Shown: positions 1 through 64,000 of the stretch, piece after piece | How positions within the stretch are numbered: position 1 is the stretch's first letter | How the letters are laid out: every line of letters begins with the position of its first letter | Assembly: GCA_034180415.1 (NCBI GenBank) | Contig: JAXFOK010000059.1 | Coordinates: 31,772-95,771, forward strand | DNA from: Bdellovibrionota bacterium | Lineage (GTDB): Bacteria; Bdellovibrionota_C; UBA2361; CAKMMH01 | Reading direction: 5' to 3' | DNA: 64,000 bases | Translations under genes and position numbers: made by a program | The notes under the pieces: generated by a model | Told to the model about the DNA's origin: nothing | What the model saw: only the letters and a program-made list of their open reading frames with translations | Databases searched by the model: none

Positions 1-471
1 TTTGATGATAGTTTTTATAAAAATTTATGTTCTGCAAATCTTTATCCGATTCTTGATACTATAAAATATATCGCAAATACTAAAAACATTTGGCTTGAAA
101 TTACCAATCTAGTTATTCCAAGTTTTAATGATAACTTAGAAACAATAAAAACAATGATTGATTGGATACTAAATAATTTAGGACAAAATGTTCCTTTGCA
201 TTTTTCTTCATTTTTCCCAGCATATAAAATGAAAAATATTGAACCTACAAGCTATTCTACACTTGAAGCAATCCATAATATTGCTAAAAACATGGGAATA
301 AATTATGTATACGTTGGAAATGTTAGAAATAATATTTATCAAAATACATATTGTAAAAAATGTGGTAATGTATTAATAAAAAGAGATTCATATATAATAT
401 TAGAAAACAATATTAAAATAAAAGATAACTCCTGTCCTAACTGTAATACAGTCTGTGATGGGTATTTTTAA
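1..471 (+). CDS. amrS: AmmeMemoRadiSam system radical SAM enzyme, C-terminal part (5' end cut by window edge)
   Basis: Frame +1 is open from base 1 (FDDSFYKNLCSANLYPILDT...). It has a PflA-like C-terminal half (PLHFSSFFPAYKM) and a terminal Cys cluster CKKCGN...CPNCNTVC. AMMECR1 and Memo partner genes lie at 1799-3143. Confidence 0.75.
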   Translation, partial: FDDSFYKNLCSANLYPILDTIKYIANTKNIWLEITNLVIPSFNDNLETIKTMIDWILNNLGQNVPLHFSSFFPAYKMKNIEPTSYSTLEAIHNIAKNMGINYVYVGNVRNNIYQNTYCKKCGNVLIKRDSYIILENNIKIKDNSCPNCNTVCDGYF

Positions 472-493
472 TTATTATTTAATAAGGGGTAAT

Positions 494-886
494 ATGACAA
501 AAAATTTTGAAATATATAAATGTAGTGTTTGTGGTAACGTTGTAGAGGTTTCACATTGTGGTGAAGGTACTCTAACTTGTTGTGAAATGCCTATGAGCCT
601 TTTAGATGGAAAAACAACAGATGGCGCTACCGAGAAGCATTTACCAGTTGTCGAAATCAAGGATAACAAAGCTTTTGTAACTGTAGGTGAAGTTATTCAT
701 CCTATGGAAGAAAAACATCATATATCTTTTATTGAAGTAATAACGCCATCAAATAAAATCATCAAAAAGAAGCTTAATCCAAATGATGAGCCTAAAATGC
801 ATTTTTGTATAAAAGAAAAGGGCGAATACATTGTAAGAGAGTATTGCAATTTACATGGTCTTTGGAAAACTAGTATTAAGGCATAA
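494..886 (+). CDS. dfx: Desulfoferrodoxin (2Fe superoxide reductase)
   Basis: ATG at 494 is preceded by AAGGGG. The N-terminus has desulforedoxin-type Cys (YKCSVCGN...LTCC). SOR motifs are present: EKHLPVV, HPMEEKHHI, CNLHGLW. Confidence 0.9.
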   Translation: MTKNFEIYKCSVCGNVVEVSHCGEGTLTCCEMPMSLLDGKTTDGATEKHLPVVEIKDNKAFVTVGEVIHPMEEKHHISFIEVITPSNKIIKKKLNPNDEPKMHFCIKEKGEYIVREYCNLHGLWKTSIKA

Positions 887-903
887 GTTTATTAGGGTTG
901 TAT

Positions 904-1797
904 ATGAAAAGAAAAATCTTATGTTTTTTTTGTATATTTTTTGTTATTTTTTTAATAGCTTTTAAAATATTAGCTGGAAATTACGCACTAAATATTATTA
1001 AAAAAATAAATAACGAAGCTAATATTAATTTACAGACTGAAGATGTGAATTTTTCATACCCTGTAAAATTGGAATTTAAACCACTAAAAATTTTTAATAA
1101 AAACAAGCCTTTTTTAAATATTGAATTGGATAAATTTACTCCATATTTATTACTTACAGATTTATTGCAACTTGTTTTAGAAGTAAAAAGTGATGGTACT
1201 TTGTATGAAGGGACTTCTAAAATTAACTTTTGGAAGAATTTTAGAAGTGATAATATTAGAGGAGAAATCTTTTTAGAAAATGTTAATCTATCTAAACATC
1301 AACTTTTACAAAGTATCCCATTTGCCGGAATAGTTGAAGGTGGATATTTAAATGTTAAAAACTACGATTTGAAACTCGATAAAAACGAAGGTGGATATTA
1401 TTTGTCTTATCTTGGTGGTGATTTTTCAATTAACGATTTAAATATAACAAGAAATTTAACTATTCCGAGTTCTTTATCTGGAATTATTTTTGATATAACA
1501 ATCCCTAAAATTAATTTTTCTCAAATTTCATCAGTTTATAAATATAAAAACGACACTGCATATATAAATAATTTTATTATTAAAAGCGATGATTTTAATA
1601 TTTCTTCTAAAAACTGTGAATTTAATACTATAAAGAATAGATTTTCAAACTGTGAAATAGTATTTAACTTTTCAGATAAAGGATTAAAAGATTTTTCATC
1701 TTGGTTAATATTCTTAGGAAATATTAAATTTGAAGCAAATAAAGATTACCATTTAGAGCTAATGGGGCTGAATTATAGGTTAATAAATGAAATATAA
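904..1797 (+). CDS. Hypothetical N-terminally membrane-anchored/secreted protein
   Basis: The first ATG is at 904; the track start at 898 is TTG. There is a hydrophobic N-terminus (ILCFFCIFFVIFLIAF). I recognise no family motif. Confidence 0.5.
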   Translation: MKRKILCFFCIFFVIFLIAFKILAGNYALNIIKKINNEANINLQTEDVNFSYPVKLEFKPLKIFNKNKPFLNIELDKFTPYLLLTDLLQLVLEVKSDGTLYEGTSKINFWKNFRSDNIRGEIFLENVNLSKHQLLQSIPFAGIVEGGYLNVKNYDLKLDKNEGGYYLSYLGGDFSINDLNITRNLTIPSSLSGIIFDITIPKINFSQISSVYKYKNDTAYINNFIIKSDDFNISSKNCEFNTIKNRFSNCEIVFNFSDKGLKDFSSWLIFLGNIKFEANKDYHLELMGLNYRLINEI

Positions 1798-1798
1798 G

Positions 1799-2380
1799 TT
1801 ATTTAATATATAATGTTCTAAACTTATAAACTTTAATATCATTATGCCAATTGCTAGGCTCAAATCCAGCTTTTAAGCATAAGTTTGATAAGAATAAATC
1901 TTTACTTGGAAGTTCTTCCCAAACAGATGGAAGAAATAAACCTTGATATGGACCATTTTGTAATACTAACCCGTCTTTAAAAGGCTCAATAAGAGAAAAA
2001 AGCTCCTCAAGTGTATTATATTTAATTTCAAAAAGATCACCAAGAATTGATATAGAAATAGTTAAATTTTCAAATTCATTTTTTGAAAGCTTCGGAAACC
2101 TTGGATCTTTTGAGCTAGCAGAAATCGCATTATCTATAACATCAAGATATAAGGGTTTGTGAGGCACCACACTTCCTATACATCCTCTTAATTTATCTTT
2201 TATCATCAATGTTACAAAGCAAGCGCCATCTTTTTGTAAAACATTGCTAAGTTTTGATTTATCAACAGAAGGTAAAGAGTATGTCTTAACACAAGCTTCT
2301 ATAGAATCTTTTGCTAATTTTAATAAAAATTTTTGTTCATCCTTATTAATTTTAGGAATTAAAAAATCCAAAGCTTGCAT
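1799..2380 (-). CDS. amrA: AMMECR1-domain protein (AmmeMemoRadiSam system protein A)
   Basis: AMMECR1 signature GACFVTL...KLRGCIGS is present. The track start (TTG at 2434) would overlap amrB by 83 nt. The first ATG is at 2380, giving a 29-nt overlap in a different frame. Confidence 0.8.
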   Translation of the reverse strand: MQALDFLIPKINKDEQKFLLKLAKDSIEACVKTYSLPSVDKSKLSNVLQKDGACFVTLMIKDKLRGCIGSVVPHKPLYLDVIDNAISASSKDPRFPKLSKNEFENLTISISILGDLFEIKYNTLEELFSLIEPFKDGLVLQNGPYQGLFLPSVWEELPSKDLFLSNLCLKAGFEPSNWHNDIKVYKFRTLYIK

Positions 2381-3143
2381 ACCCAACAACCTGTAATTTA
2401 TTTGAAGTTTTATCTCCTGAGTTACAATATCCAAGAACTTTTGGTTTTAACATATATTTTTTTGCAACCTTTATCAATGCTCTAATTCCTATGCTTCCAC
2501 AAGCATCATCAGGTTGAATATCATCTTCATTTAAAGCAAGGACATTCTTTATCGTACTCTTATCAATTTCTTTTGCTTTTTCATATAAATTAAAATGACT
2601 TAAATCAGAACTAATAATAATTAAAGTTCTTGGAATTTTAAAAAGAGCATCTATTAGTTTGGTAACAGAGTCTTGCTCGTATGGTCCTGTAATTATATCA
2701 ACGATTTTAAAATTAGGATTAATTCGACATATAAAAGGAAGCTCGACTTCTACAGAATGCTCTTTTTTATGAGCTTCATCATTAATTTCTACCAAATCTT
2801 CTTTTACTAATTGTTCTATAAGAATTTCATCTCTTTTTAATTTTCCATTTGGTAAAATGTAATCTTTATTAAGAACAGCAGGCTTGTCAATTAATACATG
2901 GTGCGATGGGCCAACTACAACTATTGTATCAAAATCATCTTTGTAGTGATTTAGGATATTAAAAGCCTTACCTGCTATTTCACCGCTAAAAATATATCCT
3001 GCATGAGGCACAATCAAAGAAACAGGTTTCCTATTTACAAGGGGCTCGCCTTTAAAAAAATCATTTAAGTACTTATCTAATTCAAGCTTATCGCTTGGAT
3101 AAAAGTAACCAGCCATTTTGGGTAGTGCACAATCTTCGCTCAT
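2352..3143 (-). CDS. amrB: Memo-like protein (AmmeMemoRadiSam system protein B)
   Basis: Motifs MAGYFYPS, VPHAGYIFSG, VVVGPSHH and SSDLSH are present. The ATG at 3143 has AAGGAA about 7 nt upstream. The track start at 3173 is TTG. Confidence 0.8.
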   Translation of the reverse strand: MSEDCALPKMAGYFYPSDKLELDKYLNDFFKGEPLVNRKPVSLIVPHAGYIFSGEIAGKAFNILNHYKDDFDTIVVVGPSHHVLIDKPAVLNKDYILPNGKLKRDEILIEQLVKEDLVEINDEAHKKEHSVEVELPFICRINPNFKIVDIITGPYEQDSVTKLIDALFKIPRTLIIISSDLSHFNLYEKAKEIDKSTIKNVLALNEDDIQPDDACGSIGIRALIKVAKKYMLKPKVLGYCNSGDKTSNKLQVVGYASFGFFNS

Positions 3144-3227
3144 TAAACATTCCTTAAATAAAAAATCTTTCAATGTAACTATAAATAGGATATGATATTA
3201 TTATATTTTTTTCCAGGTAAAATAGCA

Positions 3228-3977
3228 ATGCAGCAAAAAAATATGATTTATTCTAAAATTATAGGTAGTGGGAAACCTTTAATATTTTTACATGGTTGGG
3301 GTAATGATTCTTCTTTTTTTCAAGAATTATCTGAGCTATTAGTAGCAGATAGAGAATGCCATTTAATCGATTTACCAGGATTTGGTAATTCAAAAAAACC
3401 AGATGCAGTTTGGGGAACAAAAGATTATGCATCATGTATAATCGATTATTTAAAAAGTCACAATATCAAAAATGCTGACATATTAGGTCATTCTGTTGGT
3501 GGACGAATCGCTTTAAGAATTGCGGTATATTTCCCTGAGTACCTTGATAATTTAATATTAATCTCATCTGCTGGTATAAAATCTAGAAAATTTCTGTTTA
3601 GAAGAATTAAAATATATATTCTAAAAAAAGTAGCAAAAATTTTTAAATTTTTAGATAAACTTACAGGAAAGGACTTTTTTAAAAACAAATATTCTTCTAA
3701 ATTTGCTTCGAGGGACTACTTAAATGCAGGAGATATGAAAGATATATTTATAAAAATTGTAAATGAAGACCAAGAAAACGAGCTAAAAGATGTAAAAGCG
3801 AGGACTCTTCTTATTTGGGGAGATAAAGATACGGAAACACCCATCGATATTGGCAAGACTTTTTCAAAAAAAATAAAAGATTCCAAACTAATTGTTTTAA
3901 AAGGAAAAGACCACTTTCCATTTTTAAGAGGTGGTGCAAGCCTTTGTGCATACCAGATTAAAGAATTTTTAAAATAA
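3228..3977 (+). CDS. Alpha/beta-fold hydrolase
   Basis: It has LHGWG, the nucleophile elbow GHSVGG, and a C-terminal GKDHFP (His). The start is ambiguous (ATG at 3192, 3228 or 3243). Confidence 0.7.
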   Translation: MQQKNMIYSKIIGSGKPLIFLHGWGNDSSFFQELSELLVADRECHLIDLPGFGNSKKPDAVWGTKDYASCIIDYLKSHNIKNADILGHSVGGRIALRIAVYFPEYLDNLILISSAGIKSRKFLFRRIKIYILKKVAKIFKFLDKLTGKDFFKNKYSSKFASRDYLNAGDMKDIFIKIVNEDQENELKDVKARTLLIWGDKDTETPIDIGKTFSKKIKDSKLIVLKGKDHFPFLRGGASLCAYQIKEFLK

Positions 3978-4015
3978 TTGTTTATTGTTAATAAATTAAG
4001 GTAAGGATATAAAAT

Positions 4016-5740
4016 ATGTCTAGCAATAATTTCACGATTTGGGCAATTTCGCTGCCAGTTATTATTATTGTTTGTGGTGTAATCTATTATTATACCGGTG
4101 CTATTAGAAGAAGATTTCATGAGTATTTGTTATATTTACAACAAGATGAATATTCACCATCAAGATTTTATAAATGGTATGTTAAAAATAAAGCATTTGA
4201 TAGAAAGGTAACGCTAATTACCACGATTTTTTGTATTATAATTTGTCTTGGAATATTTATTAGCAAAAAATACGATATTAAAGTTTTACAAGAAGGCTAC
4301 AACATATTTGGCTTTATATATTCGCTATCAATACTGTTTTTATACTTATTAACAGTCGGTTATATCTTAAGAAAAGAAAAGGACCCTACAACTCAAGCGA
4401 AATTACAATTAAAAATGACTCCTAGAGCAATAAGAATTTACAGTATCGCGACTTTATTTACTTATGTATTAACTATAGCTATTTTCCCATTCTTTCTTGT
4501 ATCTGGTATTGCCAACTCATATATTTCTTCATGTTTTTTCTTTTGCTTGGCAATTATAGCTCAGCTTATACCATTTTTCTTAATGTTAAGTGTCGTTCTT
4601 CTTTCACCTTTTGAAAAATTTGCAAATAATAAATATTTAAAAGAAGCTAGGGAAAAGTTTGAAAAAATTAATCCGTTTACTATTTCAATTGTTGGAAGTT
4701 ATGGAAAGTCAACTGTTAAAAATACGTTAGGTGAAATTTTAAATGTTACTAAAGGTCATACTTTTTGGCCAAAAGCTGGCATAAACACAATTATGGGTGT
4801 TACAAGAAAAATTAGAGAAGAACTTAAAGAAAGCGATAAGTATGCAGTAATCGAAATGGGAACTTATAAGAAAGGTTCTATTACAAATCTTTGTTCATTA
4901 ACTCCACCAAAAGCTGCAATTTTAACAGCAATAAACCACATGCATTTAGAAAGATTTAAAACAAGAGAAAAAATTTATGAGGCAAAAACGGAAGTTATAA
5001 AAGCACTTCCAGAAAATGGAATTCTTGTTTGTAATGCAGATGATGATTTTGTTTTAAGAGCATATAAGGAAGCTAATATTAAAAATAAATATTTATATGG
5101 CTTAGAAAAGAAAGATGGAGTAAAACTTGATGCCTATATTTTTGATATTAAGTATACAAGTGATGGAACAACTGCAAAAATTTTATGGAAAGACTCTGAA
5201 TATGAATTAAAAACAAAAATTGTAGGAAAGGGGGGAATTTCAAGTTTACTTGCAAGTTTTACTATGGCAGTGGCTCTTGGAATAGAACCAAAACTTGTAC
5301 TGGCAGTAATTAAGGAAATCGAACCATTATCAAATAGACTTGTACTTAAAAAATATCCAAATCATTTGATTTACTTAGAAGATGGATATAATTCTAATCC
5401 ACTAGGATTTAATTCTGCATTAGAAGTACTAAAGGTACTTGATGTTAAAAGACGAATTGTTATGACTCCAGGAATTATTGAACTTGGAAGTGAACAATTT
5501 GAGGTTAATTATAATATAGCCAAAAAGATTACTAAAATTTGCGATATGGTAATTTTTGTTGGAACTGAAAATAAGGAATCTTTTAAAAAGGCTTTCGATG
5601 AAGATAATTTTACAAACATTAGTTATGTTGAAAATCGAGATGAAGGATTTAAAATTTTAACTGAGTATCAAAATGAAAATGATGCGATTTTAATTGAAAA
5701 CGATTTACCTGATTGGTATGAATCAAAGGTTAGTTTTTAA
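4016..5740 (+). CDS. Mur ligase family protein (MurF-like) with ~200-aa N-terminal polytopic membrane domain
   Basis: AAGGA RBS before the ATG at 4016. The first ~200 aa contain 5-6 hydrophobic helices. Mur ligase motifs follow: IVGSYGKSTVKNT (P-loop), EDGYNSNP, MTPGIIELG. Confidence 0.7.
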   Translation: MSSNNFTIWAISLPVIIIVCGVIYYYTGAIRRRFHEYLLYLQQDEYSPSRFYKWYVKNKAFDRKVTLITTIFCIIICLGIFISKKYDIKVLQEGYNIFGFIYSLSILFLYLLTVGYILRKEKDPTTQAKLQLKMTPRAIRIYSIATLFTYVLTIAIFPFFLVSGIANSYISSCFFFCLAIIAQLIPFFLMLSVVLLSPFEKFANNKYLKEAREKFEKINPFTISIVGSYGKSTVKNTLGEILNVTKGHTFWPKAGINTIMGVTRKIREELKESDKYAVIEMGTYKKGSITNLCSLTPPKAAILTAINHMHLERFKTREKIYEAKTEVIKALPENGILVCNADDDFVLRAYKEANIKNKYLYGLEKKDGVKLDAYIFDIKYTSDGTTAKILWKDSEYELKTKIVGKGGISSLLASFTMAVALGIEPKLVLAVIKEIEPLSNRLVLKKYPNHLIYLEDGYNSNPLGFNSALEVLKVLDVKRRIVMTPGIIELGSEQFEVNYNIAKKITKICDMVIFVGTENKESFKKAFDEDNFTNISYVENRDEGFKILTEYQNENDAILIENDLPDWYESKVSF

Positions 5741-5828
5741 GTACCTTGTTTAAATTCTTGTAAAAATAATGTATACTTACAGCATTAAGTAGATTTTTTG
5801 CTTTTTTTAAGGGGAGTTTTATAGAGCT

Positions 5829-7016
5829 ATGGATAAGAAAAATGTTGCTGTGTTTTTTGGTGGTAGAAGCTGCGAACATGAAATTTCAATTATCACTGGT
5901 TTACAATTAATAGAGTATTTAGATACAAATAAATTTAATATCATACCTGTTTATATTGCAAGAGATGGAAGATGGTACTCAGGTCAAGAATTACTAAATA
6001 GAGCAATATATAAAGATTTTGAAAATAAGAAAAAGGTTTTAAATGAAGTAACACTTTATCCATATTTAGGACAAAAAGGGCTAACTGTAACAAAAAAAGC
6101 TTGTTTTTTTGGTGAAAAAATAATCCCTGTTGATATATATTTTCCAGCATTCCATGGAGAATTTGGAGAAGATGGCTGTATTCAAGGACTATTTGAGTTA
6201 GCAGGAGTTCCTTATGTAGGATCAGGCGTTTTACCATCGGCAATTGCTATGAGTAAAAATACGGCAAAAACTGTAGTTTCTCAATACGGGATTCCTGTCC
6301 TTCCAAGTGTTACTATTAATAAAGAATTAGTTGAAAAAGAGGGGATAGAAGCAACTAAAAAAGAAATATTTGCTAATAATACATTAAAATACCCTGTATT
6401 TATCAAACCTAATAATTTAGGTTCATCAATAGGTGTTTCAAAAGCTACAAATGATGAAGAACTTTTAATAGCACTTACAAAAGTATTTAAACGAGATAAA
6501 GAAGCGTTAATTGAGCCATATATGGATAATATGTTTGAAATTAATATTTCTGTGCTTGATACGACAGAGGGGCTAAGGACATCAGTTGTTGAAATTCCTG
6601 TAACAGACGGTAGTTTTCTTTCTTATGAAGATAAATATATGCGTGAAGGAAAGGGAAAGAAAAAAGGTGGTACTCCTAAAAGAAGCGAAGGTATGGCAAG
6701 TTTAACTAGAAGTATTAATCCAGTAGACTTAGATGAAAAAATTAAAAATACGGTAAGTGAGTATGCAAAAATAGCTTATAAAGCAATTAAAGCTTCAGGG
6801 GTAGGCAGAATTGATTTTATGTATGATAAAAATTCAGGAACAATTTATTTAAACGAGTTCAATTTAATTCCTGGCTCACTTTCATTCTATCTTTGGGAAA
6901 AATCAGATCCAGTGCTTTTATATACAGAAGAACTTACAAAAATAATTGATAGGGCATTTGAAGTTTACTCAATAAAACAAGAGCTAGATAGAGATACTGG
7001 ATTTAAAGCGTTATAA
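5829..7016 (+). CDS. ddl: D-alanine--D-alanine ligase (long form with Lys/Gly-rich insertion)
   Basis: ATP-grasp Ddl motifs are present: VFFGGRSCEHEISI, FPAFHGEFGEDGCIQG, SSIGVS, RIDFMYD, LNEFNLIPG. There is an insertion GKGKKKGGTPKRSEGMASL after YEDKYM. Confidence 0.9.
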   Translation: MDKKNVAVFFGGRSCEHEISIITGLQLIEYLDTNKFNIIPVYIARDGRWYSGQELLNRAIYKDFENKKKVLNEVTLYPYLGQKGLTVTKKACFFGEKIIPVDIYFPAFHGEFGEDGCIQGLFELAGVPYVGSGVLPSAIAMSKNTAKTVVSQYGIPVLPSVTINKELVEKEGIEATKKEIFANNTLKYPVFIKPNNLGSSIGVSKATNDEELLIALTKVFKRDKEALIEPYMDNMFEINISVLDTTEGLRTSVVEIPVTDGSFLSYEDKYMREGKGKKKGGTPKRSEGMASLTRSINPVDLDEKIKNTVSEYAKIAYKAIKASGVGRIDFMYDKNSGTIYLNEFNLIPGSLSFYLWEKSDPVLLYTEELTKIIDRAFEVYSIKQELDRDTGFKAL

Positions 7017-7163
7017 AGTAATATTTAAGGAAGCTGAAAAAAGTTATAGCTTACTTAAATTACAATGGATAATATACAATAACCTGTAACCAGATAGAAT
7101 TAATAAATTTTTTTTAACAGCATGTTATAAACTAGTGTTTTATTTTATCCGACATTAGTTTCT

Positions 7164-7655
7164 ATGAAATATTTAAACCTAACATTAAATTTAAGTTTAT
7201 TGATAGGGATATTATTTATATTTCAGGATGAAAGAAATAATAGATTAAAGCTTGAAGATTTATCAAATAGAATTGATAACGTCAATTCTGAATTTGATAT
7301 ATATAAGCATAAAATTAATAGCTTATCTTATATTAAAAGCAATACAAATAACAATCGTGCATTAGAAATCATGCAGAATGAAAATACAGATATGCGTTCT
7401 GAAATACTAGCGTTGCTATCTGTAACTGTAAGATATTTTCTAAACATGGACGAAGAACAAAATAATATGATTAAGTTATTAAATAACATAAATGAATATA
7501 ACGAAGCATCTCAAGAAGAAAAGTATGATATGCAAAAGAATATTGAAGATACAGTAGCTAAAATAAGAGAACAAAATATTCAACTTGCAAAAAACAGAAA
7601 AGGGCTTCAAGACATTATAAATCAATTAAAAGATAATTCTTTTGAGGATGTATAA
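7164..7655 (+). CDS. Hypothetical coiled-coil protein with N-terminal hydrophobic segment
   Basis: The ORF has an N-terminal LNLSLLIGILFIF and a heptad-like charged remainder. I recognise no family. Confidence 0.45.
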   Translation: MKYLNLTLNLSLLIGILFIFQDERNNRLKLEDLSNRIDNVNSEFDIYKHKINSLSYIKSNTNNNRALEIMQNENTDMRSEILALLSVTVRYFLNMDEEQNNMIKLLNNINEYNEASQEEKYDMQKNIEDTVAKIREQNIQLAKNRKGLQDIINQLKDNSFEDV

Positions 7656-7685
7656 AAAAATTCTAATTGATATTGTAAATTAATA

Positions 7686-7742
7686 CTGGTTAATGCAGAA
7701 TTTACATTAATACTTCTAATGTGAGAATTTTGCATTAACCAG
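7686..7742. terminator. Long imperfect inverted repeat between convergent genes
   Basis: CTGGTTAATGCAGAATT ... AATTTTGCATTAACCAG arms flank a ~25-nt loop. It lies between the ends of the 7164-7655 (+) and 7890-9221 (-) genes. Confidence 0.4.
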
Positions 7743-7889
7743 CTTTTCATAATTTTAGTATTTCTTTTTAATTTATTGATATCATTTATTTAAATTTATG
7801 CTTCAAATCCCCCTAATATCAGAGATTAGAATTCTAATTCTAATTCCTGTTATACGTTTTTAAAAAATATATTTTTATTATAAATATTC

Positions 7890-9221
7890 TTAAAAGAACT
7901 TTTTAAACTGTTTTAGAAACTTTATTATTTCAATTTTATCTGTGAAATACTTTTTTACTTCTATGTCTAAGTTAAATATTTTATCTATTATGTTGTATTC
8001 AGGATACAAATAATCTATTAAAATAGAAGTAATAACTAACAAAATAAATATAACAACACTTAGCGTTAATATTTTTAATATCTTTCTTAAAAACCTTTTA
8101 TTTTGTTTAGCATTAATATTTGCTGCTAATCTATCGACTTTAATTCTTACATCAGGTTCATTTATTTCAATATCTCTTGAAATGGCTCGGTTAGCATTAA
8201 CAGTTGCTCTACTTAACACACTTTCCATTTCATTATGAGCCTCTTCTCGATTATCCTCAACATTTTGCACTTTTCTTATTAATTCTCTGATCCTTTCAGT
8301 CTCTTTTAATTCATTAGTAGCGTTTCTTTCCTGAATTCTAACTTTATTTTGATAAACACGATGAGACTCACCATTTAACATCTTCTGTAAATCTACTAAA
8401 TCTTCATGAAATTCTTTAGCTGTTTGATATCTCTCTTTTGGATCCCGTTTTAATGCATTTAAAACAATATCATCAAACTCGTGAGGGCAATCATTTCTCT
8501 GATTACTAGGCGGCTCAACATCTTTCTTTAACCTTGCAACCATTGTATCGTAAACTGTTTCTTCTCTAAATGGCGTAACTCCTGTTATCATTTCAAAAGC
8601 TAATACACCCATTGCATAAATATCAGATCTATAATCAACTTGAGAATTTAACATATACTCGGGGCTTACATAATCGATAGTCCCCACTACCCCACCGTGC
8701 TCGGTAAGTCTTGGGCCACGCTCAGTTCTAGCTATACCAAAATCTGCAATTTTTACATCCCCAGATTTAGTAAGCAAAATATTTTCCGGTTTTAAATCTC
8801 TATGAATAATTCCAGACTCATGAATGGCTTGAACACCAGCTGTCATTTGAATTAAAATTTCTATTATTCTATTTATTGGTAATAGTTTTGCTGGATCTCT
8901 TAGACAATCTGCGAGGTCGCCACCATTTACATATTCCATTGTATAAGCGACAATCCCCTTCTCTTTTATATATTCATAAGCTCTTACAACATTCGGATGA
9001 GAGACACCGTAAGATGCAAAAATTTCATTTCTAAATCTTTGTGCTGAAACTTTATCATTAGCAACTTCAGGAAAAAGAACCTTTGCAGCTATAATATGGC
9101 CAGAAAGCTCTTTATGCTTACATGCATACACAGCTCCCATGCTACCATTTCCAAGGCACTTTATGACTTCGTACCTATCTGCTATAACAAAACCTGGTTG
9201 TAATTCCTGATGCCTAACCAT
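7890..9221 (-). CDS. Ser/Thr protein kinase, C-terminally membrane-anchored
   Basis: Hanks motifs are present: GNGSMGAVY, AAKV, HRDLKPEN, DFG, SPE. There is a C-terminal TM helix (LTLSVVIFILLVITSILI). Confidence 0.9.
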   Translation of the reverse strand: MVRHQELQPGFVIADRYEVIKCLGNGSMGAVYACKHKELSGHIIAAKVLFPEVANDKVSAQRFRNEIFASYGVSHPNVVRAYEYIKEKGIVAYTMEYVNGGDLADCLRDPAKLLPINRIIEILIQMTAGVQAIHESGIIHRDLKPENILLTKSGDVKIADFGIARTERGPRLTEHGGVVGTIDYVSPEYMLNSQVDYRSDIYAMGVLAFEMITGVTPFREETVYDTMVARLKKDVEPPSNQRNDCPHEFDDIVLNALKRDPKERYQTAKEFHEDLVDLQKMLNGESHRVYQNKVRIQERNATNELKETERIRELIRKVQNVEDNREEAHNEMESVLSRATVNANRAISRDIEINEPDVRIKVDRLAANINAKQNKRFLRKILKILTLSVVIFILLVITSILIDYLYPEYNIIDKIFNLDIEVKKYFTDKIEIIKFLKQFKKFF

Positions 9222-9222
9222 A

Positions 9223-10476
9223 TTAAATTAAACATACCTTAAAAGTAACATTTCCAAAAGTAACAATATCTTTATCTTTTATTATTTCACTTTCTTCAGA
9301 TAACTCAATTACTTCATCACTATTAAAATGTTTTAAAGTAGTCACGTTTTCTCCAAACGGATCAAGAAGAGTTATTTTATTGCTTGTTATCTTCATGACA
9401 GCATGCATTACAGCAATTGACTCATCATTAATAACAAGCGAATTCATGTTTTTATTCATTTGTGAAGTTATAACTAATTTACCTTCTCTTAATTCATAAA
9501 AATCACCATTTGGATTATTATTAAAAGTGATTAAAAAACCTATTAATGGCGTTTGCTCTTTCCAATAAATACCATTTCTTATATCTTTGAATTTATCTTC
9601 TAATTTTAACTGAGTAGCTTTATATTCATCATTTTCTTTTTTTGGGGTAACTAGCGCTTCTTGTTCTTGATTATTTTTATTTACATGTGAAGTATTCGCA
9701 ATATTATTATTTGTATCATTTGCTTGTGATGCTCCCTTTTGTAAAATCATACCATGAGAGATAGGTTCATTATTATCGCTTAAACCATTATTAACTTCAC
9801 CTCCTATATCATCAAATATACTTGATGAATAATTATTAGTTTCATTCGAATTATTATTTTCTAGTCCTTGATTATTTGTGTCCTCAATATTTAATATATT
9901 ATAAATATTTTCCTTATCATTTTGAGACTTAGTACCATTTTTATATTCAAATTTTTCAAACATTTCATTTTCAGACTCTAATTCTTTAATAAGAGAATTT
10001 TTAACAGAAGATTCTTGTTCTATTTGATCAAGTACTAAATCTTTTATAATTTTAGATGCTATCTCTTCAGTTTCCTTTTTTGCTCTTGAAACTTCAAGTT
10101 TTTGATGTTCTTTATTGCAATTATTAACTAAAACTTCTTCATTATTTGCAAGACTCTCCTGAATTTGTTTTATAGGATTTTCGCCTGCAAAAATACTATA
10201 ATCTTTATCATCATTTATAACTACATCAGTCGTATCTTTTCGTTTATTCTTATCATCTCCATCATTACTATCATTACTTTCAGGTTTACCATTATTATAA
10301 AAGAAATTTTGAGGTAAAGTATCAGCTAATTTTTCTTTCTCTTTAATATTTCCTTTATCATCATCAAATAAGGATTCTAAATTATATTCTTCTAATTGAG
10401 AGCGAATCTCCTTTGTAATATCAGGCCCTAACATTACAGTTTTTGTTCGTTCTCTTTTTTCATTATTTTCAGTCAT
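9223..10476 (-). CDS. FHA-domain protein with long low-complexity N-terminus
   Basis: The C-terminal ~100 aa is FHA-like (GDFYELREGKLVITS...LVINDESIAVMHAVMKI...VTFGNVTFKV). Its stop is 1 nt from the kinase start. Confidence 0.75.
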   Translation of the reverse strand: MTENNEKRERTKTVMLGPDITKEIRSQLEEYNLESLFDDDKGNIKEKEKLADTLPQNFFYNNGKPESNDSNDGDDKNKRKDTTDVVINDDKDYSIFAGENPIKQIQESLANNEEVLVNNCNKEHQKLEVSRAKKETEEIASKIIKDLVLDQIEQESSVKNSLIKELESENEMFEKFEYKNGTKSQNDKENIYNILNIEDTNNQGLENNNSNETNNYSSSIFDDIGGEVNNGLSDNNEPISHGMILQKGASQANDTNNNIANTSHVNKNNQEQEALVTPKKENDEYKATQLKLEDKFKDIRNGIYWKEQTPLIGFLITFNNNPNGDFYELREGKLVITSQMNKNMNSLVINDESIAVMHAVMKITSNKITLLDPFGENVTTLKHFNSDEVIELSEESEIIKDKDIVTFGNVTFKVCLI

Positions 10477-10485
10477 ATTAGCCTC

Positions 10486-11469
10486 TTAATTTAAACCTAC
10501 TAAAAAAAACATTATAGATATAAAATTAAACAATATTACTAAAATTATTAAATGTAATACATAAATATTATTATCAATTTGATATTCTTCTATTCCAGAA
10601 TCATAATTATCGTCATCAAAAGAATCCTCCTTAGAATCATCGATTGATACATTATAGCCTGGAGGTAATACGTTTCTTAATTGTCCTATTAAAGGAATGG
10701 TAACTATTGATATATTATCCTTACTCCCATTTGCAATAGCTTCTTGTGTTAATTCCTCACAAACGGATTTATAGTTACCAGCGCAATTTGATATTTTATC
10801 TGCTACGTCCTGAATATTTATATACTCATACAATCCATCACTACATAAAATTATTACATCATTACCTTCTACATCACAATCTTTACTATCCCATATCCAC
10901 AATGGGAATACTGAAATATTAACATTTGGAACAGCACCTAACATTCTAGTTAGCACATGCTTTCTTTCTACTAAATCTTCTTGACTTGGGCTTATTCCAT
11001 GACTTTTTAACTCTTGAATATATGTATGATCTGTTGTTAACTGTTGAATTACATTATCTCTTAATAAGTATGCTCTGCAATTACCAATATTTGCTAAGCA
11101 CATCTCTCTATCTCTAACTAGAACACCTGTAAAAGAAGCTCCTATTTCACTATAACTAGCTTTCGTTTTTCTAAGCAATATCAGTCTATTTGCTTCACGT
11201 AGTGATTGAGTAATTGCATACTTTAACGGCCTAAACTCGTATAACTTCAATTCTCTTGTAATTGCATCAATACTTATTTGTGTGACAAACTCCCCTGTTT
11301 CACTACTTCCTACCCCATCAAAAACACCTAAGAAAAAGCAAGATTGTAATTGTAAATCAAAAATTGCATCTTCATTAACTTCCATCTTATTAGAAGTCGT
11401 ATGCGAGCAAATGTTATTAACATCAATAAAACTACTGGGATTTTTTGATAAAATTTTTCTAGTTTTCAT
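10486..11469 (-). CDS. PP2C-family Ser/Thr phosphatase, C-terminally membrane-anchored
   Basis: PPM motifs are present: FLGVFDGVGS, ILCSDGLYEY, GSKDNISIV. There is a C-terminal TM helix. The first ATG is at 11469; the track start at 11487 is TTG. Confidence 0.85.
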   Translation of the reverse strand: MKTRKILSKNPSSFIDVNNICSHTTSNKMEVNEDAIFDLQLQSCFFLGVFDGVGSSETGEFVTQISIDAITRELKLYEFRPLKYAITQSLREANRLILLRKTKASYSEIGASFTGVLVRDREMCLANIGNCRAYLLRDNVIQQLTTDHTYIQELKSHGISPSQEDLVERKHVLTRMLGAVPNVNISVFPLWIWDSKDCDVEGNDVIILCSDGLYEYINIQDVADKISNCAGNYKSVCEELTQEAIANGSKDNISIVTIPLIGQLRNVLPPGYNVSIDDSKEDSFDDDNYDSGIEEYQIDNNIYVLHLIILVILFNFISIMFFLVGLN

Positions 11470-11564
11470 ATATTTTATAACTCGCAAAAAATTTTTAAAA
11501 ATGTTATTACAGTTATTATTGTCGCGTAAAACTTTAAAAAACTTAAAAACAATCTACTTTGCTT

Positions 11565-12836
11565 ATGGAATATTTAGAAAAATTTAACTTAGCAACAAAA
11601 AACACTGTTTATTTTTTATTAAATGTAAAAGAACAGGCACTACTTAAAGACTTAGCTTTAAAATTACAATTATCAGTTCAAGATATTAAAATTATTAGTG
11701 AAATCCTAAAAGATTTAAGCACTTGGGATAAAAAATATATTAATTTTATTGAAAATTTGTTAGCTAATTTTTACTCAAATATTAAAACAAAAAGTAATAA
11801 CCCTAAAATTATAAAAAATAAAATAATTTCAGAAATCAAACAGTATTATGAAAACACAAAATCAGAAAAGAAAAAATATATTGAGAAAACCTTAAAGGAA
11901 GCATCAATTGATGGATTAAAATGCATAAAAAAGGATATATCATCAAATATTTTTGGAGCCTGTCCTGTGTATTCTGAAAAAACAGTATGTTGTGGTTTGA
12001 AAACATTAGATGTCGTTCAAAATTGTCCTTTTAACTGTTCTTATTGCACAATTCAAACATTTTATGGAAATGATTTTATATTTGTTAATAATTTAAAAGA
12101 AAAATTAAATACACTAAATTTAGATAAAAAAAAATTTTATCATATAGGCACAGGCCAATCATCTGATGCACTAGTTTGGGGAAACAAATACAATATATTA
12201 GATGAATTAATCAATTTTGCAAAAAATAATCCAAATGTTCTTCTAGAATTAAAGACAAAATCTTCAAACATTTCATATTTTAAAGATAATATTATTCCTA
12301 AAAATATTGTATGTTCATGGACAATAAATACTAATAAAGTTATTCAAAATGAAGAACTAGGCACTGCTTCCTTAGAAAGTAGGTTAAATAGCGCAAAGCA
12401 GCTTGCAAATCATGGAATAAAAATAGCTTTTCATTTTCACCCTATTATTTTTTATGAAGGATTAGAAAATGAATATAATGAAATTGCACAGTATATACAA
12501 GAAAATTTTTCGCCTAAAGATATTTCTTTTATAAGTTTTGGAAGTTTAACATTCATAAAACCAGTTATCAAACAAATTCGTGAAAAGAAAGTGAATACTA
12601 AGATACTTCAAATGCCAACTGCATTAGATCCAAACGGTAAAATAACTTATCCAAAGGATTTAAAAATTTATTTATATAAAATGATGTATGAAAATTTTAA
12701 AAAATTTCACGATAAAGTATTTTTTTATTTATGTATGGAAACAAGGGATATCTGGCAAGAAGTCTTTTCTTTCTGCTACAAAGATAATGAAGAATTTTTA
12801 CAAGATTTTGGCTTAAAAACTTTAAATTTTAAGTAA
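11565..12836 (+). CDS. Radical SAM protein, spore-photoproduct-lyase/DNA-photolyase-like family, with N-terminal extension
   Basis: It has the CxxxCxxC cluster CPFNCSYC and a ~140-aa N-terminal region with no recognised motif. ATG at 11565. Confidence 0.6.
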   Translation: MEYLEKFNLATKNTVYFLLNVKEQALLKDLALKLQLSVQDIKIISEILKDLSTWDKKYINFIENLLANFYSNIKTKSNNPKIIKNKIISEIKQYYENTKSEKKKYIEKTLKEASIDGLKCIKKDISSNIFGACPVYSEKTVCCGLKTLDVVQNCPFNCSYCTIQTFYGNDFIFVNNLKEKLNTLNLDKKKFYHIGTGQSSDALVWGNKYNILDELINFAKNNPNVLLELKTKSSNISYFKDNIIPKNIVCSWTINTNKVIQNEELGTASLESRLNSAKQLANHGIKIAFHFHPIIFYEGLENEYNEIAQYIQENFSPKDISFISFGSLTFIKPVIKQIREKKVNTKILQMPTALDPNGKITYPKDLKIYLYKMMYENFKKFHDKVFFYLCMETRDIWQEVFSFCYKDNEEFLQDFGLKTLNFK

Positions 12837-12937
12837 GAATTCATTGAAAATTAAAAAATCATGATTACTATTGTAATCTGTTAGAGATATTTAATAATTT
12901 TAATAATAAATTGTTATTATTGTATTAGAGGTTAAAA

Positions 12938-14410
12938 ATGAAAAAAATAATATTTTTTATATTAACTTTATTTTTATTTTCAAATATATCACTTGCACAA
13001 GATGTTGCTATAAACAACTATAATGATCAAAATGATTCAAACATCAAAAATGATTTTCAATATGCTCAAAGTCTATCAAATGTTTTTAAATATGTTGCTA
13101 AAAACATTACTCCTTCAATTGTAAATATTAAAAGCACAAAAAAGATAAAAAGATCATCAACCAAACAGTTTATGATTGATCCAAGAATGCAACACTTTTT
13201 TGATTTTTTCGATAAAGATTTTTTTGATAATCTTGATGAAAATGCAACTCCTGAAATTCAGCAGGGTTCGGGAACAGGCGTAATTATTGATAAAGATGGT
13301 CATATAATTACAAATAATCATGTAATTGATGAGGCTGATACAATAGAAGTTAAGCTTTCAAATGACGAAGTATATCAAGCAAAAATTATTGGACAAGACC
13401 CAAATAGCGACCTAGCAGTGTTAAAAATTGATGCAAAAGACTTAGCCCCAGCTAAACTTGGAGATTCTGATAAGGTCGAAATTGGTGAATGGGTAATAGC
13501 AGGAGGAAATCCTTTTGGGTTAGATAACACAATTACAACTGGTATTGTTAGTGCTAGAGGACGTACATTATCAGGTGGTTCTAAATATGAGGATTATATT
13601 CAAACTGACGCTGCTATAAATCCTGGAAATAGTGGTGGTCCACTTGTTAATTTGAAATCTGAAGTTATAGGAATCAATACTGCAATATTTTCTAAAAATG
13701 GTGGTTATATGGGAATTGGTTTTGCTATTCCATCTAATATGGTAAGAAGTATTGTCGATAGTTTAATAACTACAGGAAAAGTTATTAGAGGTTGGCTCGG
13801 TATTGGAATTCAAGATTTATCTCAAAATCTTTCTAAATCATTTGGATACACAGGTACAAAAGGTGCTCTTGTAAGCTATATTGAAAAGGATAGCCCTGCA
13901 GAGAAAGGTGGAGTAAAGCAAGGCGATATTATTATGAAAATTAATGATGTAGAAATAAAAGATAGCAATCATTTAAAAAACATAGTTGCTGAAAATAAAC
14001 CAAAAAATAAAGTAACTCTTACAATATTTAGGGATAAAAAACAATTAAATGTTGATGTTAAACTAGGTGAATTAAAAGGAGATAAAGAAACTTTATCAAA
14101 TCAATCTGATAAAGATAAAGATATATTACTTGAAAAATTAGGTATTTCACTTGAAAAACTTAACGACGATAATAAGTCATTATTTAAATTTAAAAATGAA
14201 AAAGGACTTGTAATAACAAAAGTTACACCAGGTTCTATAGCTCAAATAGCTGGTTTATCAAGAGGCGAATTAATAGTTAATGTTAATGGTAAAGTGATAG
14301 ATAATATTAAAGATTTTGAAGCCATTGTAAATAATGAGTTAAAAAATGGTATAAGACTTTTAATAGAAGATTCGAAAATGGAACATTTTGTTTTTTTACA
14401 ATCTAACTAA
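12938..14410 (+). CDS. htrA: HtrA/DegP-family periplasmic serine protease with two PDZ domains
   Basis: It has a signal peptide and the catalytic triad contexts TNNHVI, DLAVLKI and GNSGGPL. Two PDZ-like segments follow. Confidence 0.9.
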   Translation: MKKIIFFILTLFLFSNISLAQDVAINNYNDQNDSNIKNDFQYAQSLSNVFKYVAKNITPSIVNIKSTKKIKRSSTKQFMIDPRMQHFFDFFDKDFFDNLDENATPEIQQGSGTGVIIDKDGHIITNNHVIDEADTIEVKLSNDEVYQAKIIGQDPNSDLAVLKIDAKDLAPAKLGDSDKVEIGEWVIAGGNPFGLDNTITTGIVSARGRTLSGGSKYEDYIQTDAAINPGNSGGPLVNLKSEVIGINTAIFSKNGGYMGIGFAIPSNMVRSIVDSLITTGKVIRGWLGIGIQDLSQNLSKSFGYTGTKGALVSYIEKDSPAEKGGVKQGDIIMKINDVEIKDSNHLKNIVAENKPKNKVTLTIFRDKKQLNVDVKLGELKGDKETLSNQSDKDKDILLEKLGISLEKLNDDNKSLFKFKNEKGLVITKVTPGSIAQIAGLSRGELIVNVNGKVIDNIKDFEAIVNNELKNGIRLLIEDSKMEHFVFLQSN

Positions 14411-14418
14411 TTTTTTTT

Positions 14419-14445
14419 AAATCTACTAGTATTACTAGTAGATTT
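14419..14445. terminator. Perfect 13-bp-arm palindrome after htrA
   Basis: The sequence is AAATCTACTAGTA-T-TACTAGTAGATTT, flanked by a T-run on the left and A/T on the right. Confidence 0.45.
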
Positions 14446-14492
14446 AAATTAGAATTACTTATAGTAAATTTAAATGCTTATTAGGATAAAAA

Positions 14493-14909
14493 ATGACATT
14501 TTCTATTAAATACTTAGGAAAAGAAAATAAAGAATTACTAAACGAAATCTCAAAGCGAGTTACTTCTAAAATAAGTAACCAATCGTACACAGAAGATGAA
14601 ATAAAATGCATAAAAGATTTTAGTGTTAAGATTTTAAATAATAATGTCAATATTTCAAAAAAGAGTCTTGAACAAATCAGATTTCTTTGTCAAAGATATG
14701 ATAATAGGTTAAATCCTATTAATATGGTATCTCACCGTAAATATATAGGAAAATTTATAACACTTGCAAAGAAAATAGTGTATAGATTTACAAATTTTGC
14801 ACTTAAAAACTACATTAACCAGCAAAATGAATTTAATGCAGGAGTTATAAAAACGCTTATTAGTTTAGAAAATGATAAAACTACAAAAAATATCGAATGT
14901 AAAAAATGA
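14493..14909 (+). CDS. Hypothetical protein
   Basis: This is a 138-aa ORF with no recognised motif. Confidence 0.4.
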   Translation: MTFSIKYLGKENKELLNEISKRVTSKISNQSYTEDEIKCIKDFSVKILNNNVNISKKSLEQIRFLCQRYDNRLNPINMVSHRKYIGKFITLAKKIVYRFTNFALKNYINQQNEFNAGVIKTLISLENDKTTKNIECKK

Positions 14910-14946
14910 TACCCAGAGATAGTTGTATTAGAATTTTCACGTAATC

Positions 14947-15912
14947 CTAATTTGGCATTTGTTTTACATTTTTTAGCATCCTAAAAGGAATAAGAATATT
15001 TTGTCCAATTTTAAGATTTGATGCATCTTCAAGAGAATTAAACTTTTCTATTTCTACTGCATTTATTTCATTTCCTGTATACCAAAAAGAAATCGCCTGT
15101 AAGGTTTCAGTGTAACTTTTAACGGTGTGAACTACATTTCCCATATTGTCTCGTCTTGCATATCCTTTAGACATAGCAATAGCCATCTTATCTAAATTAA
15201 TTGGTTTATATGTAGTTAAATCTTCAAGGTCTTTAAGAAAATCATCGTTTCCACTTTGATCTACTGAAGGAGCTTCAACACTTTGAGTTTTTTTAACTTC
15301 AGTACTTACCTTTTTAACAACCTTCTTTTGAGGAGTATATTTTTTCCTGACAATTTTCCTTTGTGGTGGAACCTTAGGAAGTTTAGATACATCAACTATC
15401 TTACTATCTATATCATTTTCGATAATATTTGATCTATTGATACCATTAACATTTGACGAAAAATACATTTCCTTTCCATCTATTAGAAATGGTGTATCCT
15501 TTTTACTGGTATCCATTACATTTCTAATATTTTTTAAATCTCTCCAGTTTGGAATTCTAGGTCCTTTAATAATCCACTCACGTCTATTGTTTTTTAAAAT
15601 TTTAGGATCTGCAATATATACTTCTTTTGCATCGTAGTAATATAAAAAAAATCTATCATTATTAAATGATCTTCTGACTATTTCAATTGCATCAGGCGCT
15701 CCTCGTTTTTTTAAAAAATTATATAAAAATGTACTTTGTTCCATTTCTCTTGATAAAAATAAGTTAGCACCAACATAAGCTTGTTCTTTACTAACAGGAA
15801 GAATTCCTTGATTAACTAGTGAAGGATAATTTGTTATTTTATAATAACAAGATGTTAAAAAAACTAAAAATAATAGACCTAGTATCTTTGTTTTCATATT
15901 ATATTTTTTCAT
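14947..15912 (-). CDS. Lipoprotein with C-terminal LysM domain
   Basis: It has the lipobox FLTSC and a C-terminal LysM (HTVKSYTETLQAISFWYTG...IGQNILIP). The start is ATG 15912 or 15897; the track start at 15933 is TTG. Confidence 0.7.
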   Translation of the reverse strand: MKKYNMKTKILGLLFLVFLTSCYYKITNYPSLVNQGILPVSKEQAYVGANLFLSREMEQSTFLYNFLKKRGAPDAIEIVRRSFNNDRFFLYYYDAKEVYIADPKILKNNRREWIIKGPRIPNWRDLKNIRNVMDTSKKDTPFLIDGKEMYFSSNVNGINRSNIIENDIDSKIVDVSKLPKVPPQRKIVRKKYTPQKKVVKKVSTEVKKTQSVEAPSVDQSGNDDFLKDLEDLTTYKPINLDKMAIAMSKGYARRDNMGNVVHTVKSYTETLQAISFWYTGNEINAVEIEKFNSLEDASNLKIGQNILIPFRMLKNVKQMPN

Positions 15913-16033
15913 AATTAAAATTTTTAATAGCAATTTTTAAAATTTTTGAATAAAATTAGTATTATAAAATCATCTAATCAGTATATAAGATGACTTTTAA
16001 AGTAAAAAAGCATCAAAAAATGGAAAAAATATT

Positions 16034-16984
16034 ATGAAAATTGCAGCCACTGAAAATTATTTATGTAGGATAATCAAGGCGTTAGGCTACGAGAGTAATC
16101 TTGTAGGTATTCCAGAATCTTTTGAAGTACAAAACAATGAAGAAAATGAAGATCAAATTGATAATCAAAATGAAATTCAAATTATCGCTCAAAATCGAAA
16201 TTCTGATAATAAATTAAATAAACATAATAAATTACTATCACTTCCACTATCAATCGAGAATAATATTTTATTTAATAATTTAAATAAAACTAATTGCGAT
16301 GCTCTTTTTATGGCCGTAAAAGAAAAAAACTCAAAAGAAGTTAAAGAATCTATTTCTTATATTCGCTCTATCATTAATTTTGAAAAAGACATTTATTTAT
16401 TTGAATATAATTCCGTTAAAAAAATCCTTGATTCAATAAATGAAATTGGAGAATTACTAGGAAGAAAATCTCAGGCAATGCAAATTGTAAAAAGAAATGA
16501 AGGTCAACTAAAGAGTCTTACTGACGGTTTTTACGAAAGAATAAAAAACAAAAGAGTCTTAGTTTTAAAAAGTATAGAACCACTTGAATGTTATGGAATG
16601 TGGGTAAATGATTTAATCTCTAATGTATGTGCAAAAAATGTAATAACAGAACCTAATAATATAGGTAAAGAAATTTCTTGGGACGAAATAAGAGAACTAA
16701 ATCCTCACACTATTATCGTAGCACCTAAAAATTGTACGTTAGATGAATCTTTAAAAACATTTAAAATATTAGAGAAACTTCCAATGTGGGATGAACTTCC
16801 TGCGGTAATAAGAACAGAAGTTTATTTTTGTAATGGTTTTTCTTTTCAAGATCCTTTAAGAGCTATTACCGAGGGAAGTATATATTTGGTTTCATGTATT
16901 GCGGGGTTAAATCCTGGAGATATTACTAAAAGAGATTCTTATAGAAGACTTCGTTGGGTAGAGTTAATGAGACATAAGTTATAA
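16034..16984 (+). CDS. Periplasmic-binding-protein-like (TroA/BtuF-type fold?) protein without signal peptide
   Basis: The C-terminal half resembles class III substrate-binding proteins (KRVLVLKSIEPLECYG...NPHTIIVAP). It has an N/E/Q-rich insertion and no N-terminal signal. The assignment is weak. Confidence 0.35.
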   Translation: MKIAATENYLCRIIKALGYESNLVGIPESFEVQNNEENEDQIDNQNEIQIIAQNRNSDNKLNKHNKLLSLPLSIENNILFNNLNKTNCDALFMAVKEKNSKEVKESISYIRSIINFEKDIYLFEYNSVKKILDSINEIGELLGRKSQAMQIVKRNEGQLKSLTDGFYERIKNKRVLVLKSIEPLECYGMWVNDLISNVCAKNVITEPNNIGKEISWDEIRELNPHTIIVAPKNCTLDESLKTFKILEKLPMWDELPAVIRTEVYFCNGFSFQDPLRAITEGSIYLVSCIAGLNPGDITKRDSYRRLRWVELMRHKL

Positions 16985-17116
16985 TTAGGTAACTGCTCTC
17001 TGCATTTTGCAATCACCTTTCTGCTGAATACAGAAATACTACGCACCAAAAGAAAAAGTCTCAAAAATTTTTTTAATGAGCTATTTTCTTCTAATGCTAA
17101 GATTTAAAGTAGAAAA

Positions 17117-17235
17117 GGGCTTTAGGTAGCAGGTGCTGGTAGCTTAAATGCTAAAATCAAAAGCCGGAATCGGCTATCAGATTTCGGTATCGGTACTCTG
17201 GTTTCCTAGTAGCAGGTAGCTAATAGCGGATTACT
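17117..17235. repeat. GC-enriched intergenic element made of C(A/T)GGT words, related to 22328-22413
   Basis: It shares the exact 11-mer TATCAGATTTC (17175-17185 vs 22386-22396). GGTTTCCTAGTAGCAGGT matches GGTTTTCTAGCTACAGGT at 14/18 positions. GGCTTTAG vs GGCTTTAAG also match. CAGGT/CTGGT words occur repeatedly. Confidence 0.5.
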
Positions 17236-17293
17236 GATTTTAATCATCTTCCCCTATTGCAAAACAAACAAAAGTAAAATAAACTTTAACTTT

Positions 17294-18067
17294 ATGAGTG
17301 ATTTTAAATACTTATTTCAAGACAAATATCAAAATCAATTTGGTGGTATTACATTTACTGCATTTACCGACTTGCTAAAAACATTAAATGAAAAATATTA
17401 TGTAAGTTCAATTCAAATCATTGAGTCTGCATCATTTAGTCTTGCAATGGTTATAAGATCTCATCTAGGACTATCTGCAGAAGGTGGAAAGATTGGCATC
17501 ATTGCAAAAGATAATTTAGCTGGCTCACTTGCATTAGCAGCTGCAAGACGACTTTACAATGCGGGAACAAATTCTACTATTATCATTCCACAAAAAGAAC
17601 TAGGTACCCTATCAAAAGATTTTCAGCTTCAGGCAGAGGCAGTCTCTGCCTTAGGATTAGAACTTTTAGTTATTGATCCTAAAGAAAATGAAGATAGTTT
17701 AAATGAATTATTCCAAAGTTCTGATAATGTTCTTATGGGAACATTTGATAACAATGCATACAAAGATGATAATTTAAATTTTCTTGCTGATATGCTAAAC
17801 GAGCTTAGTACACCTATTCATAGCATTATTTGTCCCCATGGGATATGTCAAGATACAGGAAAGAAATTATCAACTCCTATATATTCATCATCTACCCTAT
17901 CACTAGGTATACCTCTTAGTGGTTTAAATGGAGCAAATGATTTTTTGGGTAGGCATTATATATGTGAAATTTCAGTACCTAAAGAAGAAGCTAAATTATT
18001 AGCAAATATACCTGAAACTTTATTTTCTGAACAACCAGTGTGCCAAATATTTAAGAAAAAAGATTAA
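17294..18067 (+). CDS. YjeF-N (NAD(P)HX epimerase)-like protein, glycine motif degenerate
   Basis: The layout is typical of YjeF_N (ESASFSLAMVI...KIGIIAKDNLAGSLALAAARRLYNAG). The usual GNNGGDG motif is replaced by KDNLAGS. Confidence 0.4.
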   Translation: MSDFKYLFQDKYQNQFGGITFTAFTDLLKTLNEKYYVSSIQIIESASFSLAMVIRSHLGLSAEGGKIGIIAKDNLAGSLALAAARRLYNAGTNSTIIIPQKELGTLSKDFQLQAEAVSALGLELLVIDPKENEDSLNELFQSSDNVLMGTFDNNAYKDDNLNFLADMLNELSTPIHSIICPHGICQDTGKKLSTPIYSSSTLSLGIPLSGLNGANDFLGRHYICEISVPKEEAKLLANIPETLFSEQPVCQIFKKKD

Positions 18068-18081
18068 CTTTTATTTAAATA

Positions 18082-18594
18082 CTAATTATTAACTTTTGGT
18101 ATACTTACATCGAGTAAAGGTTTTATGCTTTCTTTTACAATATAATCCAAAATATTTCTTAATGTGATATGCGCAATAGGATATCCATTATCATCAATTA
18201 TTGGAAATTGCTTAAAACCTCCGTCCGATAATATATTTAAAACATAAGCTATTGTATGGTCCATTTTTCCACTTAAAACATCTTTTGTCATATATAAAGA
18301 AACTTCATTATTTTCAAAATCTTTATCTTTTAAACTCTTTAACACTAAATCTCTTTCTGTGTATATTCCCACTAATTTTTCATCAATATTTGTTACAAAT
18401 ACAGCTTCACATTTATGAGTTTGAAATAATGGGATTATATCTTTTATTAAAGTATCCTCTTTAACAAGTATTGGTTCTTTAGGTTCAAGAATTGATATTG
18501 GTTTTGCCAAGAACTCAGTATTTAGTGGGCCGATTGTCACATTTTCTGTAGCATCTAACATAAATCTTAAATCTTGTTCATTCTGTTTATTCAT
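18082..18594 (-). CDS. CBS-domain pair protein
   Basis: It has two CBS-like repeats (VFVTNIDEKLVGIYTERDL; FPIIDDNGYPIAHITLRNIL). It overlaps the upstream gene by 8 nt. Confidence 0.7.
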   Translation of the reverse strand: MNKQNEQDLRFMLDATENVTIGPLNTEFLAKPISILEPKEPILVKEDTLIKDIIPLFQTHKCEAVFVTNIDEKLVGIYTERDLVLKSLKDKDFENNEVSLYMTKDVLSGKMDHTIAYVLNILSDGGFKQFPIIDDNGYPIAHITLRNILDYIVKESIKPLLDVSIPKVNN

Positions 18595-20044
18595 TATATT
18601 TCTCCATTATAAAATTTAAATTATCTTTAAATATAATTTTTAAAGGTCCTTTTTCTTTATCTAAAATTTTAAAATCTGTTTCTTGTGTCTTTAAGCAAGT
18701 GCCAGGAAACACATTACTTTTAACTTCTAGAAAAAATTTATTATTTATAGTTTTTTCTGCTGTAAGTTTATTAATTTCAAGTAAAATACCATCTCTAATT
18801 TTTGTTGCTTCTTTATATTTTTTAAGCATTACGCGCATATTACTTCTGTATTCTTCTTTAACTTTTAATATTTCATTTGGATTAGTGGCGATATTTCCTA
18901 AATAGTTAACAAGACCTTCACGAACTTTTTCAATTATTTTTAATCTTTCTTTCAAATCTCTATGAATTAACACTATTTCTCTTTCAGAACAAACATTTAT
19001 TTGTGTTTGTATTTCTGATTTATTTCCGACTTCATTTGCGATAACAGAATTTATCACAAATGAATTTCCACCTACTATTACGCCTTTTTTAACATAAAGA
19101 GATTCAAGTGTGCTAATTTTTGAATTATAAGCTTCTTTTTCTAAATAAATTGAGCTTTTTGCTTCAAGATTCGCATCTCTACATCCCTTTGAGAAGATTG
19201 CCCCTCCAGAAGAAATTTTTGATTTTTCTCCTCCTAGAATAAATCCTTTAACATAAATATCTCCAGTATCAGTTGTAATATTTGCTTGGTGAGTGTGTCC
19301 ATCGATTACTACACTCTTTCCTGCATGAATTATGAAATCTTTATAAACATCTCCTTTTACATAAACACTTCCAACAAAATTTATTCTACCAAACTCATAA
19401 TTAGAATCACCTTCTATCATAAGTTCTTCTTTTATGCATACATATCCAGACTCTTCTTTAACAAAACCATCTCGTAAACTTACGAGAGTAATATAATTTG
19501 CATTTGGTTCTTTTTCACAATGAAAATCTCCACTTATTTTTAAATTTAATTTTTTTCCTAATTCACCCCTTATCTCTTCACCTAATGCATTTTTTCCAGG
19601 AGCGCCATATTTAGCACCATAAATTCTTGCGACTTTATCTCCCTTTTTTACGTTATCAAAATAACTTGTATAACGTATATCCATAAAGTCTACTTTGCCA
19701 TTTTTATAAACCGTTTTGTCGTATTTTTTAACAAGATAAACTATTCTTTCGGGTATACCTTCATGTGGGTCATATCCTTTTGCAATTCTTCTTCCTTGAC
19801 ATTTTTGTCCTTCTTTAACACTTTTAATAATATCCTTTATAACATCATAATGAATTAGTTCTATATCACTCAAATGTTTCTTTATGACTTTTACAATAAA
19901 AGAATAATCAAGCAAAGTGCTAGTATCTTCAGGCGACATGGCTTTTTTAGGAATTAAATCCATGAACACTTTATACTTATCATCAGAAGCATAAAGATTA
20001 AATTCTAAAAAATCATCTTCATATTTATCTAAAAATATACTCAT
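18587..20044 (-). CDS. FapA/DUF342-like protein (beta-helical repeats + C-terminal coiled coil)
   Basis: It has repetitive beta-helix-like segments (GSVYVKGDVYKDFIIHAGKSVVIDG...GDIYVKGFILGG...SGGAIFSKG) and a coiled-coil tail. It sits directly downstream of flgE. Confidence 0.6.
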   Translation of the reverse strand: MSIFLDKYEDDFLEFNLYASDDKYKVFMDLIPKKAMSPEDTSTLLDYSFIVKVIKKHLSDIELIHYDVIKDIIKSVKEGQKCQGRRIAKGYDPHEGIPERIVYLVKKYDKTVYKNGKVDFMDIRYTSYFDNVKKGDKVARIYGAKYGAPGKNALGEEIRGELGKKLNLKISGDFHCEKEPNANYITLVSLRDGFVKEESGYVCIKEELMIEGDSNYEFGRINFVGSVYVKGDVYKDFIIHAGKSVVIDGHTHQANITTDTGDIYVKGFILGGEKSKISSGGAIFSKGCRDANLEAKSSIYLEKEAYNSKISTLESLYVKKGVIVGGNSFVINSVIANEVGNKSEIQTQINVCSEREIVLIHRDLKERLKIIEKVREGLVNYLGNIATNPNEILKVKEEYRSNMRVMLKKYKEATKIRDGILLEINKLTAEKTINNKFFLEVKSNVFPGTCLKTQETDFKILDKEKGPLKIIFKDNLNFIMEKYNE

Positions 20045-20063
20045 TTAAAATTTATTCATATTT

Positions 20064-21395
20064 TTAAGCAAGTTGAATAATTTCATTTAGAAGCTGATCT
20101 ATTGTAGAAATTATTCTTGAGTTTGCTTGATAACCACGTTGTAATGTAATTAATTTAATAAATTCATTTGCTAAATCAACTGTTGACAATTCTAACGAAC
20201 CTGAGTGCAAAGTTCCAAGAGTACCAGAATCTGGAGTTCCTGCAATTGGCTCACCAGAAGCTGGAGTTTGTTGAAGAAGTTGTCCCCCCACTCTTACAAG
20301 TCCTTCAGTGTTAGCAAAGTTAACTAGTCCTATATAACCAATTGTTGCTGTTTGACCATTAGAAAGAATTGCAAAAATCTCTCCGTCTTCTTCTATACTT
20401 AAACTTTCAACCGATCCTACACCTTGTCCATCTTGTGCAATAGAAATAATATTTGAAGGAGACGAATATTGCGTAAATGGATCCATTTTCATATTAATTG
20501 TACTTGTACTTGACCCATTATTCCACGCGATTGAAGCTCTTAAATCAGGTGTTCCTGGAGGTGGAACATTGTCTCTTGTACCAGCAGAAGTAAATTTCAT
20601 ATCAACATAACCATCAGACGCTTGACCTCCAGCGATAGTTACTAATCTAGGATAACCTGAAACATCACCAGATGTATCAACATCTTGGCTATTTACATAT
20701 CCTCTTACTTGATATTGATTGTTTCCTGTGTGGAAATAGTAATATGTAACAGAATGTGCTGCACCTAATGAATCATAAATTTCTACAACAGTAGAAAACT
20801 CAGCAGCATCATTTAAATCTGCATAAGAAACTGCAGTACTTCCACTTCCTTGACCTGCAATTGGAACATCAGGAATATCTGCAGCTTTTACTATTGGTGC
20901 ACTTGAATTTAAATTACCTGAAATTGTAATTTGCTTAGTTGAAATACTATTTTGTGAAATTGTATTTACATTAATAGCTTCTAGGGTACCTGTTCCACCA
21001 TCTGGGAAACCTAAAACATTATAATTATCCTGATTAACGATATATCCATCTGCATCAATTTTAAAATTTCCAGCTCTTGAATAATAACGTCCGCCTCCTA
21101 TTCCATGTGAAACAGCAAAATATCCATTACCGTCAATTGCCAAGTCTAATACACGACCCGTTGTTTCAAGAGTACCTTGTTCCATAATATTACTTACGTT
21201 ATTTATCGCTGAACCAGCACCAGTGATTTTTCCTGTTGCTTGACCGCAAGCAATCATATCCATAAATTCAGCTCTTGTTGCTTTATAACCGACAGTGCTA
21301 GCATTAGAGATATTATCACCAGAAACTGCTATTGCAGTACCATGGCTTGATATACCTGCTCTACCAGAAAAAAGACCGTTTATTATACTTGTCAT
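20064..21395 (-). CDS. flgE: Flagellar hook protein FlgE
   Basis: The N-terminus has GISSHGTAIAVSGDNISNASTVGYK and the C-terminus has LSTVDLANEFIKLITLQRGYQANSRIIST. Confidence 0.9.
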   Translation of the reverse strand: MTSIINGLFSGRAGISSHGTAIAVSGDNISNASTVGYKATRAEFMDMIACGQATGKITGAGSAINNVSNIMEQGTLETTGRVLDLAIDGNGYFAVSHGIGGGRYYSRAGNFKIDADGYIVNQDNYNVLGFPDGGTGTLEAINVNTISQNSISTKQITISGNLNSSAPIVKAADIPDVPIAGQGSGSTAVSYADLNDAAEFSTVVEIYDSLGAAHSVTYYYFHTGNNQYQVRGYVNSQDVDTSGDVSGYPRLVTIAGGQASDGYVDMKFTSAGTRDNVPPPGTPDLRASIAWNNGSSTSTINMKMDPFTQYSSPSNIISIAQDGQGVGSVESLSIEEDGEIFAILSNGQTATIGYIGLVNFANTEGLVRVGGQLLQQTPASGEPIAGTPDSGTLGTLHSGSLELSTVDLANEFIKLITLQRGYQANSRIISTIDQLLNEIIQLA

Positions 21396-21461
21396 TTGCT
21401 TACTTCTCCTAAAAAAGAGTTTAAAAATTTTTACTACTTATTTTTTACTACCTACAACAAA

Positions 21462-22124
21462 CTACAACCTAACTTCTTTAATATCAGATAATGCTACTTG
21501 CATATCACCTATTAAAAGAGGTGTATCAGAACCAGGAATAAAACCACTAACTGTTCCCGATCTCGAGTAATCTATGCTAGTGTACGTTCCCATATTATTT
21601 AAATAACTAACTTGTGCTGTATAATTTCCGCTAATTGCATTTAAATCGCTAAGCGCTGCAGTGTAATCACCGCTATCTAAACTACCAAGAGAAAGTGTTT
21701 CAACAACATTATTACTACTATCTAATAGAGCAACTTGAACGTCAGAAGAATTTTGAGGTAGTTTAAATGTAATGTCACCTCCATTATGATTTGATACATT
21801 AATTGTATTATCATTAAGAAGTACTTGATGCCCTAAGTAACTAGCTAAGCTTTCAGATGTATTTGAACCTTGGAATTTTTCCATAGCGCCATTAATTGAA
21901 ATTAATTGCTCTAATTGTGAAAACTGAGCTAGATTTACTGAAAAATCCTGGTTATCTACGGGATTAAGTGGATCTTGGTTTTGAAGCTGAGCTATAAGTA
22001 GCTGTAAAAACTCATCTTTTCCAACCACGCTATTACTACTTGCGCTAGTTTCTTGTGCTTTAATCTGACTAGGACCACTTGTAAAATAGCTATCATCTAA
22101 ATTATTTAATCCATCAACTGCCAT
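21462..22124 (-). CDS. flgD: Flagellar hook capping/assembly protein FlgD
   Basis: It has the motif GKDEFLQLLIAQLQNQDPLNPVDN. GGAG RBS precedes the ATG at 22124. Confidence 0.9.
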   Translation of the reverse strand: MAVDGLNNLDDSYFTSGPSQIKAQETSASSNSVVGKDEFLQLLIAQLQNQDPLNPVDNQDFSVNLAQFSQLEQLISINGAMEKFQGSNTSESLASYLGHQVLLNDNTINVSNHNGGDITFKLPQNSSDVQVALLDSSNNVVETLSLGSLDSGDYTAALSDLNAISGNYTAQVSYLNNMGTYTSIDYSRSGTVSGFIPGSDTPLLIGDMQVALSDIKEVRL

Positions 22125-22194
22125 ATAATTTTCTCCAAAAATAAGAGGAATTTTTTACCTCTAAAGAGTAATATCTTAAGTTTGTAACAATAAA

Positions 22195-22210
22195 TGCAAG
22201 CTATATGCCC
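22195..22210 (-). promoter_or_regulatory. Sigma-54 (-24/-12) type promoter candidate upstream of flgD
   Basis: The minus strand reads GGGCAT-ATAGC-TTGCA. The GG and GC are separated by 10 nt, matching TGGCAC-N5-TTGCA. The element lies ~70 nt upstream of the flgD ATG. Confidence 0.45.
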
Positions 22211-22327
22211 ATGTAACGTAATAAATGTAAATATTTTGTAATGTATTAAAAATTAGAGATTTTTAGTTTTTAAAATATTTTGGAAAACAAACCATTGAAG
22301 AAATAAAAATATGATATAGGAAAAAAT

Positions 22328-22770
22328 ATCCAGATGATTAGGAATCAGGTTTTCTAGCTACAGGTGACAGGCTTTAAGAGTCAGGTATCAGATTTCAGGT
22401 GGCAGATACCAGAGAGCCCTAATGGCACTCAAAATTTTTGTTTAGTCGCCCCCTACGGAGGCGGAATTTGTGGGGTTGTTACGCATACCGGAGTATCCTC
22501 GTGAATGTCGCTAACGCGAACATTCCCGAGTCTATACCGGCAGCCTCACTTCGTTCGTCTACATCCTGACCTAGCGCCGCATGCTAACGCATGCTCTAAT
22601 AACCCCTTGACGGGGTTTTGCCTCAAAATTCTTGCAATTCAAAATCAAATCGCAAATATCTCGTAATTTCTCAAATCAAATGCACATTTTGCGCAAAAAT
22701 TTTCAAGTACCATCAACAAAATCCCAGCCACCAGACGTCAGCTTCCAGAAACCAGTGCCTTAGAACCAGC
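22328..22770. other. GC-rich (~50% by eye) non-coding island between flgD and the CPBP gene
   Basis: There is no ORF of 60 aa or more. The left arm has CAGGT x4 in 22346-22400. The right arm has CCAG x5 in 22723-22769. The core is structured (see the ncRNA candidate). Confidence 0.6.
22447..22620 (+). ncRNA. Candidate structured RNA of unknown family
   Basis: A hairpin lies at 22447-22463. A three-tier hairpin at 22488-22540 reads CCGG..CTCG.GAATGTCGC-taac-GCGaACATTC.CGAG..CCGG. GCATGC-taac-GCATGC lies at 22579-22594. A long-range helix pairs GGGGTTGTTA (22472-22481) with TAATAACCCC (22597-22606) and contains a G-U pair valid only on the + strand. AACCCC-ttgac-GGGGTT + TT lies at 22601-22619. 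Confidence 0.35.
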
Positions 22771-23652
22771 TTATTTTGCATTATGTGAAGCACTTCGTGA
22801 AAAAACAATTGTAATAAGAATATACACTAAACCTATCGCAAGCCACCCTAAAGGCTCTTCAACAAGAAAATATCTTCTTTCCATGCGATTCATAATAACA
22901 TTGGGGGCCTCACCTGTTGAATATATAAAAAGCTTCATAGCCATTACAAATCCTGAATGAATTCCAATATTAATATAAATAGAATTAAATTTATTAATTA
23001 TATAACAAAGAAAAAATCCTACTAAAAAAATTCCAATAAATGCACAAAATATATTTGGGAAAAACATTGTTTTTATAACTTCTACATAATATTCAAAACC
23101 TACATATGGTGTTAAATTCTCGAAAGTAAAACTTTTAGCTGGAGCAATAAAATGAGCTATCATATAACAAAATGAACATAATATTGCAGAGATTAAAAAA
23201 GTAAACTTCTTTTTAAATGCATTAAGTAAAATTACTCTAAAAAAACTTTCTTCTAAAACTGAAATTAGCACTCCTGCAAAAAACGCCTTTATAATTTTTG
23301 ATACATAATAAGATGTAGTCTTTGGAACCCACACGAGCCTATCTTTCATATCTAAAAATAAAGTAAGAATTATACAAACACTAAGAGTTATAAAAAACGA
23401 AACAAAAAAATCTTTTGTGGCACATTTTTTTGATATTTCAGTAAATTTTTTGATAGCCTCTTTAATATTAAAATGCTTTTTTAGTATCAGTAAAAAAATA
23501 AATATAACTACCATTAGCACTCTATCAAACAGTCTAGAGTAAGGAAAAGAAAAACCACTTAGATAATTACTTAAAAAATAATAAAGAGATGGTGATATTA
23601 TCGCAGAAACGATAAGTGAACCTAAAATTAAAATAATTAATGCTATAATCAT
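22771..23652 (-). CDS. CPBP-family intramembrane metalloprotease (CAAX protease-like)
   Basis: It is polytopic. It has the motifs EESFFRVILLN, AHFIAP and IHSGFV. Confidence 0.8.
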   Translation of the reverse strand: MIIALIILILGSLIVSAIISPSLYYFLSNYLSGFSFPYSRLFDRVLMVVIFIFLLILKKHFNIKEAIKKFTEISKKCATKDFFVSFFITLSVCIILTLFLDMKDRLVWVPKTTSYYVSKIIKAFFAGVLISVLEESFFRVILLNAFKKKFTFLISAILCSFCYMIAHFIAPAKSFTFENLTPYVGFEYYVEVIKTMFFPNIFCAFIGIFLVGFFLCYIINKFNSIYINIGIHSGFVMAMKLFIYSTGEAPNVIMNRMERRYFLVEEPLGWLAIGLVYILITIVFSRSASHNAK

Positions 23653-23686
23653 AAAATATATTCTTTTTTAAAATAACTAAAAATTA

Positions 23687-24226
23687 TTATTCAAACTCTT
23701 TTTGCCATTTTAAAAATGTCTCCACTTTATCTTCTCCAAATCTTCTTAGATTTTCAATAATTTTTTCTACAGGCATTTCCTCGTCTAAATAGCTTTTTGA
23801 ATAAAAATTATCAGCATAAGCTATAAGTTTTTCATATAGATTTGTGGGTATCATTTCTTCATTTCCAATATTAAGCGAAATGACCTCATCTTTTCTTAAC
23901 CCTACTCCACAATGATTTCTACATACTCCCATATATTTTTCGTATTTAGTCCCTTTTAATAATTCAGCACCCACCACACCATGCATTGCGTATGGTTTAT
24001 CGCCATAACAATAAATACTAGGAGCATTGACTTTAATTATTCCAATATCATGAAGCATTGAACCTTCAAAAAGAAATTCCTCATCTAATTTTAATTGTTT
24101 ATTTTCATTTATTAATAGTGATTTCTTTGCAATAGGAAAACTATGTCGTAACAAAACATCTTTAGCTTTATCATTGTCTTTATACATTTCATCAATTATA
24201 GATGGATACTTATTAATATCAATCAT
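23687..24226 (-). CDS. HD-domain phosphohydrolase
   Basis: It has MLHDIGII (HD) and downstream His/Asp (HGVVGAELL, RNHCGVG). Confidence 0.7.
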   Translation of the reverse strand: MIDINKYPSIIDEMYKDNDKAKDVLLRHSFPIAKKSLLINENKQLKLDEEFLFEGSMLHDIGIIKVNAPSIYCYGDKPYAMHGVVGAELLKGTKYEKYMGVCRNHCGVGLRKDEVISLNIGNEEMIPTNLYEKLIAYADNFYSKSYLDEEMPVEKIIENLRRFGEDKVETFLKWQKEFE

Positions 24227-24243
24227 GTTAGTCCTAATCTTAA

Positions 24244-25968
24244 TTAATTATAGTTATTAACGGCTACAATATTTGCCTGAATTTCTTCAATTCCAAAATA
24301 ATTAGAAACTGTTGGTTTAAATGCCAAATTAACTTTCCTTCCTTCTTTCAAAAAAGGATGTTCAATTTGTCTCCAAAGCATACCAGTTAACATTTTATTT
24401 GATTCATCTGAAAAAACAACTTTTAAATGTGCATTTTTAAGAATATATACTTTTTTAACTTCTAAATTTTTACAAAGTAAAATAGGCGCTGGATTTGCGC
24501 TTCCGTATGGAGAAAATAAATTAAGCTCATCAATAACATTCTTTGTTAAATCTTCAATAGTTAATTCAATGTCAGCTGTCACTTTACATGTACTATCAAT
24601 ATATTTAAATTTCTTTTCACAATATTTATTAAATTCACTTGCAAAAACTTTTATGCTTTCTCTTCTTATTGAAAGCCCACCTGCCATAGTATGACCTCCA
24701 AATTTTTCTAAATATAGAGATAAAGCTTCTAAGCATTCAATAACGCTAAAATTCTCTATTCCTCGCATAGAACCTTTATAAATTCCATCACCATCTAACC
24801 CTAACACAATTGACGGTTTATAGTACGTTTCTACTAATCTTTGAGCAACTATTCCTATAATTCCTGTGTGAAAGTTTGGGTGATATACACAAATTCCAGA
24901 TGGTATATAGTCTAGTTTTTCAACCTGTTTAATAGCTTCTTTTTTAACTTGTTCTTCTATTTTTTGCCTTTGTGAATTTAATTTTTCTAATCTTTCAGCA
25001 ATTCTTTTTGCGCGTTTCTCATCGTTAGTTGTTAAAAGCTCAGTTACTATTTCCCCTGAATCCATTCGGCCTGCAGCATTTAATCTTGGTCCAATACTAA
25101 AAGACACATCATACGACGTAACTTTTTTATTAATGCCTATTGAATTTTTTAATGCTATAAGCCCTACTCTTTTCGTATCATTTAAAAGTTCCAATCCTTT
25201 TTTTGCAATTACTCTGTTAGGACCTACAAGAGGTACCATATCACAAATTGTACCGATTGCAGCAAGATCAATAAATTCTTTCGGATCTTTTAAATTTTTA
25301 AAACCTATTTCTTCTAACCTTTTCTTTAACGCTATAATTAGGTACCACACGAGCCCAGCGGTACAAAGCTCATATTCTGTAAAGCCACACCCTTCTTGTT
25401 TTGGGTTAATAAATGAATCTGAATTAGGATCGTTTTGTCCTACATGGTGATGGTCTACTATAAGCACTTTTAATCCATTATCCTTTGCATACATAACTTG
25501 TTTTTGATTAGTTGTTCCATAATCTAATGATAACAAAAGCGCTGCACCATCTTTTTTGGCATCATCAATCATTCTCTCATTTAAGCCATACCCCTCAGAG
25601 AATCTATCTGGTACATATATTTTTGATTTAATATTTAAAGAACTTAAGAAATTTTGCATTTGTGAAGATGATGTTAACCCATCTACATCAAAATCACAGC
25701 AAATAGCCACATTATCATTATTCTTAATAGCTTCAACTAATAGATTTAAAGCTTTATCCATATCCTTAATTAAAGAAGGATTAGGTAAACCTGATTTAAA
25801 AGTAGGATTTATAAAATGTGATATTTCAGTGTCATCATTATATCCTCTTGAAGCTAAAATATTTGATGTAATTTCCGATAAATTAAACTTATCCCTTATT
25901 TTTTTTGCAACTTCACTTTTTTTATCACGTAAAATAATTTTTTTATTATTAAAAGACATAAGTGGCAT
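24244..25968 (-). CDS. recJ: Single-stranded-DNA-specific exonuclease RecJ
   Basis: DHH-family motifs are present: CCDFDVDG, LDYG, VDHHH, GGHTMAGG. Confidence 0.9.
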   Translation of the reverse strand: MPLMSFNNKKIILRDKKSEVAKKIRDKFNLSEITSNILASRGYNDDTEISHFINPTFKSGLPNPSLIKDMDKALNLLVEAIKNNDNVAICCDFDVDGLTSSSQMQNFLSSLNIKSKIYVPDRFSEGYGLNERMIDDAKKDGAALLLSLDYGTTNQKQVMYAKDNGLKVLIVDHHHVGQNDPNSDSFINPKQEGCGFTEYELCTAGLVWYLIIALKKRLEEIGFKNLKDPKEFIDLAAIGTICDMVPLVGPNRVIAKKGLELLNDTKRVGLIALKNSIGINKKVTSYDVSFSIGPRLNAAGRMDSGEIVTELLTTNDEKRAKRIAERLEKLNSQRQKIEEQVKKEAIKQVEKLDYIPSGICVYHPNFHTGIIGIVAQRLVETYYKPSIVLGLDGDGIYKGSMRGIENFSVIECLEALSLYLEKFGGHTMAGGLSIRRESIKVFASEFNKYCEKKFKYIDSTCKVTADIELTIEDLTKNVIDELNLFSPYGSANPAPILLCKNLEVKKVYILKNAHLKVVFSDESNKMLTGMLWRQIEHPFLKEGRKVNLAFKPTVSNYFGIEEIQANIVAVNNYN

Positions 25969-26036
25969 AATTTTCCCTACATTATAACTTTATTAAATTT
26001 TTAATTATAAGTGATAATAATAAAACAAATTAGTTA

Positions 26037-27581
26037 TCATGTAAAATACTCGCTAAAGACGCTACCTGATATTTTCTTATCTTTTAATAAGTTAAATAGG
26101 TATTTTTTAAATGGGTAATAAGTTTTAATATCTTTAATATTTTCAGATGTAAAAAGTTTTTCATTTAATAACATTTCTCTTACCATATTATCAACTACAA
26201 GTGTTTCAAACGCTATTACCTTTCCACTAACTCCAGTATTTTCACAACTTTTACAACCGCATGAACTATAAACATCTATCCCTACTGCATTACTTAGTTC
26301 ATTTTCTTTTTTAGCACAACTTAAGCACATCTTAGGAAGTAATTCTTGATATGAAAGAAATTTTAAGGCTTGTGCCATATCAATTGTATTAACATTTAAT
26401 GATTTTAGTCTTAAAAATATTTCGACAATATTTCCAGCATGAATAGTAGATATCACTTTATGACCACTAAAAACTGCTTGAAGAAGATAACTTGCACTAA
26501 TTTTATCTCTAATTTCGCCTAGCATTATGACATCTGGGTCTTGTCTTAAAATAGCACATAACGCGTCTTTATAATCAAATCCCTTTCTAACATTCAAAGA
26601 AGTTTGCGATATTCCGTCAATTGCAAGTTCTACAGGGTCTTCTACAGTTACAACATTTAATCCTTTATCTTTTAAGTAACTAAGCATCGCATAAAGAGTA
26701 GTAGTTTTTCCAGACCCAGTAGGTCCTGCGCATAGCATTGCCCCTCCTTTTATATCCAAAAAGTCTTTAATTTGATATAATACATCATTTGCAATTCCTA
26801 AATCACTAATATTTGTCATCGATTTAAAAGAATGGAATCTTAGGACAGCTTTTTCACCAAATATTGTTGGCATTAAACTTACCCTAACTGAAACATTTTT
26901 AAGATCAGGAATAATAAACGACCCATCTTGAGGAAAATCTCTTTTATCTAATTCTAGCTTTGATAAGACTTTAATTCTTCTTATTAATACAACATGTTGG
27001 CTTTTTAATAATTTAAAATCATTTAAGAAAACAAAACTTCTATTTACTCTTAATTTTATTAACGTTGTATCTGCTGTTGGAATAATATGTAAATCAGATG
27101 CGCCAATAGATATAGAATACTTTATAATATCTTCTAAGAACCGCCCTTCATCATTAGTTGCTTGTTTAAAAAAACTTTTTTCCTCAAATTTTTGCTCTTC
27201 CTCATCAATTTTAGCCTTCGTTTCTAATTTTTGAACACTATCCTTTATTATATTTTCATCTGAATTATATACTGCAAAAATAATACTTAAAAAATTATTA
27301 CTTCTAACTAGGATATCTTTAATTGTATAATTTGTTAAGAATCTTAAAGAATCTATCGTATCAATACTTAATCTTTTATTTGAAGCTACAGTAAGAATTG
27401 TTTGATGATTATTTTTTAACAGTGTTAACGGCAAAACGTTAAATTTTATTGCATCTTCATATTTTATTAAAGCTCTTGCATTTTTATCAGAATTTTTTTT
27501 CATTAAATTTAGAAGTTCTTGTTCTCCTAAATTATTATTTGTTATTTCTTTATTATTTGTTGTAATTAAATCTATATTCAT
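26037..27581 (-). CDS. GspE/PilB-family secretion ATPase
   Basis: It has an N-terminal T2SSE_N-like domain, Walker A GPTGSGKTTT and VIMLGEIRD. A tetracysteine CLSC...CGCKSC is also present. Confidence 0.85.
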   Translation of the reverse strand: MNIDLITTNNKEITNNNLGEQELLNLMKKNSDKNARALIKYEDAIKFNVLPLTLLKNNHQTILTVASNKRLSIDTIDSLRFLTNYTIKDILVRSNNFLSIIFAVYNSDENIIKDSVQKLETKAKIDEEEQKFEEKSFFKQATNDEGRFLEDIIKYSISIGASDLHIIPTADTTLIKLRVNRSFVFLNDFKLLKSQHVVLIRRIKVLSKLELDKRDFPQDGSFIIPDLKNVSVRVSLMPTIFGEKAVLRFHSFKSMTNISDLGIANDVLYQIKDFLDIKGGAMLCAGPTGSGKTTTLYAMLSYLKDKGLNVVTVEDPVELAIDGISQTSLNVRKGFDYKDALCAILRQDPDVIMLGEIRDKISASYLLQAVFSGHKVISTIHAGNIVEIFLRLKSLNVNTIDMAQALKFLSYQELLPKMCLSCAKKENELSNAVGIDVYSSCGCKSCENTGVSGKVIAFETLVVDNMVREMLLNEKLFTSENIKDIKTYYPFKKYLFNLLKDKKISGSVFSEYFT

Positions 27582-27653
27582 ACAAGCTATTAAATTATTC
27601 CTTTAATAGCTTATCGATAAAAATTAAAAAATGATGCCTTATGTAAAGTCTAA

Positions 27654-28472
27654 TTAAAACTCAGAAATTAACGGATCAGTTCCATTATTAAATTCTCTAT
27701 AATCTGATATTCCATCATTATCTGTATCTTTAGTATAAGGATTAGTTCCAAGTACTCTTTCAAGTTCATCACTAAGCCCATCATTATTAGAATCTATAGC
27801 AACAGCGTTATTTAAAGCGTTATTAATTTCCTCTGGACTTACCCTATCATAAAGTCTTGTTCTTTGGATATATGGAAATGAAGTTGACGAATTAACATCT
27901 GTATCTAATTCTAATTCAAGTACATCTGAGTATCCATCACCATCACTATCTTGAAACATTGAATCATCATTCATATCTTCATCATCAGAATCGTTGTCAA
28001 TATCATCATTGCCATACAATGTATTAAAATCATTATCTGAATCATTATCGTTAAATGCATTACCAAGCCAGTTATAATTTTCTTCTTCTTGAGATAAATC
28101 CTCTAAATCTTCGAGTAAATTATTCATATTTAAACGAGCTTTAACATTCTGACTACTTCCTTGCACGATATCATCATCATCTTCTTCTTCATCAAATGAA
28201 TCAGCACCATATAAATCATCTGTGAACTCATCAGTAATAATAGGCGTTCTAGTTGGGGTTCTCGTTGTATCCCCCTCATTTTCACCTCCTTCTTCACCTT
28301 CTTCTTCATCTCCTTCTTCATATCCTTCTTCATCTCCTTCTTCAGTCGCTGTCGCAGTTGGAGTGCTAGTAGGTTGCTCTTCAAATAAAATATAATCTTC
28401 TCTACAACCTTTTGTTGCGCTAAGAGACATATAACAAAACATCAAAAGAACGATACTTAAAATTTTTTTCAT
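27654..28472 (-). CDS. Secreted, highly acidic protein with thrombospondin-type-3-like Ca-binding repeats
   Basis: It has a signal peptide (ILSIVLLMFCYMSLSA) and D/E-rich tracts. The repeats are DSDGDGYSDVLE, SNNDGLSDELE and DTDNDGISDYRE. ATG at 28472; the track start is TTG. Confidence 0.65.
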   Translation of the reverse strand: MKKILSIVLLMFCYMSLSATKGCREDYILFEEQPTSTPTATATEEGDEEGYEEGDEEEGEEGGENEGDTTRTPTRTPIITDEFTDDLYGADSFDEEEDDDDIVQGSSQNVKARLNMNNLLEDLEDLSQEEENYNWLGNAFNDNDSDNDFNTLYGNDDIDNDSDDEDMNDDSMFQDSDGDGYSDVLELELDTDVNSSTSFPYIQRTRLYDRVSPEEINNALNNAVAIDSNNDGLSDELERVLGTNPYTKDTDNDGISDYREFNNGTDPLISEF

Positions 28473-28655
28473 AGAAAAACCTTTCAAAATAAAGTTATTA
28501 AATCCATATTAGAAAAATATTACTACTATACTAACTATATATTTGATAAAAAAAACTGAATAAAGGATTTAAAAAAATTACTTTTTACTGTAAATTTTTG
28601 TAAGATTTATGTAAATTATTGGAAACAAAAGAAGATTTTTATTATCTAAATTTAC

Positions 28656-28889
28656 ATGACAAACGAAAATTATAATAATAAGAAAAAAGAATGGGAAATT
28701 AGAGCAAGCAAGAAACAAGCAATTGTTCCTAATTATTTTGAAGTGTATCCTAATAAAGTTGAAATAATTTGCGGCAACTGCAATCATGCTTACAGTAGAA
28801 GTCTTATTATTAATCTTGATGAACCAACGTTTGTTTGTCCAAATTGTGGTGCAAAGAATTGGATTCCATTAAAATATGATTTAAAATAA
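28656..28889 (+). CDS. Small zinc-ribbon protein
   Basis: It has the CxxC pairs CGNC ... CPNC. Confidence 0.5.
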   Translation: MTNENYNNKKKEWEIRASKKQAIVPNYFEVYPNKVEIICGNCNHAYSRSLIINLDEPTFVCPNCGAKNWIPLKYDLK

Positions 28890-28990
28890 CAAGCTAATAA
28901 CAATCTTTTTGTTTTTTACGTTATTATTTAAAACATATAGTATATTTATAGCAATAAATTATATTAAAAAGGTAATATTAATATTAAAAA

Positions 28991-29572
28991 ATGAGCTTCA
29001 TAGATGGATTTTACACATTTAACATAGATTTGGTGAATGTTGAAAATAACATTTATGATAAGTTATTTTTAAAAATCCCCAAGCACCCTAATGAATCATT
29101 TGAAGAACTTATAAGTAAAGTGCTAGCTTATTGCCATTCATATAAAAAAGAGCTTACATTCTCAGACGGATACTTTTCCCCGTCAGACCCAACTATTTGG
29201 CAAAAAGATGTCATAGGAAATATTTTATCTTGGATACAAGTTGGAGCCCCTTCTTATAAAAAAATTCATAAAGCAATTCAGCAAAACTCAGAATCAACAT
29301 TTAAAATTTATTTTTATGACGAAAAAGAACCTAATGAATTTTGTTATGATTTTCGTTCTGTGAAAACACAAGATTTTAACAAAATTAAATTTTTTTTAAT
29401 TGATAATGAATTTGTAGAGAAACTAACAGAAAACATATCAACTAGAATGAATTGGAATATTAGCTTTATTGACGATATGTTATACCTTCATTGGGATAAA
29501 CTAGAATTTGAAAGCAAAATTGTTGAGTTAAATATTTGGGATATTTACCAAGAAACAATTGCAAATTTGTAA
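28991..29572 (+). CDS. YaeQ-family protein
   Basis: The length and pattern match YaeQ: FYTFNIDL...IPKHPNESFEELISKVLAY...WIQVGAPSYKKIHKA. Confidence 0.65.
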   Translation: MSFIDGFYTFNIDLVNVENNIYDKLFLKIPKHPNESFEELISKVLAYCHSYKKELTFSDGYFSPSDPTIWQKDVIGNILSWIQVGAPSYKKIHKAIQQNSESTFKIYFYDEKEPNEFCYDFRSVKTQDFNKIKFFLIDNEFVEKLTENISTRMNWNISFIDDMLYLHWDKLEFESKIVELNIWDIYQETIANL

Positions 29573-29584
29573 TATCAATTTTTC

Positions 29585-30283
29585 TTAATGATTAAAAAAT
29601 TTAACTTTAAAAATTGAAAAGAACATATTTAAAGGATCTCTAACTCCTTTAACCTTAGAGCCTTTAATATTATTCCAAACTACAGGCACTTCTTTTATTG
29701 AAAATCCATTTTTCTTAGCTTTATGCAAAATCTCAATATCAAAAGCAAAACCATCAAGAGATTGATTCGCAAAAACAATATCTGCTGCTTTTTTACTAAA
29801 CAATTTAAAGCCACATTGCATATCAGTTAAATCTAATCCTAGTATTTTGTTGACTAAAAAAATAAATATTCTTCCTCTAAATTTACAAAAAGCACTAGTC
29901 TTAATTATTGAATCCTTCATCGTACGAGAAGCTATTACGACATCATTTCCATTTTTAAGTTCTGGAAGCATTTTTAATATTTCTTTAAAAGGAGTAGCGC
30001 CATCTGCATCAGCAAACATCTTATAATCACCAATTGCCTCTAACATACCTGTTTTTACAGCAAACCCCTTCCCTTTATTCTCTGAATTATTAATTAATTT
30101 AATGTTTTTAAAATCTGTAAAAAAATCCTTTATAACATTTACAGTATTATCCTTACTTCCATCATTAACGATAATAACTTCAGAATCGATGTCATTTTCA
30201 TTAAGAAAAGTTTTAAGATCAAGAAGCATCGCGGGCAACCTCTCTGCTTCATTATATGCTGGTATAACAATTGATAGCTTCAT
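29585..30283 (-). CDS. Family-2 glycosyltransferase (polyprenyl-phosphate sugar synthase-like)
   Basis: Motifs LSIVIPAYNE, IIVNDGSKD and FADADG are present. Confidence 0.85.
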   Translation of the reverse strand: MKLSIVIPAYNEAERLPAMLLDLKTFLNENDIDSEVIIVNDGSKDNTVNVIKDFFTDFKNIKLINNSENKGKGFAVKTGMLEAIGDYKMFADADGATPFKEILKMLPELKNGNDVVIASRTMKDSIIKTSAFCKFRGRIFIFLVNKILGLDLTDMQCGFKLFSKKAADIVFANQSLDGFAFDIEILHKAKKNGFSIKEVPVVWNNIKGSKVKGVRDPLNMFFSIFKVKFFNH

Positions 30284-30472
30284 AATTAATCTGTATACTA
30301 ACTAACGTTTTAGTAATTTTAACATTTTTTTTAATATTTAAACACATAAAATTTATATTTTTCGATTAATTGTATAAAAGGACTCTTGTATGTACAAAAA
30401 AATATGTTTTTATGCATTAAGAACCATTATAAACATAAAAATTAGTAACTTTTGATATAAGGAGACAACAAT

Positions 30473-31282
30473 ATGGAGGAACCAAAAACATACCAAACTA
30501 AACTTGTTAGTGACAAATTTAGTGCATTTTCAATTTTAAGCGATGCTTGGGACGTAACAAAAGTCAAAAAGGTTAAATCAAGAATAATTTTATCATTAAT
30601 AAAATACGAAATTTTATCATATTTAGCAGTAATTTTTTTTATATTTATAAGTTTCATGGTAACTTTAACGATTTATCCAAATCTTGTAGAAGTGCCAGAG
30701 AATGGACCTGATCCACTTATGTCCCCTAATAGATATATATTATCATGTTTGCCATCACTTTTAGGAGTAATTATATCCCCATTAATTTGGCAAAGATCAC
30801 TAAATTTAATTAGATATGGTGAAATTAATTATAAAAGATTATTTATAAATTTAAAAAATCCACTAATTTATATAACATCATGCGTTGGAATATATATCCT
30901 AGGATTAGTATTACCTATTATCTTAACATTTACATCAGGATTTTTAATCGAAAAAATATTCTCACCAAGCATAGATAATGATATGCTATACGGCCTATGT
31001 TTTTTAGTTTCTATTCCTATCACTGTGATCATATCATTCTTAACAATGTTTACAAATATCATAGTATTAGAAAAGACTTGCAAAAAATTTAAAGATATTT
31101 TTACTAGTATGCTTATTTCAGCATCTCATGTTAGAAAACACTTTCTAACGTACCTTGGGTTAACAATTATAACATTTATATTAGCATTTTTATCAGTATT
31201 AACAATTGGAATTGGATTTTTATGGACATTACCACTTATAATGAATATGTTTGCTGTAGCATATGAAAAAGAAAATTTTTAA
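30473..31282 (+). CDS. Polytopic membrane protein, unknown function
   Basis: It has 5-6 hydrophobic helices. GGAGA RBS precedes the ATG at 30473. Confidence 0.55.
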   Translation: MEEPKTYQTKLVSDKFSAFSILSDAWDVTKVKKVKSRIILSLIKYEILSYLAVIFFIFISFMVTLTIYPNLVEVPENGPDPLMSPNRYILSCLPSLLGVIISPLIWQRSLNLIRYGEINYKRLFINLKNPLIYITSCVGIYILGLVLPIILTFTSGFLIEKIFSPSIDNDMLYGLCFLVSIPITVIISFLTMFTNIIVLEKTCKKFKDIFTSMLISASHVRKHFLTYLGLTIITFILAFLSVLTIGIGFLWTLPLIMNMFAVAYEKENF

Positions 31283-31325
31283 TATTTAAAATTTATTCTA
31301 CAATAATATTTCTAAATTAACCTTT

Positions 31326-31352
31326 AAAGGCGCTTTTTAAGCGCCTTTTTCC
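31326..31352 (+). terminator. Rho-independent terminator
   Basis: The hairpin is AAAGGCGC-tttttaa-GCGCCTTT followed by T-rich sequence. Confidence 0.7.
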
Positions 31353-31412
31353 TTTTATATTTTTGATATTTCTAGACTTTTTTTAAGTCTTAGAGTAAAC
31401 TTTTTAAACAAT

Positions 31413-32429
31413 ATGGAGCTTATAAAACCTATTAACAAAACTATTTTAGATAAGATAAATAAAAATGAAGGAGTCACATTTTTAACTATTCAAGAAAGTA
31501 GTTATCAAAAAGAATTTATTACTAATGAGATATTATCAAAATTTCCAAATAAAGAAGTTATTAAAGTAAGAAGCGATGAGTTAAATTTAAAAAAAATTGA
31601 GTCACTATCTGTAAATCTTTATGAAATATCGATTCTTTGCCCAATTAAAATCTTTATCTTAGAAGATATAAATGAAATAAAAACTGAAATTCAAAAAAAA
31701 CTTTTAGAACTCCTATCTGTAATTCCTGAATATGTTATTGTTATCTTAACAGCAAAAACTATTAATAAAACAAATCCTATATATAAACAATATGCTAAAA
31801 ACAACCTTATTATTGATAACACTGTTACACAAATCGATATAGAAAAATGGATAACGACAGAGCTAAAAAGAATTAATTTAAAAGATTACCCCGCAAACCT
31901 TCCATCATTAATTATTCAATCCGGTGAAAATAATATTGATGCTATAAGTGAAATTTTAAATTACTTAGAAATTTATATAAAAGAAGATAAGATTACACTT
32001 CAAGAATATGAAAAATTATTTCCATCAAAAAATACAATTTCTGATTTTAAAATTCTCGATTCTATATATTCAGCAAACTATTTAGAATATATGACTTTTT
32101 TAAAACAAATATTAAAAAACAAAAATGAGTTTTTAATAATTTCAATTTTTATAAGAACTTTTGCTGAATTATTAGAAATTAAATCTTACGTTACAAATAA
32201 ACTTTCACCATATGAAATTGCGACTAAGTGTAACATGAAGGATTGGTTGGTGAAAAAAAACATCAGTGTTGTTTCTAATTACACGACAATTGAACTCCAA
32301 AATAAATTAAATTTTATACTAAAAGCGGAAGCTAAATTAAAAGATAAAAATTTAGGAGTACAAAGCGTCTTTGAAGATTTATTTTTTAAACTTGCGCCTA
32401 TAAGATTACTAAAAGGAAAAGTAATATGA
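31413..32429 (+). CDS. holA: DNA polymerase III delta subunit (probable)
   Basis: The size (~338 aa) and the layout IFILEDINEI...VIVILTA...IFIRTFAELLEIK are typical of HolA. It overlaps tmk by 4 nt in an operon with holB. Confidence 0.55.
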   Translation: MELIKPINKTILDKINKNEGVTFLTIQESSYQKEFITNEILSKFPNKEVIKVRSDELNLKKIESLSVNLYEISILCPIKIFILEDINEIKTEIQKKLLELLSVIPEYVIVILTAKTINKTNPIYKQYAKNNLIIDNTVTQIDIEKWITTELKRINLKDYPANLPSLIIQSGENNIDAISEILNYLEIYIKEDKITLQEYEKLFPSKNTISDFKILDSIYSANYLEYMTFLKQILKNKNEFLIISIFIRTFAELLEIKSYVTNKLSPYEIATKCNMKDWLVKKNISVVSNYTTIELQNKLNFILKAEAKLKDKNLGVQSVFEDLFFKLAPIRLLKGKVI

Positions 32430-33088
32430 TTCTAGATAAAAATAATATACCAAATAAATTAAACAAATTTATTGTTATTGAAGGAATCAATGGCTGTGGA
32501 AAAACAACTCTTATTGCTAATATAAAAGATTATCTAGAAAACAATAATAAGGATGTTATTTGCTCAAAAGAACCTGGAGGCACCCCTATTGGAGATAGCT
32601 TAAGAAACATTGTTCTTTCTTCTTCAAAAGAAATGACACCAGAAGCACAATTTTTTATCATGTCTGCAAGTCGTGCAGAATATGTTTTTAAAAAAGTTAG
32701 ACCAACAATTAATAATGGTTCATTTTTTATATCTGATAGATATTACTACTCTTCCCTTGCATTTCAATCTTACGCAGGTGGACTTAACTTTGATTTCGTA
32801 TACAATGTATCAAAAGAAGTAATTAAGGAATGTATTCCTGATATAACCTTTATCCTCGATTTAGATTTAGAAACTGCAAGTAAAAGATTAAACTTAAGAA
32901 ATGAAAATTCAAATGAAAAAGATAGTTTTGAAAGCGAAAAAATGGAATACCATCAAAAAGTAAGAAATGGTTTCCTTGATTTAGTAAAAAAACTACCTGA
33001 AAGATTTGTTATACTCGATGCAACAAAAAACAAAGAACAAGTTTTTAATGAAGCTATAAGCATACTAAAAGATATATATAAATTATGA
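32426..33088 (+). CDS. tmk: Thymidylate kinase
   Basis: It has the P-loop IEGINGCGKTT, plus EPGGTPIG and SDRYYYSSLAFQ. Confidence 0.9.
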   Translation: MILDKNNIPNKLNKFIVIEGINGCGKTTLIANIKDYLENNNKDVICSKEPGGTPIGDSLRNIVLSSSKEMTPEAQFFIMSASRAEYVFKKVRPTINNGSFFISDRYYYSSLAFQSYAGGLNFDFVYNVSKEVIKECIPDITFILDLDLETASKRLNLRNENSNEKDSFESEKMEYHQKVRNGFLDLVKKLPERFVILDATKNKEQVFNEAISILKDIYKL

Positions 33089-34062
33089 AAATTATAGGAC
33101 ACGAAAAACAATTAAATTTATTAAAAGAGCTTGCCATTTCTAAAGCTGTTCCACATGCTATGTTATTTAACGGTGATGAAGGAATCGGAAAAAAACTTGT
33201 AGCGTTAAAATTTGCAAAAACATTTTATTGTGAAAAAAATTCAAATGAACAAATATCATATTTTGGCGGATGTGATGAATGTAAATCTTGTAAACTTTTT
33301 GATAATTTCTCAATTTCTGATTTTTACTTCATTGAATGTTCTGATAAGGAACAAATAAAGACTGAAAATATTAGAGAATTGCTGTATAATTTGAATTTAA
33401 AAAATTTTTCCGCCAAGAATAAATTTGTTATTTTTAATGACGCGCATTTATTAAAAGAACAAAGTGCAAATATATTGCTAAAAACTCTTGAAGAGCCAAA
33501 AGATAACACTTATTTTATTTTAGTTACGTCAAATTATTCAAAATTACCCATTACAATAATTTCGAGATGTCAACTTTGGTTTTTTGATTCATTAAAAGAA
33601 TATGAAATAATTGAAATTCTAAATAATAAAAATATTAATCTTAATTCAAAAGATGATGTAAAACTTTTAGAAGGAAGCCTTACAAAACTTGATATGATAT
33701 TAAATAATGACAACGTTCAAGACGAATTTCAAAATAACATTAGCGACATTTTAAATGGTAATGTAGATGCATTAAATTCATTTGTTTCGAAATTGGTTAA
33801 AAATAAGGATAATCTTAAATATAACATTGGTGTATTAAGAAATATAATAAGAAGCCGAATGCTAGAAGAAAATAATCCAGAAATTAAAAATATCTTTGCT
33901 ATAACATTAGAAAATTTAATTTATTCAGAATATTTAATATTTGAAAGATATTTAAATTCACAAGATGTCCTTAACAATATTTTTTCAAATTTACTATTAA
34001 AAAAGTTTGTTAATGTCCTAGATACAAGCAAATTACTAAATCAACTATCCTTAACATATTGA
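33085..34062 (+). CDS. holB: DNA polymerase III delta-prime subunit
   Basis: It has HAMLFNGDEGIGK, the zinc module CDECKSC, FNDAHLL, LKTLEEP and SRCQ. Confidence 0.8.
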   Translation: MKIIGHEKQLNLLKELAISKAVPHAMLFNGDEGIGKKLVALKFAKTFYCEKNSNEQISYFGGCDECKSCKLFDNFSISDFYFIECSDKEQIKTENIRELLYNLNLKNFSAKNKFVIFNDAHLLKEQSANILLKTLEEPKDNTYFILVTSNYSKLPITIISRCQLWFFDSLKEYEIIEILNNKNINLNSKDDVKLLEGSLTKLDMILNNDNVQDEFQNNISDILNGNVDALNSFVSKLVKNKDNLKYNIGVLRNIIRSRMLEENNPEIKNIFAITLENLIYSEYLIFERYLNSQDVLNNIFSNLLLKKFVNVLDTSKLLNQLSLTY

Positions 34063-34182
34063 TTTATAGGAAAATTCAACTCTACCTATAATATTTTAAA
34101 TTGTTTTATCTTTTTACTTATAAAATTAATTGAAAATTCCGACTATGTACTCAAGGAATATGTGATTATTTATTAAAATAGT

Positions 34183-35613
34183 ATGACGATAGATAAGATT
34201 GTAATAAAAGAATTATCTAATAAAGCCGAGATTATAAATATTTTTAATTGTAATTCCGGAGATATTTCTGTAATTAAGGGGACTGATGTTTCTATTAATT
34301 CCCTTGAAAGAGCTCTATCTCAAACTTACGAAAAAAATGATTTAAAAATTTCTATTAATGATTCAGAAACTTACAATTCAAATGAACATACTTTAATTGG
34401 ATTTAATGATTTATTAAAAGATTCAACTAAGTCGGTAGGTGAAGTTTTCAAAAATAATGGATTTGATAATAGTGACATCGATGTAATTTTAAATACATAT
34501 GGATTACACAATATAAGAAACTTAAAAATTTATGAATTAGATGATGATAAAAAGAAAAGATTAGAATATGCTATTGGATTTCAAAATGATAACAAGGCAT
34601 TAATAATTAAAAATCCTTTTAAGGATATTATTAGTCAATGGAAAGAACCAATTGCTAAATATATAAGCACATACGCAAGCAAAAAAAACCTACCTGTAAT
34701 TATAATTGAATTAGATTACGAACCATCATTTTGGAAAAACAATGATAGTAATATTAAAAACTACAAGTTAGGTATTGCAAGAACAAAAACTATAGGATTT
34801 GGGACTAACAACCAAGATTTGAATGATTTTCTAAAACAAATTAGAAATGAAATTAATAATCAAGACTCAAGCACTACAAATGAAAAACTTAAGGCAACAC
34901 AAGATCCAATCAAAATAAACAATATTCCCATTAGTAACGCGATGCCTGAAATCTTAAAAGACATAATCGAAACAAATGATAATGACCCCATTAAAGAGAA
35001 TAACGTAACCAATCAATTCAACAAAAAGGATCTTCATAAAATCCATGTAATATTATTTGGAATTGGAATTTTGTTTTTAGTGTTATCACTTGTAATTGTT
35101 GCAATGCTATTTAAAGTAAAAAGTGATACTAATCTTGAGGAAATTAAAAAGCGTAACGAAATTATTAAAAGAGATATGGCAGCGCTTAGAAGAACTAAAA
35201 AAATTGTTAATACAGATAGTCCATACATATTAGATAATTATCCAGAATGGGTTAAACATGAAATCGAGCTTCAACTTAAACAAAAAGAAATATTAAAATC
35301 TAAGAGTTTAATGCCATTAATTAGAAATAAGAATCAGCAAATGCCAAAGAAAGCTGATAATAACTTATTTAAATTATTAGAAGAGGTTAGCGGATCTGGA
35401 AAAGATTTACCTGATAACGTCAGAAGTTATCAAGGAAATTCAGATGGTTATAATTATGGCGGCGGAAATTCTGGTAGTAGTGGTTACAATAATAACCCAA
35501 GCCAAGGCTCTTCTAATCTTAATCAAGTAAGTGATGCCGAAACTAAAAGACAGCTTTTATACCAAAGATTCCAAGAAGCTATTAAACGAAGCAGAGAAAA
35601 TAGTAAAAAATAA
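34183..35613 (+). CDS. Hypothetical bitopic membrane protein with degenerate ABC-ATPase-like N-terminal domain
   Basis: The N-terminal ~190 aa is laid out like an ABC NBD, but the Walker A is lost (VIKGTDVSINSLERAL). The signature/Walker B region is degenerate (LDDDKKKRLEYAIGF...ALIIKNPF). A central TM helix (ILFGIGILFLVLSLVIVAMLF) and a G/S/N-rich tail follow. Confidence 0.45.
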   Translation: MTIDKIVIKELSNKAEIINIFNCNSGDISVIKGTDVSINSLERALSQTYEKNDLKISINDSETYNSNEHTLIGFNDLLKDSTKSVGEVFKNNGFDNSDIDVILNTYGLHNIRNLKIYELDDDKKKRLEYAIGFQNDNKALIIKNPFKDIISQWKEPIAKYISTYASKKNLPVIIIELDYEPSFWKNNDSNIKNYKLGIARTKTIGFGTNNQDLNDFLKQIRNEINNQDSSTTNEKLKATQDPIKINNIPISNAMPEILKDIIETNDNDPIKENNVTNQFNKKDLHKIHVILFGIGILFLVLSLVIVAMLFKVKSDTNLEEIKKRNEIIKRDMAALRRTKKIVNTDSPYILDNYPEWVKHEIELQLKQKEILKSKSLMPLIRNKNQQMPKKADNNLFKLLEEVSGSGKDLPDNVRSYQGNSDGYNYGGGNSGSSGYNNNPSQGSSNLNQVSDAETKRQLLYQRFQEAIKRSRENSKK

Positions 35614-35831
35614 TTTAAAAATAAGGAAATATCATATTAACCTATCCTTTTATTATTTTTTAAATATGCTACTATTTTCTTAAGAAAAGATATCTTTTCA
35701 TTCTTTTTTTAAACAAATTCGTTATATTTTTAATAAATCTTAAATAAATAATGGTTTTAATTGCAATTTTTTAGTTATAAATAAAGAATTATTAAATTTA
35801 CATTTAAAAATCTTTGAGAATTGTTTATTAA

Positions 35832-36893
<1,062 letters not shown>

Positions 36894-36949
36894 TAATTAG
36901 GGTTACATATTATCATTAAGATTATCATTAAGACTAATATAAAATTAAG

Positions 36950-37768
36950 ATGAAACTTACATATTCTAAAAGAATACAAATATCATTATGTTCACTTATA
37001 TTATTTTTATCTTCAATAATACTTTTGCATCATACTTCAAAAGATAAAACCCTAATTGAATACTCTTATAATGTTCTATACGAAGTTTTGTATCCTTTTC
37101 AAAATATAAGTAATAACATTGTCAATTTTTTTAACAACACAATAGATAAATATATTTATCTAGTAAATTTAAAGGAAGAAAACAAAAGTCTAAAATTTAA
37201 AATTGCAAGATTAGAAAAAAGAAATCTAAAATTACATGAAGAAAAATATGAAAATAGAAAATTAAAAAGACTTTTAAAAATAAAACGAAAAGTTAATTAT
37301 ACTCAAATAGGCGCTGAAATAATTGGGTATAATCCTTCTAAATGGGGCCAATCAATAATCATCAATAGAGGGAAAATTGATAATATAAAGGTCGGTGACC
37401 CTGTTATCAGTCATGAAGGAGTTGTGGGACAAGTGATAAATGTAAGTCCAAATACTTCTAAAGTGCTTATTTTAATAGATAGGACAAGCGCAATTGATGT
37501 ATTTTTACAACAAAGTAGAGCAAGAGGAGTTATTATAGGAGGCGGAAATGAACTTTGCCAACTTAAGTACATTCTAAAAAATAATGATACAAAAATTGGT
37601 GATAAAGTTTTAACAAGTGGACTCGATGGAATTTTTCCAAAAGGCCTTCTTGTGGGACATGTTGCTGATCTTTCCCCTATTCCAAGTGGACTATTTGATA
37701 CAATAAAAGTTATGCCAATAGTTGATTTTACTAAATTAGAATTTGTAACTGTTTTAAAATTAAAATAA
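36950..37768 (+). CDS. mreC: Rod shape-determining protein MreC
   Basis: It has an N-terminal TM helix, a coiled coil (ENKSLKFKIARLEKRN) and a beta-rich C-terminus (GVVGQVINVSPNTSKVLILID...TSGLDGIFPKGL). It sits after mreB. Confidence 0.85.
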   Translation: MKLTYSKRIQISLCSLILFLSSIILLHHTSKDKTLIEYSYNVLYEVLYPFQNISNNIVNFFNNTIDKYIYLVNLKEENKSLKFKIARLEKRNLKLHEEKYENRKLKRLLKIKRKVNYTQIGAEIIGYNPSKWGQSIIINRGKIDNIKVGDPVISHEGVVGQVINVSPNTSKVLILIDRTSAIDVFLQQSRARGVIIGGGNELCQLKYILKNNDTKIGDKVLTSGLDGIFPKGLLVGHVADLSPIPSGLFDTIKVMPIVDFTKLEFVTVLKLK

Positions 37769-37786
37769 TTAAACTTATTGTGATTT

Positions 37787-38275
37787 ATGAATATAATTAA
37801 GAAATTTTTACTTATCATAATATTAGCTTTAGTAATATTATTCTTACAAGGAGGAATACTAAAACCACTCCTTCCTAATATTCTTATGCCTAATTTATTT
37901 TTAATTATTGTTATATATTTAAGTTTTTACGAAACTAATGTTTTAGGATTAATATTTAGTTTCGTACTTGGACTCCTATACGATATTTCCACAAGTACTT
38001 TACTTGGTCCTTATGCTGCATCATTTGTTACGATATATACACTTTTTGCGATTTTTTCAGGAAGAATTTTTATAGATACCACAATTTCTTTAATTATAAT
38101 TACCGCAATATCATCAATTATTTGCGACATAATATATATGATATTAATTTTTACTTTTTTGCCTGACAAAAATAACATAAGTTTTGAGATACTTTTGGGA
38201 AGCATTTCGACCGCGATAATAAGTCCAATTATGATATATATACTAAAAAAATATTACCCTATAAAAAATAGATAG
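37787..38275 (+). CDS. mreD: Rod shape-determining protein MreD
   Basis: It is a small 5-TM protein located between mreC and mrdA. Confidence 0.75.
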   Translation: MNIIKKFLLIIILALVILFLQGGILKPLLPNILMPNLFLIIVIYLSFYETNVLGLIFSFVLGLLYDISTSTLLGPYAASFVTIYTLFAIFSGRIFIDTTISLIIITAISSIICDIIYMILIFTFLPDKNNISFEILLGSISTAIISPIMIYILKKYYPIKNR

Positions 38276-38303
38276 CTTTATAAAAGGAGATATTGAAAAA
38301 ATT

Positions 38304-40220
38304 ATGCTAATTTATGAACGAAGCTTAATAGATATAAAAAAAAGGGTAAATATTTATGCCGTTATAATTATAATTATTTTTTTGGTAATAATTTTAAGAT
38401 TAGTTTATTTACAACTTTTTAATTCGGAATATTTTAAAGATCGTTCAGAAAACAACCTATTAAGAACCGTTTATATGCAAGCTCCACGAGGTATAATTTA
38501 TGATAGAAATGGTCAGGAGCTTGTAGGAAATCGTCCATCATTTAACATCGAAATAACGACTGAAGACTGCCCTGATATTAAAAAGGTTTTAAAAAAATTA
38601 TCTAAAATTTCAAATATTCCACTTGAAACATTAGAATTAAAAGTTAAAGACCATACTAAAAGACGACGCTTTGAACCAAAAGTTTTAATAAAAGATATCG
38701 ATAGAGATTTACTTGCAAAGATAGTTGTTCATAAATATGAATTGCCAGGTGTAATTGTAAATATCATTCCAACTCGTGATTATAAATATAATAATTTTGC
38801 ATCACATGTTATAGGATACATTAGAGAGTTAAATCAAGATCAATTAAAAAACCCCAGATTTTCAAAACTTGGCTATATTATGGGTGATATTGTTGGTCAA
38901 TATGGGATAGAATCAAAATGGGAAGAATATCTTCAAGGAAAAAAAGGAGTACAACTTGTTAAAGTAAATGCAAATGGTATTAGAATTAGCGAGGAATCAT
39001 TTGACGCAGAAGTCCCTGGAAATAGTATTTATTTAACTATCGATAAAGATGTACAACTTGCAAGCGACAAAGCACTAGAAGGTATGAAGGGAGCAGTTGT
39101 AGCTCTTAATCCAAATACAGGTGAAATATTAGCAATGTCTTCTGCCCCTGCTTTTGATCCTAATATTTTTACGAAAGAGCTTTCTAGTGAAACATGGAAA
39201 GATTTAAATGGACCACTAAGAAAACTTCACAATAGAGCAATTCAAGGGGCATACCCACCAGGCTCTGTATTTAAAGCTGTGATGGCAGTAGCCGGACTTT
39301 CAGAAGGTGTAATAACAAAAGATACTAAGATCAATTGTCCAGGATATTTGTCTTTTGGTCATAGACGTTATCATTGTCATAAGCATTCTGGACATGGCCC
39401 TGTAAACTTAGAAATGGCTATGGCTTCGTCTTGTGATGTATACTTTTATGTATTAGGTCAAAGACTAGGGATAGATAGAATTCATGAATATGCTAAAAAA
39501 TTTGGGTTCGATAGGAAAAGTGGAATAAATCTTTTTAATGAAAACCCTGGATTAATACCTTCTACAGCGTGGAAAAAGAAATATTATAAAAGCACACCTT
39601 CTCAACAAAAATGGTTTCCAGGTGAAACGCTCTCTGTTGCTATTGGACAAGGTGCAAATTTAGTAACCCCTCTTCAACAAGCGAACATGATAGCAACCAT
39701 TGTTAATGGTGGCACGCTCTATAAACCATATTTAGTTAAAAAGATTGTTTCATACGATAATCAATTTATAGATGATAATTTTGGTAAAAGTGAAATTGAA
39801 AAAGTAGATGTTCCAAAGGATATTCTTGATACGGTAAAAGCTAGTTTAGTTAGTGTTGTAAATAACGAAAAAGGTACCGGAAAAAGAGCAAGATTAGATA
39901 AAAGATTCAATATTACAGTTGGAGGAAAATCAGGTACTTCTCAAGTTATAAGCCTAAACTACAAATCAAACGACGAAAAACTAAAAGATCATGGCTGGTT
40001 TGTAGGATTTGCGCCAGTTGAAAAACCTGAAATTGTAGTAGCAGTGCTTGCAGAAAATGGAGGTGGTGGAGGCGCTGTAGCAGCTCCTATAGTTAAAACT
40101 GTACTCGAAGCATACTTTGATAAAAAATATCCACAAAAAGAAGAAAACTCTGAAAATGACAATTCAAAAAATAATAATGATAAAAATATTAAGGAAATAA
40201 AAGCTAATGTTACTAGATAG
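38304..40220 (+). CDS. mrdA: Penicillin-binding protein 2 (elongasome transpeptidase)
   Basis: It has an N-terminal TM helix plus GSVFK (SxxK), SCD and KSGTS (KTG-type) motifs. Confidence 0.9.
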   Translation: MLIYERSLIDIKKRVNIYAVIIIIIFLVIILRLVYLQLFNSEYFKDRSENNLLRTVYMQAPRGIIYDRNGQELVGNRPSFNIEITTEDCPDIKKVLKKLSKISNIPLETLELKVKDHTKRRRFEPKVLIKDIDRDLLAKIVVHKYELPGVIVNIIPTRDYKYNNFASHVIGYIRELNQDQLKNPRFSKLGYIMGDIVGQYGIESKWEEYLQGKKGVQLVKVNANGIRISEESFDAEVPGNSIYLTIDKDVQLASDKALEGMKGAVVALNPNTGEILAMSSAPAFDPNIFTKELSSETWKDLNGPLRKLHNRAIQGAYPPGSVFKAVMAVAGLSEGVITKDTKINCPGYLSFGHRRYHCHKHSGHGPVNLEMAMASSCDVYFYVLGQRLGIDRIHEYAKKFGFDRKSGINLFNENPGLIPSTAWKKKYYKSTPSQQKWFPGETLSVAIGQGANLVTPLQQANMIATIVNGGTLYKPYLVKKIVSYDNQFIDDNFGKSEIEKVDVPKDILDTVKASLVSVVNNEKGTGKRARLDKRFNITVGGKSGTSQVISLNYKSNDEKLKDHGWFVGFAPVEKPEIVVAVLAENGGGGGAVAAPIVKTVLEAYFDKKYPQKEENSENDNSKNNNDKNIKEIKANVTR

Positions 40221-41349
40221 AAGACTAATAACAAATTTTGATTGGAAGTTAGTATTATCAATCATTTTAATACCATTAATGGGATTAATAGTTCTTTATA
40301 GTGCTGGATATAATCCACTTGAAACAGTAACACTAATTGATGGAAATTTATTTAATTTAGAAATAAAAAGTATTCCTGCTTTTAAACAATTTATATACCT
40401 AACAGCAGGAATAATAATAATGGTTATTGTTGCATTAATCCCCACAGAATTTTTCAAAAAATATGCTTACCTTTTTTATTTTATTACGATACTACTTTTA
40501 ATTACTGTAATGGTTTACGGTAGCGTATCAAAAGGCTCAAGAAGATGGATAGATTTTGGAATACTAAAATTACAACCTTCCGAATTTGCAAAGCTTGCAA
40601 CAATGATTGCAATGGCAAAATATTTATCATCAAATACAACTAAAAGTTTATTAGATTTAAAGCATCTCTTTATTCCTCTACTTTTAGTATTTCTTCCATT
40701 TATATTAATAGTAACAGAACCTGATTTAGGAACTAGCTTAGCAGTAATGTTTCCAGCTGTAGCAATGATTTTATTTATTGGTATTAAATTGCGAATTTTA
40801 TTAACAACATTTATTTTAGGTGGTCTTTCATTAATACCTTTTTGGCATTTCCTAGCACCATACCAAAAAAGAAGAGTTACTGCGCTTTTTAATCCAGATT
40901 TCGATCCATTAGGAGCTGGTTATCATATTATTCAATCAAAAATTGCAGTAGGTTCAGGAGGGCTTTGGGGAAAAGGTTTTTTAAAGGGTACACAAACTCA
41001 GCTACTTTTTTTACCTGAACATACGACTGACTTCATATTTTCAGTATTAGCAGAAGAATGGGGATTTATAGGTTGCCTATTACTTTTGTTTTTATACTTT
41101 GTATTGCTATATAGATTACTAAGTATAGTTGTAAAATGTAATAATTTATTTACTTCCCTTCTATGCATAGGTGTAACATCATACATATTTTTCCATGTTC
41201 TTGTTAATATAGGTATGGTTATAGGATTACTTCCAGTTGTAGGAATACCACTTGTGTTATTTAGTTACGGAGGATCATCTATGTTAAGTACAATGGTATC
41301 GCTCGGTGTTATACTTGGAATTAGTATTAGAAAAAATTTTTTTAAATAG
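40207..41349 (+). CDS. rodA: SEDS-family peptidoglycan polymerase RodA
   Basis: It has 10 TM helices. SEDS motifs are present: QPSEFAKL, EPDLGT, GSGGLWGKGF, PEHTTDFIFS, SYGGSS. Confidence 0.9.
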   Translation: MLLDRRLITNFDWKLVLSIILIPLMGLIVLYSAGYNPLETVTLIDGNLFNLEIKSIPAFKQFIYLTAGIIIMVIVALIPTEFFKKYAYLFYFITILLLITVMVYGSVSKGSRRWIDFGILKLQPSEFAKLATMIAMAKYLSSNTTKSLLDLKHLFIPLLLVFLPFILIVTEPDLGTSLAVMFPAVAMILFIGIKLRILLTTFILGGLSLIPFWHFLAPYQKRRVTALFNPDFDPLGAGYHIIQSKIAVGSGGLWGKGFLKGTQTQLLFLPEHTTDFIFSVLAEEWGFIGCLLLLFLYFVLLYRLLSIVVKCNNLFTSLLCIGVTSYIFFHVLVNIGMVIGLLPVVGIPLVLFSYGGSSMLSTMVSLGVILGISIRKNFFK

Positions 41350-41368
41350 AAAAATTATTAAAAAAAAA

Positions 41369-41398
41369 GGCCACAACAAATTACATTGTGGTCTTTTT
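41369..41398 (+). terminator. Rho-independent terminator after rodA
   Basis: The hairpin is GGCCACAA-caaattaca-TTGTGGTC followed by TTTTT. Confidence 0.7.
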
Positions 41399-41974
41399 AA
41401 AAGTAGCGCTACTTAACATTATTTGACGCATTTTTGTAAGCGTCTATTCTTTGACGCAATATCGTTTCTGCATTGGATGTGATTGCCCACAAAGCCACTC
41501 TAAATCTTCTAAAGTGACGTTATTGTCACTAATCAGCCTATTTTGCTCTTTTTGCAATATCATCTATAGAAACTTCTTTTGAATGTAAAAACCCTAAAAC
41601 AAAATATTTACACGAAATTTCAGAGGGAGCGCGCTGAATGATTTCGTACCAATAGGGATTACCTATCCGAAAGCAAAGTATTTTTTTCTTCAATTTCTTT
41701 GTCGTATTTTGTTTCTAGGCAAAAAGAACTTGGATATTTTTCCATATTATAGCCCTTTATTGCTAATATTAACCAAAATTTTTATGATAACCTCTTAAAA
41801 GGAGTACGAGGAAGATAGATTTTCTTAATAACTATATTAGATCTATTTATTTTCATGAAAATATCTTAATATATTGAAAATATTAGTTTTTTAATTCAGT
41901 AATAAAATCACCTATTAAAATATCCTTTATTTACATAATAATAGCAATAACATTCAGATAATCTCTAGAAAATT

Positions 41975-42694
41975 CTAAATCGTACTTACACTATGAGCAC
42001 TTACCCTATAAGAATGGTCACCTTGAGAGTCAGACATTGGATTAGAATGAGAATTGTAAACATTATTATATAAAACTGTTCCATATGGATTTTGTTCGTT
42101 TTTTAAATATATAGACTTTTGATTATATTTCCTTGCAATTTCTTCTAACTCTAAAAGATCATTATTATCAACACAAGTAGTTTGATACGAAATTTCGGCA
42201 TTGCCTTCATAATAACCTACATTTAATTTTATTCTATCTTTTTCAAATCCTATCTTTTCTAACTCCTTAAAAAAAATAGTAATCAATTTAGCATATGACT
42301 CATCAGTATATTCATTAAAAGGATCTTCATTTCCATTTTGATGAAATGTTATACAAGCAAAATCATCTTCAATTTCAACAGGCCCATATAATGAAGTTGC
42401 TAAACCATTTTTATCAAAAATTAAACTATATATTCCATCCTAAAGGCATGTGTCAGTATCATTGAAATTTTTAAAATTTTTAGCAAAATTTTTAACAATA
42501 TTTAATACACCTTTATATAGTGATACCTCTTGCATAAGTAAGTTAGAAAAGTTATCAGCATATTTATTTAATTCTTTTGGACCATTTAAAACTCTAATCG
42601 TGGAAATACATACATCATCGATTAAACTAATTTCATATCCTAATCCCTTAGTTAAGTCATTATCAGCATTTACAGTGTAACATTTACAGTGCAA
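41975..42694 (-). pseudogene. Disrupted gene of unknown function (single in-frame TAG plus probable 5' frameshift)
   Basis: Track ORFs 42440-42694 and 41975-42286 are in the same frame. They are separated by TAG (42440-42442) and then 51 open codons with no ATG/GTG/TTG. The only upstream ATG (42717) is out of frame. Confidence 0.5.
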
Positions 42695-42954
42695 CTTATA
42701 TTCTTACTATTAACCATATAGTGATTATGTGTCATACACACAACCTTTTACGTATTAAATATCAAAGAAAAACCTATTATTGTCTAACCTTTCATATTAG
42801 TATTTCTGCTTCATATTTTCAGAATAAAAATTGGATATTTATCATATAAATTCTGATAAATAACTAATTGTAAAAAATTATAAATATATTAATATTCATC
42901 ATAAATTCTTTAAATCTTGACTTATCAAATGAAACAAATTAGATTATTTTACAT

Positions 42955-43038
42955 GCCTGGATGGTGGAATTGGTAGACACGTTGGATTCAAAATCCAATG
43001 CTAGTAATAGCATGAGGGTTCGACCCCCTCTCTAGGCA
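42955..43038 (+). tRNA. tRNA-Leu (anticodon CAA), type II with long variable arm
   Basis: The acceptor stem is GCCTGGA/TCTAGGC. The anticodon stem-loop is TTGGA-TTCAAAA-TCCAA. The variable arm is TGCTAGTAATAGCA and the T arm is GAGGG-TTCGACC-CCCTC. The discriminator is A and CCA is not encoded. Confidence 0.95.
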
Positions 43039-43204
43039 ATTTAATATTCCAATTTTTCAATATTATATCAGTTGATTTAATATAAATTAAAGAATTTCCC
43101 TACTTTGAAGTGCAGCGTACATATTTATTTCAAAAAATGGTTGATTAATTCTCAATTCTTTAAATTTTTACGTGATACTTCATCTATATGTTCAGCAATT
43201 GAGT

Positions 43205-43630
43205 TTAAGTCAACCCCCTTAGATTCCATATACCAATAAGAAGCTCAATGCGCCCTACATCATCTTCACTCTTACTTTTATCCATAATATCCATATACTT
43301 TAATGTCAATTCAGTAAAAAACTTTAATGAATCATCTGTATATCTGTTTTCATCTTTTGTAAGAATATGAGTTGCCATAATATCAATTAGATTCTATGTC
43401 TTTTGAAATTTTTTATCTTCTAAATTAGTCTTTATTCCTTTTTGGCACTTATCTCTTAATTTTTCATCCGATAATTTTGTTTTAAATTCATTTTCTTTGT
43501 CAGGCTGAATTATAGTAACCAATTTTATTACAAAGTTTACATAATCTACAAAATCTAAATCAAAAGTATTAGAATTCATATTCAAATACCTGTTTATAAC
43601 TTTTAGTACCAAATCAAAAGGTCCCGTCAT
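43205..43630 (-). pseudogene. Two in-frame small ORFs (78 aa + 57 aa) split by one TAG; either a decayed gene or two tiny genes
   Basis: TAG lies at 43394-43396. Five codons later an in-frame ATG (43378) opens MATHILTKDENRY...NLRGLT, which ends with TAA at 43205-43207. Confidence 0.3.
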
Positions 43631-43786
43631 GATCTATCCTCTATCTTAAGAAATACACGTAAATTCGTTATAATTTGTACTTCAATTTAGTATCATTATT
43701 ATCAATACAAAAAACGTAAAGAACCGCATTTTTTATAAATATTACAGCTATTTAAAAAATTCTAAATTTTGTTATAATAAAAATTT

Positions 43787-45991
43787 ATGAGTTATATAAA
43801 TAGAAATATATTTAATAATTTTAATAAATTAGTTAATTTTCCCATATTAAACGGTTTCATTATTGGTATCTTAAGTCTCTTATTATTAAATCCAAACTTC
43901 GAAATCATAAATATCACTTTAAATTTTAAATTGTTAACTATTATTTCAGCGTTTTTAATTTTACTTCTTACATACGGACTTATTAAATCTAAGGGAAAGT
44001 TTTCAAGTATTGGTATTGGTCTATCTTTAATAATTTTATTTTTTTCAAACACATTAAATAATACCTATTCTCTACTTCACGGACCAATAATTAAAGGTGA
44101 AATCTTACTATTTTTTCTAATATTTTTTGTCTTACTTATTAACAATAAACAAAAGTATATTTATAAAATTTTATTACTATCTCCTATTATTCTTGCTGCG
44201 ATTTTCTTATTTGAATCAAAACAAAATTTGGTTTGGTCAGATGATAACCCAACATTTTCATATAGGCTTGAAGCATTAAAAAGATTTTTTCCAAATATCC
44301 CATTTTACTTTACAGGTTGGAACTCAGGACTTGATGCAAGAGATTTTTTTGCAACAGGTGCGCTAAATATTTTCTTTTTAGCCTATCCTATTATTAAAAT
44401 TTTAAATATAACTAAACACTACAATATTATTTTAATATACCTTCTTTTTATTTTACTTCCCCTTTTTAACATATTAGCAGCAAAAATTCTTAAAAAAGAC
44501 TTTAAATTTATTGCAATAGTTTCTGTATTAAGCGTAACAAACTCACTTTTTTGGTATCGTTGGGCCTTAAAATACGGGACACTTGGATTTATAACGAGCA
44601 CAAGTTTGGCTCCTTTAGTATTTGTACTAGCAAGTAAACTTTTAAGTAAAAATGAAAATTTATCTAAAAATGAAGCAATACTTTTGGTAGTCACCACTTC
44701 ACTTCTTCTTCTTTGGAGTGCCGCAGGACTTATTTTTATCCCTTGTATTCTATTAGGTATTATATTTTTAAATAGGCTGCTTAAGAAAAAATATGTTTGT
44801 AAAATAATTTTAAGCCTAATGCTTATAAATATTCCTTGGATTATTATTTTCTTTTCAGCATCAAATGTAGGAAATTTTATAAAAGCTGAAAAAAGCACTG
44901 AATTAGTAAACATAGAAACAAAAATCAATTCTCATAACAATCAATTAACAAATAACTTAAAAATTGAAGGAGAAAAGACTTTTAAAACAAAAGCTACAAG
45001 TATTACCTTATCTAAATCTTTAAAAATCTTAAGAGAAACTCTAATAGGTGTAAATCCAATAATATATTTGTTTGTTCTAACTGGAATCTTTTTATTACCC
45101 AATACTTATAAAAACACATTTATATTAACATTTATTTGGCTTTTATTTTTAGGAACTGCTTATAGTCAAGTCAAGCCTCAAATGGAATTAGATAGAATGC
45201 TAATAGTATTAAGTATTCTAAGTATTATTCCTTGTGCTTTTAGCTTAGAAGAGCTTACAAAGCTTAGCTTTAATAAGTATACATGTTTATTAAATGCTTT
45301 AATACTATCCTTTATTTTTACAGGGATATTATCAACTGGAAGTATATTAAAAAATCGCACAGTTGAAGTTTATTACAGACAAAATGATAGTATAAAAAAT
45401 CTAATAAACTTTCTTAAAAATTATGAAAGTAAAGGAAGGATACTATTTTCAGGATTCGTTCTCCACGATTTTGGAGGTGGTCATATAGCACCTCTTCCCT
45501 TTATGACAGGAAAACAACTTATAGCTTCTAGTCCTTTTCATAATGTATGGAAATACACAGAGGTCATACCTAAAGAATTCTTAAGAGAAGACTATAAAAT
45601 TGAAAACTACTTAAAACTTCAAAATGTTGAATTAGTAATCGCACATGAAAAATACTGGAGAGATTACTTTTTAAATAATATTAATTTTGAAGAAATTTAT
45701 AAATTTAATAACTATAAAATATTTAAATATAAAAATTTTTCAGATTCGTATATTTTAACAGGTAAAATTAAGAATATTGAAATTTTGGATAATAAAATTA
45801 ACCTTACCCCATTATCAAAGGATATAGTCTTAAAATTTAATTACTTCCCTTTTTTGAAAACAAATAATTGTAAGATTTCTAATGAAAGCGTTTCTGAATC
45901 AATTAATTTTATTAAACTTTCTGATTGCGATATTGGTAAAGCAACAACTATTAAAGCTAAAAATGCATTTTTAAGAGTATTTAAAAAATGA
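43787..45991 (+). CDS. Large polytopic membrane protein with C-terminal soluble domain (GT-C-like glycosyltransferase?)
   Basis: It has 12 or more hydrophobic helices in ~520 aa, then a ~200-aa soluble region. The function is a guess from architecture only. Confidence 0.5.
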   Translation: MSYINRNIFNNFNKLVNFPILNGFIIGILSLLLLNPNFEIINITLNFKLLTIISAFLILLLTYGLIKSKGKFSSIGIGLSLIILFFSNTLNNTYSLLHGPIIKGEILLFFLIFFVLLINNKQKYIYKILLLSPIILAAIFLFESKQNLVWSDDNPTFSYRLEALKRFFPNIPFYFTGWNSGLDARDFFATGALNIFFLAYPIIKILNITKHYNIILIYLLFILLPLFNILAAKILKKDFKFIAIVSVLSVTNSLFWYRWALKYGTLGFITSTSLAPLVFVLASKLLSKNENLSKNEAILLVVTTSLLLLWSAAGLIFIPCILLGIIFLNRLLKKKYVCKIILSLMLINIPWIIIFFSASNVGNFIKAEKSTELVNIETKINSHNNQLTNNLKIEGEKTFKTKATSITLSKSLKILRETLIGVNPIIYLFVLTGIFLLPNTYKNTFILTFIWLLFLGTAYSQVKPQMELDRMLIVLSILSIIPCAFSLEELTKLSFNKYTCLLNALILSFIFTGILSTGSILKNRTVEVYYRQNDSIKNLINFLKNYESKGRILFSGFVLHDFGGGHIAPLPFMTGKQLIASSPFHNVWKYTEVIPKEFLREDYKIENYLKLQNVELVIAHEKYWRDYFLNNINFEEIYKFNNYKIFKYKNFSDSYILTGKIKNIEILDNKINLTPLSKDIVLKFNYFPFLKTNNCKISNESVSESINFIKLSDCDIGKATTIKAKNAFLRVFKK

Positions 45992-47784
45992 AAAATATCA
46001 CTTTACTAAAATTTCTTAAATTTATTTTTTTAATAATCTTTGTTGGGTTATGTATTATTACATTCAAGACTAATTTATCTGATAGCTCTTTAGAATTTCT
46101 TTCTAAATTAAATTTAATTAACGATAATTCATTCACTAATTTAATTGATTATTCTTCAAATTCATATTACAAATGGAAATTTAATACCTACATATTTGGA
46201 ATATCTAAATATTTATCCTCCTCATTTTCTTTGAATTTTAATACTGTCATTTATTATGTATGCTTAATATTCTTCTTTATTTTTAATACATACTTAACTA
46301 AGTGTATTAATCAAAAAATTTCAACATTAGCAGCAAGTATTATATCATTAAATTTCTTAATATTATTAATATTACTTTTTGGAAACAAAACATATGTAAT
46401 ATCAAGTATCACATTCTTACCTTTTTTTCTTTTTTCACTAATAAATGTAAATAAAGAAAACAAAAATACATTATTAAGTACTTTAGTATATCTTTTATCT
46501 CTTGTTTTTTTAATAAAATCATCAAATCATTTTTCTTTTTTATTCATAATCTTTTCTTTTGTAATTATTTCATTTTTAAAACCTGAAAAAGTAAAATTTT
46601 CAAAGTTACATATAATTCTTTTAATAATTGCTATTACCTCATCGTTATTTTATATAACATTTAAGATTCCATATATTGATTCTTTTGATTACCCTTGGTA
46701 CGCAAGAGTGGCGCAAGATGATGGACTTCCAGGTGTTATTAGGCCACTACTAAATGAAAGTGCATTAATTTCATATGTTGATGAAATTTCAGAAAAACAT
46801 CTTTATTTACCGGTAGTATCATTTATTTCTATATACATTTTATTTATTATTATGCACTCATTTAGCTCAGAAAATTTGAAAAATAAATACTTATCATATT
46901 TTCTTTTATTTTTTATTATATCATTTCTGTGTGAATTCTATTTATCACCTAGTTTATCTTTAATTTTATTTTTTAAAACTATATGGAGAACGATACCTAG
47001 TATTTTGTCATTTTCATTCTATCCGATATTTTTATTTTTAATGTTATTTTCATTCTATATCTTTATTACACAAAATATTAAAAATTTTATATTTTTATTC
47101 ATTCTAAATGTTGTACTTGGAATCAATGTGATCTCATCAAATTATAAACCAGTTTTAATAAAAGATGATGCAATAAAATTTATGAAGATCACTATTAAGA
47201 ATAATTACTTAAATTCGCAGCATAAAAACATAATTTTATCTCCTAGCGCATCTGTTATAAAATTATACGGATATAATTACTTAATTAATAAGGATAATTA
47301 TTTAAATAAAAATATTTATAGGAATATAAAAGTATTAAGCCCAACTCTTACATCTAATTATGGTGAAAATTCTCTAAATCAAATTTTAAATAAAAATAAC
47401 AATAAACGATATACTACATTACTTGGTAAACAAATCGGGAAAGAATGGATCAAGATTTCTACAAAAGAAAAAAATAATATTTTAGGAATAATGCTTGATG
47501 TCGGAAATTTTAAAACTGATTTTCCAACATCAATTTTAGTAAAAACTTGCGATGATGATAAGGAAAACTCAATTAAAGAAATTAATAACCTTGGAAATAT
47601 CGAATTTACTCCGAGTAATCTGCCATACTTTGGTGGACAAAATATTATAACAATCTTATTTGATGAGATGATAAATACAAGCTGTATTAAAATTCTTCAA
47701 ACTGGAATAAATGACAATTTTGAATGGTCAATTTCACAAATTAAATTTATACTTCCTGAAAAAGCTAGAAAAAATAAGGCATGA
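45988..47784 (+). CDS. Large polytopic membrane protein with C-terminal discoidin-like domain
   Basis: Its start overlaps the upstream stop (ATGA at 45988-45991). About 10 or more TM helices are followed by a C-terminal ~140 aa ending ILQTGINDNFEWSISQIKFILPE, which looks F5/8 type C-like. Confidence 0.5.
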   Translation: MKNITLLKFLKFIFLIIFVGLCIITFKTNLSDSSLEFLSKLNLINDNSFTNLIDYSSNSYYKWKFNTYIFGISKYLSSSFSLNFNTVIYYVCLIFFFIFNTYLTKCINQKISTLAASIISLNFLILLILLFGNKTYVISSITFLPFFLFSLINVNKENKNTLLSTLVYLLSLVFLIKSSNHFSFLFIIFSFVIISFLKPEKVKFSKLHIILLIIAITSSLFYITFKIPYIDSFDYPWYARVAQDDGLPGVIRPLLNESALISYVDEISEKHLYLPVVSFISIYILFIIMHSFSSENLKNKYLSYFLLFFIISFLCEFYLSPSLSLILFFKTIWRTIPSILSFSFYPIFLFLMLFSFYIFITQNIKNFIFLFILNVVLGINVISSNYKPVLIKDDAIKFMKITIKNNYLNSQHKNIILSPSASVIKLYGYNYLINKDNYLNKNIYRNIKVLSPTLTSNYGENSLNQILNKNNNKRYTTLLGKQIGKEWIKISTKEKNNILGIMLDVGNFKTDFPTSILVKTCDDDKENSIKEINNLGNIEFTPSNLPYFGGQNIITILFDEMINTSCIKILQTGINDNFEWSISQIKFILPEKARKNKA

Positions 47785-47911
47785 TTACTAAAAAGTGCTC
47801 ATAATTCCCTTGTTAAATTATTTTTAACGTAACTAGTTTTTATACTATGCATTTTCATGATAGACATTTTAATTTTAAATAGAAATTTACTAGAATAACT
47901 TTTTTAACCTA

Positions 47912-50125
47912 TTATTTTTTAGGTCTCTTAAAAGATGACACAGCACCTCTAATTCTAATCTTAGGACTTGACGATAATTTAAATTTTGTAGGTTCTTTGA
48001 CTTCCTTTACTTTTACTACATTTTCATTATTAATTTCTTGATTTTCTTCTTCTATAATTTTTTTATTTTCATTATCTTCATTTTCAGCGCTTTTATTATT
48101 ATCTTTAATTTGTAATCTACTAGAAACACTATCTTTAACTTTTATTCCACCAAAAATTTTATTTTTAAAATTCATACTAGAAAGATTAATTGACCTAGCA
48201 GAAACATTTTCTTCTGTTTTTGGCTTTGGTTTTGATTGCTTAGAATTCTTAGAACTTGAATATTGTGGTTTATCTGTTGATGGTTTTCGTGGTGAATCCT
48301 CATCATCTTCTAAATCTGCTTGTTCAATAGAATAGATTTTTGCATCAACCCATTCAGCAAGCCCGATTTCATCATTTTCAATTTTTTCAAATTGGTTAAT
48401 ATACTCTCTACCTTCCCAAGTTGGAGGAAGATCAGCATTAAACCAAAAAGAACGTCCTTTAACGATTTCACCATTTCCTAAATCAAAATATGCTAAACCT
48501 TTTTCAGCAGACATTTCATGCTTTAATTCCTCTGGGCTTACTAAATCTTTCTCAGCTTCACTTATACTAATATTTTGAGATTCACCACCTGTTTCTTTCA
48601 TTCCAAAAGCGCTACTTGCAACACTAGATGAAACACCACTACCTATCGATCTTTTAACTGCATTAATTTTTCCTATCCACTCTGCCATATCAGCTGCAGT
48701 TTGGTTATCACCTAGTCTCATCATAACTTTTAAGTTTACATTTGCCATCACACGCTCATAGAAAGATTGACTAAGTCCTAATGCTCCATCCATCAAACCA
48801 CCTGTAGATTGAGCCCCGAATAAAAGTGAAAAACGTCCTTTTCTTGCAAGCTCAAAAAGATTTGCCCAAGTAGGACCAAATGTTGACGATCCTTCATCAA
48901 TAATTACAAGATGTGGATCTTCAAGGTTGTGCTGTCTAGATGATGTGATTTCACCAATTGAAACCTCTAAGTCTTCTCTAAATAGTTTTACCATTCTTGC
49001 AGCACTTTCTGCGTCCTCAAGACGAGGAAGCATAAAGTAAATTAATTTTCCTCTTAAAATTGCATCTGTTAAATTTAAATCAGTGTAATTTGTACAGAAG
49101 ATTCCACCCATTGATGAGCTGCTTATCGCATGAAGCTCAGAAGAAATACCTCTTAAATTATCTGTAATTTTTGAAGTATCAAGAATCCCCTTTTTATCTC
49201 TATAACTTGCCGCCAAATGTCCAAGCTCTACTACTGCTTGTTTTGCACCAATTTTTTCAAGCATATTTTTTAAATGTGGATATGCTAAATTAAAAGCCGA
49301 AAGTGCCATCGCTACATCTTTTATAGACCAAGCAAGACCAAAACTCTCAAGCGCTCGTATCATTCTATTTATTGAGTCAGATGCTAATCTATCATAGTGT
49401 TTTGTTGCACTTTGATCAGATGTCGGAGGAAGTCCTGCACGAAGTACCTTTCTTGCTTTAACATCTGCTCTTTGATTTGTAAGAACAAAATTATATGAAT
49501 GAATAGTATCAAATGGATCTACAACAATTAAATCTTCAATTCGCCCAGTAATCAGTGCCATAAGAATAATATCAGCAAGTACACCCGAATCTCTTTTTGC
49601 GTCAATAAATGTAAATCCACTAGCTCTTCCTCTTGCCATTTGTTGAAGCATTAAAGACTCAAGCCATAATGTTTTACCAACGCCTGTTTTTGCGAACACA
49701 CATCCATGGCTACACATATCATTATCACTAAGCCACAACGGTTCACCCGAGTCTAAACTAAAACCTACTAAATACTTGTCAATAATTTTCTTGCCTTTAG
49801 CCCTTGCATCATTAAGTGCAATTTTAAAACAATCTCTCTGTGGCGGCATCCCTAGAACTGCCCTACCACCTCTTAATTCCATTTCATTTCTTCTGTCCTG
49901 TTCAATCATGTAGTCTTTTGCAAGCGATGAAACTATTAAACAATAAAAATATGTTGGAATCGCAGCGCCGAAAATAAATAATACAATTGCTGAAGCATCT
50001 GTCCATATAGGTAATATGACAAAAATAACCATTACAATAGTGGCAATCGTAGCTCTTCTTGTTAAGAGCTCTCTTTCTTGCTCTCGTCGTTCTTCATATG
50101 TTATTTTTTCATACTGTCTTGCCAT
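47912..50125 (-). CDS. Type IV coupling protein (VirD4/TraD/DotL family ATPase)
   Basis: It has two N-terminal TM helices and Walker A FAKTGVGKT preceded by GEPLWLSDNDMCSHG. A Walker B-like HLVIIDEG and LLFGAQS follow. The ~150-aa tail is K/E/S-rich. Confidence 0.85.
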   Translation of the reverse strand: MARQYEKITYEERREQERELLTRRATIATIVMVIFVILPIWTDASAIVLFIFGAAIPTYFYCLIVSSLAKDYMIEQDRRNEMELRGGRAVLGMPPQRDCFKIALNDARAKGKKIIDKYLVGFSLDSGEPLWLSDNDMCSHGCVFAKTGVGKTLWLESLMLQQMARGRASGFTFIDAKRDSGVLADIILMALITGRIEDLIVVDPFDTIHSYNFVLTNQRADVKARKVLRAGLPPTSDQSATKHYDRLASDSINRMIRALESFGLAWSIKDVAMALSAFNLAYPHLKNMLEKIGAKQAVVELGHLAASYRDKKGILDTSKITDNLRGISSELHAISSSSMGGIFCTNYTDLNLTDAILRGKLIYFMLPRLEDAESAARMVKLFREDLEVSIGEITSSRQHNLEDPHLVIIDEGSSTFGPTWANLFELARKGRFSLLFGAQSTGGLMDGALGLSQSFYERVMANVNLKVMMRLGDNQTAADMAEWIGKINAVKRSIGSGVSSSVASSAFGMKETGGESQNISISEAEKDLVSPEELKHEMSAEKGLAYFDLGNGEIVKGRSFWFNADLPPTWEGREYINQFEKIENDEIGLAEWVDAKIYSIEQADLEDDEDSPRKPSTDKPQYSSSKNSKQSKPKPKTEENVSARSINLSSMNFKNKIFGGIKVKDSVSSRLQIKDNNKSAENEDNENKKIIEEENQEINNENVVKVKEVKEPTKFKLSSSPKIRIRGAVSSFKRPKK

Positions 50126-50149
50126 TGATTAAAACTCCAACCTATACTT

Positions 50150-52018
50150 TTATTTATCTCCTTCTTCTAATTTCATTGCAGTAGCCTTTGTGATTTTAAC
50201 CTTCTTGACTTTTTCTATAGATTCACTCCATCTTTCACCTAGATAATCAACAAGTTTAGAAGTCCTAAATAATACTAAACCACTTACATCTTTTATTTCA
50301 TTTTCTTCAGTTAGAAATTTACAATCGATTACCGCGCTATAAGGAACATATCTATCGGATACTCTTTTACCTAACCAACTAAATGCATTTAAACATGAAC
50401 GTAAATTTTGCCAAATTATAACATCATCTAGCTTCGGTAAATATTTTGAAATTTCATCTTTTGTATTTTGAGAAAACTCTTTTAAAAATGAATTATTATC
50501 ATCTGATAGCTTTTTCTGCTCTATTTGTGAAACTAAATTATCAGCCTCTCTTTTGTTATAAACTCTCTTAATAAGATCTGAAAGTTCAAACAAATCATTT
50601 TTTATAGAATCACTTAAAAGAGAATATATGACTTCCAATTTTGCAAATAATTGCCCACCTTCTGTGACAAAAAAGTTTCCTTGCAAGTCATCAGAATTTT
50701 CAATATATTGCACAAATAATCTTGTCCAAGCTTTATGAATTTCCGTTGATTTTGCAAAAAATTGCAATTCATCAATTATAGAGTCTGCATTGTTAAAATG
50801 TAATATTAATTCAAGCCATTGCCTTAATGTATAAGACTGTGTATTCATCTTTAGTGGCATTCTAATTTCTAAGAAATCACTCTTTCTTTCCGCAAAAACT
50901 AAAGCCTTACGTATCATCTCTCTTTCATCAAAATCATATTCATCTCCATAATAAGGAGATGAATGTAAGATTGCACGAGCGCAAAGATGTGGATAATTAG
51001 ATTGCATTGTCCATCTATCATTTGAAATATGTTCATAAGCTAATATTCTACCAGTTTCTAGAGCCATAATAGCAGTAGCAATATTTTTAGGTACTATATT
51101 TTTAAGTTCCTTTTTCATATTTTTAGTTAAACACAGTACCATATTTTCTTTTCGTTTATCATTTTTTGTATCGATATCATTTTCACTAGTAATTTCTTGC
51201 TGAATTTCAAAAGCATTTATAAGAAACTCGTATGTATCTTCAAATAAGTTTCCCGAGCCGATTCCATCGTTAATAAAAGTTGGATAATTGTAATAGTGTA
51301 AAATTATAGATGCTAAATACTTATTTGTTTCATTTTCAGCACCATATTTCTCTAATAAAGTACAAAACGCAGATTTTTTATAAATTTCCTCATTTACTTG
51401 AGATAAACATGTTAGTCCAGTTATATGAAGAGTAGGATTTCCATTTTTATCGCATTTTTTTATACCAGCTCTTACACCTGAAAAGAACATTCTACCGTTT
51501 CCAGCAATTCCTAAAATATCTCTTGCTTTATATGGTTTTACTTTCTTAATTGATTTAATAAAAGCATAAATTACAGCTATTAACCAAACTTTCCATGATG
51601 CTAGTATCACAAACACTAATTGCATAATAGAATTTGAAAATATTACAAATAAAGATATAAGAACATTTGACGAAGGAAACGCTTCACAAACAGAAATAAA
51701 CAATTTAAAAACAAATAACGAAACTAATAAAAAGAAAGTACACTCCCCACTTGTACCAAATGCTGAAAGAAAATCGTGGTATTTATAATAAGTATTTACA
51801 ACAGAAATATTATTATCAATGCTAATAATTTTTTCAGTGTAGCTTACAATCTTTTCATTAACAAAAACATTATTAGAAAAGAGAGGTAATAATTGAATTA
51901 AAGCAATAAGAATAACAAATACAACCCAGGCTATCTGTGAGTAGTTCTTAGCTTTTTCCTCATTCATTAGTGAGGCTAAATCTTTTGTGTCTGCATCATA
52001 TTTAATATTCTTAACCAT
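50150..52018 (-). CDS. 4-TM membrane protein with ~460-aa cytoplasmic helical domain, co-transcribed upstream of the T4CP
   Basis: Four hydrophobic helices lie within residues ~29-155. I see no recognisable catalytic motif. The stop is 25 nt before the T4CP start. Confidence 0.6.
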   Translation of the reverse strand: MVKNIKYDADTKDLASLMNEEKAKNYSQIAWVVFVILIALIQLLPLFSNNVFVNEKIVSYTEKIISIDNNISVVNTYYKYHDFLSAFGTSGECTFFLLVSLFVFKLFISVCEAFPSSNVLISLFVIFSNSIMQLVFVILASWKVWLIAVIYAFIKSIKKVKPYKARDILGIAGNGRMFFSGVRAGIKKCDKNGNPTLHITGLTCLSQVNEEIYKKSAFCTLLEKYGAENETNKYLASIILHYYNYPTFINDGIGSGNLFEDTYEFLINAFEIQQEITSENDIDTKNDKRKENMVLCLTKNMKKELKNIVPKNIATAIMALETGRILAYEHISNDRWTMQSNYPHLCARAILHSSPYYGDEYDFDEREMIRKALVFAERKSDFLEIRMPLKMNTQSYTLRQWLELILHFNNADSIIDELQFFAKSTEIHKAWTRLFVQYIENSDDLQGNFFVTEGGQLFAKLEVIYSLLSDSIKNDLFELSDLIKRVYNKREADNLVSQIEQKKLSDDNNSFLKEFSQNTKDEISKYLPKLDDVIIWQNLRSCLNAFSWLGKRVSDRYVPYSAVIDCKFLTEENEIKDVSGLVLFRTSKLVDYLGERWSESIEKVKKVKITKATAMKLEEGDK

Positions 52019-52129
52019 AAAAAAACTTAAAAACTAAATAAATTTTAAAATTAAATTAATATGATTGTTACTTATGTGGAGCATATAGCGCTTCGGTATA
52101 AAATGGTAATCAAAATTATAAAATATTAA

Positions 52130-52152
52130 ATTGCTTAGAATTTTCAAGCAAT
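52130..52152. promoter_or_regulatory. Inverted repeat in the divergent T4SS control region
   Basis: The repeat is ATTGCTT-agaattttc-AAGCAAT, inside the 558-bp spacer between the two T4SS operons. Confidence 0.25.
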
Positions 52153-52576
52153 TCTCCTTATAGTTATGACCAATACCTACGTATATATCACATAAATTTA
52201 TCACAAATTACTATCTTTTATCAAAAATAATTTCAAAATCTTGTATACTGTATCGGATTTTTATAAAATAAAATAAATAGTAAAGCATGTCCTAAAGTTT
52301 ATTTTTTTAATGTTTTGAAGCTAAAAATTTACTTAATAATTTCAACAGGTTACCAAGACTGCTAATTCGTATAAATATAATTACTATTTAATTTAATATA
52401 TTAGAATAAATTTGTAAAAAAATTGAAGCAAAAATGTACGTTATCATGATATGCAATCGGTAGAATTTTAACTAAATTTTATCAAGGTTTTTTATTAAAG
52501 GACCGAAGTTACACTATGAGTTGATTTATGATATGATACATAGCCAACTTAAAATGCAAGAAGGAGATATATATAT

Positions 52577-52927
52577 ATGAAACTAACTAAGGTATTTTAC
52601 TTACTAGTTATTTGTATTCTTTTATTTTCAATAACCGCATCAGCACAAGACACGCCATTTATCGAGCAAGCAACTGATGCACAAGTTAAAAAAGCTCAAG
52701 GACATTACGCGAGAGCACGTTCCCTACTAATAGCAGCAATAAATGAATTTGACAGAGCAACTAGTGTTGCTAACCCTGAGTCTTTGTTAGATGTTAGCAG
52801 ATTTAGAACTACTTTAATTGATAGGGCTGAAGAGCTAGAAAGAATTTTAGACCCTCAGCCTAGAACATCAAAAGAAGGAGTACGTTTTTCCCCTGATACT
52901 AGATTATTAGGTGAGGCAGTTAATTAA
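52577..52927 (+). CDS. Small secreted helical protein, possibly RAQPRD-family-like (ICE-associated)
   Basis: AGGAG RBS. The signal peptide is LLFSITASA/QD. A C-proximal ILDPQPRTSKEG recalls the RAQPRD motif. It is the first gene of the Tra-like operon. Confidence 0.45.
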   Translation: MKLTKVFYLLVICILLFSITASAQDTPFIEQATDAQVKKAQGHYARARSLLIAAINEFDRATSVANPESLLDVSRFRTTLIDRAEELERILDPQPRTSKEGVRFSPDTRLLGEAVN

Positions 52928-52953
52928 TTGTATTTTATTTTTTAGGAGTTTTA

Positions 52954-53367
52954 ATGGATAATGGTGACGTTATTCCTAATTTAGATGCCCCTTGGGATTT
53001 CTTATCAACAAGAATACAAGAGTGGATCATTGGAGCAATAGTCGGTTTAATTGTAAATGAATTATTTTTTACAAGTGCCGCTAGTTCTATGCCATTTATC
53101 TTCATTACGATTGTGCTAACAGCATATGGATTAAGTTGTGCAAGAAGAAAGTTTGCTGATGGTTCACGTGGTTTTGTAAATTACTGCTGCGTGAAAATGG
53201 GAATCATACCTCCAGGAATTCCAGCTCCTAGTGAGCTACAACCTGTTTGGAGCGGTGCACCTATGAGAAGAATAAAAAGTGATACATTATACATGCAACT
53301 TGGCTTTGATGAATTCTTTTTGGAAAGAAAAGAGGAAAAATTAAAACAACAAGAAGGAAGGTTATAA
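52954..53367 (+). CDS. TraL-like (VirB3-analogous) small inner-membrane protein
   Basis: AGGAG RBS. The N-terminal IPNLDAPWDFLSTRIQEW is followed by two TM helices and a Pro-rich GIIPPGIPAPSELQPVW. It sits immediately before the TraE-like gene. Confidence 0.5.
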   Translation: MDNGDVIPNLDAPWDFLSTRIQEWIIGAIVGLIVNELFFTSAASSMPFIFITIVLTAYGLSCARRKFADGSRGFVNYCCVKMGIIPPGIPAPSELQPVWSGAPMRRIKSDTLYMQLGFDEFFLERKEEKLKQQEGRL

Positions 53368-54027
53368 ATGGTTAACTTAAGAGAAACTGGAAAAAACGTT
53401 TTAAATAACACAAATATTAATGAATATAAACGTGGTGATGATACCATAAGAATATGGGAAGGCTACAGACAACAGGCCGTCATGTGGCGTGCGCTGTCAA
53501 TTATGCAATTACTAGCTACTACTGCAGTTTCAATTCTGTGTATTATTTTATGGCAGACAAGACAAGTCGTTTTAAATGTTCCTCAACGCCCAGTTCCTGG
53601 ACAATATAACACTCAAGAAATACCAGATGCCGATTTAATAGAAGCAGCAACTACATTTGTAAATTTAATTGCTACATTTCAACCTTATACAGCTAAAGCA
53701 CAATTTGAACGTGCTGGCGCATATGTACATGATGAATATTACCAAAAATTTACTGATGAGACTTTAGGAAGTGAACTTAAAGCTATTATACAGACTTCTC
53801 TTTCTCAAGTGTTTTATATAGATCCATCAAAAACAACGGTTGAGAGAAATAAAAACAACACTGTAATAGTTCATCTATACGGTGTTAGGCATAAATATAT
53901 TAGTGGTGAAGAAAGAGAACCAGTTAAATCTATGTATGAAGTTTTCCTAACGACTCTTCCAAGAAATGAGTTAAACCCATTGGGGATTGTCGTATATGAT
54001 AGTAACTTACAGATTATAGAAAATTAA
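53368..54027 (+). CDS. TraE/VirB8-like bitopic protein
   Basis: It is translationally coupled (TAAATG). It has a single TM helix (LLATTAVSILCIILW) and a ~150-aa periplasmic domain. That domain has the pattern PDADLIEAATTFVNLIATF...SLSQVFY, which parallels F TraE. Confidence 0.6.
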   Translation: MVNLRETGKNVLNNTNINEYKRGDDTIRIWEGYRQQAVMWRALSIMQLLATTAVSILCIILWQTRQVVLNVPQRPVPGQYNTQEIPDADLIEAATTFVNLIATFQPYTAKAQFERAGAYVHDEYYQKFTDETLGSELKAIIQTSLSQVFYIDPSKTTVERNKNNTVIVHLYGVRHKYISGEEREPVKSMYEVFLTTLPRNELNPLGIVVYDSNLQIIEN

Positions 54028-54048
54028 ATTAATTAAAGAGAATTAACT

Positions 54049-54864
54049 ATGAAAAAAATGACTATGAAAAGAAACATAAAATTATTTAAAACATCATTTA
54101 TTGCATTATGTGCTATCTTATTGATAACAAATTTTGCCTTTGCTAGAGATGTTGAATATAAAGGAACAGAGCTTGATGTCTTTGTATCACCTGGTGAACC
54201 AACGCAAGTACAATTTCCTTCAAAAGTATTAGGTGGATTTAAAAAGAAACTTTCTGCAATATCACTTGATAAAAAAGGATATGATTTAGTTATTTTTGCA
54301 ACTGAACAGCTAACAGAAACTGGCGAATCAATGATTATACGTCTTGATGATGGACGCTCTTATACATTAAGAGTAAAAAAAGCAAATGCAACAAATAAAG
54401 ACACTCTTGTAAGAATTATTGATAAGAGTCAATCAATTTTGACAAGCTCTGGAGCAGAGATTGATGAAAGCGATAATGTAAAAGATCCTCAATTAACTTT
54501 TGCACCTCCTACACAAGTTTCAGGATTAATGAGAGAAATGATTTTAGCGTCTGAATTTGGAAAAGGTGCAATTAACGGATATCGTGCAACAGATAAATAT
54601 AGAGGTGAGACTGTAATAAACGATGGCGCGATTCATGCAACAATTGATACGATTTTCATAGGGACTAATCTTTGGGGCTATGTGCTAGATGTTAAAAATC
54701 TTCTAGATGTATCTCAAAAGCTTAATCCTGCGACCTTTAGACTTGATGGCACACGGGCAATTTCTTTTGAAAAATGGGAATTATCCCCTCAACCATTAAA
54801 TATTGAAGAGCAAATAGCTAAAGGACATAAAACTAAGGTTTATATTGTAACTAGGGCTAGATAA
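54049..54864 (+). CDS. TraK/VirB9-like outer-membrane-complex protein
   Basis: It has a signal peptide. The C-terminal GTNLWGYVLDVKNL...GTRAISFEKW...KVYIVTRA resembles the TraK C-terminus. Confidence 0.6.
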   Translation: MKKMTMKRNIKLFKTSFIALCAILLITNFAFARDVEYKGTELDVFVSPGEPTQVQFPSKVLGGFKKKLSAISLDKKGYDLVIFATEQLTETGESMIIRLDDGRSYTLRVKKANATNKDTLVRIIDKSQSILTSSGAEIDESDNVKDPQLTFAPPTQVSGLMREMILASEFGKGAINGYRATDKYRGETVINDGAIHATIDTIFIGTNLWGYVLDVKNLLDVSQKLNPATFRLDGTRAISFEKWELSPQPLNIEEQIAKGHKTKVYIVTRAR

Positions 54865-54910
54865 AAGATACTAAAAAGGAAAAAGTTTTTAATTTAAAGG
54901 GTAAGAAAAA

Positions 54911-56104
54911 ATGGCTCGAAAGACAGATGATATAAAAATGATGGTAACGAAAGACAGAAAAACACAAATGACCATAATAGGTGTAGGTGTTTTTCTGGTT
55001 ATAGGCCTTATGGTGTTTCTTACGAGTGCAGATAAATATAAGACTAAGCGTATGACCACAACACGTACATCTACAAAAACTGTGACACCAAAAGATGAAC
55101 ATTTAGATGATTTTGTAAAAAGCTTTAAATCAGATTTAACACAACTTCAAAAAGATCAAGTAGAAGCACAAAAAGAAATGAAAGAATTAGGAAACAGATT
55201 AGATGTATACGAAAGAAGAACCTCAGATATCTTCAAAAAAATCTTAGAAAAAATTGCGGATATTGAAGTTGGAAGTGGCGGTAATGGTTACGATGTAAAT
55301 AACACTTCTGTCGTATCTGATGATTTAATGTTGGAAGATCAAGATAATGTTGATAATAACGGCGAGGGAGAAGGACAAGATCAGTTAGAATCATTCTTTG
55401 ATGAAAAAGAAAATGTTAAGCCTGTTCAAAAAGAAATTAAAAAGAAAGTCGCATTTGTAGCTCCAGGAGACACCGTAAGGGTAAAACTTCTAGGAGGTGT
55501 TAACGCGCCAACAGATGGTACTCCATATCCTGTGATTTTCAAATTAATTTCTCACGTAGCAGGTCCTGACAACTCTCAACTTCCTCTTGGCGAAGCAAGA
55601 CTTATTGCCGCCGCTCAAGGTTCAATTGTAGATCAAAGAGCTTTATTTAGATTAACTAAATTAAGTATAAGATTACCAAATGGTGAAAGAAAGGTAGTTT
55701 CAGTAGATGGTTGGATCGTCGGTGAGGATGGTATTAGAGGATTAAAAGGCATTCTTATTGACCCTATCGGTAAAGCAATTACAGGAGGTTTAATGATAGG
55801 AGGTCTGGCTGGAGCTGGTGAAGCAATCTCTGATGCTAATTCAACCGTTCTTCACAATTACGATAGCGATCAAAGAATTATTACTGGAGATACCGGAAGA
55901 TACGCTTTAGGTGAAGGCTTAAGTAAAGGCTCTGAGGTATGGTCAGAAGTATTAAGAGATAGATTAAAAGAAATGGTTCCTGTAGTTCAAATTCTTTCAG
56001 GTAGAGAAGCTACTGCTACTTTTGCAAATGAAGTAACAATAGAAGATTTATATGAACAATTAGAAGATGAAAACGGTTATGACCAATTTAATGGTATGGA
56101 TTAA
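54911..56104 (+). CDS. TraB/VirB10-like protein
   Basis: It has a TM helix (IIGVGVFLVIGLMVFL), a coiled coil and an acidic linker. The C-terminal VKLLGGVNAPTDG...LGEARLIAAAQG...VDGWIVGEDGIRGLKG is typical of F-type TraB. Confidence 0.7.
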   Translation: MARKTDDIKMMVTKDRKTQMTIIGVGVFLVIGLMVFLTSADKYKTKRMTTTRTSTKTVTPKDEHLDDFVKSFKSDLTQLQKDQVEAQKEMKELGNRLDVYERRTSDIFKKILEKIADIEVGSGGNGYDVNNTSVVSDDLMLEDQDNVDNNGEGEGQDQLESFFDEKENVKPVQKEIKKKVAFVAPGDTVRVKLLGGVNAPTDGTPYPVIFKLISHVAGPDNSQLPLGEARLIAAAQGSIVDQRALFRLTKLSIRLPNGERKVVSVDGWIVGEDGIRGLKGILIDPIGKAITGGLMIGGLAGAGEAISDANSTVLHNYDSDQRIITGDTGRYALGEGLSKGSEVWSEVLRDRLKEMVPVVQILSGREATATFANEVTIEDLYEQLEDENGYDQFNGMD

Positions 56105-56128
56105 TTTTTATTAGGAGTTTACTTTATA

Positions 56129-56584
56129 ATGAAAACAATTATTAAGAAATTTTTATTAATTACTTTTTTAAGCATGTGTCTTAGTGGTTGCTATGCACTT
56201 CAAAATATTTTTAATCCATTTTACGAACCGCCAACAGAACATGCGCTAAAAGGTGAACTTAACGACCGCGCTATTCAAGAAGGCACTACAAGTCTAGGTA
56301 GTAGTGCAAGAGATGCTCTTGAAAATATTGCTTCATACCAAAGAGCTCATTTACCTCAACCAAACAACCCAGTAATGCAACCAGCCGTTGTAAGACTTAT
56401 GTGGATTCCAGATCATTTAAACAATAGTGGTGATTTAATTCCTGCACACTATTATTACCTAAAAGTATTAAATGAAAGATGGGCAGTAACTGACGCTTTT
56501 GATTTAGAAAAACAATTAGGTAGTGGAAGTAAAGATACGTCTAGTATCCCTTATGTAAGTCAAACGCAAAAAAATAGGTTCTAA
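56129..56584 (+). CDS. TraV-like lipoprotein
   Basis: It has the lipobox LSGC. The C-terminal VRLMWIPDHLNNSGDLIPAHYYYLKVLNERW parallels the TraV W-x-P...G...W tail. Confidence 0.5.
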   Translation: MKTIIKKFLLITFLSMCLSGCYALQNIFNPFYEPPTEHALKGELNDRAIQEGTTSLGSSARDALENIASYQRAHLPQPNNPVMQPAVVRLMWIPDHLNNSGDLIPAHYYYLKVLNERWAVTDAFDLEKQLGSGSKDTSSIPYVSQTQKNRF

Positions 56585-56587
56585 ATT

Positions 56588-57049
56588 ATGAAAAATTTTA
56601 ATATGAAACTTTTTATATTAATTATTGTTATGTTATCAATGTCAGGGTGCCACTATAAATATACTGGCACAAATAGTACCCTTGATAGACGTGTTCATAT
56701 TTTTGCTGTTAGGCAATCACCTCTTCCACCTACATATAATAGAATACGAACTGTACACTTAGCTGAGCCTCTTCCAAGTAGAGATAACCATCCTGTTTCA
56801 AATAGAATTATTACTCCTGTTTTTCAATTTGAAGCAGAAAATTCTACATTTGATGAAGTTGCTCTAATTTTAGCAAATACTGCAAAATATTCTGCTCATT
56901 GTGATCCAGATATTGCAAATAAAAAAGTTTCAATTATAACTCTAGGTACTATCGATGAGATAGCAAAAGAGATTGAAAATGAAACAGGTATTACAGTTAA
57001 CATAGATCATAAAAATAAAGAGGTTAGATTTTTAGGTAGTAAAAAATAA
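56588..57049 (+). CDS. Lipoprotein with secretin-N0/TcpQ-PilL/DotD-like C-terminal domain
   Basis: It has the lipobox MSGC. The C-terminal FEAENSTFDEVALILANTAKY...VSIITLGTIDEIAKEIENETGITVNID has a beta-alpha-beta N0-like pattern. Confidence 0.4.
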   Translation: MKNFNMKLFILIIVMLSMSGCHYKYTGTNSTLDRRVHIFAVRQSPLPPTYNRIRTVHLAEPLPSRDNHPVSNRIITPVFQFEAENSTFDEVALILANTAKYSAHCDPDIANKKVSIITLGTIDEIAKEIENETGITVNIDHKNKEVRFLGSKK

Positions 57050-57109
57050 TGCTGTTAGCAATTAATTTTATAATTATGTAGGTTAAACGAGATTAGGAGA
57101 ATTTATATT

Positions 57110-59815
57110 ATGAGTATATCAAGACTCCAAAAAGAAAGGTTATTTCATGACGAAGAGCTATTTAATGAGTTGTTGTCATATGCAGAGTATGACGAAGATT
57201 ATAGAATTTTCTTTCATACAGATACTTCATTCTGGGCAATTTTCAGATTACAACCTTTAGGAATAACAAAAGTTTCAGATAATGACGCTTTTCAAACTGC
57301 TGAAGCAATTCAAGAACTTTTTGATACATTCGATACAAATATAGCTGTTCAAGTTAACTGGATTACAAGTTTTGAAATCGAAAGTTTACTAAAAGAAAAT
57401 TTAAACGCTTACCCTCTTTCAGGACCTGCTGGTTGGATGGCAAGAAGGTGGATTAGATCAATAAGAAATGCCGCAAATAGTAGCGAGTTTGGATTACGTC
57501 CTAAGAAATTAGATTTACTTTTTTGCTTTAGGTATGACCCAAAATGGAAAAGTAGAGATATGGTAGGTCAAATCATTGAAGGATTTAAATCTGTCTTTTC
57601 ATTTTCAAACAATATGACAGCAGATAGAAGAAGACAAGAGTATTATGAAAATGCAAATAAATTTAAAGGTATTCTAGAAGGTACTTCAGCAAAACTTGCT
57701 GATATGGGATTTCATCCTTATCAATTTGATGCTCAAGATTTAATTGATTTAATGTTCCCTCTTTTAAATAGAAGAAGTATTAAAGGTGGGAAATATAAAC
57801 GTGGAAGAAATACTAACGTTGCAGTCCCTGTATATGACCCACAAGAAATTTTAACAAATCAAATTTCAGAAACAAAAGTTGATCATCCGGAAAACGGTAT
57901 TATTAAAAAAGATGGCAGAGTTTACAGGACTGTTTCAATGGTTGAAACTCCTAAACAATGTTTACCATTAATGATTGCACCTCTTCAATGTGCATCATAT
58001 GAAAATATTTTAAGTGTCACTTATTCAAAAGATTCTCAACAAGAACAAATTAAAAAGCTTGACCAAAAAGATGCTATGTTAGGTTTTCGTGAAGTTACCG
58101 CAAGAGGTCGTGCGAACCAAAAAGCACTTCATCGAATTTCAGCAATAAGAGCAGCAAGAGCAGAGCTTTATGCTTCAAGATGTCAAATCGTAAGAGTCGG
58201 TGTACATCAAACTTTTATTTGCCAAAATGAAGATGAGGCAAAGCGTGCAACGTCAGAAGCAATCGCTACTATTTCTCAGATTAACGGCGCTCGTGGTATG
58301 GTTCATGAAATCTCCGATTTAGCAACTTTCGTTCATTCATTACCAGCGATGTATGACCCTGAAATGGACGGTGAAGGTTGGACTGTTACACTCCGTTCGT
58401 CAAGAGCATCAAGGTTATACCCTATTTATGGTAACTGGAGAGGAACAAGGGGGAAACAATTTTTACTTCCATCTCTTTGGAATAGAGAGTTAGTAGGATT
58501 TGATTTATATGATTCAAACATTGCTCCAAACGTTTTAATAAGTGGTGTATCAGGTGCCGGTAAAAGTTACCTACTTTGCTATATGCTTATAACCTTAGCT
58601 CGTGGTCACTTTGCATCTTTACCAAATGGACAAAGTGTTGAGAAACCCCCTATTACGTTCGTTTTTGATAAAGGTATGACAGGTCAACCTTGTGGATTTG
58701 AAAAAGTTGCAAAACTTTTTGGAGGAAGAATATACGAAGCAACTCCTTCAAAAGCGCCGGCTATGAACTTCCTTGCTCGTCTTGGACGTACTGCTCCTGA
58801 CCCTAGAAACGAAGACTATAAAGATTTAATAGATATGTGCGCAGATATTATTTGCGATATGGCTGTTGAAGGTTCAAAACAACCAGGACGACTTGAAAAA
58901 AATGTCGTAGTTGCATCTCTTGTCGAAGCTCATAGGCTTTATAGAAATGGTCCAATGAGAAGAGAATTTATTTTAAGTGATGCAGTTGCTGTGTTAAGAG
59001 CGCCAAGAAGAGTTGATGAAGATGAAGATACTGCCAAAAGGCGTCAACTTGTTGCCATGCTTATTGGTGATTACTATGGTGACGGAACTTACGCTAGATT
59101 CTTTGATAGACCTGGTGCTTTAAAACTTCAAGAAAGATTTATTGTATTTGACTTAAAAGCATTAAGTAGAAACCCAGACTTACAAAGAGTATTCTTAAAA
59201 GTTGCAATGCTTTGGGCTGACACTGTGATGAATGACCCAATGGAGTTAGACTGTAGGAAAATATTAGTATTTGATGAAGCACATGACTTAATTGGAAAGA
59301 CTGCATCAGGAACTGTAGAAACTGCATTTAGATTATATCGTAAAAGAAAAGGTATCGTAATTGCAGCTTCTCAATCTGGTGAAGATTTCTATTTAGGAGA
59401 AGGTGGGCAAGCAATCGTTCAAAACTCAGCTCATAAGATCTTTTTAAAACAAGATCCTAGCAAGTTTCATATGACAGCAAAAGCTTTTAATTTATCACCT
59501 CAACAAGCTGATGTTATTTTAAGACTTAGAACTATTAAGGGACTAGAGTCGCAATTTTATTTAATATCTGATATTGGAGAATCAGCTTTAGTACTTCCAC
59601 TTGAACCAGCTTTTTATTGGGTAAGTACCAATAATGGTGATGATAACCAATTATTTGCAGATGTATTAAAGCAAAACAACGATGACTTCTTAAAAGCACT
59701 AGAGCAAGTTGTCGCAATTGCACCAAATGGAGCACATGCATTTAAAATGCAGATGGATACAAATAAAAAGAATGAAATAAACATGAACAGTTTTTTTAAT
59801 GATATGGAGAAATAA
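57110..59815 (+). CDS. VirB4-family T4SS ATPase (TraC-like)
   Basis: It is 901 aa with an AGGAG RBS. It has Walker A ISGVSGAGKSY, Walker B ILVFDEAHDL and AASQS. Confidence 0.85.
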   Translation: MSISRLQKERLFHDEELFNELLSYAEYDEDYRIFFHTDTSFWAIFRLQPLGITKVSDNDAFQTAEAIQELFDTFDTNIAVQVNWITSFEIESLLKENLNAYPLSGPAGWMARRWIRSIRNAANSSEFGLRPKKLDLLFCFRYDPKWKSRDMVGQIIEGFKSVFSFSNNMTADRRRQEYYENANKFKGILEGTSAKLADMGFHPYQFDAQDLIDLMFPLLNRRSIKGGKYKRGRNTNVAVPVYDPQEILTNQISETKVDHPENGIIKKDGRVYRTVSMVETPKQCLPLMIAPLQCASYENILSVTYSKDSQQEQIKKLDQKDAMLGFREVTARGRANQKALHRISAIRAARAELYASRCQIVRVGVHQTFICQNEDEAKRATSEAIATISQINGARGMVHEISDLATFVHSLPAMYDPEMDGEGWTVTLRSSRASRLYPIYGNWRGTRGKQFLLPSLWNRELVGFDLYDSNIAPNVLISGVSGAGKSYLLCYMLITLARGHFASLPNGQSVEKPPITFVFDKGMTGQPCGFEKVAKLFGGRIYEATPSKAPAMNFLARLGRTAPDPRNEDYKDLIDMCADIICDMAVEGSKQPGRLEKNVVVASLVEAHRLYRNGPMRREFILSDAVAVLRAPRRVDEDEDTAKRRQLVAMLIGDYYGDGTYARFFDRPGALKLQERFIVFDLKALSRNPDLQRVFLKVAMLWADTVMNDPMELDCRKILVFDEAHDLIGKTASGTVETAFRLYRKRKGIVIAASQSGEDFYLGEGGQAIVQNSAHKIFLKQDPSKFHMTAKAFNLSPQQADVILRLRTIKGLESQFYLISDIGESALVLPLEPAFYWVSTNNGDDNQLFADVLKQNNDDFLKALEQVVAIAPNGAHAFKMQMDTNKKNEINMNSFFNDMEK

Positions 59816-59818
59816 AAA

Positions 59819-60127
59819 ATGAAATTAAAATTAAATAATATTTTGATTGACGCATCACTTATTATATTAAGTGTGATGATGACTGCTTGTGCTACTACAG
59901 TTCAAAGGCAATCTTCTCAAGCGTTAGAAATTAAGCATAACGACAAACAATATTTAAAAGAAGATCCTGCTGTAGTTGATTACATCTGGGAAGAACCGAT
60001 GGTAGATGTTGTAAGAGTACCACCTGGATTAGACCCAGAGGGAATATATTATAGGCCTGAACATAAAGAAGTTATTGAAATAAGGCAAGGCAAATGGCAG
60101 TACTATAAAAAACCCGTAGAGGAGTAA
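59819..60127 (+). CDS. Small lipoprotein (second TraV-tail-like motif)
   Basis: It has the lipobox MTAC. IWEEPMVDVVRVPPGLDPEGIYYRPEHKEVIEIRQGKW is present. Its start is 4 nt after the TraC-like stop. Confidence 0.45.
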   Translation: MKLKLNNILIDASLIILSVMMTACATTVQRQSSQALEIKHNDKQYLKEDPAVVDYIWEEPMVDVVRVPPGLDPEGIYYRPEHKEVIEIRQGKWQYYKKPVEE

Positions 60128-60227
60128 ATACAGTGGAAAAAAATAAGCAATTTATAAAGTTTTACTTTTAAATTGTTTATTTTTTATTTATAGTTTTAAG
60201 AGTTTATTTAATTTAAGGTATTTTGAT

Positions 60228-60566
60228 ATGGGACTTGTAAAAACTGTTTTTTCACCTCTTACTAATACAACACCACTTGTAACAATAATATTGGTTATTG
60301 TTTTAGTGGCTATTTTCAGATTTTCTGGAGGTGGAATAAGTATAGGTGATGTTAAAAATCATAAAGCCATGAAAACTGCAAAAGTTACAAAAAATATTGA
60401 AGAATCACCTTCTAATGAACTTCAGAGGGAAGGTACTATAAAAGTAGATGCAGTTGAATTTGATAGGATGCTGAGAATGCGTCCACAAAAAAAGAAGGAA
60501 GAAGTTAAAAAAGATAAGCCTGTAAACAACTTTGATTCAATTGAAGCTGATTTAGGATTAAGATAG
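60228..60566 (+). CDS. Hypothetical single-TM protein with K/E-rich tail
   Basis: It has a TM helix LVTIILVIVLVAIF. An AT-rich 100-bp gap precedes it, possibly holding its own promoter. Confidence 0.4.
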   Translation: MGLVKTVFSPLTNTTPLVTIILVIVLVAIFRFSGGGISIGDVKNHKAMKTAKVTKNIEESPSNELQREGTIKVDAVEFDRMLRMRPQKKKEEVKKDKPVNNFDSIEADLGLR

Positions 60567-60569
60567 TTT

Positions 60570-61100
60570 ATGAAAGAAAATGAATTTGTGATATATAAAA
60601 CATGGAAAAGCGAATATAAGCTTGTAATAGGAATGCTTTTAGGCATGTTCCTTTCTGTGTTTTTATCAAGTAAATTCCCCCAAACCGTCGTTGTTGGAAA
60701 TTTATTTAACATTGGTAGCGAGAGTGTAAATTTATATCTTCCTGTATTTTGGTTAATACCGTGTGGTTTCTTTCTTTATGCGCTTATTAGAATTTATAAT
60801 GTTAAGTATTGCTTAACTAGCAAGGGATTAGAGATGACTGTCGGCATACTATCTGCAAGGAAACGATCTGTTAAAATTAGATATGAAGATATCAGAAGTG
60901 TAGAAACCATGCAAACTATTCTTGAAAGGATTTTAAACATTGGAAGTGTAGAAGTCGGAACTTCTGCTACTGGTGCTATCGAAATTGTATTTGAGGGCGT
61001 AGATGCACCTCAAGAAATTCAAGCATTAGTTCAAAAAGAAAAAGGAAGAAGATTGTCGCTAAGTAAAGGAAATAATGGATTTAACACATCTAATGAGTAG
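60570..61100 (+). CDS. Membrane protein with bacterial PH (bPH_2, YdbS/YdbT-like) domain
   Basis: It has two TM helices. The bPH-like region reads YCLTSKGLEMTVGILSARKRSVKIRYEDIRSVETMQTILERILNIGSVEV. Confidence 0.65.
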   Translation: MKENEFVIYKTWKSEYKLVIGMLLGMFLSVFLSSKFPQTVVVGNLFNIGSESVNLYLPVFWLIPCGFFLYALIRIYNVKYCLTSKGLEMTVGILSARKRSVKIRYEDIRSVETMQTILERILNIGSVEVGTSATGAIEIVFEGVDAPQEIQALVQKEKGRRLSLSKGNNGFNTSNE

Positions 61101-61111
61101 GTAAGGTTTTT

Positions 61112-62125
61112 ATGAAGAAGTTTTTTATAAACATATTATTTAATAATCACCTAGCTAACAGAAATGCTAGTAAGAAATTTGTATGTTTATTAACTTTTTG
61201 CATAGTTAGTTTGATTTCAAATAATGTTTTTGCTCAAGAAGATAATAATAATTCTCTATTAAACAAAGAAAGAATGATTTTAGAGCAGTTAAATATTTTA
61301 AAAAGAAATAATATTGATACTGTAGATGATAAGAGAAATGATATTATAGAACCTACAAATACATTAGAAGCTACGCCTACAAATACATTAATTCCAACAT
61401 ATACCGATACTACTTCCCCTACTCCTACAAAGGTAATAGTTAATATTAAGAAAAATGAAAGAAAGGAAACTGATATAACTAACGATAATAAACCTTCTAA
61501 TACTTTTCCTCAAAAAGATATAGAAGTTATATTAAATGGAAACACTTCAATAAATGATAATACTACTAAAAGCGATGTTTCATGTTCTAAAGAACGCAAC
61601 CAATTAGAAATTGCAAACCAAAAAATATTAGAATTATATACTGAATTAGAAAACAAAAAGAAACAATTGATTTTAGTAGAAACTGAAGTAGAGAGACTAT
61701 CTGAAGTAATTGAAAAAAGAAATAGAGCAGAGCTTGGTAATGGTGCGTCACCATCTCCTAATATTGTTAACAAAAATGCAGTACATCAAAGACAACAAAT
61801 ACAAATGAGAAAACCAATAAATGATTTAGAGGCAGAAAAAGCTGATATGCCGATAGCGGTTGTTATAGTTAACAAGGCTAATTTAAGAGCAGGACCTAGT
61901 TTAAAGGATTCGCCTCTTCTTGAAGTGTCAAAGGGGACTCGTTTGGTTGTAGAAACAAGACAAGGAGCTTGGTATAGGGTTATGGCACCAAACGGGAAAC
62001 GAGCATGGGTATCTTCTGATGTAGTAAATTTTGGTCCTAATGCTAATTCTAAGCCATCTTTTACTACTCGAATAAAAGGTTATAATCAAGATGTTGAGGA
62101 CAGGACTGAAAGTATATTTAAATAA
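61112..62125 (+). CDS. Secreted/anchored protein: T/P-rich linker, coiled coil, C-terminal SH3b domain
   Basis: It has an N-terminal hydrophobic segment and a PTNTL repeat region. The C-terminal SH3_3-like sequence is ANLRAGPSLKDSPLLEVSKGTRLVVETRQGAWYRVMAPNGKRAWV. Confidence 0.6.
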   Translation: MKKFFINILFNNHLANRNASKKFVCLLTFCIVSLISNNVFAQEDNNNSLLNKERMILEQLNILKRNNIDTVDDKRNDIIEPTNTLEATPTNTLIPTYTDTTSPTPTKVIVNIKKNERKETDITNDNKPSNTFPQKDIEVILNGNTSINDNTTKSDVSCSKERNQLEIANQKILELYTELENKKKQLILVETEVERLSEVIEKRNRAELGNGASPSPNIVNKNAVHQRQQIQMRKPINDLEAEKADMPIAVVIVNKANLRAGPSLKDSPLLEVSKGTRLVVETRQGAWYRVMAPNGKRAWVSSDVVNFGPNANSKPSFTTRIKGYNQDVEDRTESIFK

Positions 62126-62591
62126 AATTTTTTATACTTTTAGCATCATTTTTTTATGCATAAACTCTTCTTATGCATCTGAGCCTTTTGTAAATCCCAT
62201 AATGAGTGCAAGATTATCATCTCATTACGGACGTCGCATTCATCCAATTAAAAAATTTAGCTCAACCCATAGTGGAATAGACCTTGCGGCCCCTATGGAT
62301 TCCCCTATTCGCGCAGCACAAAAAGGGATGGTTATTTTTGCAGATCGTTACGCCGGTTATGGTAATTTAGTGGTTATTCGTCATCAAAACGGGATGACGA
62401 CGCATTATGGCCATTGTTCAAAGATTTTAGTTGATCCCGGGACTTTTGTTAAAGCTGGTGAAATAATCGCAAGAATTGGAAGTACGGGGGTTTCCACAGG
62501 GCCTCATTTACACTTTGAAATCAGATTTAATGGTGTTCCTACTGATCCGTTAAAAGTTTTCCCAGATTTGTTAACAATAGCTAAAGGATAA
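62091..62591 (+). CDS. M23-family (LytM-type) peptidoglycan endopeptidase
   Basis: It has its own signal peptide (FSIIFLCINSSYA/SE). M23 motifs are present: HSGIDLAAP, GYGNLVVIRH, GSTGVSTGPHLHFE. It overlaps the upstream ORF by 35 nt in another frame. Confidence 0.85.
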   Translation: MLRTGLKVYLNKIFYTFSIIFLCINSSYASEPFVNPIMSARLSSHYGRRIHPIKKFSSTHSGIDLAAPMDSPIRAAQKGMVIFADRYAGYGNLVVIRHQNGMTTHYGHCSKILVDPGTFVKAGEIIARIGSTGVSTGPHLHFEIRFNGVPTDPLKVFPDLLTIAKG

Positions 62592-62699
62592 TATTTTTTA
62601 ATTTTCTTTTTCTTCTTGTAAACTTAACCTTGGTATGATAAAAATTATACTTCATGGTTTTTAGACATTTTTTAGTATTTAACTCGAAAGGAGTATTAA

Positions 62700-62975
62700 A
62701 TGTCTGAGAAGAAAAAATGCACTTGTGATAATCATGAATATGGTTGCTGTAAGGGTAACTGTTGTGAAAAACACCATGACAAATGCTCTCATACGAAAGT
62801 AAAAGCAAACACCGTTAAGCCTTTTCCCGCCTGGAGTGATCCATGCGAAAGCACAGACGAAACTCAAATTTGCGCAAACCATGATTGGCCCATCGAGGAC
62901 GCAAGCAACGTTTTTAATGTTGATACCGAAGGAAGTCAAGGGGAAAAACTTCCCCCTGATGCTTGGTACAACTAA
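62700..62975 (+). CDS. Small Cys/His-rich protein of unknown function
   Basis: A strong RBS (AAAGGAG) lies 7 nt before the ATG. The N-terminal CTCDNHEYGCCKGNCCEKHHDKCSH is followed by an acidic C-terminal half. Two hairpins follow the gene. Confidence 0.55.
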   Translation: MSEKKKCTCDNHEYGCCKGNCCEKHHDKCSHTKVKANTVKPFPAWSDPCESTDETQICANHDWPIEDASNVFNVDTEGSQGEKLPPDAWYN

Positions 62976-63024
62976 ATAAAGGTTCTTAAAGTCTAGCTTA
63001 TATAAGCTAGACCAACTAGCCCAT

Positions 63025-63076
63025 GCGAATATATATGAAGACACTTAAATAAGTATCTTCCATATTCGCATTTTTT
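63025..63076 (+). terminator. Rho-independent terminator (preceded by palindrome 62991-63012)
   Basis: The hairpin is GCGAATAT..GAAGA-loop-TCTTC..ATATTCGC followed by ATTTTTT. Upstream is the perfect palindrome GTCTAGCTTA-TA-TAAGCTAGAC. Confidence 0.65.
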
Positions 63077-63264
63077 ATTATTTTTATTCTAAACATTTTA
63101 GATAGCTAAGTACTTTCTTATTTAAATCGCGCTTTTTTAAATCCGATATCAGCTGCGCTTTACTCCTACAACTTGAAACCGCGCGAGTTACTAAATTTCT
63201 CGTTTCCAAGAAAACTTTCAAATTCAAATAAAATTAGTCTATTAAATTTTATATGTTCAAAAAA

Positions 63265-64000
63265 CTACTTTTTCTTTTGAATCTCAAGTTTTAACTTATT
63301 AATAAACTCATCTAAAGTTAAAACTTCTTGTTTTTCCTCTCCTCGTTTCTTTAATGTAACAGTGTTACTTCCAGCCTCTTTAGCTCCTAAAATTAGAGTG
63401 TAAGGCACTCTATCTTGAATATGAGCTCTTATCTTATAGCCAATTTTCTCATTAGAAAAATCGCCTTCAGAAAATAGCCCTTCTTTATTTAAGGCATCTA
63501 AAACTTTCTTTCCATACTCGTTAAAGTTTTCAGATACCGTTAACACATTTACTTTTAAAGGGGCAAGCCAAAGTGGGAATTTACCTTCAACATTTTCTAT
63601 TAAAATTCCTAAGAATCTCTCAATTGATCCAAATAAAGCTCTATGAATCATTACAGGTCTTCTCTTTTCATTATCCTTATCGACATAAGTGATATCAAAT
63701 CTTTCTGGTAAATTCATATCAACTTGCACAGTTCCGCATTGCCAGCTTCTTTTTAGTGAATCTTTTAAATGAAACTCTAATTTTGGGCCATAAAACGCGC
63801 CATCTCCTTCATGCACTTCAAATTCGTAACCATGATTTTTAAGAGCATTAGATAATGCGTTTTCAGTAATATCCCAAATCTCATCAGAGCCAATTCTTTT
63901 TTCAGGTCTTGTTGCAAGCACGATTTTTACCTCATCAAAACCAAAATCTTTATAGATATCTAAAATTAGTTTTAATGTGGTAATGCATTCATCTTCTAGC
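63265..64000 (-). CDS. thrS: Threonyl-tRNA synthetase, C-terminal part (N-terminus beyond window edge)
   Basis: The frame is open to base 63999 (…LEDECITTLKLILDIYKDFGFDEVKIVLATRPEK). Class II motifs are present: GAFYGPKLEF, WQCGTVQVD, MIHRALFGSIERF. An anticodon-binding domain follows. Confidence 0.95.
   Translation of the reverse strand, partial: LEDECITTLKLILDIYKDFGFDEVKIVLATRPEKRIGSDEIWDITENALSNALKNHGYEFEVHEGDGAFYGPKLEFHLKDSLKRSWQCGTVQVDMNLPERFDITYVDKDNEKRRPVMIHRALFGSIERFLGILIENVEGKFPLWLAPLKVNVLTVSENFNEYGKKVLDALNKEGLFSEGDFSNEKIGYKIRAHIQDRVPYTLILGAKEAGSNTVTLKKRGEEKQEVLTLDEFINKLKLEIQKKK

Follow-up and report, generated by a model that had tools for sequence, protein, structure and literature searches.

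A chromosomal, host-adapted locus for a putative F-like type IV secretion system in one clade of Bdellovibrionota

We analysed a 64,000-nucleotide stretch of Bdellovibrionota DNA (the window) and found a locus at positions 47912 to 62591 that, judged from its sequence, encodes an F-like (TraL-E-K-B-V-C) type IV secretion system (T4SS) with a coupling ATPase. It very probably represents a working, vertically inherited T4SS of F-type derivation and a stable chromosomal trait of one Bdellovibrionota clade. The wider explanation that we favour, namely an inherited F-like machine with protein as the favoured cargo and with its missing parts encoded elsewhere, has in our judgement an even chance of being right. 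An earlier, preliminary description of this DNA had proposed a T4SS of the TraL-E-K-B-V-C kind with a coupling protein, encoded by divergent operons around a 558-bp AT-rich spacer. The profile searches agree with this proposal, the open reading frames were recovered at the coordinates given there, and all 15 ORFs of the locus are intact.

47912-50125, minus strand: T4CP, coupling ATPase of the VirD4/TraD/DotL family, 737 aa (Pfam TraG-D_C 2e-6, above the gathering score)
50150-52018, minus strand: p622, membrane protein of 622 aa, first gene of the leftward operon, upstream of the T4CP gene
52019-52576, no strand: divergent promoter spacer, 558 bp, 21.7% GC
52577-62591, plus strand: rightward operon, p116 to lip102 in the order below, then a tail (60228-62591) of p112, bPH_2 protein, SH3b protein and M23 peptidase
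52577-52927, plus strand: p116, secreted helical protein of 116 aa with a signal peptide, first gene of the MPF operon
52954-53367, plus strand: 137-aa 2-TM protein in the TraL/VirB3 position (by position and topology)
53368-54027, plus strand: TraE (VirB8-like), bitopic inner-membrane protein (Pfam TraE PF05309 1.3e-9, above the gathering score)
54049-54864, plus strand: TraK (VirB9-like), periplasmic/outer-membrane core protein with a signal peptide (TraK_C 5e-4 when searched alone)
54911-56104, plus strand: TraB (VirB10-like), bitopic protein (Pfam TrbI 1.3e-12, above the gathering score)
56129-56584, plus strand: TraV (VirB7-like) lipoprotein, lipobox LSGC (Pfam TraV 0.0067 when searched alone)
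56588-57049, plus strand: lip153, clade-specific lipoprotein of 153 aa, lipobox MSGC
57110-59815, plus strand: TraC, VirB4-family ATPase, 901 aa in the preliminary description (Walker A GVSGAGKS, Walker B ILVFDE)
59819-60127, plus strand: lip102, clade-specific lipoprotein of 102 aa, lipobox MTAC
60228-60566, plus strand: p112, 1-TM protein conserved in most loci
60570-61100, plus strand: 2-TM protein with a bacterial PH domain (Pfam bPH_2 6.4e-9)
61112-62125, plus strand: secreted SH3b protein of the peptidoglycan-binding type (Pfam SH3_3 8.6e-10)
62091-62591, plus strand: secreted M23 peptidase, last gene of the operon (Pfam Peptidase_M23 4.7e-36)

TraE, TraK, TraB, TraV, TraC and the T4CP were assigned to their families by Pfam, NCBIfam and PDB profile matches. 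Further support for the identity of the locus comes from signal peptides, lipoboxes and ATPases with intact motifs. TraE also matched TIGR02761 (4.6e-6), and TraB matched both the NCBIfam model of F-type TraB (5.8e-13) and the TraB structures of the pED208 and F plasmids (7spb, 7okn; 5e-9). For TraK and TraV the orthologues were informative: TraK_C was matched in 10 of 17 (best 1.9e-6) and TraK_N in three, while Pfam TraV was matched in 14 of 17 (best 3e-4). The 137-aa protein had been called TraL-like. Its position and 2-TM topology fit this name, but its sequence does not support it, as hhalign against F TraL gave a probability of 1% and a PDB profile search yielded no match. It has a conserved N-terminus (MDNGEVIP.L...W.F.G....EW), and traE begins directly at its stop codon (TAA-ATG, 53365-53370).

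The remaining genes of the rightward operon are largely particular to the clade. The first, p116, was found in every locus that extends to its position (as a tandem duplicate in L021) and carries a conserved motif (HYARARSLL...EFD...WR..L.DRAE.LE..L.PQPR), with no family or PDB match. As a candidate pilin it was rejected, since no hydrophobic segment follows its signal peptide. Likewise lip153, flanked by TraV and TraC in every locus, matched no family or PDB entry. The final gene of the block common to all relatives is lip102; in L018 and L025 the genes that follow it here are lacking. The gene list of the preliminary description was correct for the genes that it named, but the operon does not end at the third lipoprotein: four co-oriented conserved genes follow, which fall within the span described there although they were left unnamed. 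Among them, p112 matched no family and the bPH_2 gene is present in part of the clade only. The SH3b gene is collinear in most loci and overlaps the M23 gene by 35 nt, and the latter is collinear in 27 loci at 43-78% identity. We infer that the M23 peptidase remodels the peptidoglycan locally, taking the part of a VirB1-type lytic transglycosylase.

The TraC ATPase has Pfam matches to TraC_F_IV (2.3e-12), a domain that it shares with TraC of F/pED208 plasmids (MPF_F), and to P-loop_TraG (8.5e-9). The best NCBIfam model was TIGR02746, TraC-F-type (9e-57), yet its 192 bits stay far under the cut-off of 567, as all equivalog scores of the locus stay far under theirs. Models of the PFGI-1 class, which had been suggested for comparison, scored 40.8 bits against 520.6 (traC_PFL_4706) and 33.5 against 241 (TIGR03752), which is very low. 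Within the clade, TraC orthologues are 62-89% identical and form one 50%-identity cluster, whose nearest full-length outside neighbour is 29% identical; the 3761 plasmid TraC matches reach at most 23% identity to TraC of the locus. TraC is a deep, isolated F-like branch. Because of this isolation, and because our full-text literature searches found no description of such a subtype, the system does look like an undescribed subtype, a possibility already raised in the preliminary description.

The block from p116 to lip102 is collinear in 34 of 34 GTDB species-level MAGs of one Bdellovibrionota clade and in five metagenome contigs (L039-L043), and p112 to M23 in most of them. The locus often adjoins the housekeeping genes ispG and tgt across many species. 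Its genes are under purifying selection, with dN/dS of 0.05-0.27 for 14 of the 15 genes against both L001 and L003, at saturated dS. For p112 the ratio was 0.18 with L001 but 0.62 with L003, a comparison in which its dS (0.68) departs from that of the other genes. The GC3 of the T4SS genes (0.12-0.27) resembles that of host genes (0.12-0.23). The host clade consists of uncultured, AT-rich, flagellated Bdellovibrionota.

An ordinary ICE or plasmid fragment, cut off from F-type genes, relaxase and integrase just outside the window, would share the gene order and families of conjugative MPF modules, and a tRNA-Leu gene does lie 5 kb to the left. However, no repeat of the tRNA 3′ end was found anywhere in the window, and housekeeping genes occupy 6.8 kb to the left and 10 kb to the right beyond it. 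Across this whole span of about 79 kb (from about −6.8 to +10 kb) we found no relaxase, integrase or att repeat, the very features by which the preliminary description would have recognised an ICE. Together with the low identity to plasmid TraC proteins, this leaves the fragment reading next to no probability. Given clade-wide collinearity, purifying selection, host-like GC3 and the lack of relaxase, integrase and att repeat over that span, the locus is chromosomal and host-adapted and not an ICE fragment, and the earlier view of a domesticated chromosomal system holds. Since it is inherited vertically and is not a mobile element, the system probably serves the cell's own lifestyle.

The T4CP has two N-terminal TM helices, an intact P-loop (AKTGVGKT) and Walker B motif (LVIIDE) and a low-complexity tail of about 150 aa. 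It matched TrbC_conju (7e-17) and SXT_TraD (4e-16) in NCBIfam, both far under the model cut-offs. Orthologues occur in about 18 loci (61-80% identity). Outside the clade the nearest relative is an orphan copy, 58.6% identical, on the linear plasmid pLBX of the cyanobacterium Leptolyngbya, adjoining a protelomerase gene and parAB. The partner p622 accompanies the T4CP without exception (about 20 loci, 25-67% identity), and no homologue was found on plasmids. Its 622-aa size was as described earlier, while the four helices given there compare with three to four N-terminal helices by hydropathy and five in an AF2 model, followed by a cytoplasmic domain of about 460 aa. Neither Pfam, NCBIfam nor PDB sequence searches matched p622, and its AF2 model (pLDDT 66.6) found no Foldseek PDB match at E<1. 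We infer an accessory or adaptor role for it. In the spacer between the operons, a block at about 52420-52495 is conserved with the two closest relatives, and a sigma-70 consensus scan showed no excess of sites (55, with 69.8 expected).

At least four relatives (L019, L026, L028 and L032) carry the complete MPF operon without T4CP and p622 beside it, and c19 lies directly beside p116 there. The T4CP is thus a separable module that may not be dedicated to this T4SS, since it is unlinked in these relatives and stands alone on the linear plasmid. The MPF operon by itself might therefore form a pilus, an adhesive surface structure or a ComB-like DNA-uptake channel to which T4CP and p622 are unrelated. 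Three of the four relatives encode a pilin (L028 ends before the pilin position), two of them (L026, L032) also TraX, and the mature pilin hardly varies within the clade. Against this, in about 20 species T4CP and p622 diverge from the same promoter region as the MPF operon, and they are under purifying selection. The window's own sublineage, moreover, retains the T4CP and has no nearby pilin gene, the opposite of what a pilus alone would predict. We regard such an organelle as improbable.

The preliminary description had listed the window as without relaxase, integrase, pilin, TraG/VirB6 and TraW/U/N/F/H, and the scanned ORFs agree. In the left 47 kb, no Pfam match at E<=1e-4 to relaxase, integrase, TraG/VirB6 or TraW/U/N/F/H was obtained in 30 of the larger ORFs, a scan that left out smaller ORFs and two candidates of unsettled reading (1799-2434 and 32426-33088). 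We detected no small ORF resembling a pilin in any part of the window and no TraW, TraU, TraF, TraH or TraG in about 79 kb, nor were TraN and TrbC found. F-type systems normally have no VirB11, so the lack of a VirB11/DotB-like ATPase is not unusual, contrary to the earlier view. An ATPase of the T2SSE superfamily, which includes VirB11, does exist 20 kb away (26037-27581), and its 514 aa correspond to the size of PilB/GspE.

Relatives carry more. A VirB2-like pilin gene (c12) directly follows M23 in 22 of them (hhalign against VirB2 E 2e-4, 33% identity over 64 columns; Pfam TrbC 0.0058). Its family has at least 1297 members and resembles VirB2/TrbC, unlike F TraA. L026 and L032 also encode TraX (8e-30), a further likeness to F. 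In three relatives a gene for a TraG_N-like polytopic protein (9e-8) and four secreted-protein genes lie directly upstream of the first gene. In order, this module encodes 211, 355, 275, 482 and 699 aa, which we take to mirror F TraW-TraU-TraF-TraH-TraG. The earlier wording "stripped-down" or "minimal" is thus only partly supported, since it does not describe the system as a whole. Absence of these genes at the window locus may reflect a split locus, and we lean slightly towards pilin, TraX and the five-gene module lying elsewhere in this genome rather than having been lost.

Were the locus a non-functional relic of an ancestral F-type machine in the course of decay, it would also lack genes that relatives carry, and in the gonococcal F-type system TraW, TraU, TraF, TraH and TraG are required, although secretion there does not need a functional pilin (PMC4207684). 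The intact ORFs and ATPase motifs and the low dN/dS of 14 genes against two relatives (p112 being the exception against L003) argue against decay, and the same reduced layout is common to three species (window, L001 and L003). Decay is therefore very unlikely. From the gonococcal precedent, a pilin-less locus can still secrete; should TraW/U/F/H/G really be missing, it may function differently from an F-type machine.

In the inherited machine that we favour, TraK, TraB, TraV and the two extra lipoproteins lip153 and lip102 would form an outer-membrane core, and TraE, the 2-TM protein in the TraL position and the TraC ATPase an inner-membrane platform. Local opening of the peptidoglycan would fall to the secreted SH3b and M23 proteins, and the T4CP, transcribed divergently, would bring cytoplasmic substrates to the channel together with its membrane partner p622. 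We tentatively favour proteins as cargo, exported on contact into another cell, prey or host, while granting this somewhat less than an even chance; it is favoured because no relaxase is linked here or in any relative and the locus is not mobile. A shift to effector export, as proposed earlier, is plausible, although we identified neither an effector nor a chaperone or translocation signal.

Alternatively, a domesticated T4SS could handle DNA, by conjugation-like exchange of chromosomal or plasmid DNA within the clade or by contact-independent ssDNA release as in the gonococcal island, with a relaxase encoded elsewhere. To our knowledge, every well-studied F-type system moves DNA. A T4CP is present, and its linear-plasmid relative stands in a DNA-centred context. 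[quoted passage not shown] However, about 79 kb here and ±10 kb around 39 related loci yielded no relaxase, no oriT-like element and no accessory nicking gene, and the conserved synteny argues against self-transfer of the locus. DNA handling thus seems unlikely, though it deserves weight.

Compared with F/pED208, the locus has the same core order from the TraL position to TraC and likewise no VirB11. Unlike F, it is chromosomal, vertically inherited and immobile, without relaxase or oriT. It adds the clade-specific p116, lip153, lip102, p112 and bPH protein, has SH3b and M23 genes where F-type systems have a lytic transglycosylase, and lacks pilin and TraG/W/U/F/H candidates in the window. SXT/R391 and PFGI-1/ICEclc elements, of the MPF_F and MPF_G types, share the L-E-K-B-V-C order and a TraD-type T4CP, but no integrase, MOBH relaxase or att site occurs here. 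Like our locus, the gonococcal island has divergent operons that separate TraD from TraL-E-K-B-V-C, and uses an F-type machine for purposes other than self-transfer. It was acquired horizontally, is present in only 60-80% of strains (PMC8716806) and encodes TraI, ParA/ParB and TraW/U/N/F/H/G, which are required for secretion (PMC4207684), whereas the window locus has no relaxase, no TraW/U/N/F/H/G set and clade-wide inheritance.

Legionella DotL/IcmO is the best PDB match of the T4CP (1e-14, residues 122-203) and the only solved T4CP that its sequence matched. In Legionella the dotM gene directly precedes dotL, much as p622 directly precedes the T4CP gene. Nevertheless, p622 has no detectable sequence or fold likeness to DotM or anything in the PDB, and the rest of the machine is F-like rather than type IVB. 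The rvh T4SS of Rickettsiales is lineage-fixed and vertically inherited, with components over several loci and no linked relaxase. It resembles our locus in concept, as a T4SS fixed in a lineage; it is P-type (VirB/D4) rather than F-type, and the two share only the VirB4, VirB8-10 and VirD4 families.

The open reading frames that the preliminary description had placed in two divergent operons were reproduced at the same positions. A spacer of 558 bp (21.7% GC) divides the two operons, which encode, among others:

47912-50125, minus strand: T4CP, a coupling ATPase of 737 aa with two N-terminal TM helices, the P-loop AKTGVGKT and the Walker B motif LVIIDE
50150-52018, minus strand: p622, a membrane protein of 622 aa, first gene of the leftward operon
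first gene of the MPF operon, plus strand: p116, a secreted protein
second gene of the MPF operon, plus strand: the TraL-position protein, 137 aa, 2-TM
after TraB, plus strand: TraV, a lipoprotein with the lipobox LSGC
between TraV and TraC, plus strand: lip153, a second lipoprotein
after TraC, plus strand: lip102, a third lipoprotein

Downstream of lip102, the same operon continues with p112 (1 TM), a 2-TM bPH protein, a secreted SH3b protein and a secreted M23 peptidase, whose gene overlaps that of the SH3b protein. TraE exceeded its Pfam gathering score, as did the TrbI domain of TraB, which also matched pED208/F TraB in the PDB (5e-9). As single sequences TraK (5e-4) and TraV (0.0067) matched weakly; at the family level TraK_C was matched by 10 of 17 orthologs and Pfam TraV by 14 of 17. 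TraC contains TraC_F_IV (47.1 bits, gathering score 28.1) and P-loop_TraG, and its best NCBIfam model was TIGR02746, TraC-F-type (9e-57), although its 192 bits fall short of the cut-off of 567. Judged from its domains, TraC is F-like, but it does not qualify as an equivalog. The gene coordinates confirmed the order L-E-K-B-V-C with the TraE, TraK, TraB and TraV families, the arrangement by which F-type loci are recognised. The protein in the L position had been labelled TraL-like, a label that found no support by sequence: it has no Pfam or NCBIfam match, hhalign against F TraL gave a probability of 1% and a PDB profile search was empty. PDB profile searches with TraK, TraV, lip153, p116, p622 and the pilin family of relatives likewise gave nothing significant.

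T4CP exceeded the gathering score of Pfam TraG-D_C and matched SXT_TraD (4e-16) and TrbC_conju (7e-17) in NCBIfam, and its sole PDB sequence match was Legionella DotL (1e-14). The locus nevertheless differs from type IVB systems (Dot/Icm, IncI), as T4CP alone is DotL-like, whereas the MPF proteins are F-like and p622 is not detectably DotM-like. It also differs from MPF_G (PFGI-1/ICEclc), with TIGR03744 TraC at 40.8 vs 520.6 bits and TIGR03752 at 33.5 vs 241; the other PFL_47xx-family equivalog models of NCBIfam gave no match at the locus.

The surroundings of the locus are chromosomal. The left 47 kb of the window carry housekeeping genes for a Mur ligase, Ddl, a Ser/Thr kinase with PP2C, HtrA, FlgE/FlgD/FapA, RecJ, a 514-aa T2SSE ATPase, the delta and delta' subunits of DNA polymerase III, MreB/C, PBP2 and RodA. 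Same-species contigs extended the sequence on both sides: the ~6.8 kb added on the left carry flhB-like genes, a radical-SAM gene and genes for a histidine kinase and an epimerase, and the 10 kb added on the right carry thrS, rarA, an M20 peptidase, OmpA and dxs. Across these ~79 kb we found no relaxase, integrase, TraG/VirB6, TraW/U/N/F/H or pilin, and relaxase families had no match in the window, in the -6.8/+10 kb extensions or within ±10 kb of the related loci inspected. No repeat of the 3′ end was found for the tRNA-Leu at 42954-43039, the sole RNA gene in the window. GC3 was 0.12-0.27 for the T4SS genes vs 0.12-0.23 for host genes. The region from tRNA-Leu to thrS was considered as an island and rejected, as it has no att-like repeat and no compositional difference. 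In contrast to a conjugative element (ICE or plasmid), the locus thus shows no relaxase, oriT, integrase, att repeats, foreign composition or variable presence. To our knowledge, F-type T4SSs are known almost exclusively as DNA-transfer machines of mobile elements, and the preliminary description had considered that the rest of an ICE might lie just outside the window. Neither a relaxase nor an integrase nor an att repeat was found there, and that the locus is an ICE fragment is extremely improbable.

We then looked at the parts that are missing. TraW, TraU, TraN, TraF, TraH and TrbC had no match in 30 of the larger ORFs of the left 47 kb (E<=1e-4; this family scan left out smaller ORFs and the candidates at 1799-2434 and 32426-33088). 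The 18 ORFs of 43787-63921 (E<=0.01) gave none either, nor did the pre-computed Pfam tables for the extended flanks. A TraG/VirB6-like polytopic protein was found neither in the window nor in the extensions, and the 64 kb contain no pilin-like ORF and no small two-helix ORF. A VirB11-type ATPase is absent from the locus and the sequence adjoining it. F-type machines without VirB11 are the expected state, and the absence, which had been listed as unusual, is therefore normal for such a machine.

The picture is different in related genomes. In 22 loci, the gene directly after M23 encodes a pilin-like protein of ~135 aa with a long leader, an A-x-A-Q cleavage-type site, two hydrophobic helices and a nearly invariant mature part:

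L010, 15369-15755: pilin gene
L021, 15749-16168: pilin gene
L019, 15998-16865: pilin gene, two copies
19 other loci: pilin gene

The profile of this family aligned with Agrobacterium VirB2 over 64 columns including the cleavage site (hhalign E 2e-4, 33% identity), whereas F TraA gave E 0.48 and no alignment. Hence, in contrast to F-type systems, the pilin resembles VirB2 and not a TraA-type propilin. Pfam TrbC/VirB2 was matched by one member (0.0058), and a database member has a precomputed PF04956 match; the family has at least 1297 members, all unannotated. The AF2 model of the family is a helical hairpin, a fold for which Foldseek is uninformative. In two loci only, L026 and L032, M23 and the pilin gene are separated by a TraX gene (8e-30).

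Furthermore, in three metagenome loci (L040, L041 and L043) five co-oriented genes are located between p622 and p116, as in this example:

L040, 1512-7723, minus strand: five-gene module encoding secreted proteins of 211, 355, 275 and 482 aa and a polytopic protein of 699 aa (x211, x355, x275, x482 and x699)

The 699-aa protein of L040 matched TraG_N at 9e-8, with 31.9 bits just under the gathering score of 36.1. The 275-aa protein contains a CFYC motif. Sizes and order of the five mirror those of F TraW-TraU-TraF-TraH-TraG. The four secreted proteins of L040 had no match in NCBIfam, in Pfam or by tblastn against plasmids, and only size, order and signal peptides suggest that they correspond to TraW, TraU, TraF and TraH. 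HMMs of the relatives' pilin and TraG-like module, including one of the 699-aa protein, matched nothing in the window, and the module HMMs had no match in L001-L038 either. The window shares its reduced layout with L001 and L003, and the three form one sublineage. The term minimal, used in the preliminary description, thus fits this locus but not the system, since relatives carry a pilin and a TraG-like module. In the gonococcal F-type system, a functional pilin is dispensable for secretion (PMC4207684), whereas TraW, TraU, TraF, TraH and TraG are all required (PMC4207684), and the window's locus differs in showing none of these five in ~79 kb.

TraC homologs with 62-89% identity were found in 34 GTDB species genomes. 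Most of the records are titled Bdellovibrionota or Bdellovibrionales MAGs, others Pseudomonadota/Proteobacteria, Deltaproteobacteria, Candidatus Dadabacteria or simply 'bacterium'. A large protein collection contained at least 299 further homologs, named "TraC family protein", "hypothetical" or nothing. In every locus the genes from p116 through lip102 are collinear, and p112, sometimes a bPH gene, SH3b and M23 come next in most. Many loci share as neighbours a 739-aa protein (faintly similar, E 7e-4, to the window's Ser/Thr kinase), IspG, c16 (a conserved protein of ~180 aa) and Tgt, so that the locus has a chromosomal neighbourhood that is conserved and does not sit on a mobile island. Compared to the two closest relatives, L001 and L003, dN/dS was 0.05-0.27 for 14 of 15 genes in both comparisons; for p112 it was 0.18 with L001 and 0.62 with L003, a comparison in which the dS of p112 (0.68) departs from that of the other genes. 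Because dS is otherwise saturated, these ratios are rough, but they are clearly well below 1. That the absent pilin and TraG-like module mark a decaying remnant is very unlikely with such ratios.

An exhaustive HMMER search with TraC over 1.84 billion representatives at 50% identity collapsed the whole clade to a single representative with 69% identity and 1446 bits. Beyond it, the nearest full-length proteins were 24-29% identical and scored at most 202 bits. These outgroups scored 280-395 bits against TIGR02746 (cut-off 567) and are thus sub-threshold F-like proteins themselves. None of 3761 plasmids with a TraC match exceeded ~23% identity. The identity gap together with the sub-threshold outgroups places the system on the F-like side of the VirB4 family, where it forms a deep branch of its own.

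The coupling genes behave differently from the MPF operon. In most loci the order is c19, T4CP, p622 and then the divergent MPF operon, whereas in L019, L026, L028 and L032 c19 directly adjoins p116, with neither T4CP nor p622 between them. The coupling module is therefore separable from the MPF operon. The c19 protein (~160 aa) is conserved, belongs to no family, is absent from the window and may be a further component or adaptor of the system; among its occurrences are:

L010, 94-579: c19
L026, 4658-5173: c19
L003, 17158-17706: c19

Moreover, a full-length homolog of T4CP was found on pLBX, a 505-kb linear plasmid of the cyanobacterium Leptolyngbya boryana:

L046, 14926-16995 (NZ_AP014640.1, 352855-354924): T4CP homolog of pLBX

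It is 58.6% identical to T4CP over residues 24-601 (51-55% in whole-length alignments), and the next plasmid matches are only ~28% identical. Its gene and a protelomerase gene diverge, parAB is close by, and within 15 kb we found no homolog of p622 or of the MPF proteins and no other T4SS gene. In a neighbour-joining tree the pLBX protein falls outside the whole Bdellovibrionota set. Sequence comparison thus suggests that T4CP alone has been exchanged between phyla, and reveals a T4CP subfamily common to the clade and a cyanobacterial linear plasmid. For p622 we found no plasmid homolog, family or fold match (AF2 model with pLDDT 66.6; Foldseek against the PDB without a match at E<1). The non-significant top Foldseek matches were phosphodiesterase-type helical domains; p622 as an HD or MOBH-like relaxase was rejected, since it has no HD motif and no family match. 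The architectures vary naturally in the presence of T4CP, of pilin and TraX, and of the TraG-like module, a series that can reveal which F-type parts are dispensable. In addition, p116, lip153, lip102, p622, c19 and the pilin family (more than 1,000 members) are now defined as conserved families, with hypothetical annotation where they are named at all.

All these data show that the locus is an intact T4SS gene set of F-like ancestry, including a coupling ATPase, that is under selection and inherited vertically. Vertical inheritance, selection and the conserved chromosomal neighbourhood bear out its earlier description as a domesticated T4SS. The proposal of an undescribed subtype is also supported, given the deep TraC branch and our literature search, which found no description of such a T4SS in Bdellovibrionota or Oligoflexia. 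The individual parts are of known kinds. What is new is how they are combined and that they are fixed in a predatory phylum, as well as the components specific to the clade and the modularity of T4CP. In the proposed machine, TraK, TraB and TraV would form the outer core together with lip153 and lip102, and TraE, the TraL-position protein and TraC would form the inner platform. The SH3b and M23 proteins would replace the usual lytic transglycosylase, and T4CP with p622 would feed cytoplasmic substrates to the channel.

Clade-wide chromosomal fixation and purifying selection without a linked relaxase point to a role that serves the host, such as predation, symbiosis or DNA release. As cargo we tentatively favour protein, exported to another cell, over the rival readings. 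The coupling ATPase that an effector-translocating T4SS needs is present; the sequence revealed neither effectors nor signals. Export of DNA would agree with the F-like ancestry and the coupling ATPase and would have to use an unlinked relaxase; we consider it rather unlikely. A pilus or uptake organelle, with which the nearly invariant mature pilin of relatives would agree and the pilin-free window would not, is improbable. Returning to protein export, one could speculate, with considerable doubt, that an F-type conjugation machine was captured in ancient times and became a lineage-defining, vertically inherited organelle that injects proteins or nucleoprotein into prey or host. In the sublineage of the window the machine would be reduced to a core that lacks pilus and TraG and works with a DotL-like coupling ATPase open to horizontal exchange and with the novel membrane partner p622. 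If true, it would be the first F-type-derived effector or predation T4SS.

Several other features were observed in the window. A 91-aa Cys/His-rich ORF (MSEKKKCTCDNHEYGCCKGNCCEKHH...; 62700-62975, plus strand) lies between the M23 gene and thrS, where relatives have the pilin gene, and is called as a gene on the same-species contigs. Left of the locus, two polytopic proteins are encoded at 43787-47784 (plus strand) by extremely AT-rich sequence (22-25% GC). They have 13 and 11 TM helices, end in a C-terminal soluble domain of ~215 aa, gave no Pfam match and are similar in shape to GT-C glycosyltransferases. Of the two, only the second is found again, adjoining T4CP in L003. As VirB6 substitutes they were rejected on the basis of this topology, the lack of a family match and conservation in L003 only. 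The 514-aa T2SSE-family ATPase (26037-27581, minus strand) has the size of PilB/GspE, lies 20 kb from the T4SS locus and is the window's only member of the VirB11 superfamily; its neighbour is a protein with bacterial TSP3 repeats, and the two together span 26037-28487 (minus strand). A eukaryote-type Ser/Thr kinase, an unassigned 417-aa protein and a PP2C phosphatase form one operon at 7890-11487 (minus strand). The flagellar hook genes flgE, flgD and fapA are located at 18587-22124, and the organism is therefore probably motile.

In the divergent promoter spacer, conservation with L001 and L003 is confined to a block at ~52420-52495 (TTGAAGCAAAA ... GGTAGAATTTT..AACTAAATTTTATCAAGGTTTTTT), which may be a regulatory site. 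The sequence TTGAAGC(A/T)AAA is present twice, 108 nt apart. A scan for sigma-70 promoters and terminators was discarded, as it gave fewer sites than shuffled sequence. Finally, the p116 domain is tandemly duplicated in L021 (5067-5738), resulting in a 223-aa protein with two copies of HYAR...EFD...DRAEDLxRIL.P.P.

Follow-up and report, generated by a model that had tools for sequence, protein, structure and literature searches.

Within the 64,000-nucleotide stretch of DNA analyzed here (the window), an open reading frame on the minus strand (50150-52018) runs from ATG to TAA and encodes a membrane protein of 622 aa. By its translation and its homologues, it belongs to an unnamed family of type IV coupling protein (T4CP) partners. 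The next gene on the same strand (47912-50125) encodes a 737-aa T4CP of the DotL/TrbC/SXT-TraD-like kind, identified from Pfam and NCBIfam matches, a PDB sequence match and Walker motifs. The initial annotation had placed the 622-aa protein immediately upstream of, and co-oriented with, the coupling protein without giving a strand; we confirmed this arrangement, with both genes on the minus strand. The described adjacency also held, although the stop codon of the 622-aa protein gene (50150-52) and the T4CP ATG (50125-23) are separated by 24 nt and not by 25 nt as first reported. A GGAG is found ~11 nt 5′ of the T4CP ATG. The T4CP has two N-terminal transmembrane (TM) helices, a long low-complexity C-terminal tail, a Walker A motif (AKTGVGKT), a Walker B motif (LVIIDE) and a Pfam TraG-D_C match. 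It weakly matched the TrbC_conju and SXT_TraD models of NCBIfam, and its only match among PDB sequences was DotL/IcmO (E = 1e-14). With two TM helices, Walker A and B motifs and TraG-D_C all present, this neighbor is a type IV coupling protein.

Comparison of sequences indicates that the 622-aa protein is a real member of a previously undescribed family. The open reading frame does not reflect chance, because close homologues (52-98% identity) share its N-terminal start and because a full HMMER scan yielded 259 family clusters at 50% identity, 199 of them with E < 1e-30. Distant members came from this exhaustive scan, while a homologue search with a 47-sequence alignment returned the same 10 close relatives only. 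Family members are 600-820 aa long and are confined to uncultured Bdellovibrionota, Oligoflexia and Dadabacteria. The novelty claimed in the initial annotation was upheld: whether we used the single protein, a 9-sequence profile or a 47-sequence profile, we found no match in Pfam, NCBIfam or the PDB sequences. Across 72,556 plasmids, tblastn returned no match for the window protein or for a typical family member. The window member is frequent in pig-gut metagenomes, and one gut RNA-seq run contained short, partly matching contigs over the T4CP gene and over the neighboring operon for mating-pair formation (MPF) proteins, but no usable contig over the gene of the 622-aa protein.

We then characterized the linkage between the two genes. 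In 19 of 19 assessable loci, the partner gene lay directly 5′ of the same T4CP gene in the same orientation, separated from it by -11 to +77 nt. The pair was invariant from both sampling sides: the partner side (the window and loci L001, L004, L007, L008 and L026-L028) and the T4CP side, where the T4CP served as bait and the pair was present in 11 of 11 genome loci. In these loci, homologues of the 622-aa protein were found with T4CP genes and not away from type IV secretion system (T4SS) genes. The pair is kept even at loci with no MPF operon next to it (L008, L011 and L014-L018). This strict synteny, persisting without an adjacent MPF operon, argues for a dedicated partner, and the data show that the 622-aa protein and the T4CP are made from one two-gene operon. 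Partner proteins share 23-29% identity where the T4CPs share 59-68% and the TraC proteins 60-67%; across all lineages compared, T4CP identity spans 59-74%. A conserved protein of ~160 aa is encoded 3′ of the T4CP in most lineages. A T4CP homologue on the Leptolyngbya plasmid pLBX (58.6% identity) has no partner gene beside it, and therefore this type of T4CP can exist without the 622-aa protein. The nearest plasmid T4CPs share 27% identity and have different neighbors.

An AT-rich intergenic region of 558 bp (52019-52576, from the gene coordinates) separates the partner-T4CP operon from a divergent, F-like MPF operon on the plus strand (52577-62591, from Pfam and NCBIfam matches). In the intergenic region, promoter-like sites were no commoner than in shuffled sequence, and we found AT-rich imperfect repeats only, with no outstanding or oriT-like inverted repeat. 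The MPF operon begins with a secreted 116-aa protein, a 2-TM protein of 137 aa, TraE, TraK, TraB and a TraV-like protein. These are followed by a lipoprotein-like protein of 153 aa, TraC/VirB4 and proteins of 102 and 112 aa, and then by a bPH_2 membrane protein, an SH3 protein and an M23 peptidase, where the operon stops before a tRNA-synthetase gene. The gene order is identical in L001, L004, L007 and L026-L028, and the whole secretion cluster is compact and conserved, with 14-15 genes. As the initial annotation had noted for the VirB6/TraG-type component, the window cluster contains no recognizable VirB6, TrbL or TraG_N; TraU, TraW, TraN, TraF and TraH are also missing. Two downstream polytopic proteins (734 and 598 aa) were considered as missing T4SS parts and discarded; they matched no known family and occurred in the closest relatives only. 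We saw no relaxase or integrase in the cluster at any locus examined, and it is plausible for this reason that the 622-aa protein receives substrates of a kind other than a classical relaxosome.

Next, we assessed the membrane topology of the 622-aa protein. The first TM helix (residues 29-47; 51878-51934, minus strand) has a hydropathy of 2.78 and is the strongest hydrophobic block across the family. A second hydrophobic block (residues 93-155; 51554-51742, minus strand) contains two to three helices in the clade of the window, as judged from hydropathy peaks and AlphaFold. Specifically, Kyte-Doolittle peaks fall at residues 29-47, 93-111, 120-138 and 134-152, and within the second block AlphaFold predicts helices at 90-113 and 118-159, the latter being one long helix. 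The four hydrophobic stretches initially reported in the first ~155 aa are therefore present in the window protein, but 135 of 149 family members retain just two segments of strong hydrophobicity, the first around residue 30 and the second immediately preceding the cytoplasmic domain; only the last ~25 residues of the 93-155 block form a family-conserved TM helix. Given this distribution, a 4-TM architecture is a trait of the window's AT-rich clade and not of the whole family. The membrane anchor consists of two conserved TM helices around a periplasmic helical loop of ~80 aa, to which the clade adds hydrophobic helices. A K/R-rich flank follows the last TM helix, and by the positive-inside rule this predicts a cytoplasmic location for the large domain.

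Two regions beyond the anchor carry strongly conserved residues. A juxtamembrane motif (residues 167-205; 51404-51520, minus strand), among the most conserved segments of the protein, reads D-x-L-G-x-x-G-N-G-R-x-F-(Y/F)-S-G ... G-L-(A/T)-C-P, with conservation of 86% at D167, 98% at L169, 95% at G170, 97% at S180, 100% at G181, 95% at L202 and 89% at C204. It is followed by the cytoplasmic domain (residues 206-610; 50189-51403, minus strand), delimited from AlphaFold, conservation and the K/R-rich flank, where R348, R366, R370, R378, R399, E403, W536, R540, W548, R552, R585 and W597 are near-invariant. Among 149 members, no His, Asp or Tyr is invariant; Y179 is conserved in 73% (F in 26%) and Y361 in 77%. 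The window protein contains no Walker A, Walker B or HxH motif, and its lone “HD” at residue 81 is not conserved. Conservation falls on Arg, Trp, Gly, Ser and Glu rather than on catalytic His, Asp or Tyr, a pattern that points to binding rather than enzymatic activity, and an active relaxase or nuclease was rejected given that no His, Asp or Tyr is invariant.

The fold of the cytoplasmic part was predicted with AlphaFold (model m42e730920e9c), giving a mean pLDDT of 87.3 and values of 90-98 across most of the cytoplasmic domain; an earlier model built from 9 sequences reached a pLDDT of 69 and its fold matches were disregarded. In the model, the cytoplasmic part (~450-460 aa) is rich in helices; three small beta-hairpins and, at the C-terminus, a beta-sheet are also predicted. 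Together with the motif scan and the conservation, the model bears out the initial description of a ~460-aa helix-rich region with no P-loop, HD/3H relaxase motif or nuclease motif. Foldseek with the whole-protein model of pLDDT 87 returned no significant structural neighbor (best E = 0.19 in PDB and 0.03 in BFVD), and no unrelated family, such as a transporter, was matched. HD-superfamily proteins were the dominant group among the weak matches, with 16 of the best 50 in PDB. The best compact matches, weak as well, were the YhaM HD nuclease (probability 0.99, E = 0.19, TM-score 0.52 over the target) and, in BFVD, a phage HDc-domain protein (TM-score 0.45); PDE4/10, SAMHD1 and SpoT are others. 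From conservation and these weak matches, we marked a possible degenerate “HD” helix end at residues 340-353 (SNYPHLCARAILHS; 50960-51001, minus strand), where the family consensus is S-x-F-P-x-L-x-A-R-A-V-L-H-S. That this motif corresponds to the HD dyad is our own inference: 72% of members have H and 22% have Q at position 352, 97% have S at position 353, and the metal ligands of HD folds are not conserved in the family.

These matches bear on the possibility that the 622-aa protein is a membrane-anchored, degenerate MOBH protein of the TraI_2-type HD fold, which would bind or atypically cleave a DNA substrate and would not act on proteins. The gene occupies the expected slot: the MobH relaxase gene of R27 lies directly upstream of, and co-oriented with, an SXT-type traD, in an operon divergent from F-like MPF genes (R27; PMC6736028), and the window T4CP matches the SXT_TraD model. 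F-type systems like that of the GGI cluster TraI, TraD and the small membrane protein Yaa, and the TraI of the GGI is membrane-associated (PMC6736028), though through an amphipathic helix as in MOBH TraI, and not through true TM helices such as those of the 622-aa protein. The HD-superfamily matches of the 622-aa protein are weak but recurrent. TraI_2 is itself an HD fold, and its MOBH3 clade (3KQ5, 2IPQ) has neither the HD nor the 3H motif and is considered to serve another function, which provides a precedent for missing catalytic motifs (PMC6736028). The cluster shows no other candidate relaxase. However, none of the 47 members matched Pfam TraI_2 or TraI_2_C (R27 TraI control, 1.5e-31), and hhalign against a MOBH TraI_2 alignment gave 0.66%, so that homology to R27 TraI/MOBH was rejected by hhalign. 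There was no significant Foldseek match, and 3KQ5 and 2IPQ were absent from the best 50. Unlike MOBH relaxases, the 622-aa protein has no conserved H...HD...D, HHH or Tyr (H352, Y179 and Y361 being its partly conserved positions), and no oriT-like inverted repeat stood out in the divergent intergenic region. We consider a MOBH-derived protein unlikely.

Known T4CP partners also offer parallels in arrangement. DotM (IcmP) of the Legionella Dot/Icm system, in the dotM-dotL pair, is a membrane partner encoded beside its T4CP (PMC5802825, PMC7280309), as is TrbA in trbA-trbB-trbC of the IncI plasmid R64. In both cases the partner gene is upstream of, and co-oriented with, a DotL/TrbC-type T4CP gene (R64; PMC5802825), as found here. 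In DotM as in the 622-aa protein, a TM anchor at the N-terminus precedes a cytoplasmic domain that is mainly helical, and both have conserved or functional arginines; those of DotM bind acidic effector tails (PMC5802825). By analogy, both would be expected to assist the T4CP as auxiliary subunits by docking substrates (PMC5802825, PMC7280309). The differences are also clear. Known partners are indeed shorter, as the initial annotation stated: DotM has 380 aa (PMC5802825), R64 TrbA 402 aa and the DUF4400/TraJ-type protein encoded near traD in R27 220 aa, versus 622 aa here. The MPF genes here are F-like (TraE/K/B/V/C), versus type IVB for DotM/TrbA, and the family is restricted to uncultured Bdellovibrionota-like lineages, unlike DotM/TrbA.

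Homology to DotM/TrbA was rejected by hhalign and found no support in Pfam or Foldseek. None of 47 diverse family members matched Pfam DotM_C (PF23127) at E ≤ 0.1 (R64 TrbA control, 1.6e-49), and hhalign of the family gave 0.7% with R64 TrbA as a single sequence and 0.15% with an alignment of 7 TrbA sequences (29-100% identity). No DotM emerged when PDB sequences were searched with a profile (E ≤ 10), and none of the DotM structures (5X1U, 6EXA-E and 6SZ9_B) was in the best 50 of 156 Foldseek PDB matches (E ≤ 10, whole-protein query). TraJ/DUF4400 proteins (PF14348) are co-inherited with the TraG/TraD T4CPs of IncH, SXT/R391 and related elements. Like Yaa, they have few TM helices and are encoded beside an SXT_TraD-like T4CP in F-like MPF systems (PMC6736028). 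However, they are ~220 aa long and almost entirely membrane-embedded, whereas the 622-aa protein adds a 450-aa cytoplasmic domain, and their genes lie downstream of the T4CP gene, whereas the gene studied here lies upstream. Homology was again rejected by hhalign and found no support in Pfam: 0 of 47 members matched DUF4400 (R27 control, 1.8e-12), and hhalign gave 0.1% against the single R27 DUF4400/TraJ protein. TIGR03747-type models of NCBIfam had no match in the partner family, and homology to a 367-aa protein of R27 was also rejected by hhalign.

We propose that the 622-aa protein is probably a dedicated, membrane-anchored auxiliary subunit of the T4CP, a “D4Aux” component of the coupling complex. 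The best reading is that it may represent a new, unrelated kind of T4CP subunit that is functionally analogous to DotM. From the analogy with DotM and the fast evolution of the protein beside a slow T4CP, we infer that it may act as a substrate-receptor platform. Its TM helices would pack onto the T4CP's own pair of TM helices, and the juxtamembrane motif together with the Arg/Trp-rich core (residues 340-403 and 536-597) would make up the contact surface for the highly conserved ATPase of the T4CP. The remainder of the cytoplasmic domain, which evolves fast, could then dock the transported substrate in a lineage-specific manner and pass it on to the channel of the T4CP, in the way that DotM acts for DotL in Legionella. 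The asymmetry in evolutionary rates fits an adaptor of this kind, whose interface is conserved and whose substrate-facing side varies.

Synteny alone does not define function, and linkage to the T4CP gene would be expected equally of a DNA-processing protein or an assembly factor. The 622-aa protein could thus have another T4CP-linked role that involves no substrate recognition, for instance in regulating or gating the ATPase, in assembly or stability, or in immunity or exclusion. The conserved partner residues have no link to a known ligand, and the ~160-aa protein encoded after the T4CP gene in most lineages could be the real adaptor. Against these roles, the well-folded cytoplasmic domain, with 450 aa conserved across 259 clusters, is bigger than expected of a mere anchor, proteins that mediate exclusion or immunity tend to be small and non-cytoplasmic, and fast evolution beside a slow T4CP is the pattern expected of a specificity determinant. 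A role of this kind appears quite improbable.

Least probable, and indeed very doubtful, is the initial suggestion that the protein replaces the missing VirB6/TraG channel or platform subunit as an “extended VirB6”: although VirB6 is held to be near-universal and its extended forms likewise join hydrophobic helices to large hydrophilic domains (PMC12857230), and although the 622-aa protein is the only large membrane protein conserved with this VirB6-less system and has 3-4 hydrophobic helices in the window clade, most family members have two hydrophobic segments versus at least five in VirB6, the large domain is predicted to lie in the cytoplasm, neither Pfam TrbL or TraG_N nor, among the best Foldseek matches, a VirB6, TrwI or DotA structure was found, and the gene stays with the T4CP gene and not the MPF operon when the two are separated.

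As an auxiliary subunit of the T4CP, the 622-aa protein would be of interest for several reasons. Coupling proteins determine the export cargo of T4SSs, and to our knowledge very little is known about auxiliary subunits that confer specificity on them outside the Legionella Dot/Icm system. The family would be a third, unrelated solution that combines a T4CP with a membrane partner, after DotM/TrbA and TraJ/DUF4400. It is large, is predicted to fold confidently and is linked to its T4CP as tightly as DotM is to DotL, and it marks a compact secretion cluster without a relaxase, VirB6/TraG or TraU/W/N/F/H. If the HD-like core derives from a MOBH relaxase, the family would show a repurposing of DNA-transfer machinery. 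More speculatively, and with little likelihood in our estimation, the family could define a new class of subunit in coupling complexes, a TM-anchored pseudo-enzyme whose HD/TraI_2-like fold no longer carries catalytic residues and which would serve as the substrate receptor of a minimal, vertically inherited F-like system without relaxase or VirB6; through this system, uncultured Bdellovibrionota, among them gut species, would transfer proteins or DNA into other cells. The host phylum is known for predatory lifestyles; if the 622-aa protein is a substrate receptor, it would offer a handle for finding what these bacteria inject.

The initial annotation had placed the open reading frame of a 622-aa protein (hereafter the partner) upstream of, and co-oriented with, a gene for a type IV coupling protein (T4CP). 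We confirmed this arrangement and assigned the strand: the frame spans 622 codons, ATG to TAA, at 50150-52018 on the minus strand. The intergenic gap is as short as described, though it measures 24 nt rather than 25 from the partner stop codon to the T4CP ATG, which has a GGAG 5' of it on the same strand. The T4CP gene (47912-50125, minus strand) encodes a 737-aa protein that has a pair of hydrophobic helices near its N-terminus, carries the Walker A (AKTGVGKT) and Walker B (LVIIDE) motifs and matches Pfam TraG-D_C. NCBIfam TrbC_conju (the IncI DotL homologue) and SXT_TraD matched it weakly, and Legionella DotL/IcmO was its sole PDB sequence match.

Co-occurrence with T4CP genes, suggested earlier as a check on the idea of a dedicated partner, was assessed from both sides, and the pairing held throughout. 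Starting from the partner, the T4CP gene was directly downstream in all seven independent family members sampled, and the gap between the two ranged from -11 to +77 nt. With the T4CP as bait, we recovered 12 genome loci, 11 of which include upstream sequence; a family member lay immediately upstream and co-oriented in every one of these (11/11). In most loci an F-like mating-pair-formation (MPF) operon is divergently adjacent to the pair with its gene order unchanged. In related loci L008, L011 and L014-L018 the operon has either moved or is missing from the 10-kb flank, and the pair is intact. Because flanking housekeeping genes vary among more distant lineages and the pair persists where the MPF operon is displaced, partner and T4CP form an invariant unit in all assessable loci, which bears out the idea of a dedicated partner. 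The only T4CP of this type seen without a partner is encoded beside a protelomerase gene on the Leptolyngbya boryana linear plasmid pLBX (L021, 13926-15995), with no partner-family gene nearby and no MPF genes. Its 58.6% identity to the T4CP in the window is unusually high for a cross-phylum comparison.

A third conserved gene lies 3' of the T4CP gene in nearly all distant lineages and encodes a soluble protein of ~150-175 aa (in related loci L004:14549-15064, L007:14580-15104, L008:14163-14615, L027:14283-14762 and L026:17271-17759), with 50-77% identity between lineages and no Pfam match. Neither the 64-kb window nor its closest relatives, L001, L009 and L010, contained a homologue; the protein may be a further subunit of the coupling complex that was lost or moved in the window clade.

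In the window, whose G+C content is ~25-36% along its whole length and whose sequence was found again in many pig-gut metagenomes, a 558-bp AT-rich spacer separates the pair from the divergently transcribed MPF operon (52577-62591). The first two genes of the operon encode a secreted 116-aa protein, which carries a signal peptide and differs from a typical TraL, and a 137-aa protein with two transmembrane (TM) segments. TraE, TraK, TraB, a TraV-like lipoprotein, a 153-aa protein and TraC/VirB4 follow, and then two ~100-aa proteins, a bPH_2 membrane protein, an SH3 protein and an M23 peptidase; a tRNA-synthetase gene lies beyond the 3' limit. This order is repeated in distant lineages. As an F-like operon it is unusually minimal, comprising TraE/K/B/V/C and small proteins without known function. 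No relaxase, integrase, VirB6/TraG, TraU, TraW, TraN, TraF or TraH was detected in the window cluster, and neither a pilin nor VirB6 was identifiable in the MPF operon. In one gut RNA-seq run, short contigs with 97-99% identity covered portions of the T4CP gene and the beginning of the MPF operon (47500-53500), with nothing clear across the partner gene; these contigs may be DNA carry-over.

Two overlapping genes (43787-45991 and 45988-47784, both plus strand) converge on the T4CP gene and encode polytopic membrane proteins of 734 aa (~11 hydrophobic segments) and 598 aa (~9), with no Pfam or NCBIfam match; conservation of both is limited to L001 and L009, the closest relatives. Beside the cluster are a PBP2-type penicillin-binding protein gene, rodA and tRNA-Leu(CAA) (38304-43039; tRNA at 42954-43039). 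Since this rodA neighbourhood is retained in L001 and L009, whose partner is only 60-66% identical, the cluster looks vertically inherited within the clade rather than like a recently mobile island.

A word-indexed search returned only 10 relatives of the partner, of which one is named, as a hypothetical protein from a Bdellovibrionota MAG. We then performed an exhaustive HMMER scan with a 9-sequence profile against 1.84 billion cluster representatives, which yielded 259 clusters (199 below 1e-30), nearly all full length at 600-820 aa. Sampled members were unnamed or "hypothetical" and came from MAGs labelled Bdellovibrionales, Bdellovibrionota, Oligoflexia, "Deltaproteobacteria" or Candidatus Dadabacteria. 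No Pfam or NCBIfam model consistently matched 47 diverse members, searching PDB sequences with the family profiles gave no match at a cutoff as loose as E<=10, and tblastn of the window partner or a typical member found nothing in 72,556 plasmids. The family is thus nameless in all libraries searched.

The co-transcribed partner and T4CP genes evolve at very unequal rates. Between the window and distant loci, the partner is only 23-29% identical, compared with 59-68% for the T4CP, 60-67% for TraC and about 50% for TraK; across the genome pairs compared, T4CP identity spans 59-74% overall. Close relatives show the same pattern, with the partner ranking among the fastest-evolving genes (60-66% vs 73-89% for T4CP and TraC). 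Conservation is concentrated in a juxtamembrane block (D167-x-L-G ... G-N-G-R-x-F-Y/F-S180-G181 ... G-L-A/T-C204-P), in residues 340-403 (S340, L345, R348, S353, R366, R370, R378, R399, E403) and in residues 536-597 (W536, R540, W548, R552, R585, W597).

All four hydrophobic stretches quoted in the initial annotation were found by hydropathy in the window partner: TM1 at 29-47 and a block at 93-155 readable as two or three helices, where AlphaFold places a single long helix (118-159). The "4-TM" architecture, however, is specific to the AT-rich window clade; in 135 of 149 members strong hydrophobicity is confined to two segments, located near residue 30 and directly ahead of the juxtamembrane motif. 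Because these flank a net-acidic loop of ~80-125 aa, and K/R residues are densest in the N-tail and C-terminal to the last TM, the predicted conserved topology is N-in, with a helical loop in the periplasm and the C-domain in the cytoplasm. The remainder is helix-rich, as had been noted, but also contains beta elements. The reported lack of a P-loop or HD motif was upheld: the partner contains neither a Walker motif nor HxH and lacks a conserved HD, and no His, Asp or Tyr is invariant in the family alignment.

An AlphaFold model built from a 47-sequence alignment was confident (mean pLDDT 87.3, pTM 0.75, pLDDT 90-98 for most of 210-610). Foldseek against PDB and BFVD gave no match at E<=0.001; the best compact matches were HD-superfamily domains, led by the non-significant B. 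subtilis YhaM (9h3f_A; prob 0.99, E 0.19, TM 0.52 over target), with a phage HDc-domain protein (TM 0.45) and phage polyA-polymerase-like proteins also matching weakly. HD-superfamily enzymes made up 16 of the 50 best PDB matches, including PDE4, PDE10, SAMHD1, SpoT and CloA; an earlier, poorer model had PDE2 and Rel among its matches. The consensus A-R-A-V-L-H-S at 347-353 (His 72% conserved, Ser in place of Asp) resembles the helix end bearing the "HD" dyad, and on this weak evidence the core may be a helical fold of HD type whose metal site has been lost. TraI_2 itself has an HD fold, with a MOBH3 clade lacking catalytic motifs, and GGI-like F-type systems cluster a membrane-associated TraI with TraD and the membrane protein Yaa (PMC6736028). 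The partner also occupies the slot immediately before the T4CP that the MobH relaxase has in R27, an intriguing parallel in both position and fold. A degenerate MOBH/HD-derived DNA-handling protein is nevertheless unlikely, given no TraI_2/TraI_2_C match, an hhalign value of 0.66% and absent catalytic residues. We give still less weight to a different function linked to the T4CP, for instance as its gate or in assembly. Least probable is the proposed substitution for VirB6 (PMC12857230), suggested by a cluster without a recognisable VirB6: two conserved TMs, a cytoplasmic bulk, no profile or fold match and linkage to the T4CP rather than the MPF operon leave it unsupported.

Dedicated membrane partners of T4CPs are already known as a kind of component. 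In DotM (380 aa, three predicted TMs) the cytoplasmic domain consists entirely of helices; it touches both the ATPase and the tail of DotL and uses arginines to bind Glu-rich effector tails (PMC5802825, PMC7280309); R64 trbA (402 aa, Pfam DotM_C 1.6e-49) lies upstream of trbC. The partner family shares this gene position and general architecture but is larger (622 aa in the window vs 380-402 aa). It showed no DotM_C match, hhalign gave 0.7% against TrbA alone and 0.15% against a 7-sequence TrbA alignment, and the DotM fold was absent among the best 50 of 156 PDB structural matches. Nor did it resemble the R27 220-aa DUF4400 protein, encoded two genes downstream of that T4CP. The family is therefore unrelated to known T4CP partners by sequence and, within the tests possible, by fold.

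Established for the partner are its operon structure, invariant pairing, membrane anchor, large cytoplasmic domain (well folded in the model) and a conserved Arg/Trp-rich core in an otherwise fast-evolving protein. We consider it fairly probable that the protein serves the T4CP as an auxiliary subunit anchored in the membrane, and by analogy a substrate-receptor function is plausible. The juxtamembrane motif and core would make up its interface with the T4CP, which evolves slowly, and the variable surface would recruit lineage-specific substrates and deliver them to the channel of the T4CP, in the way that DotM serves DotL. No relaxase was seen in any locus, so the substrate may be a protein, or else DNA that is processed unconventionally. 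The partner family belongs to a previously undescribed compact secretion cluster of uncultured Bdellovibrionota-like bacteria.
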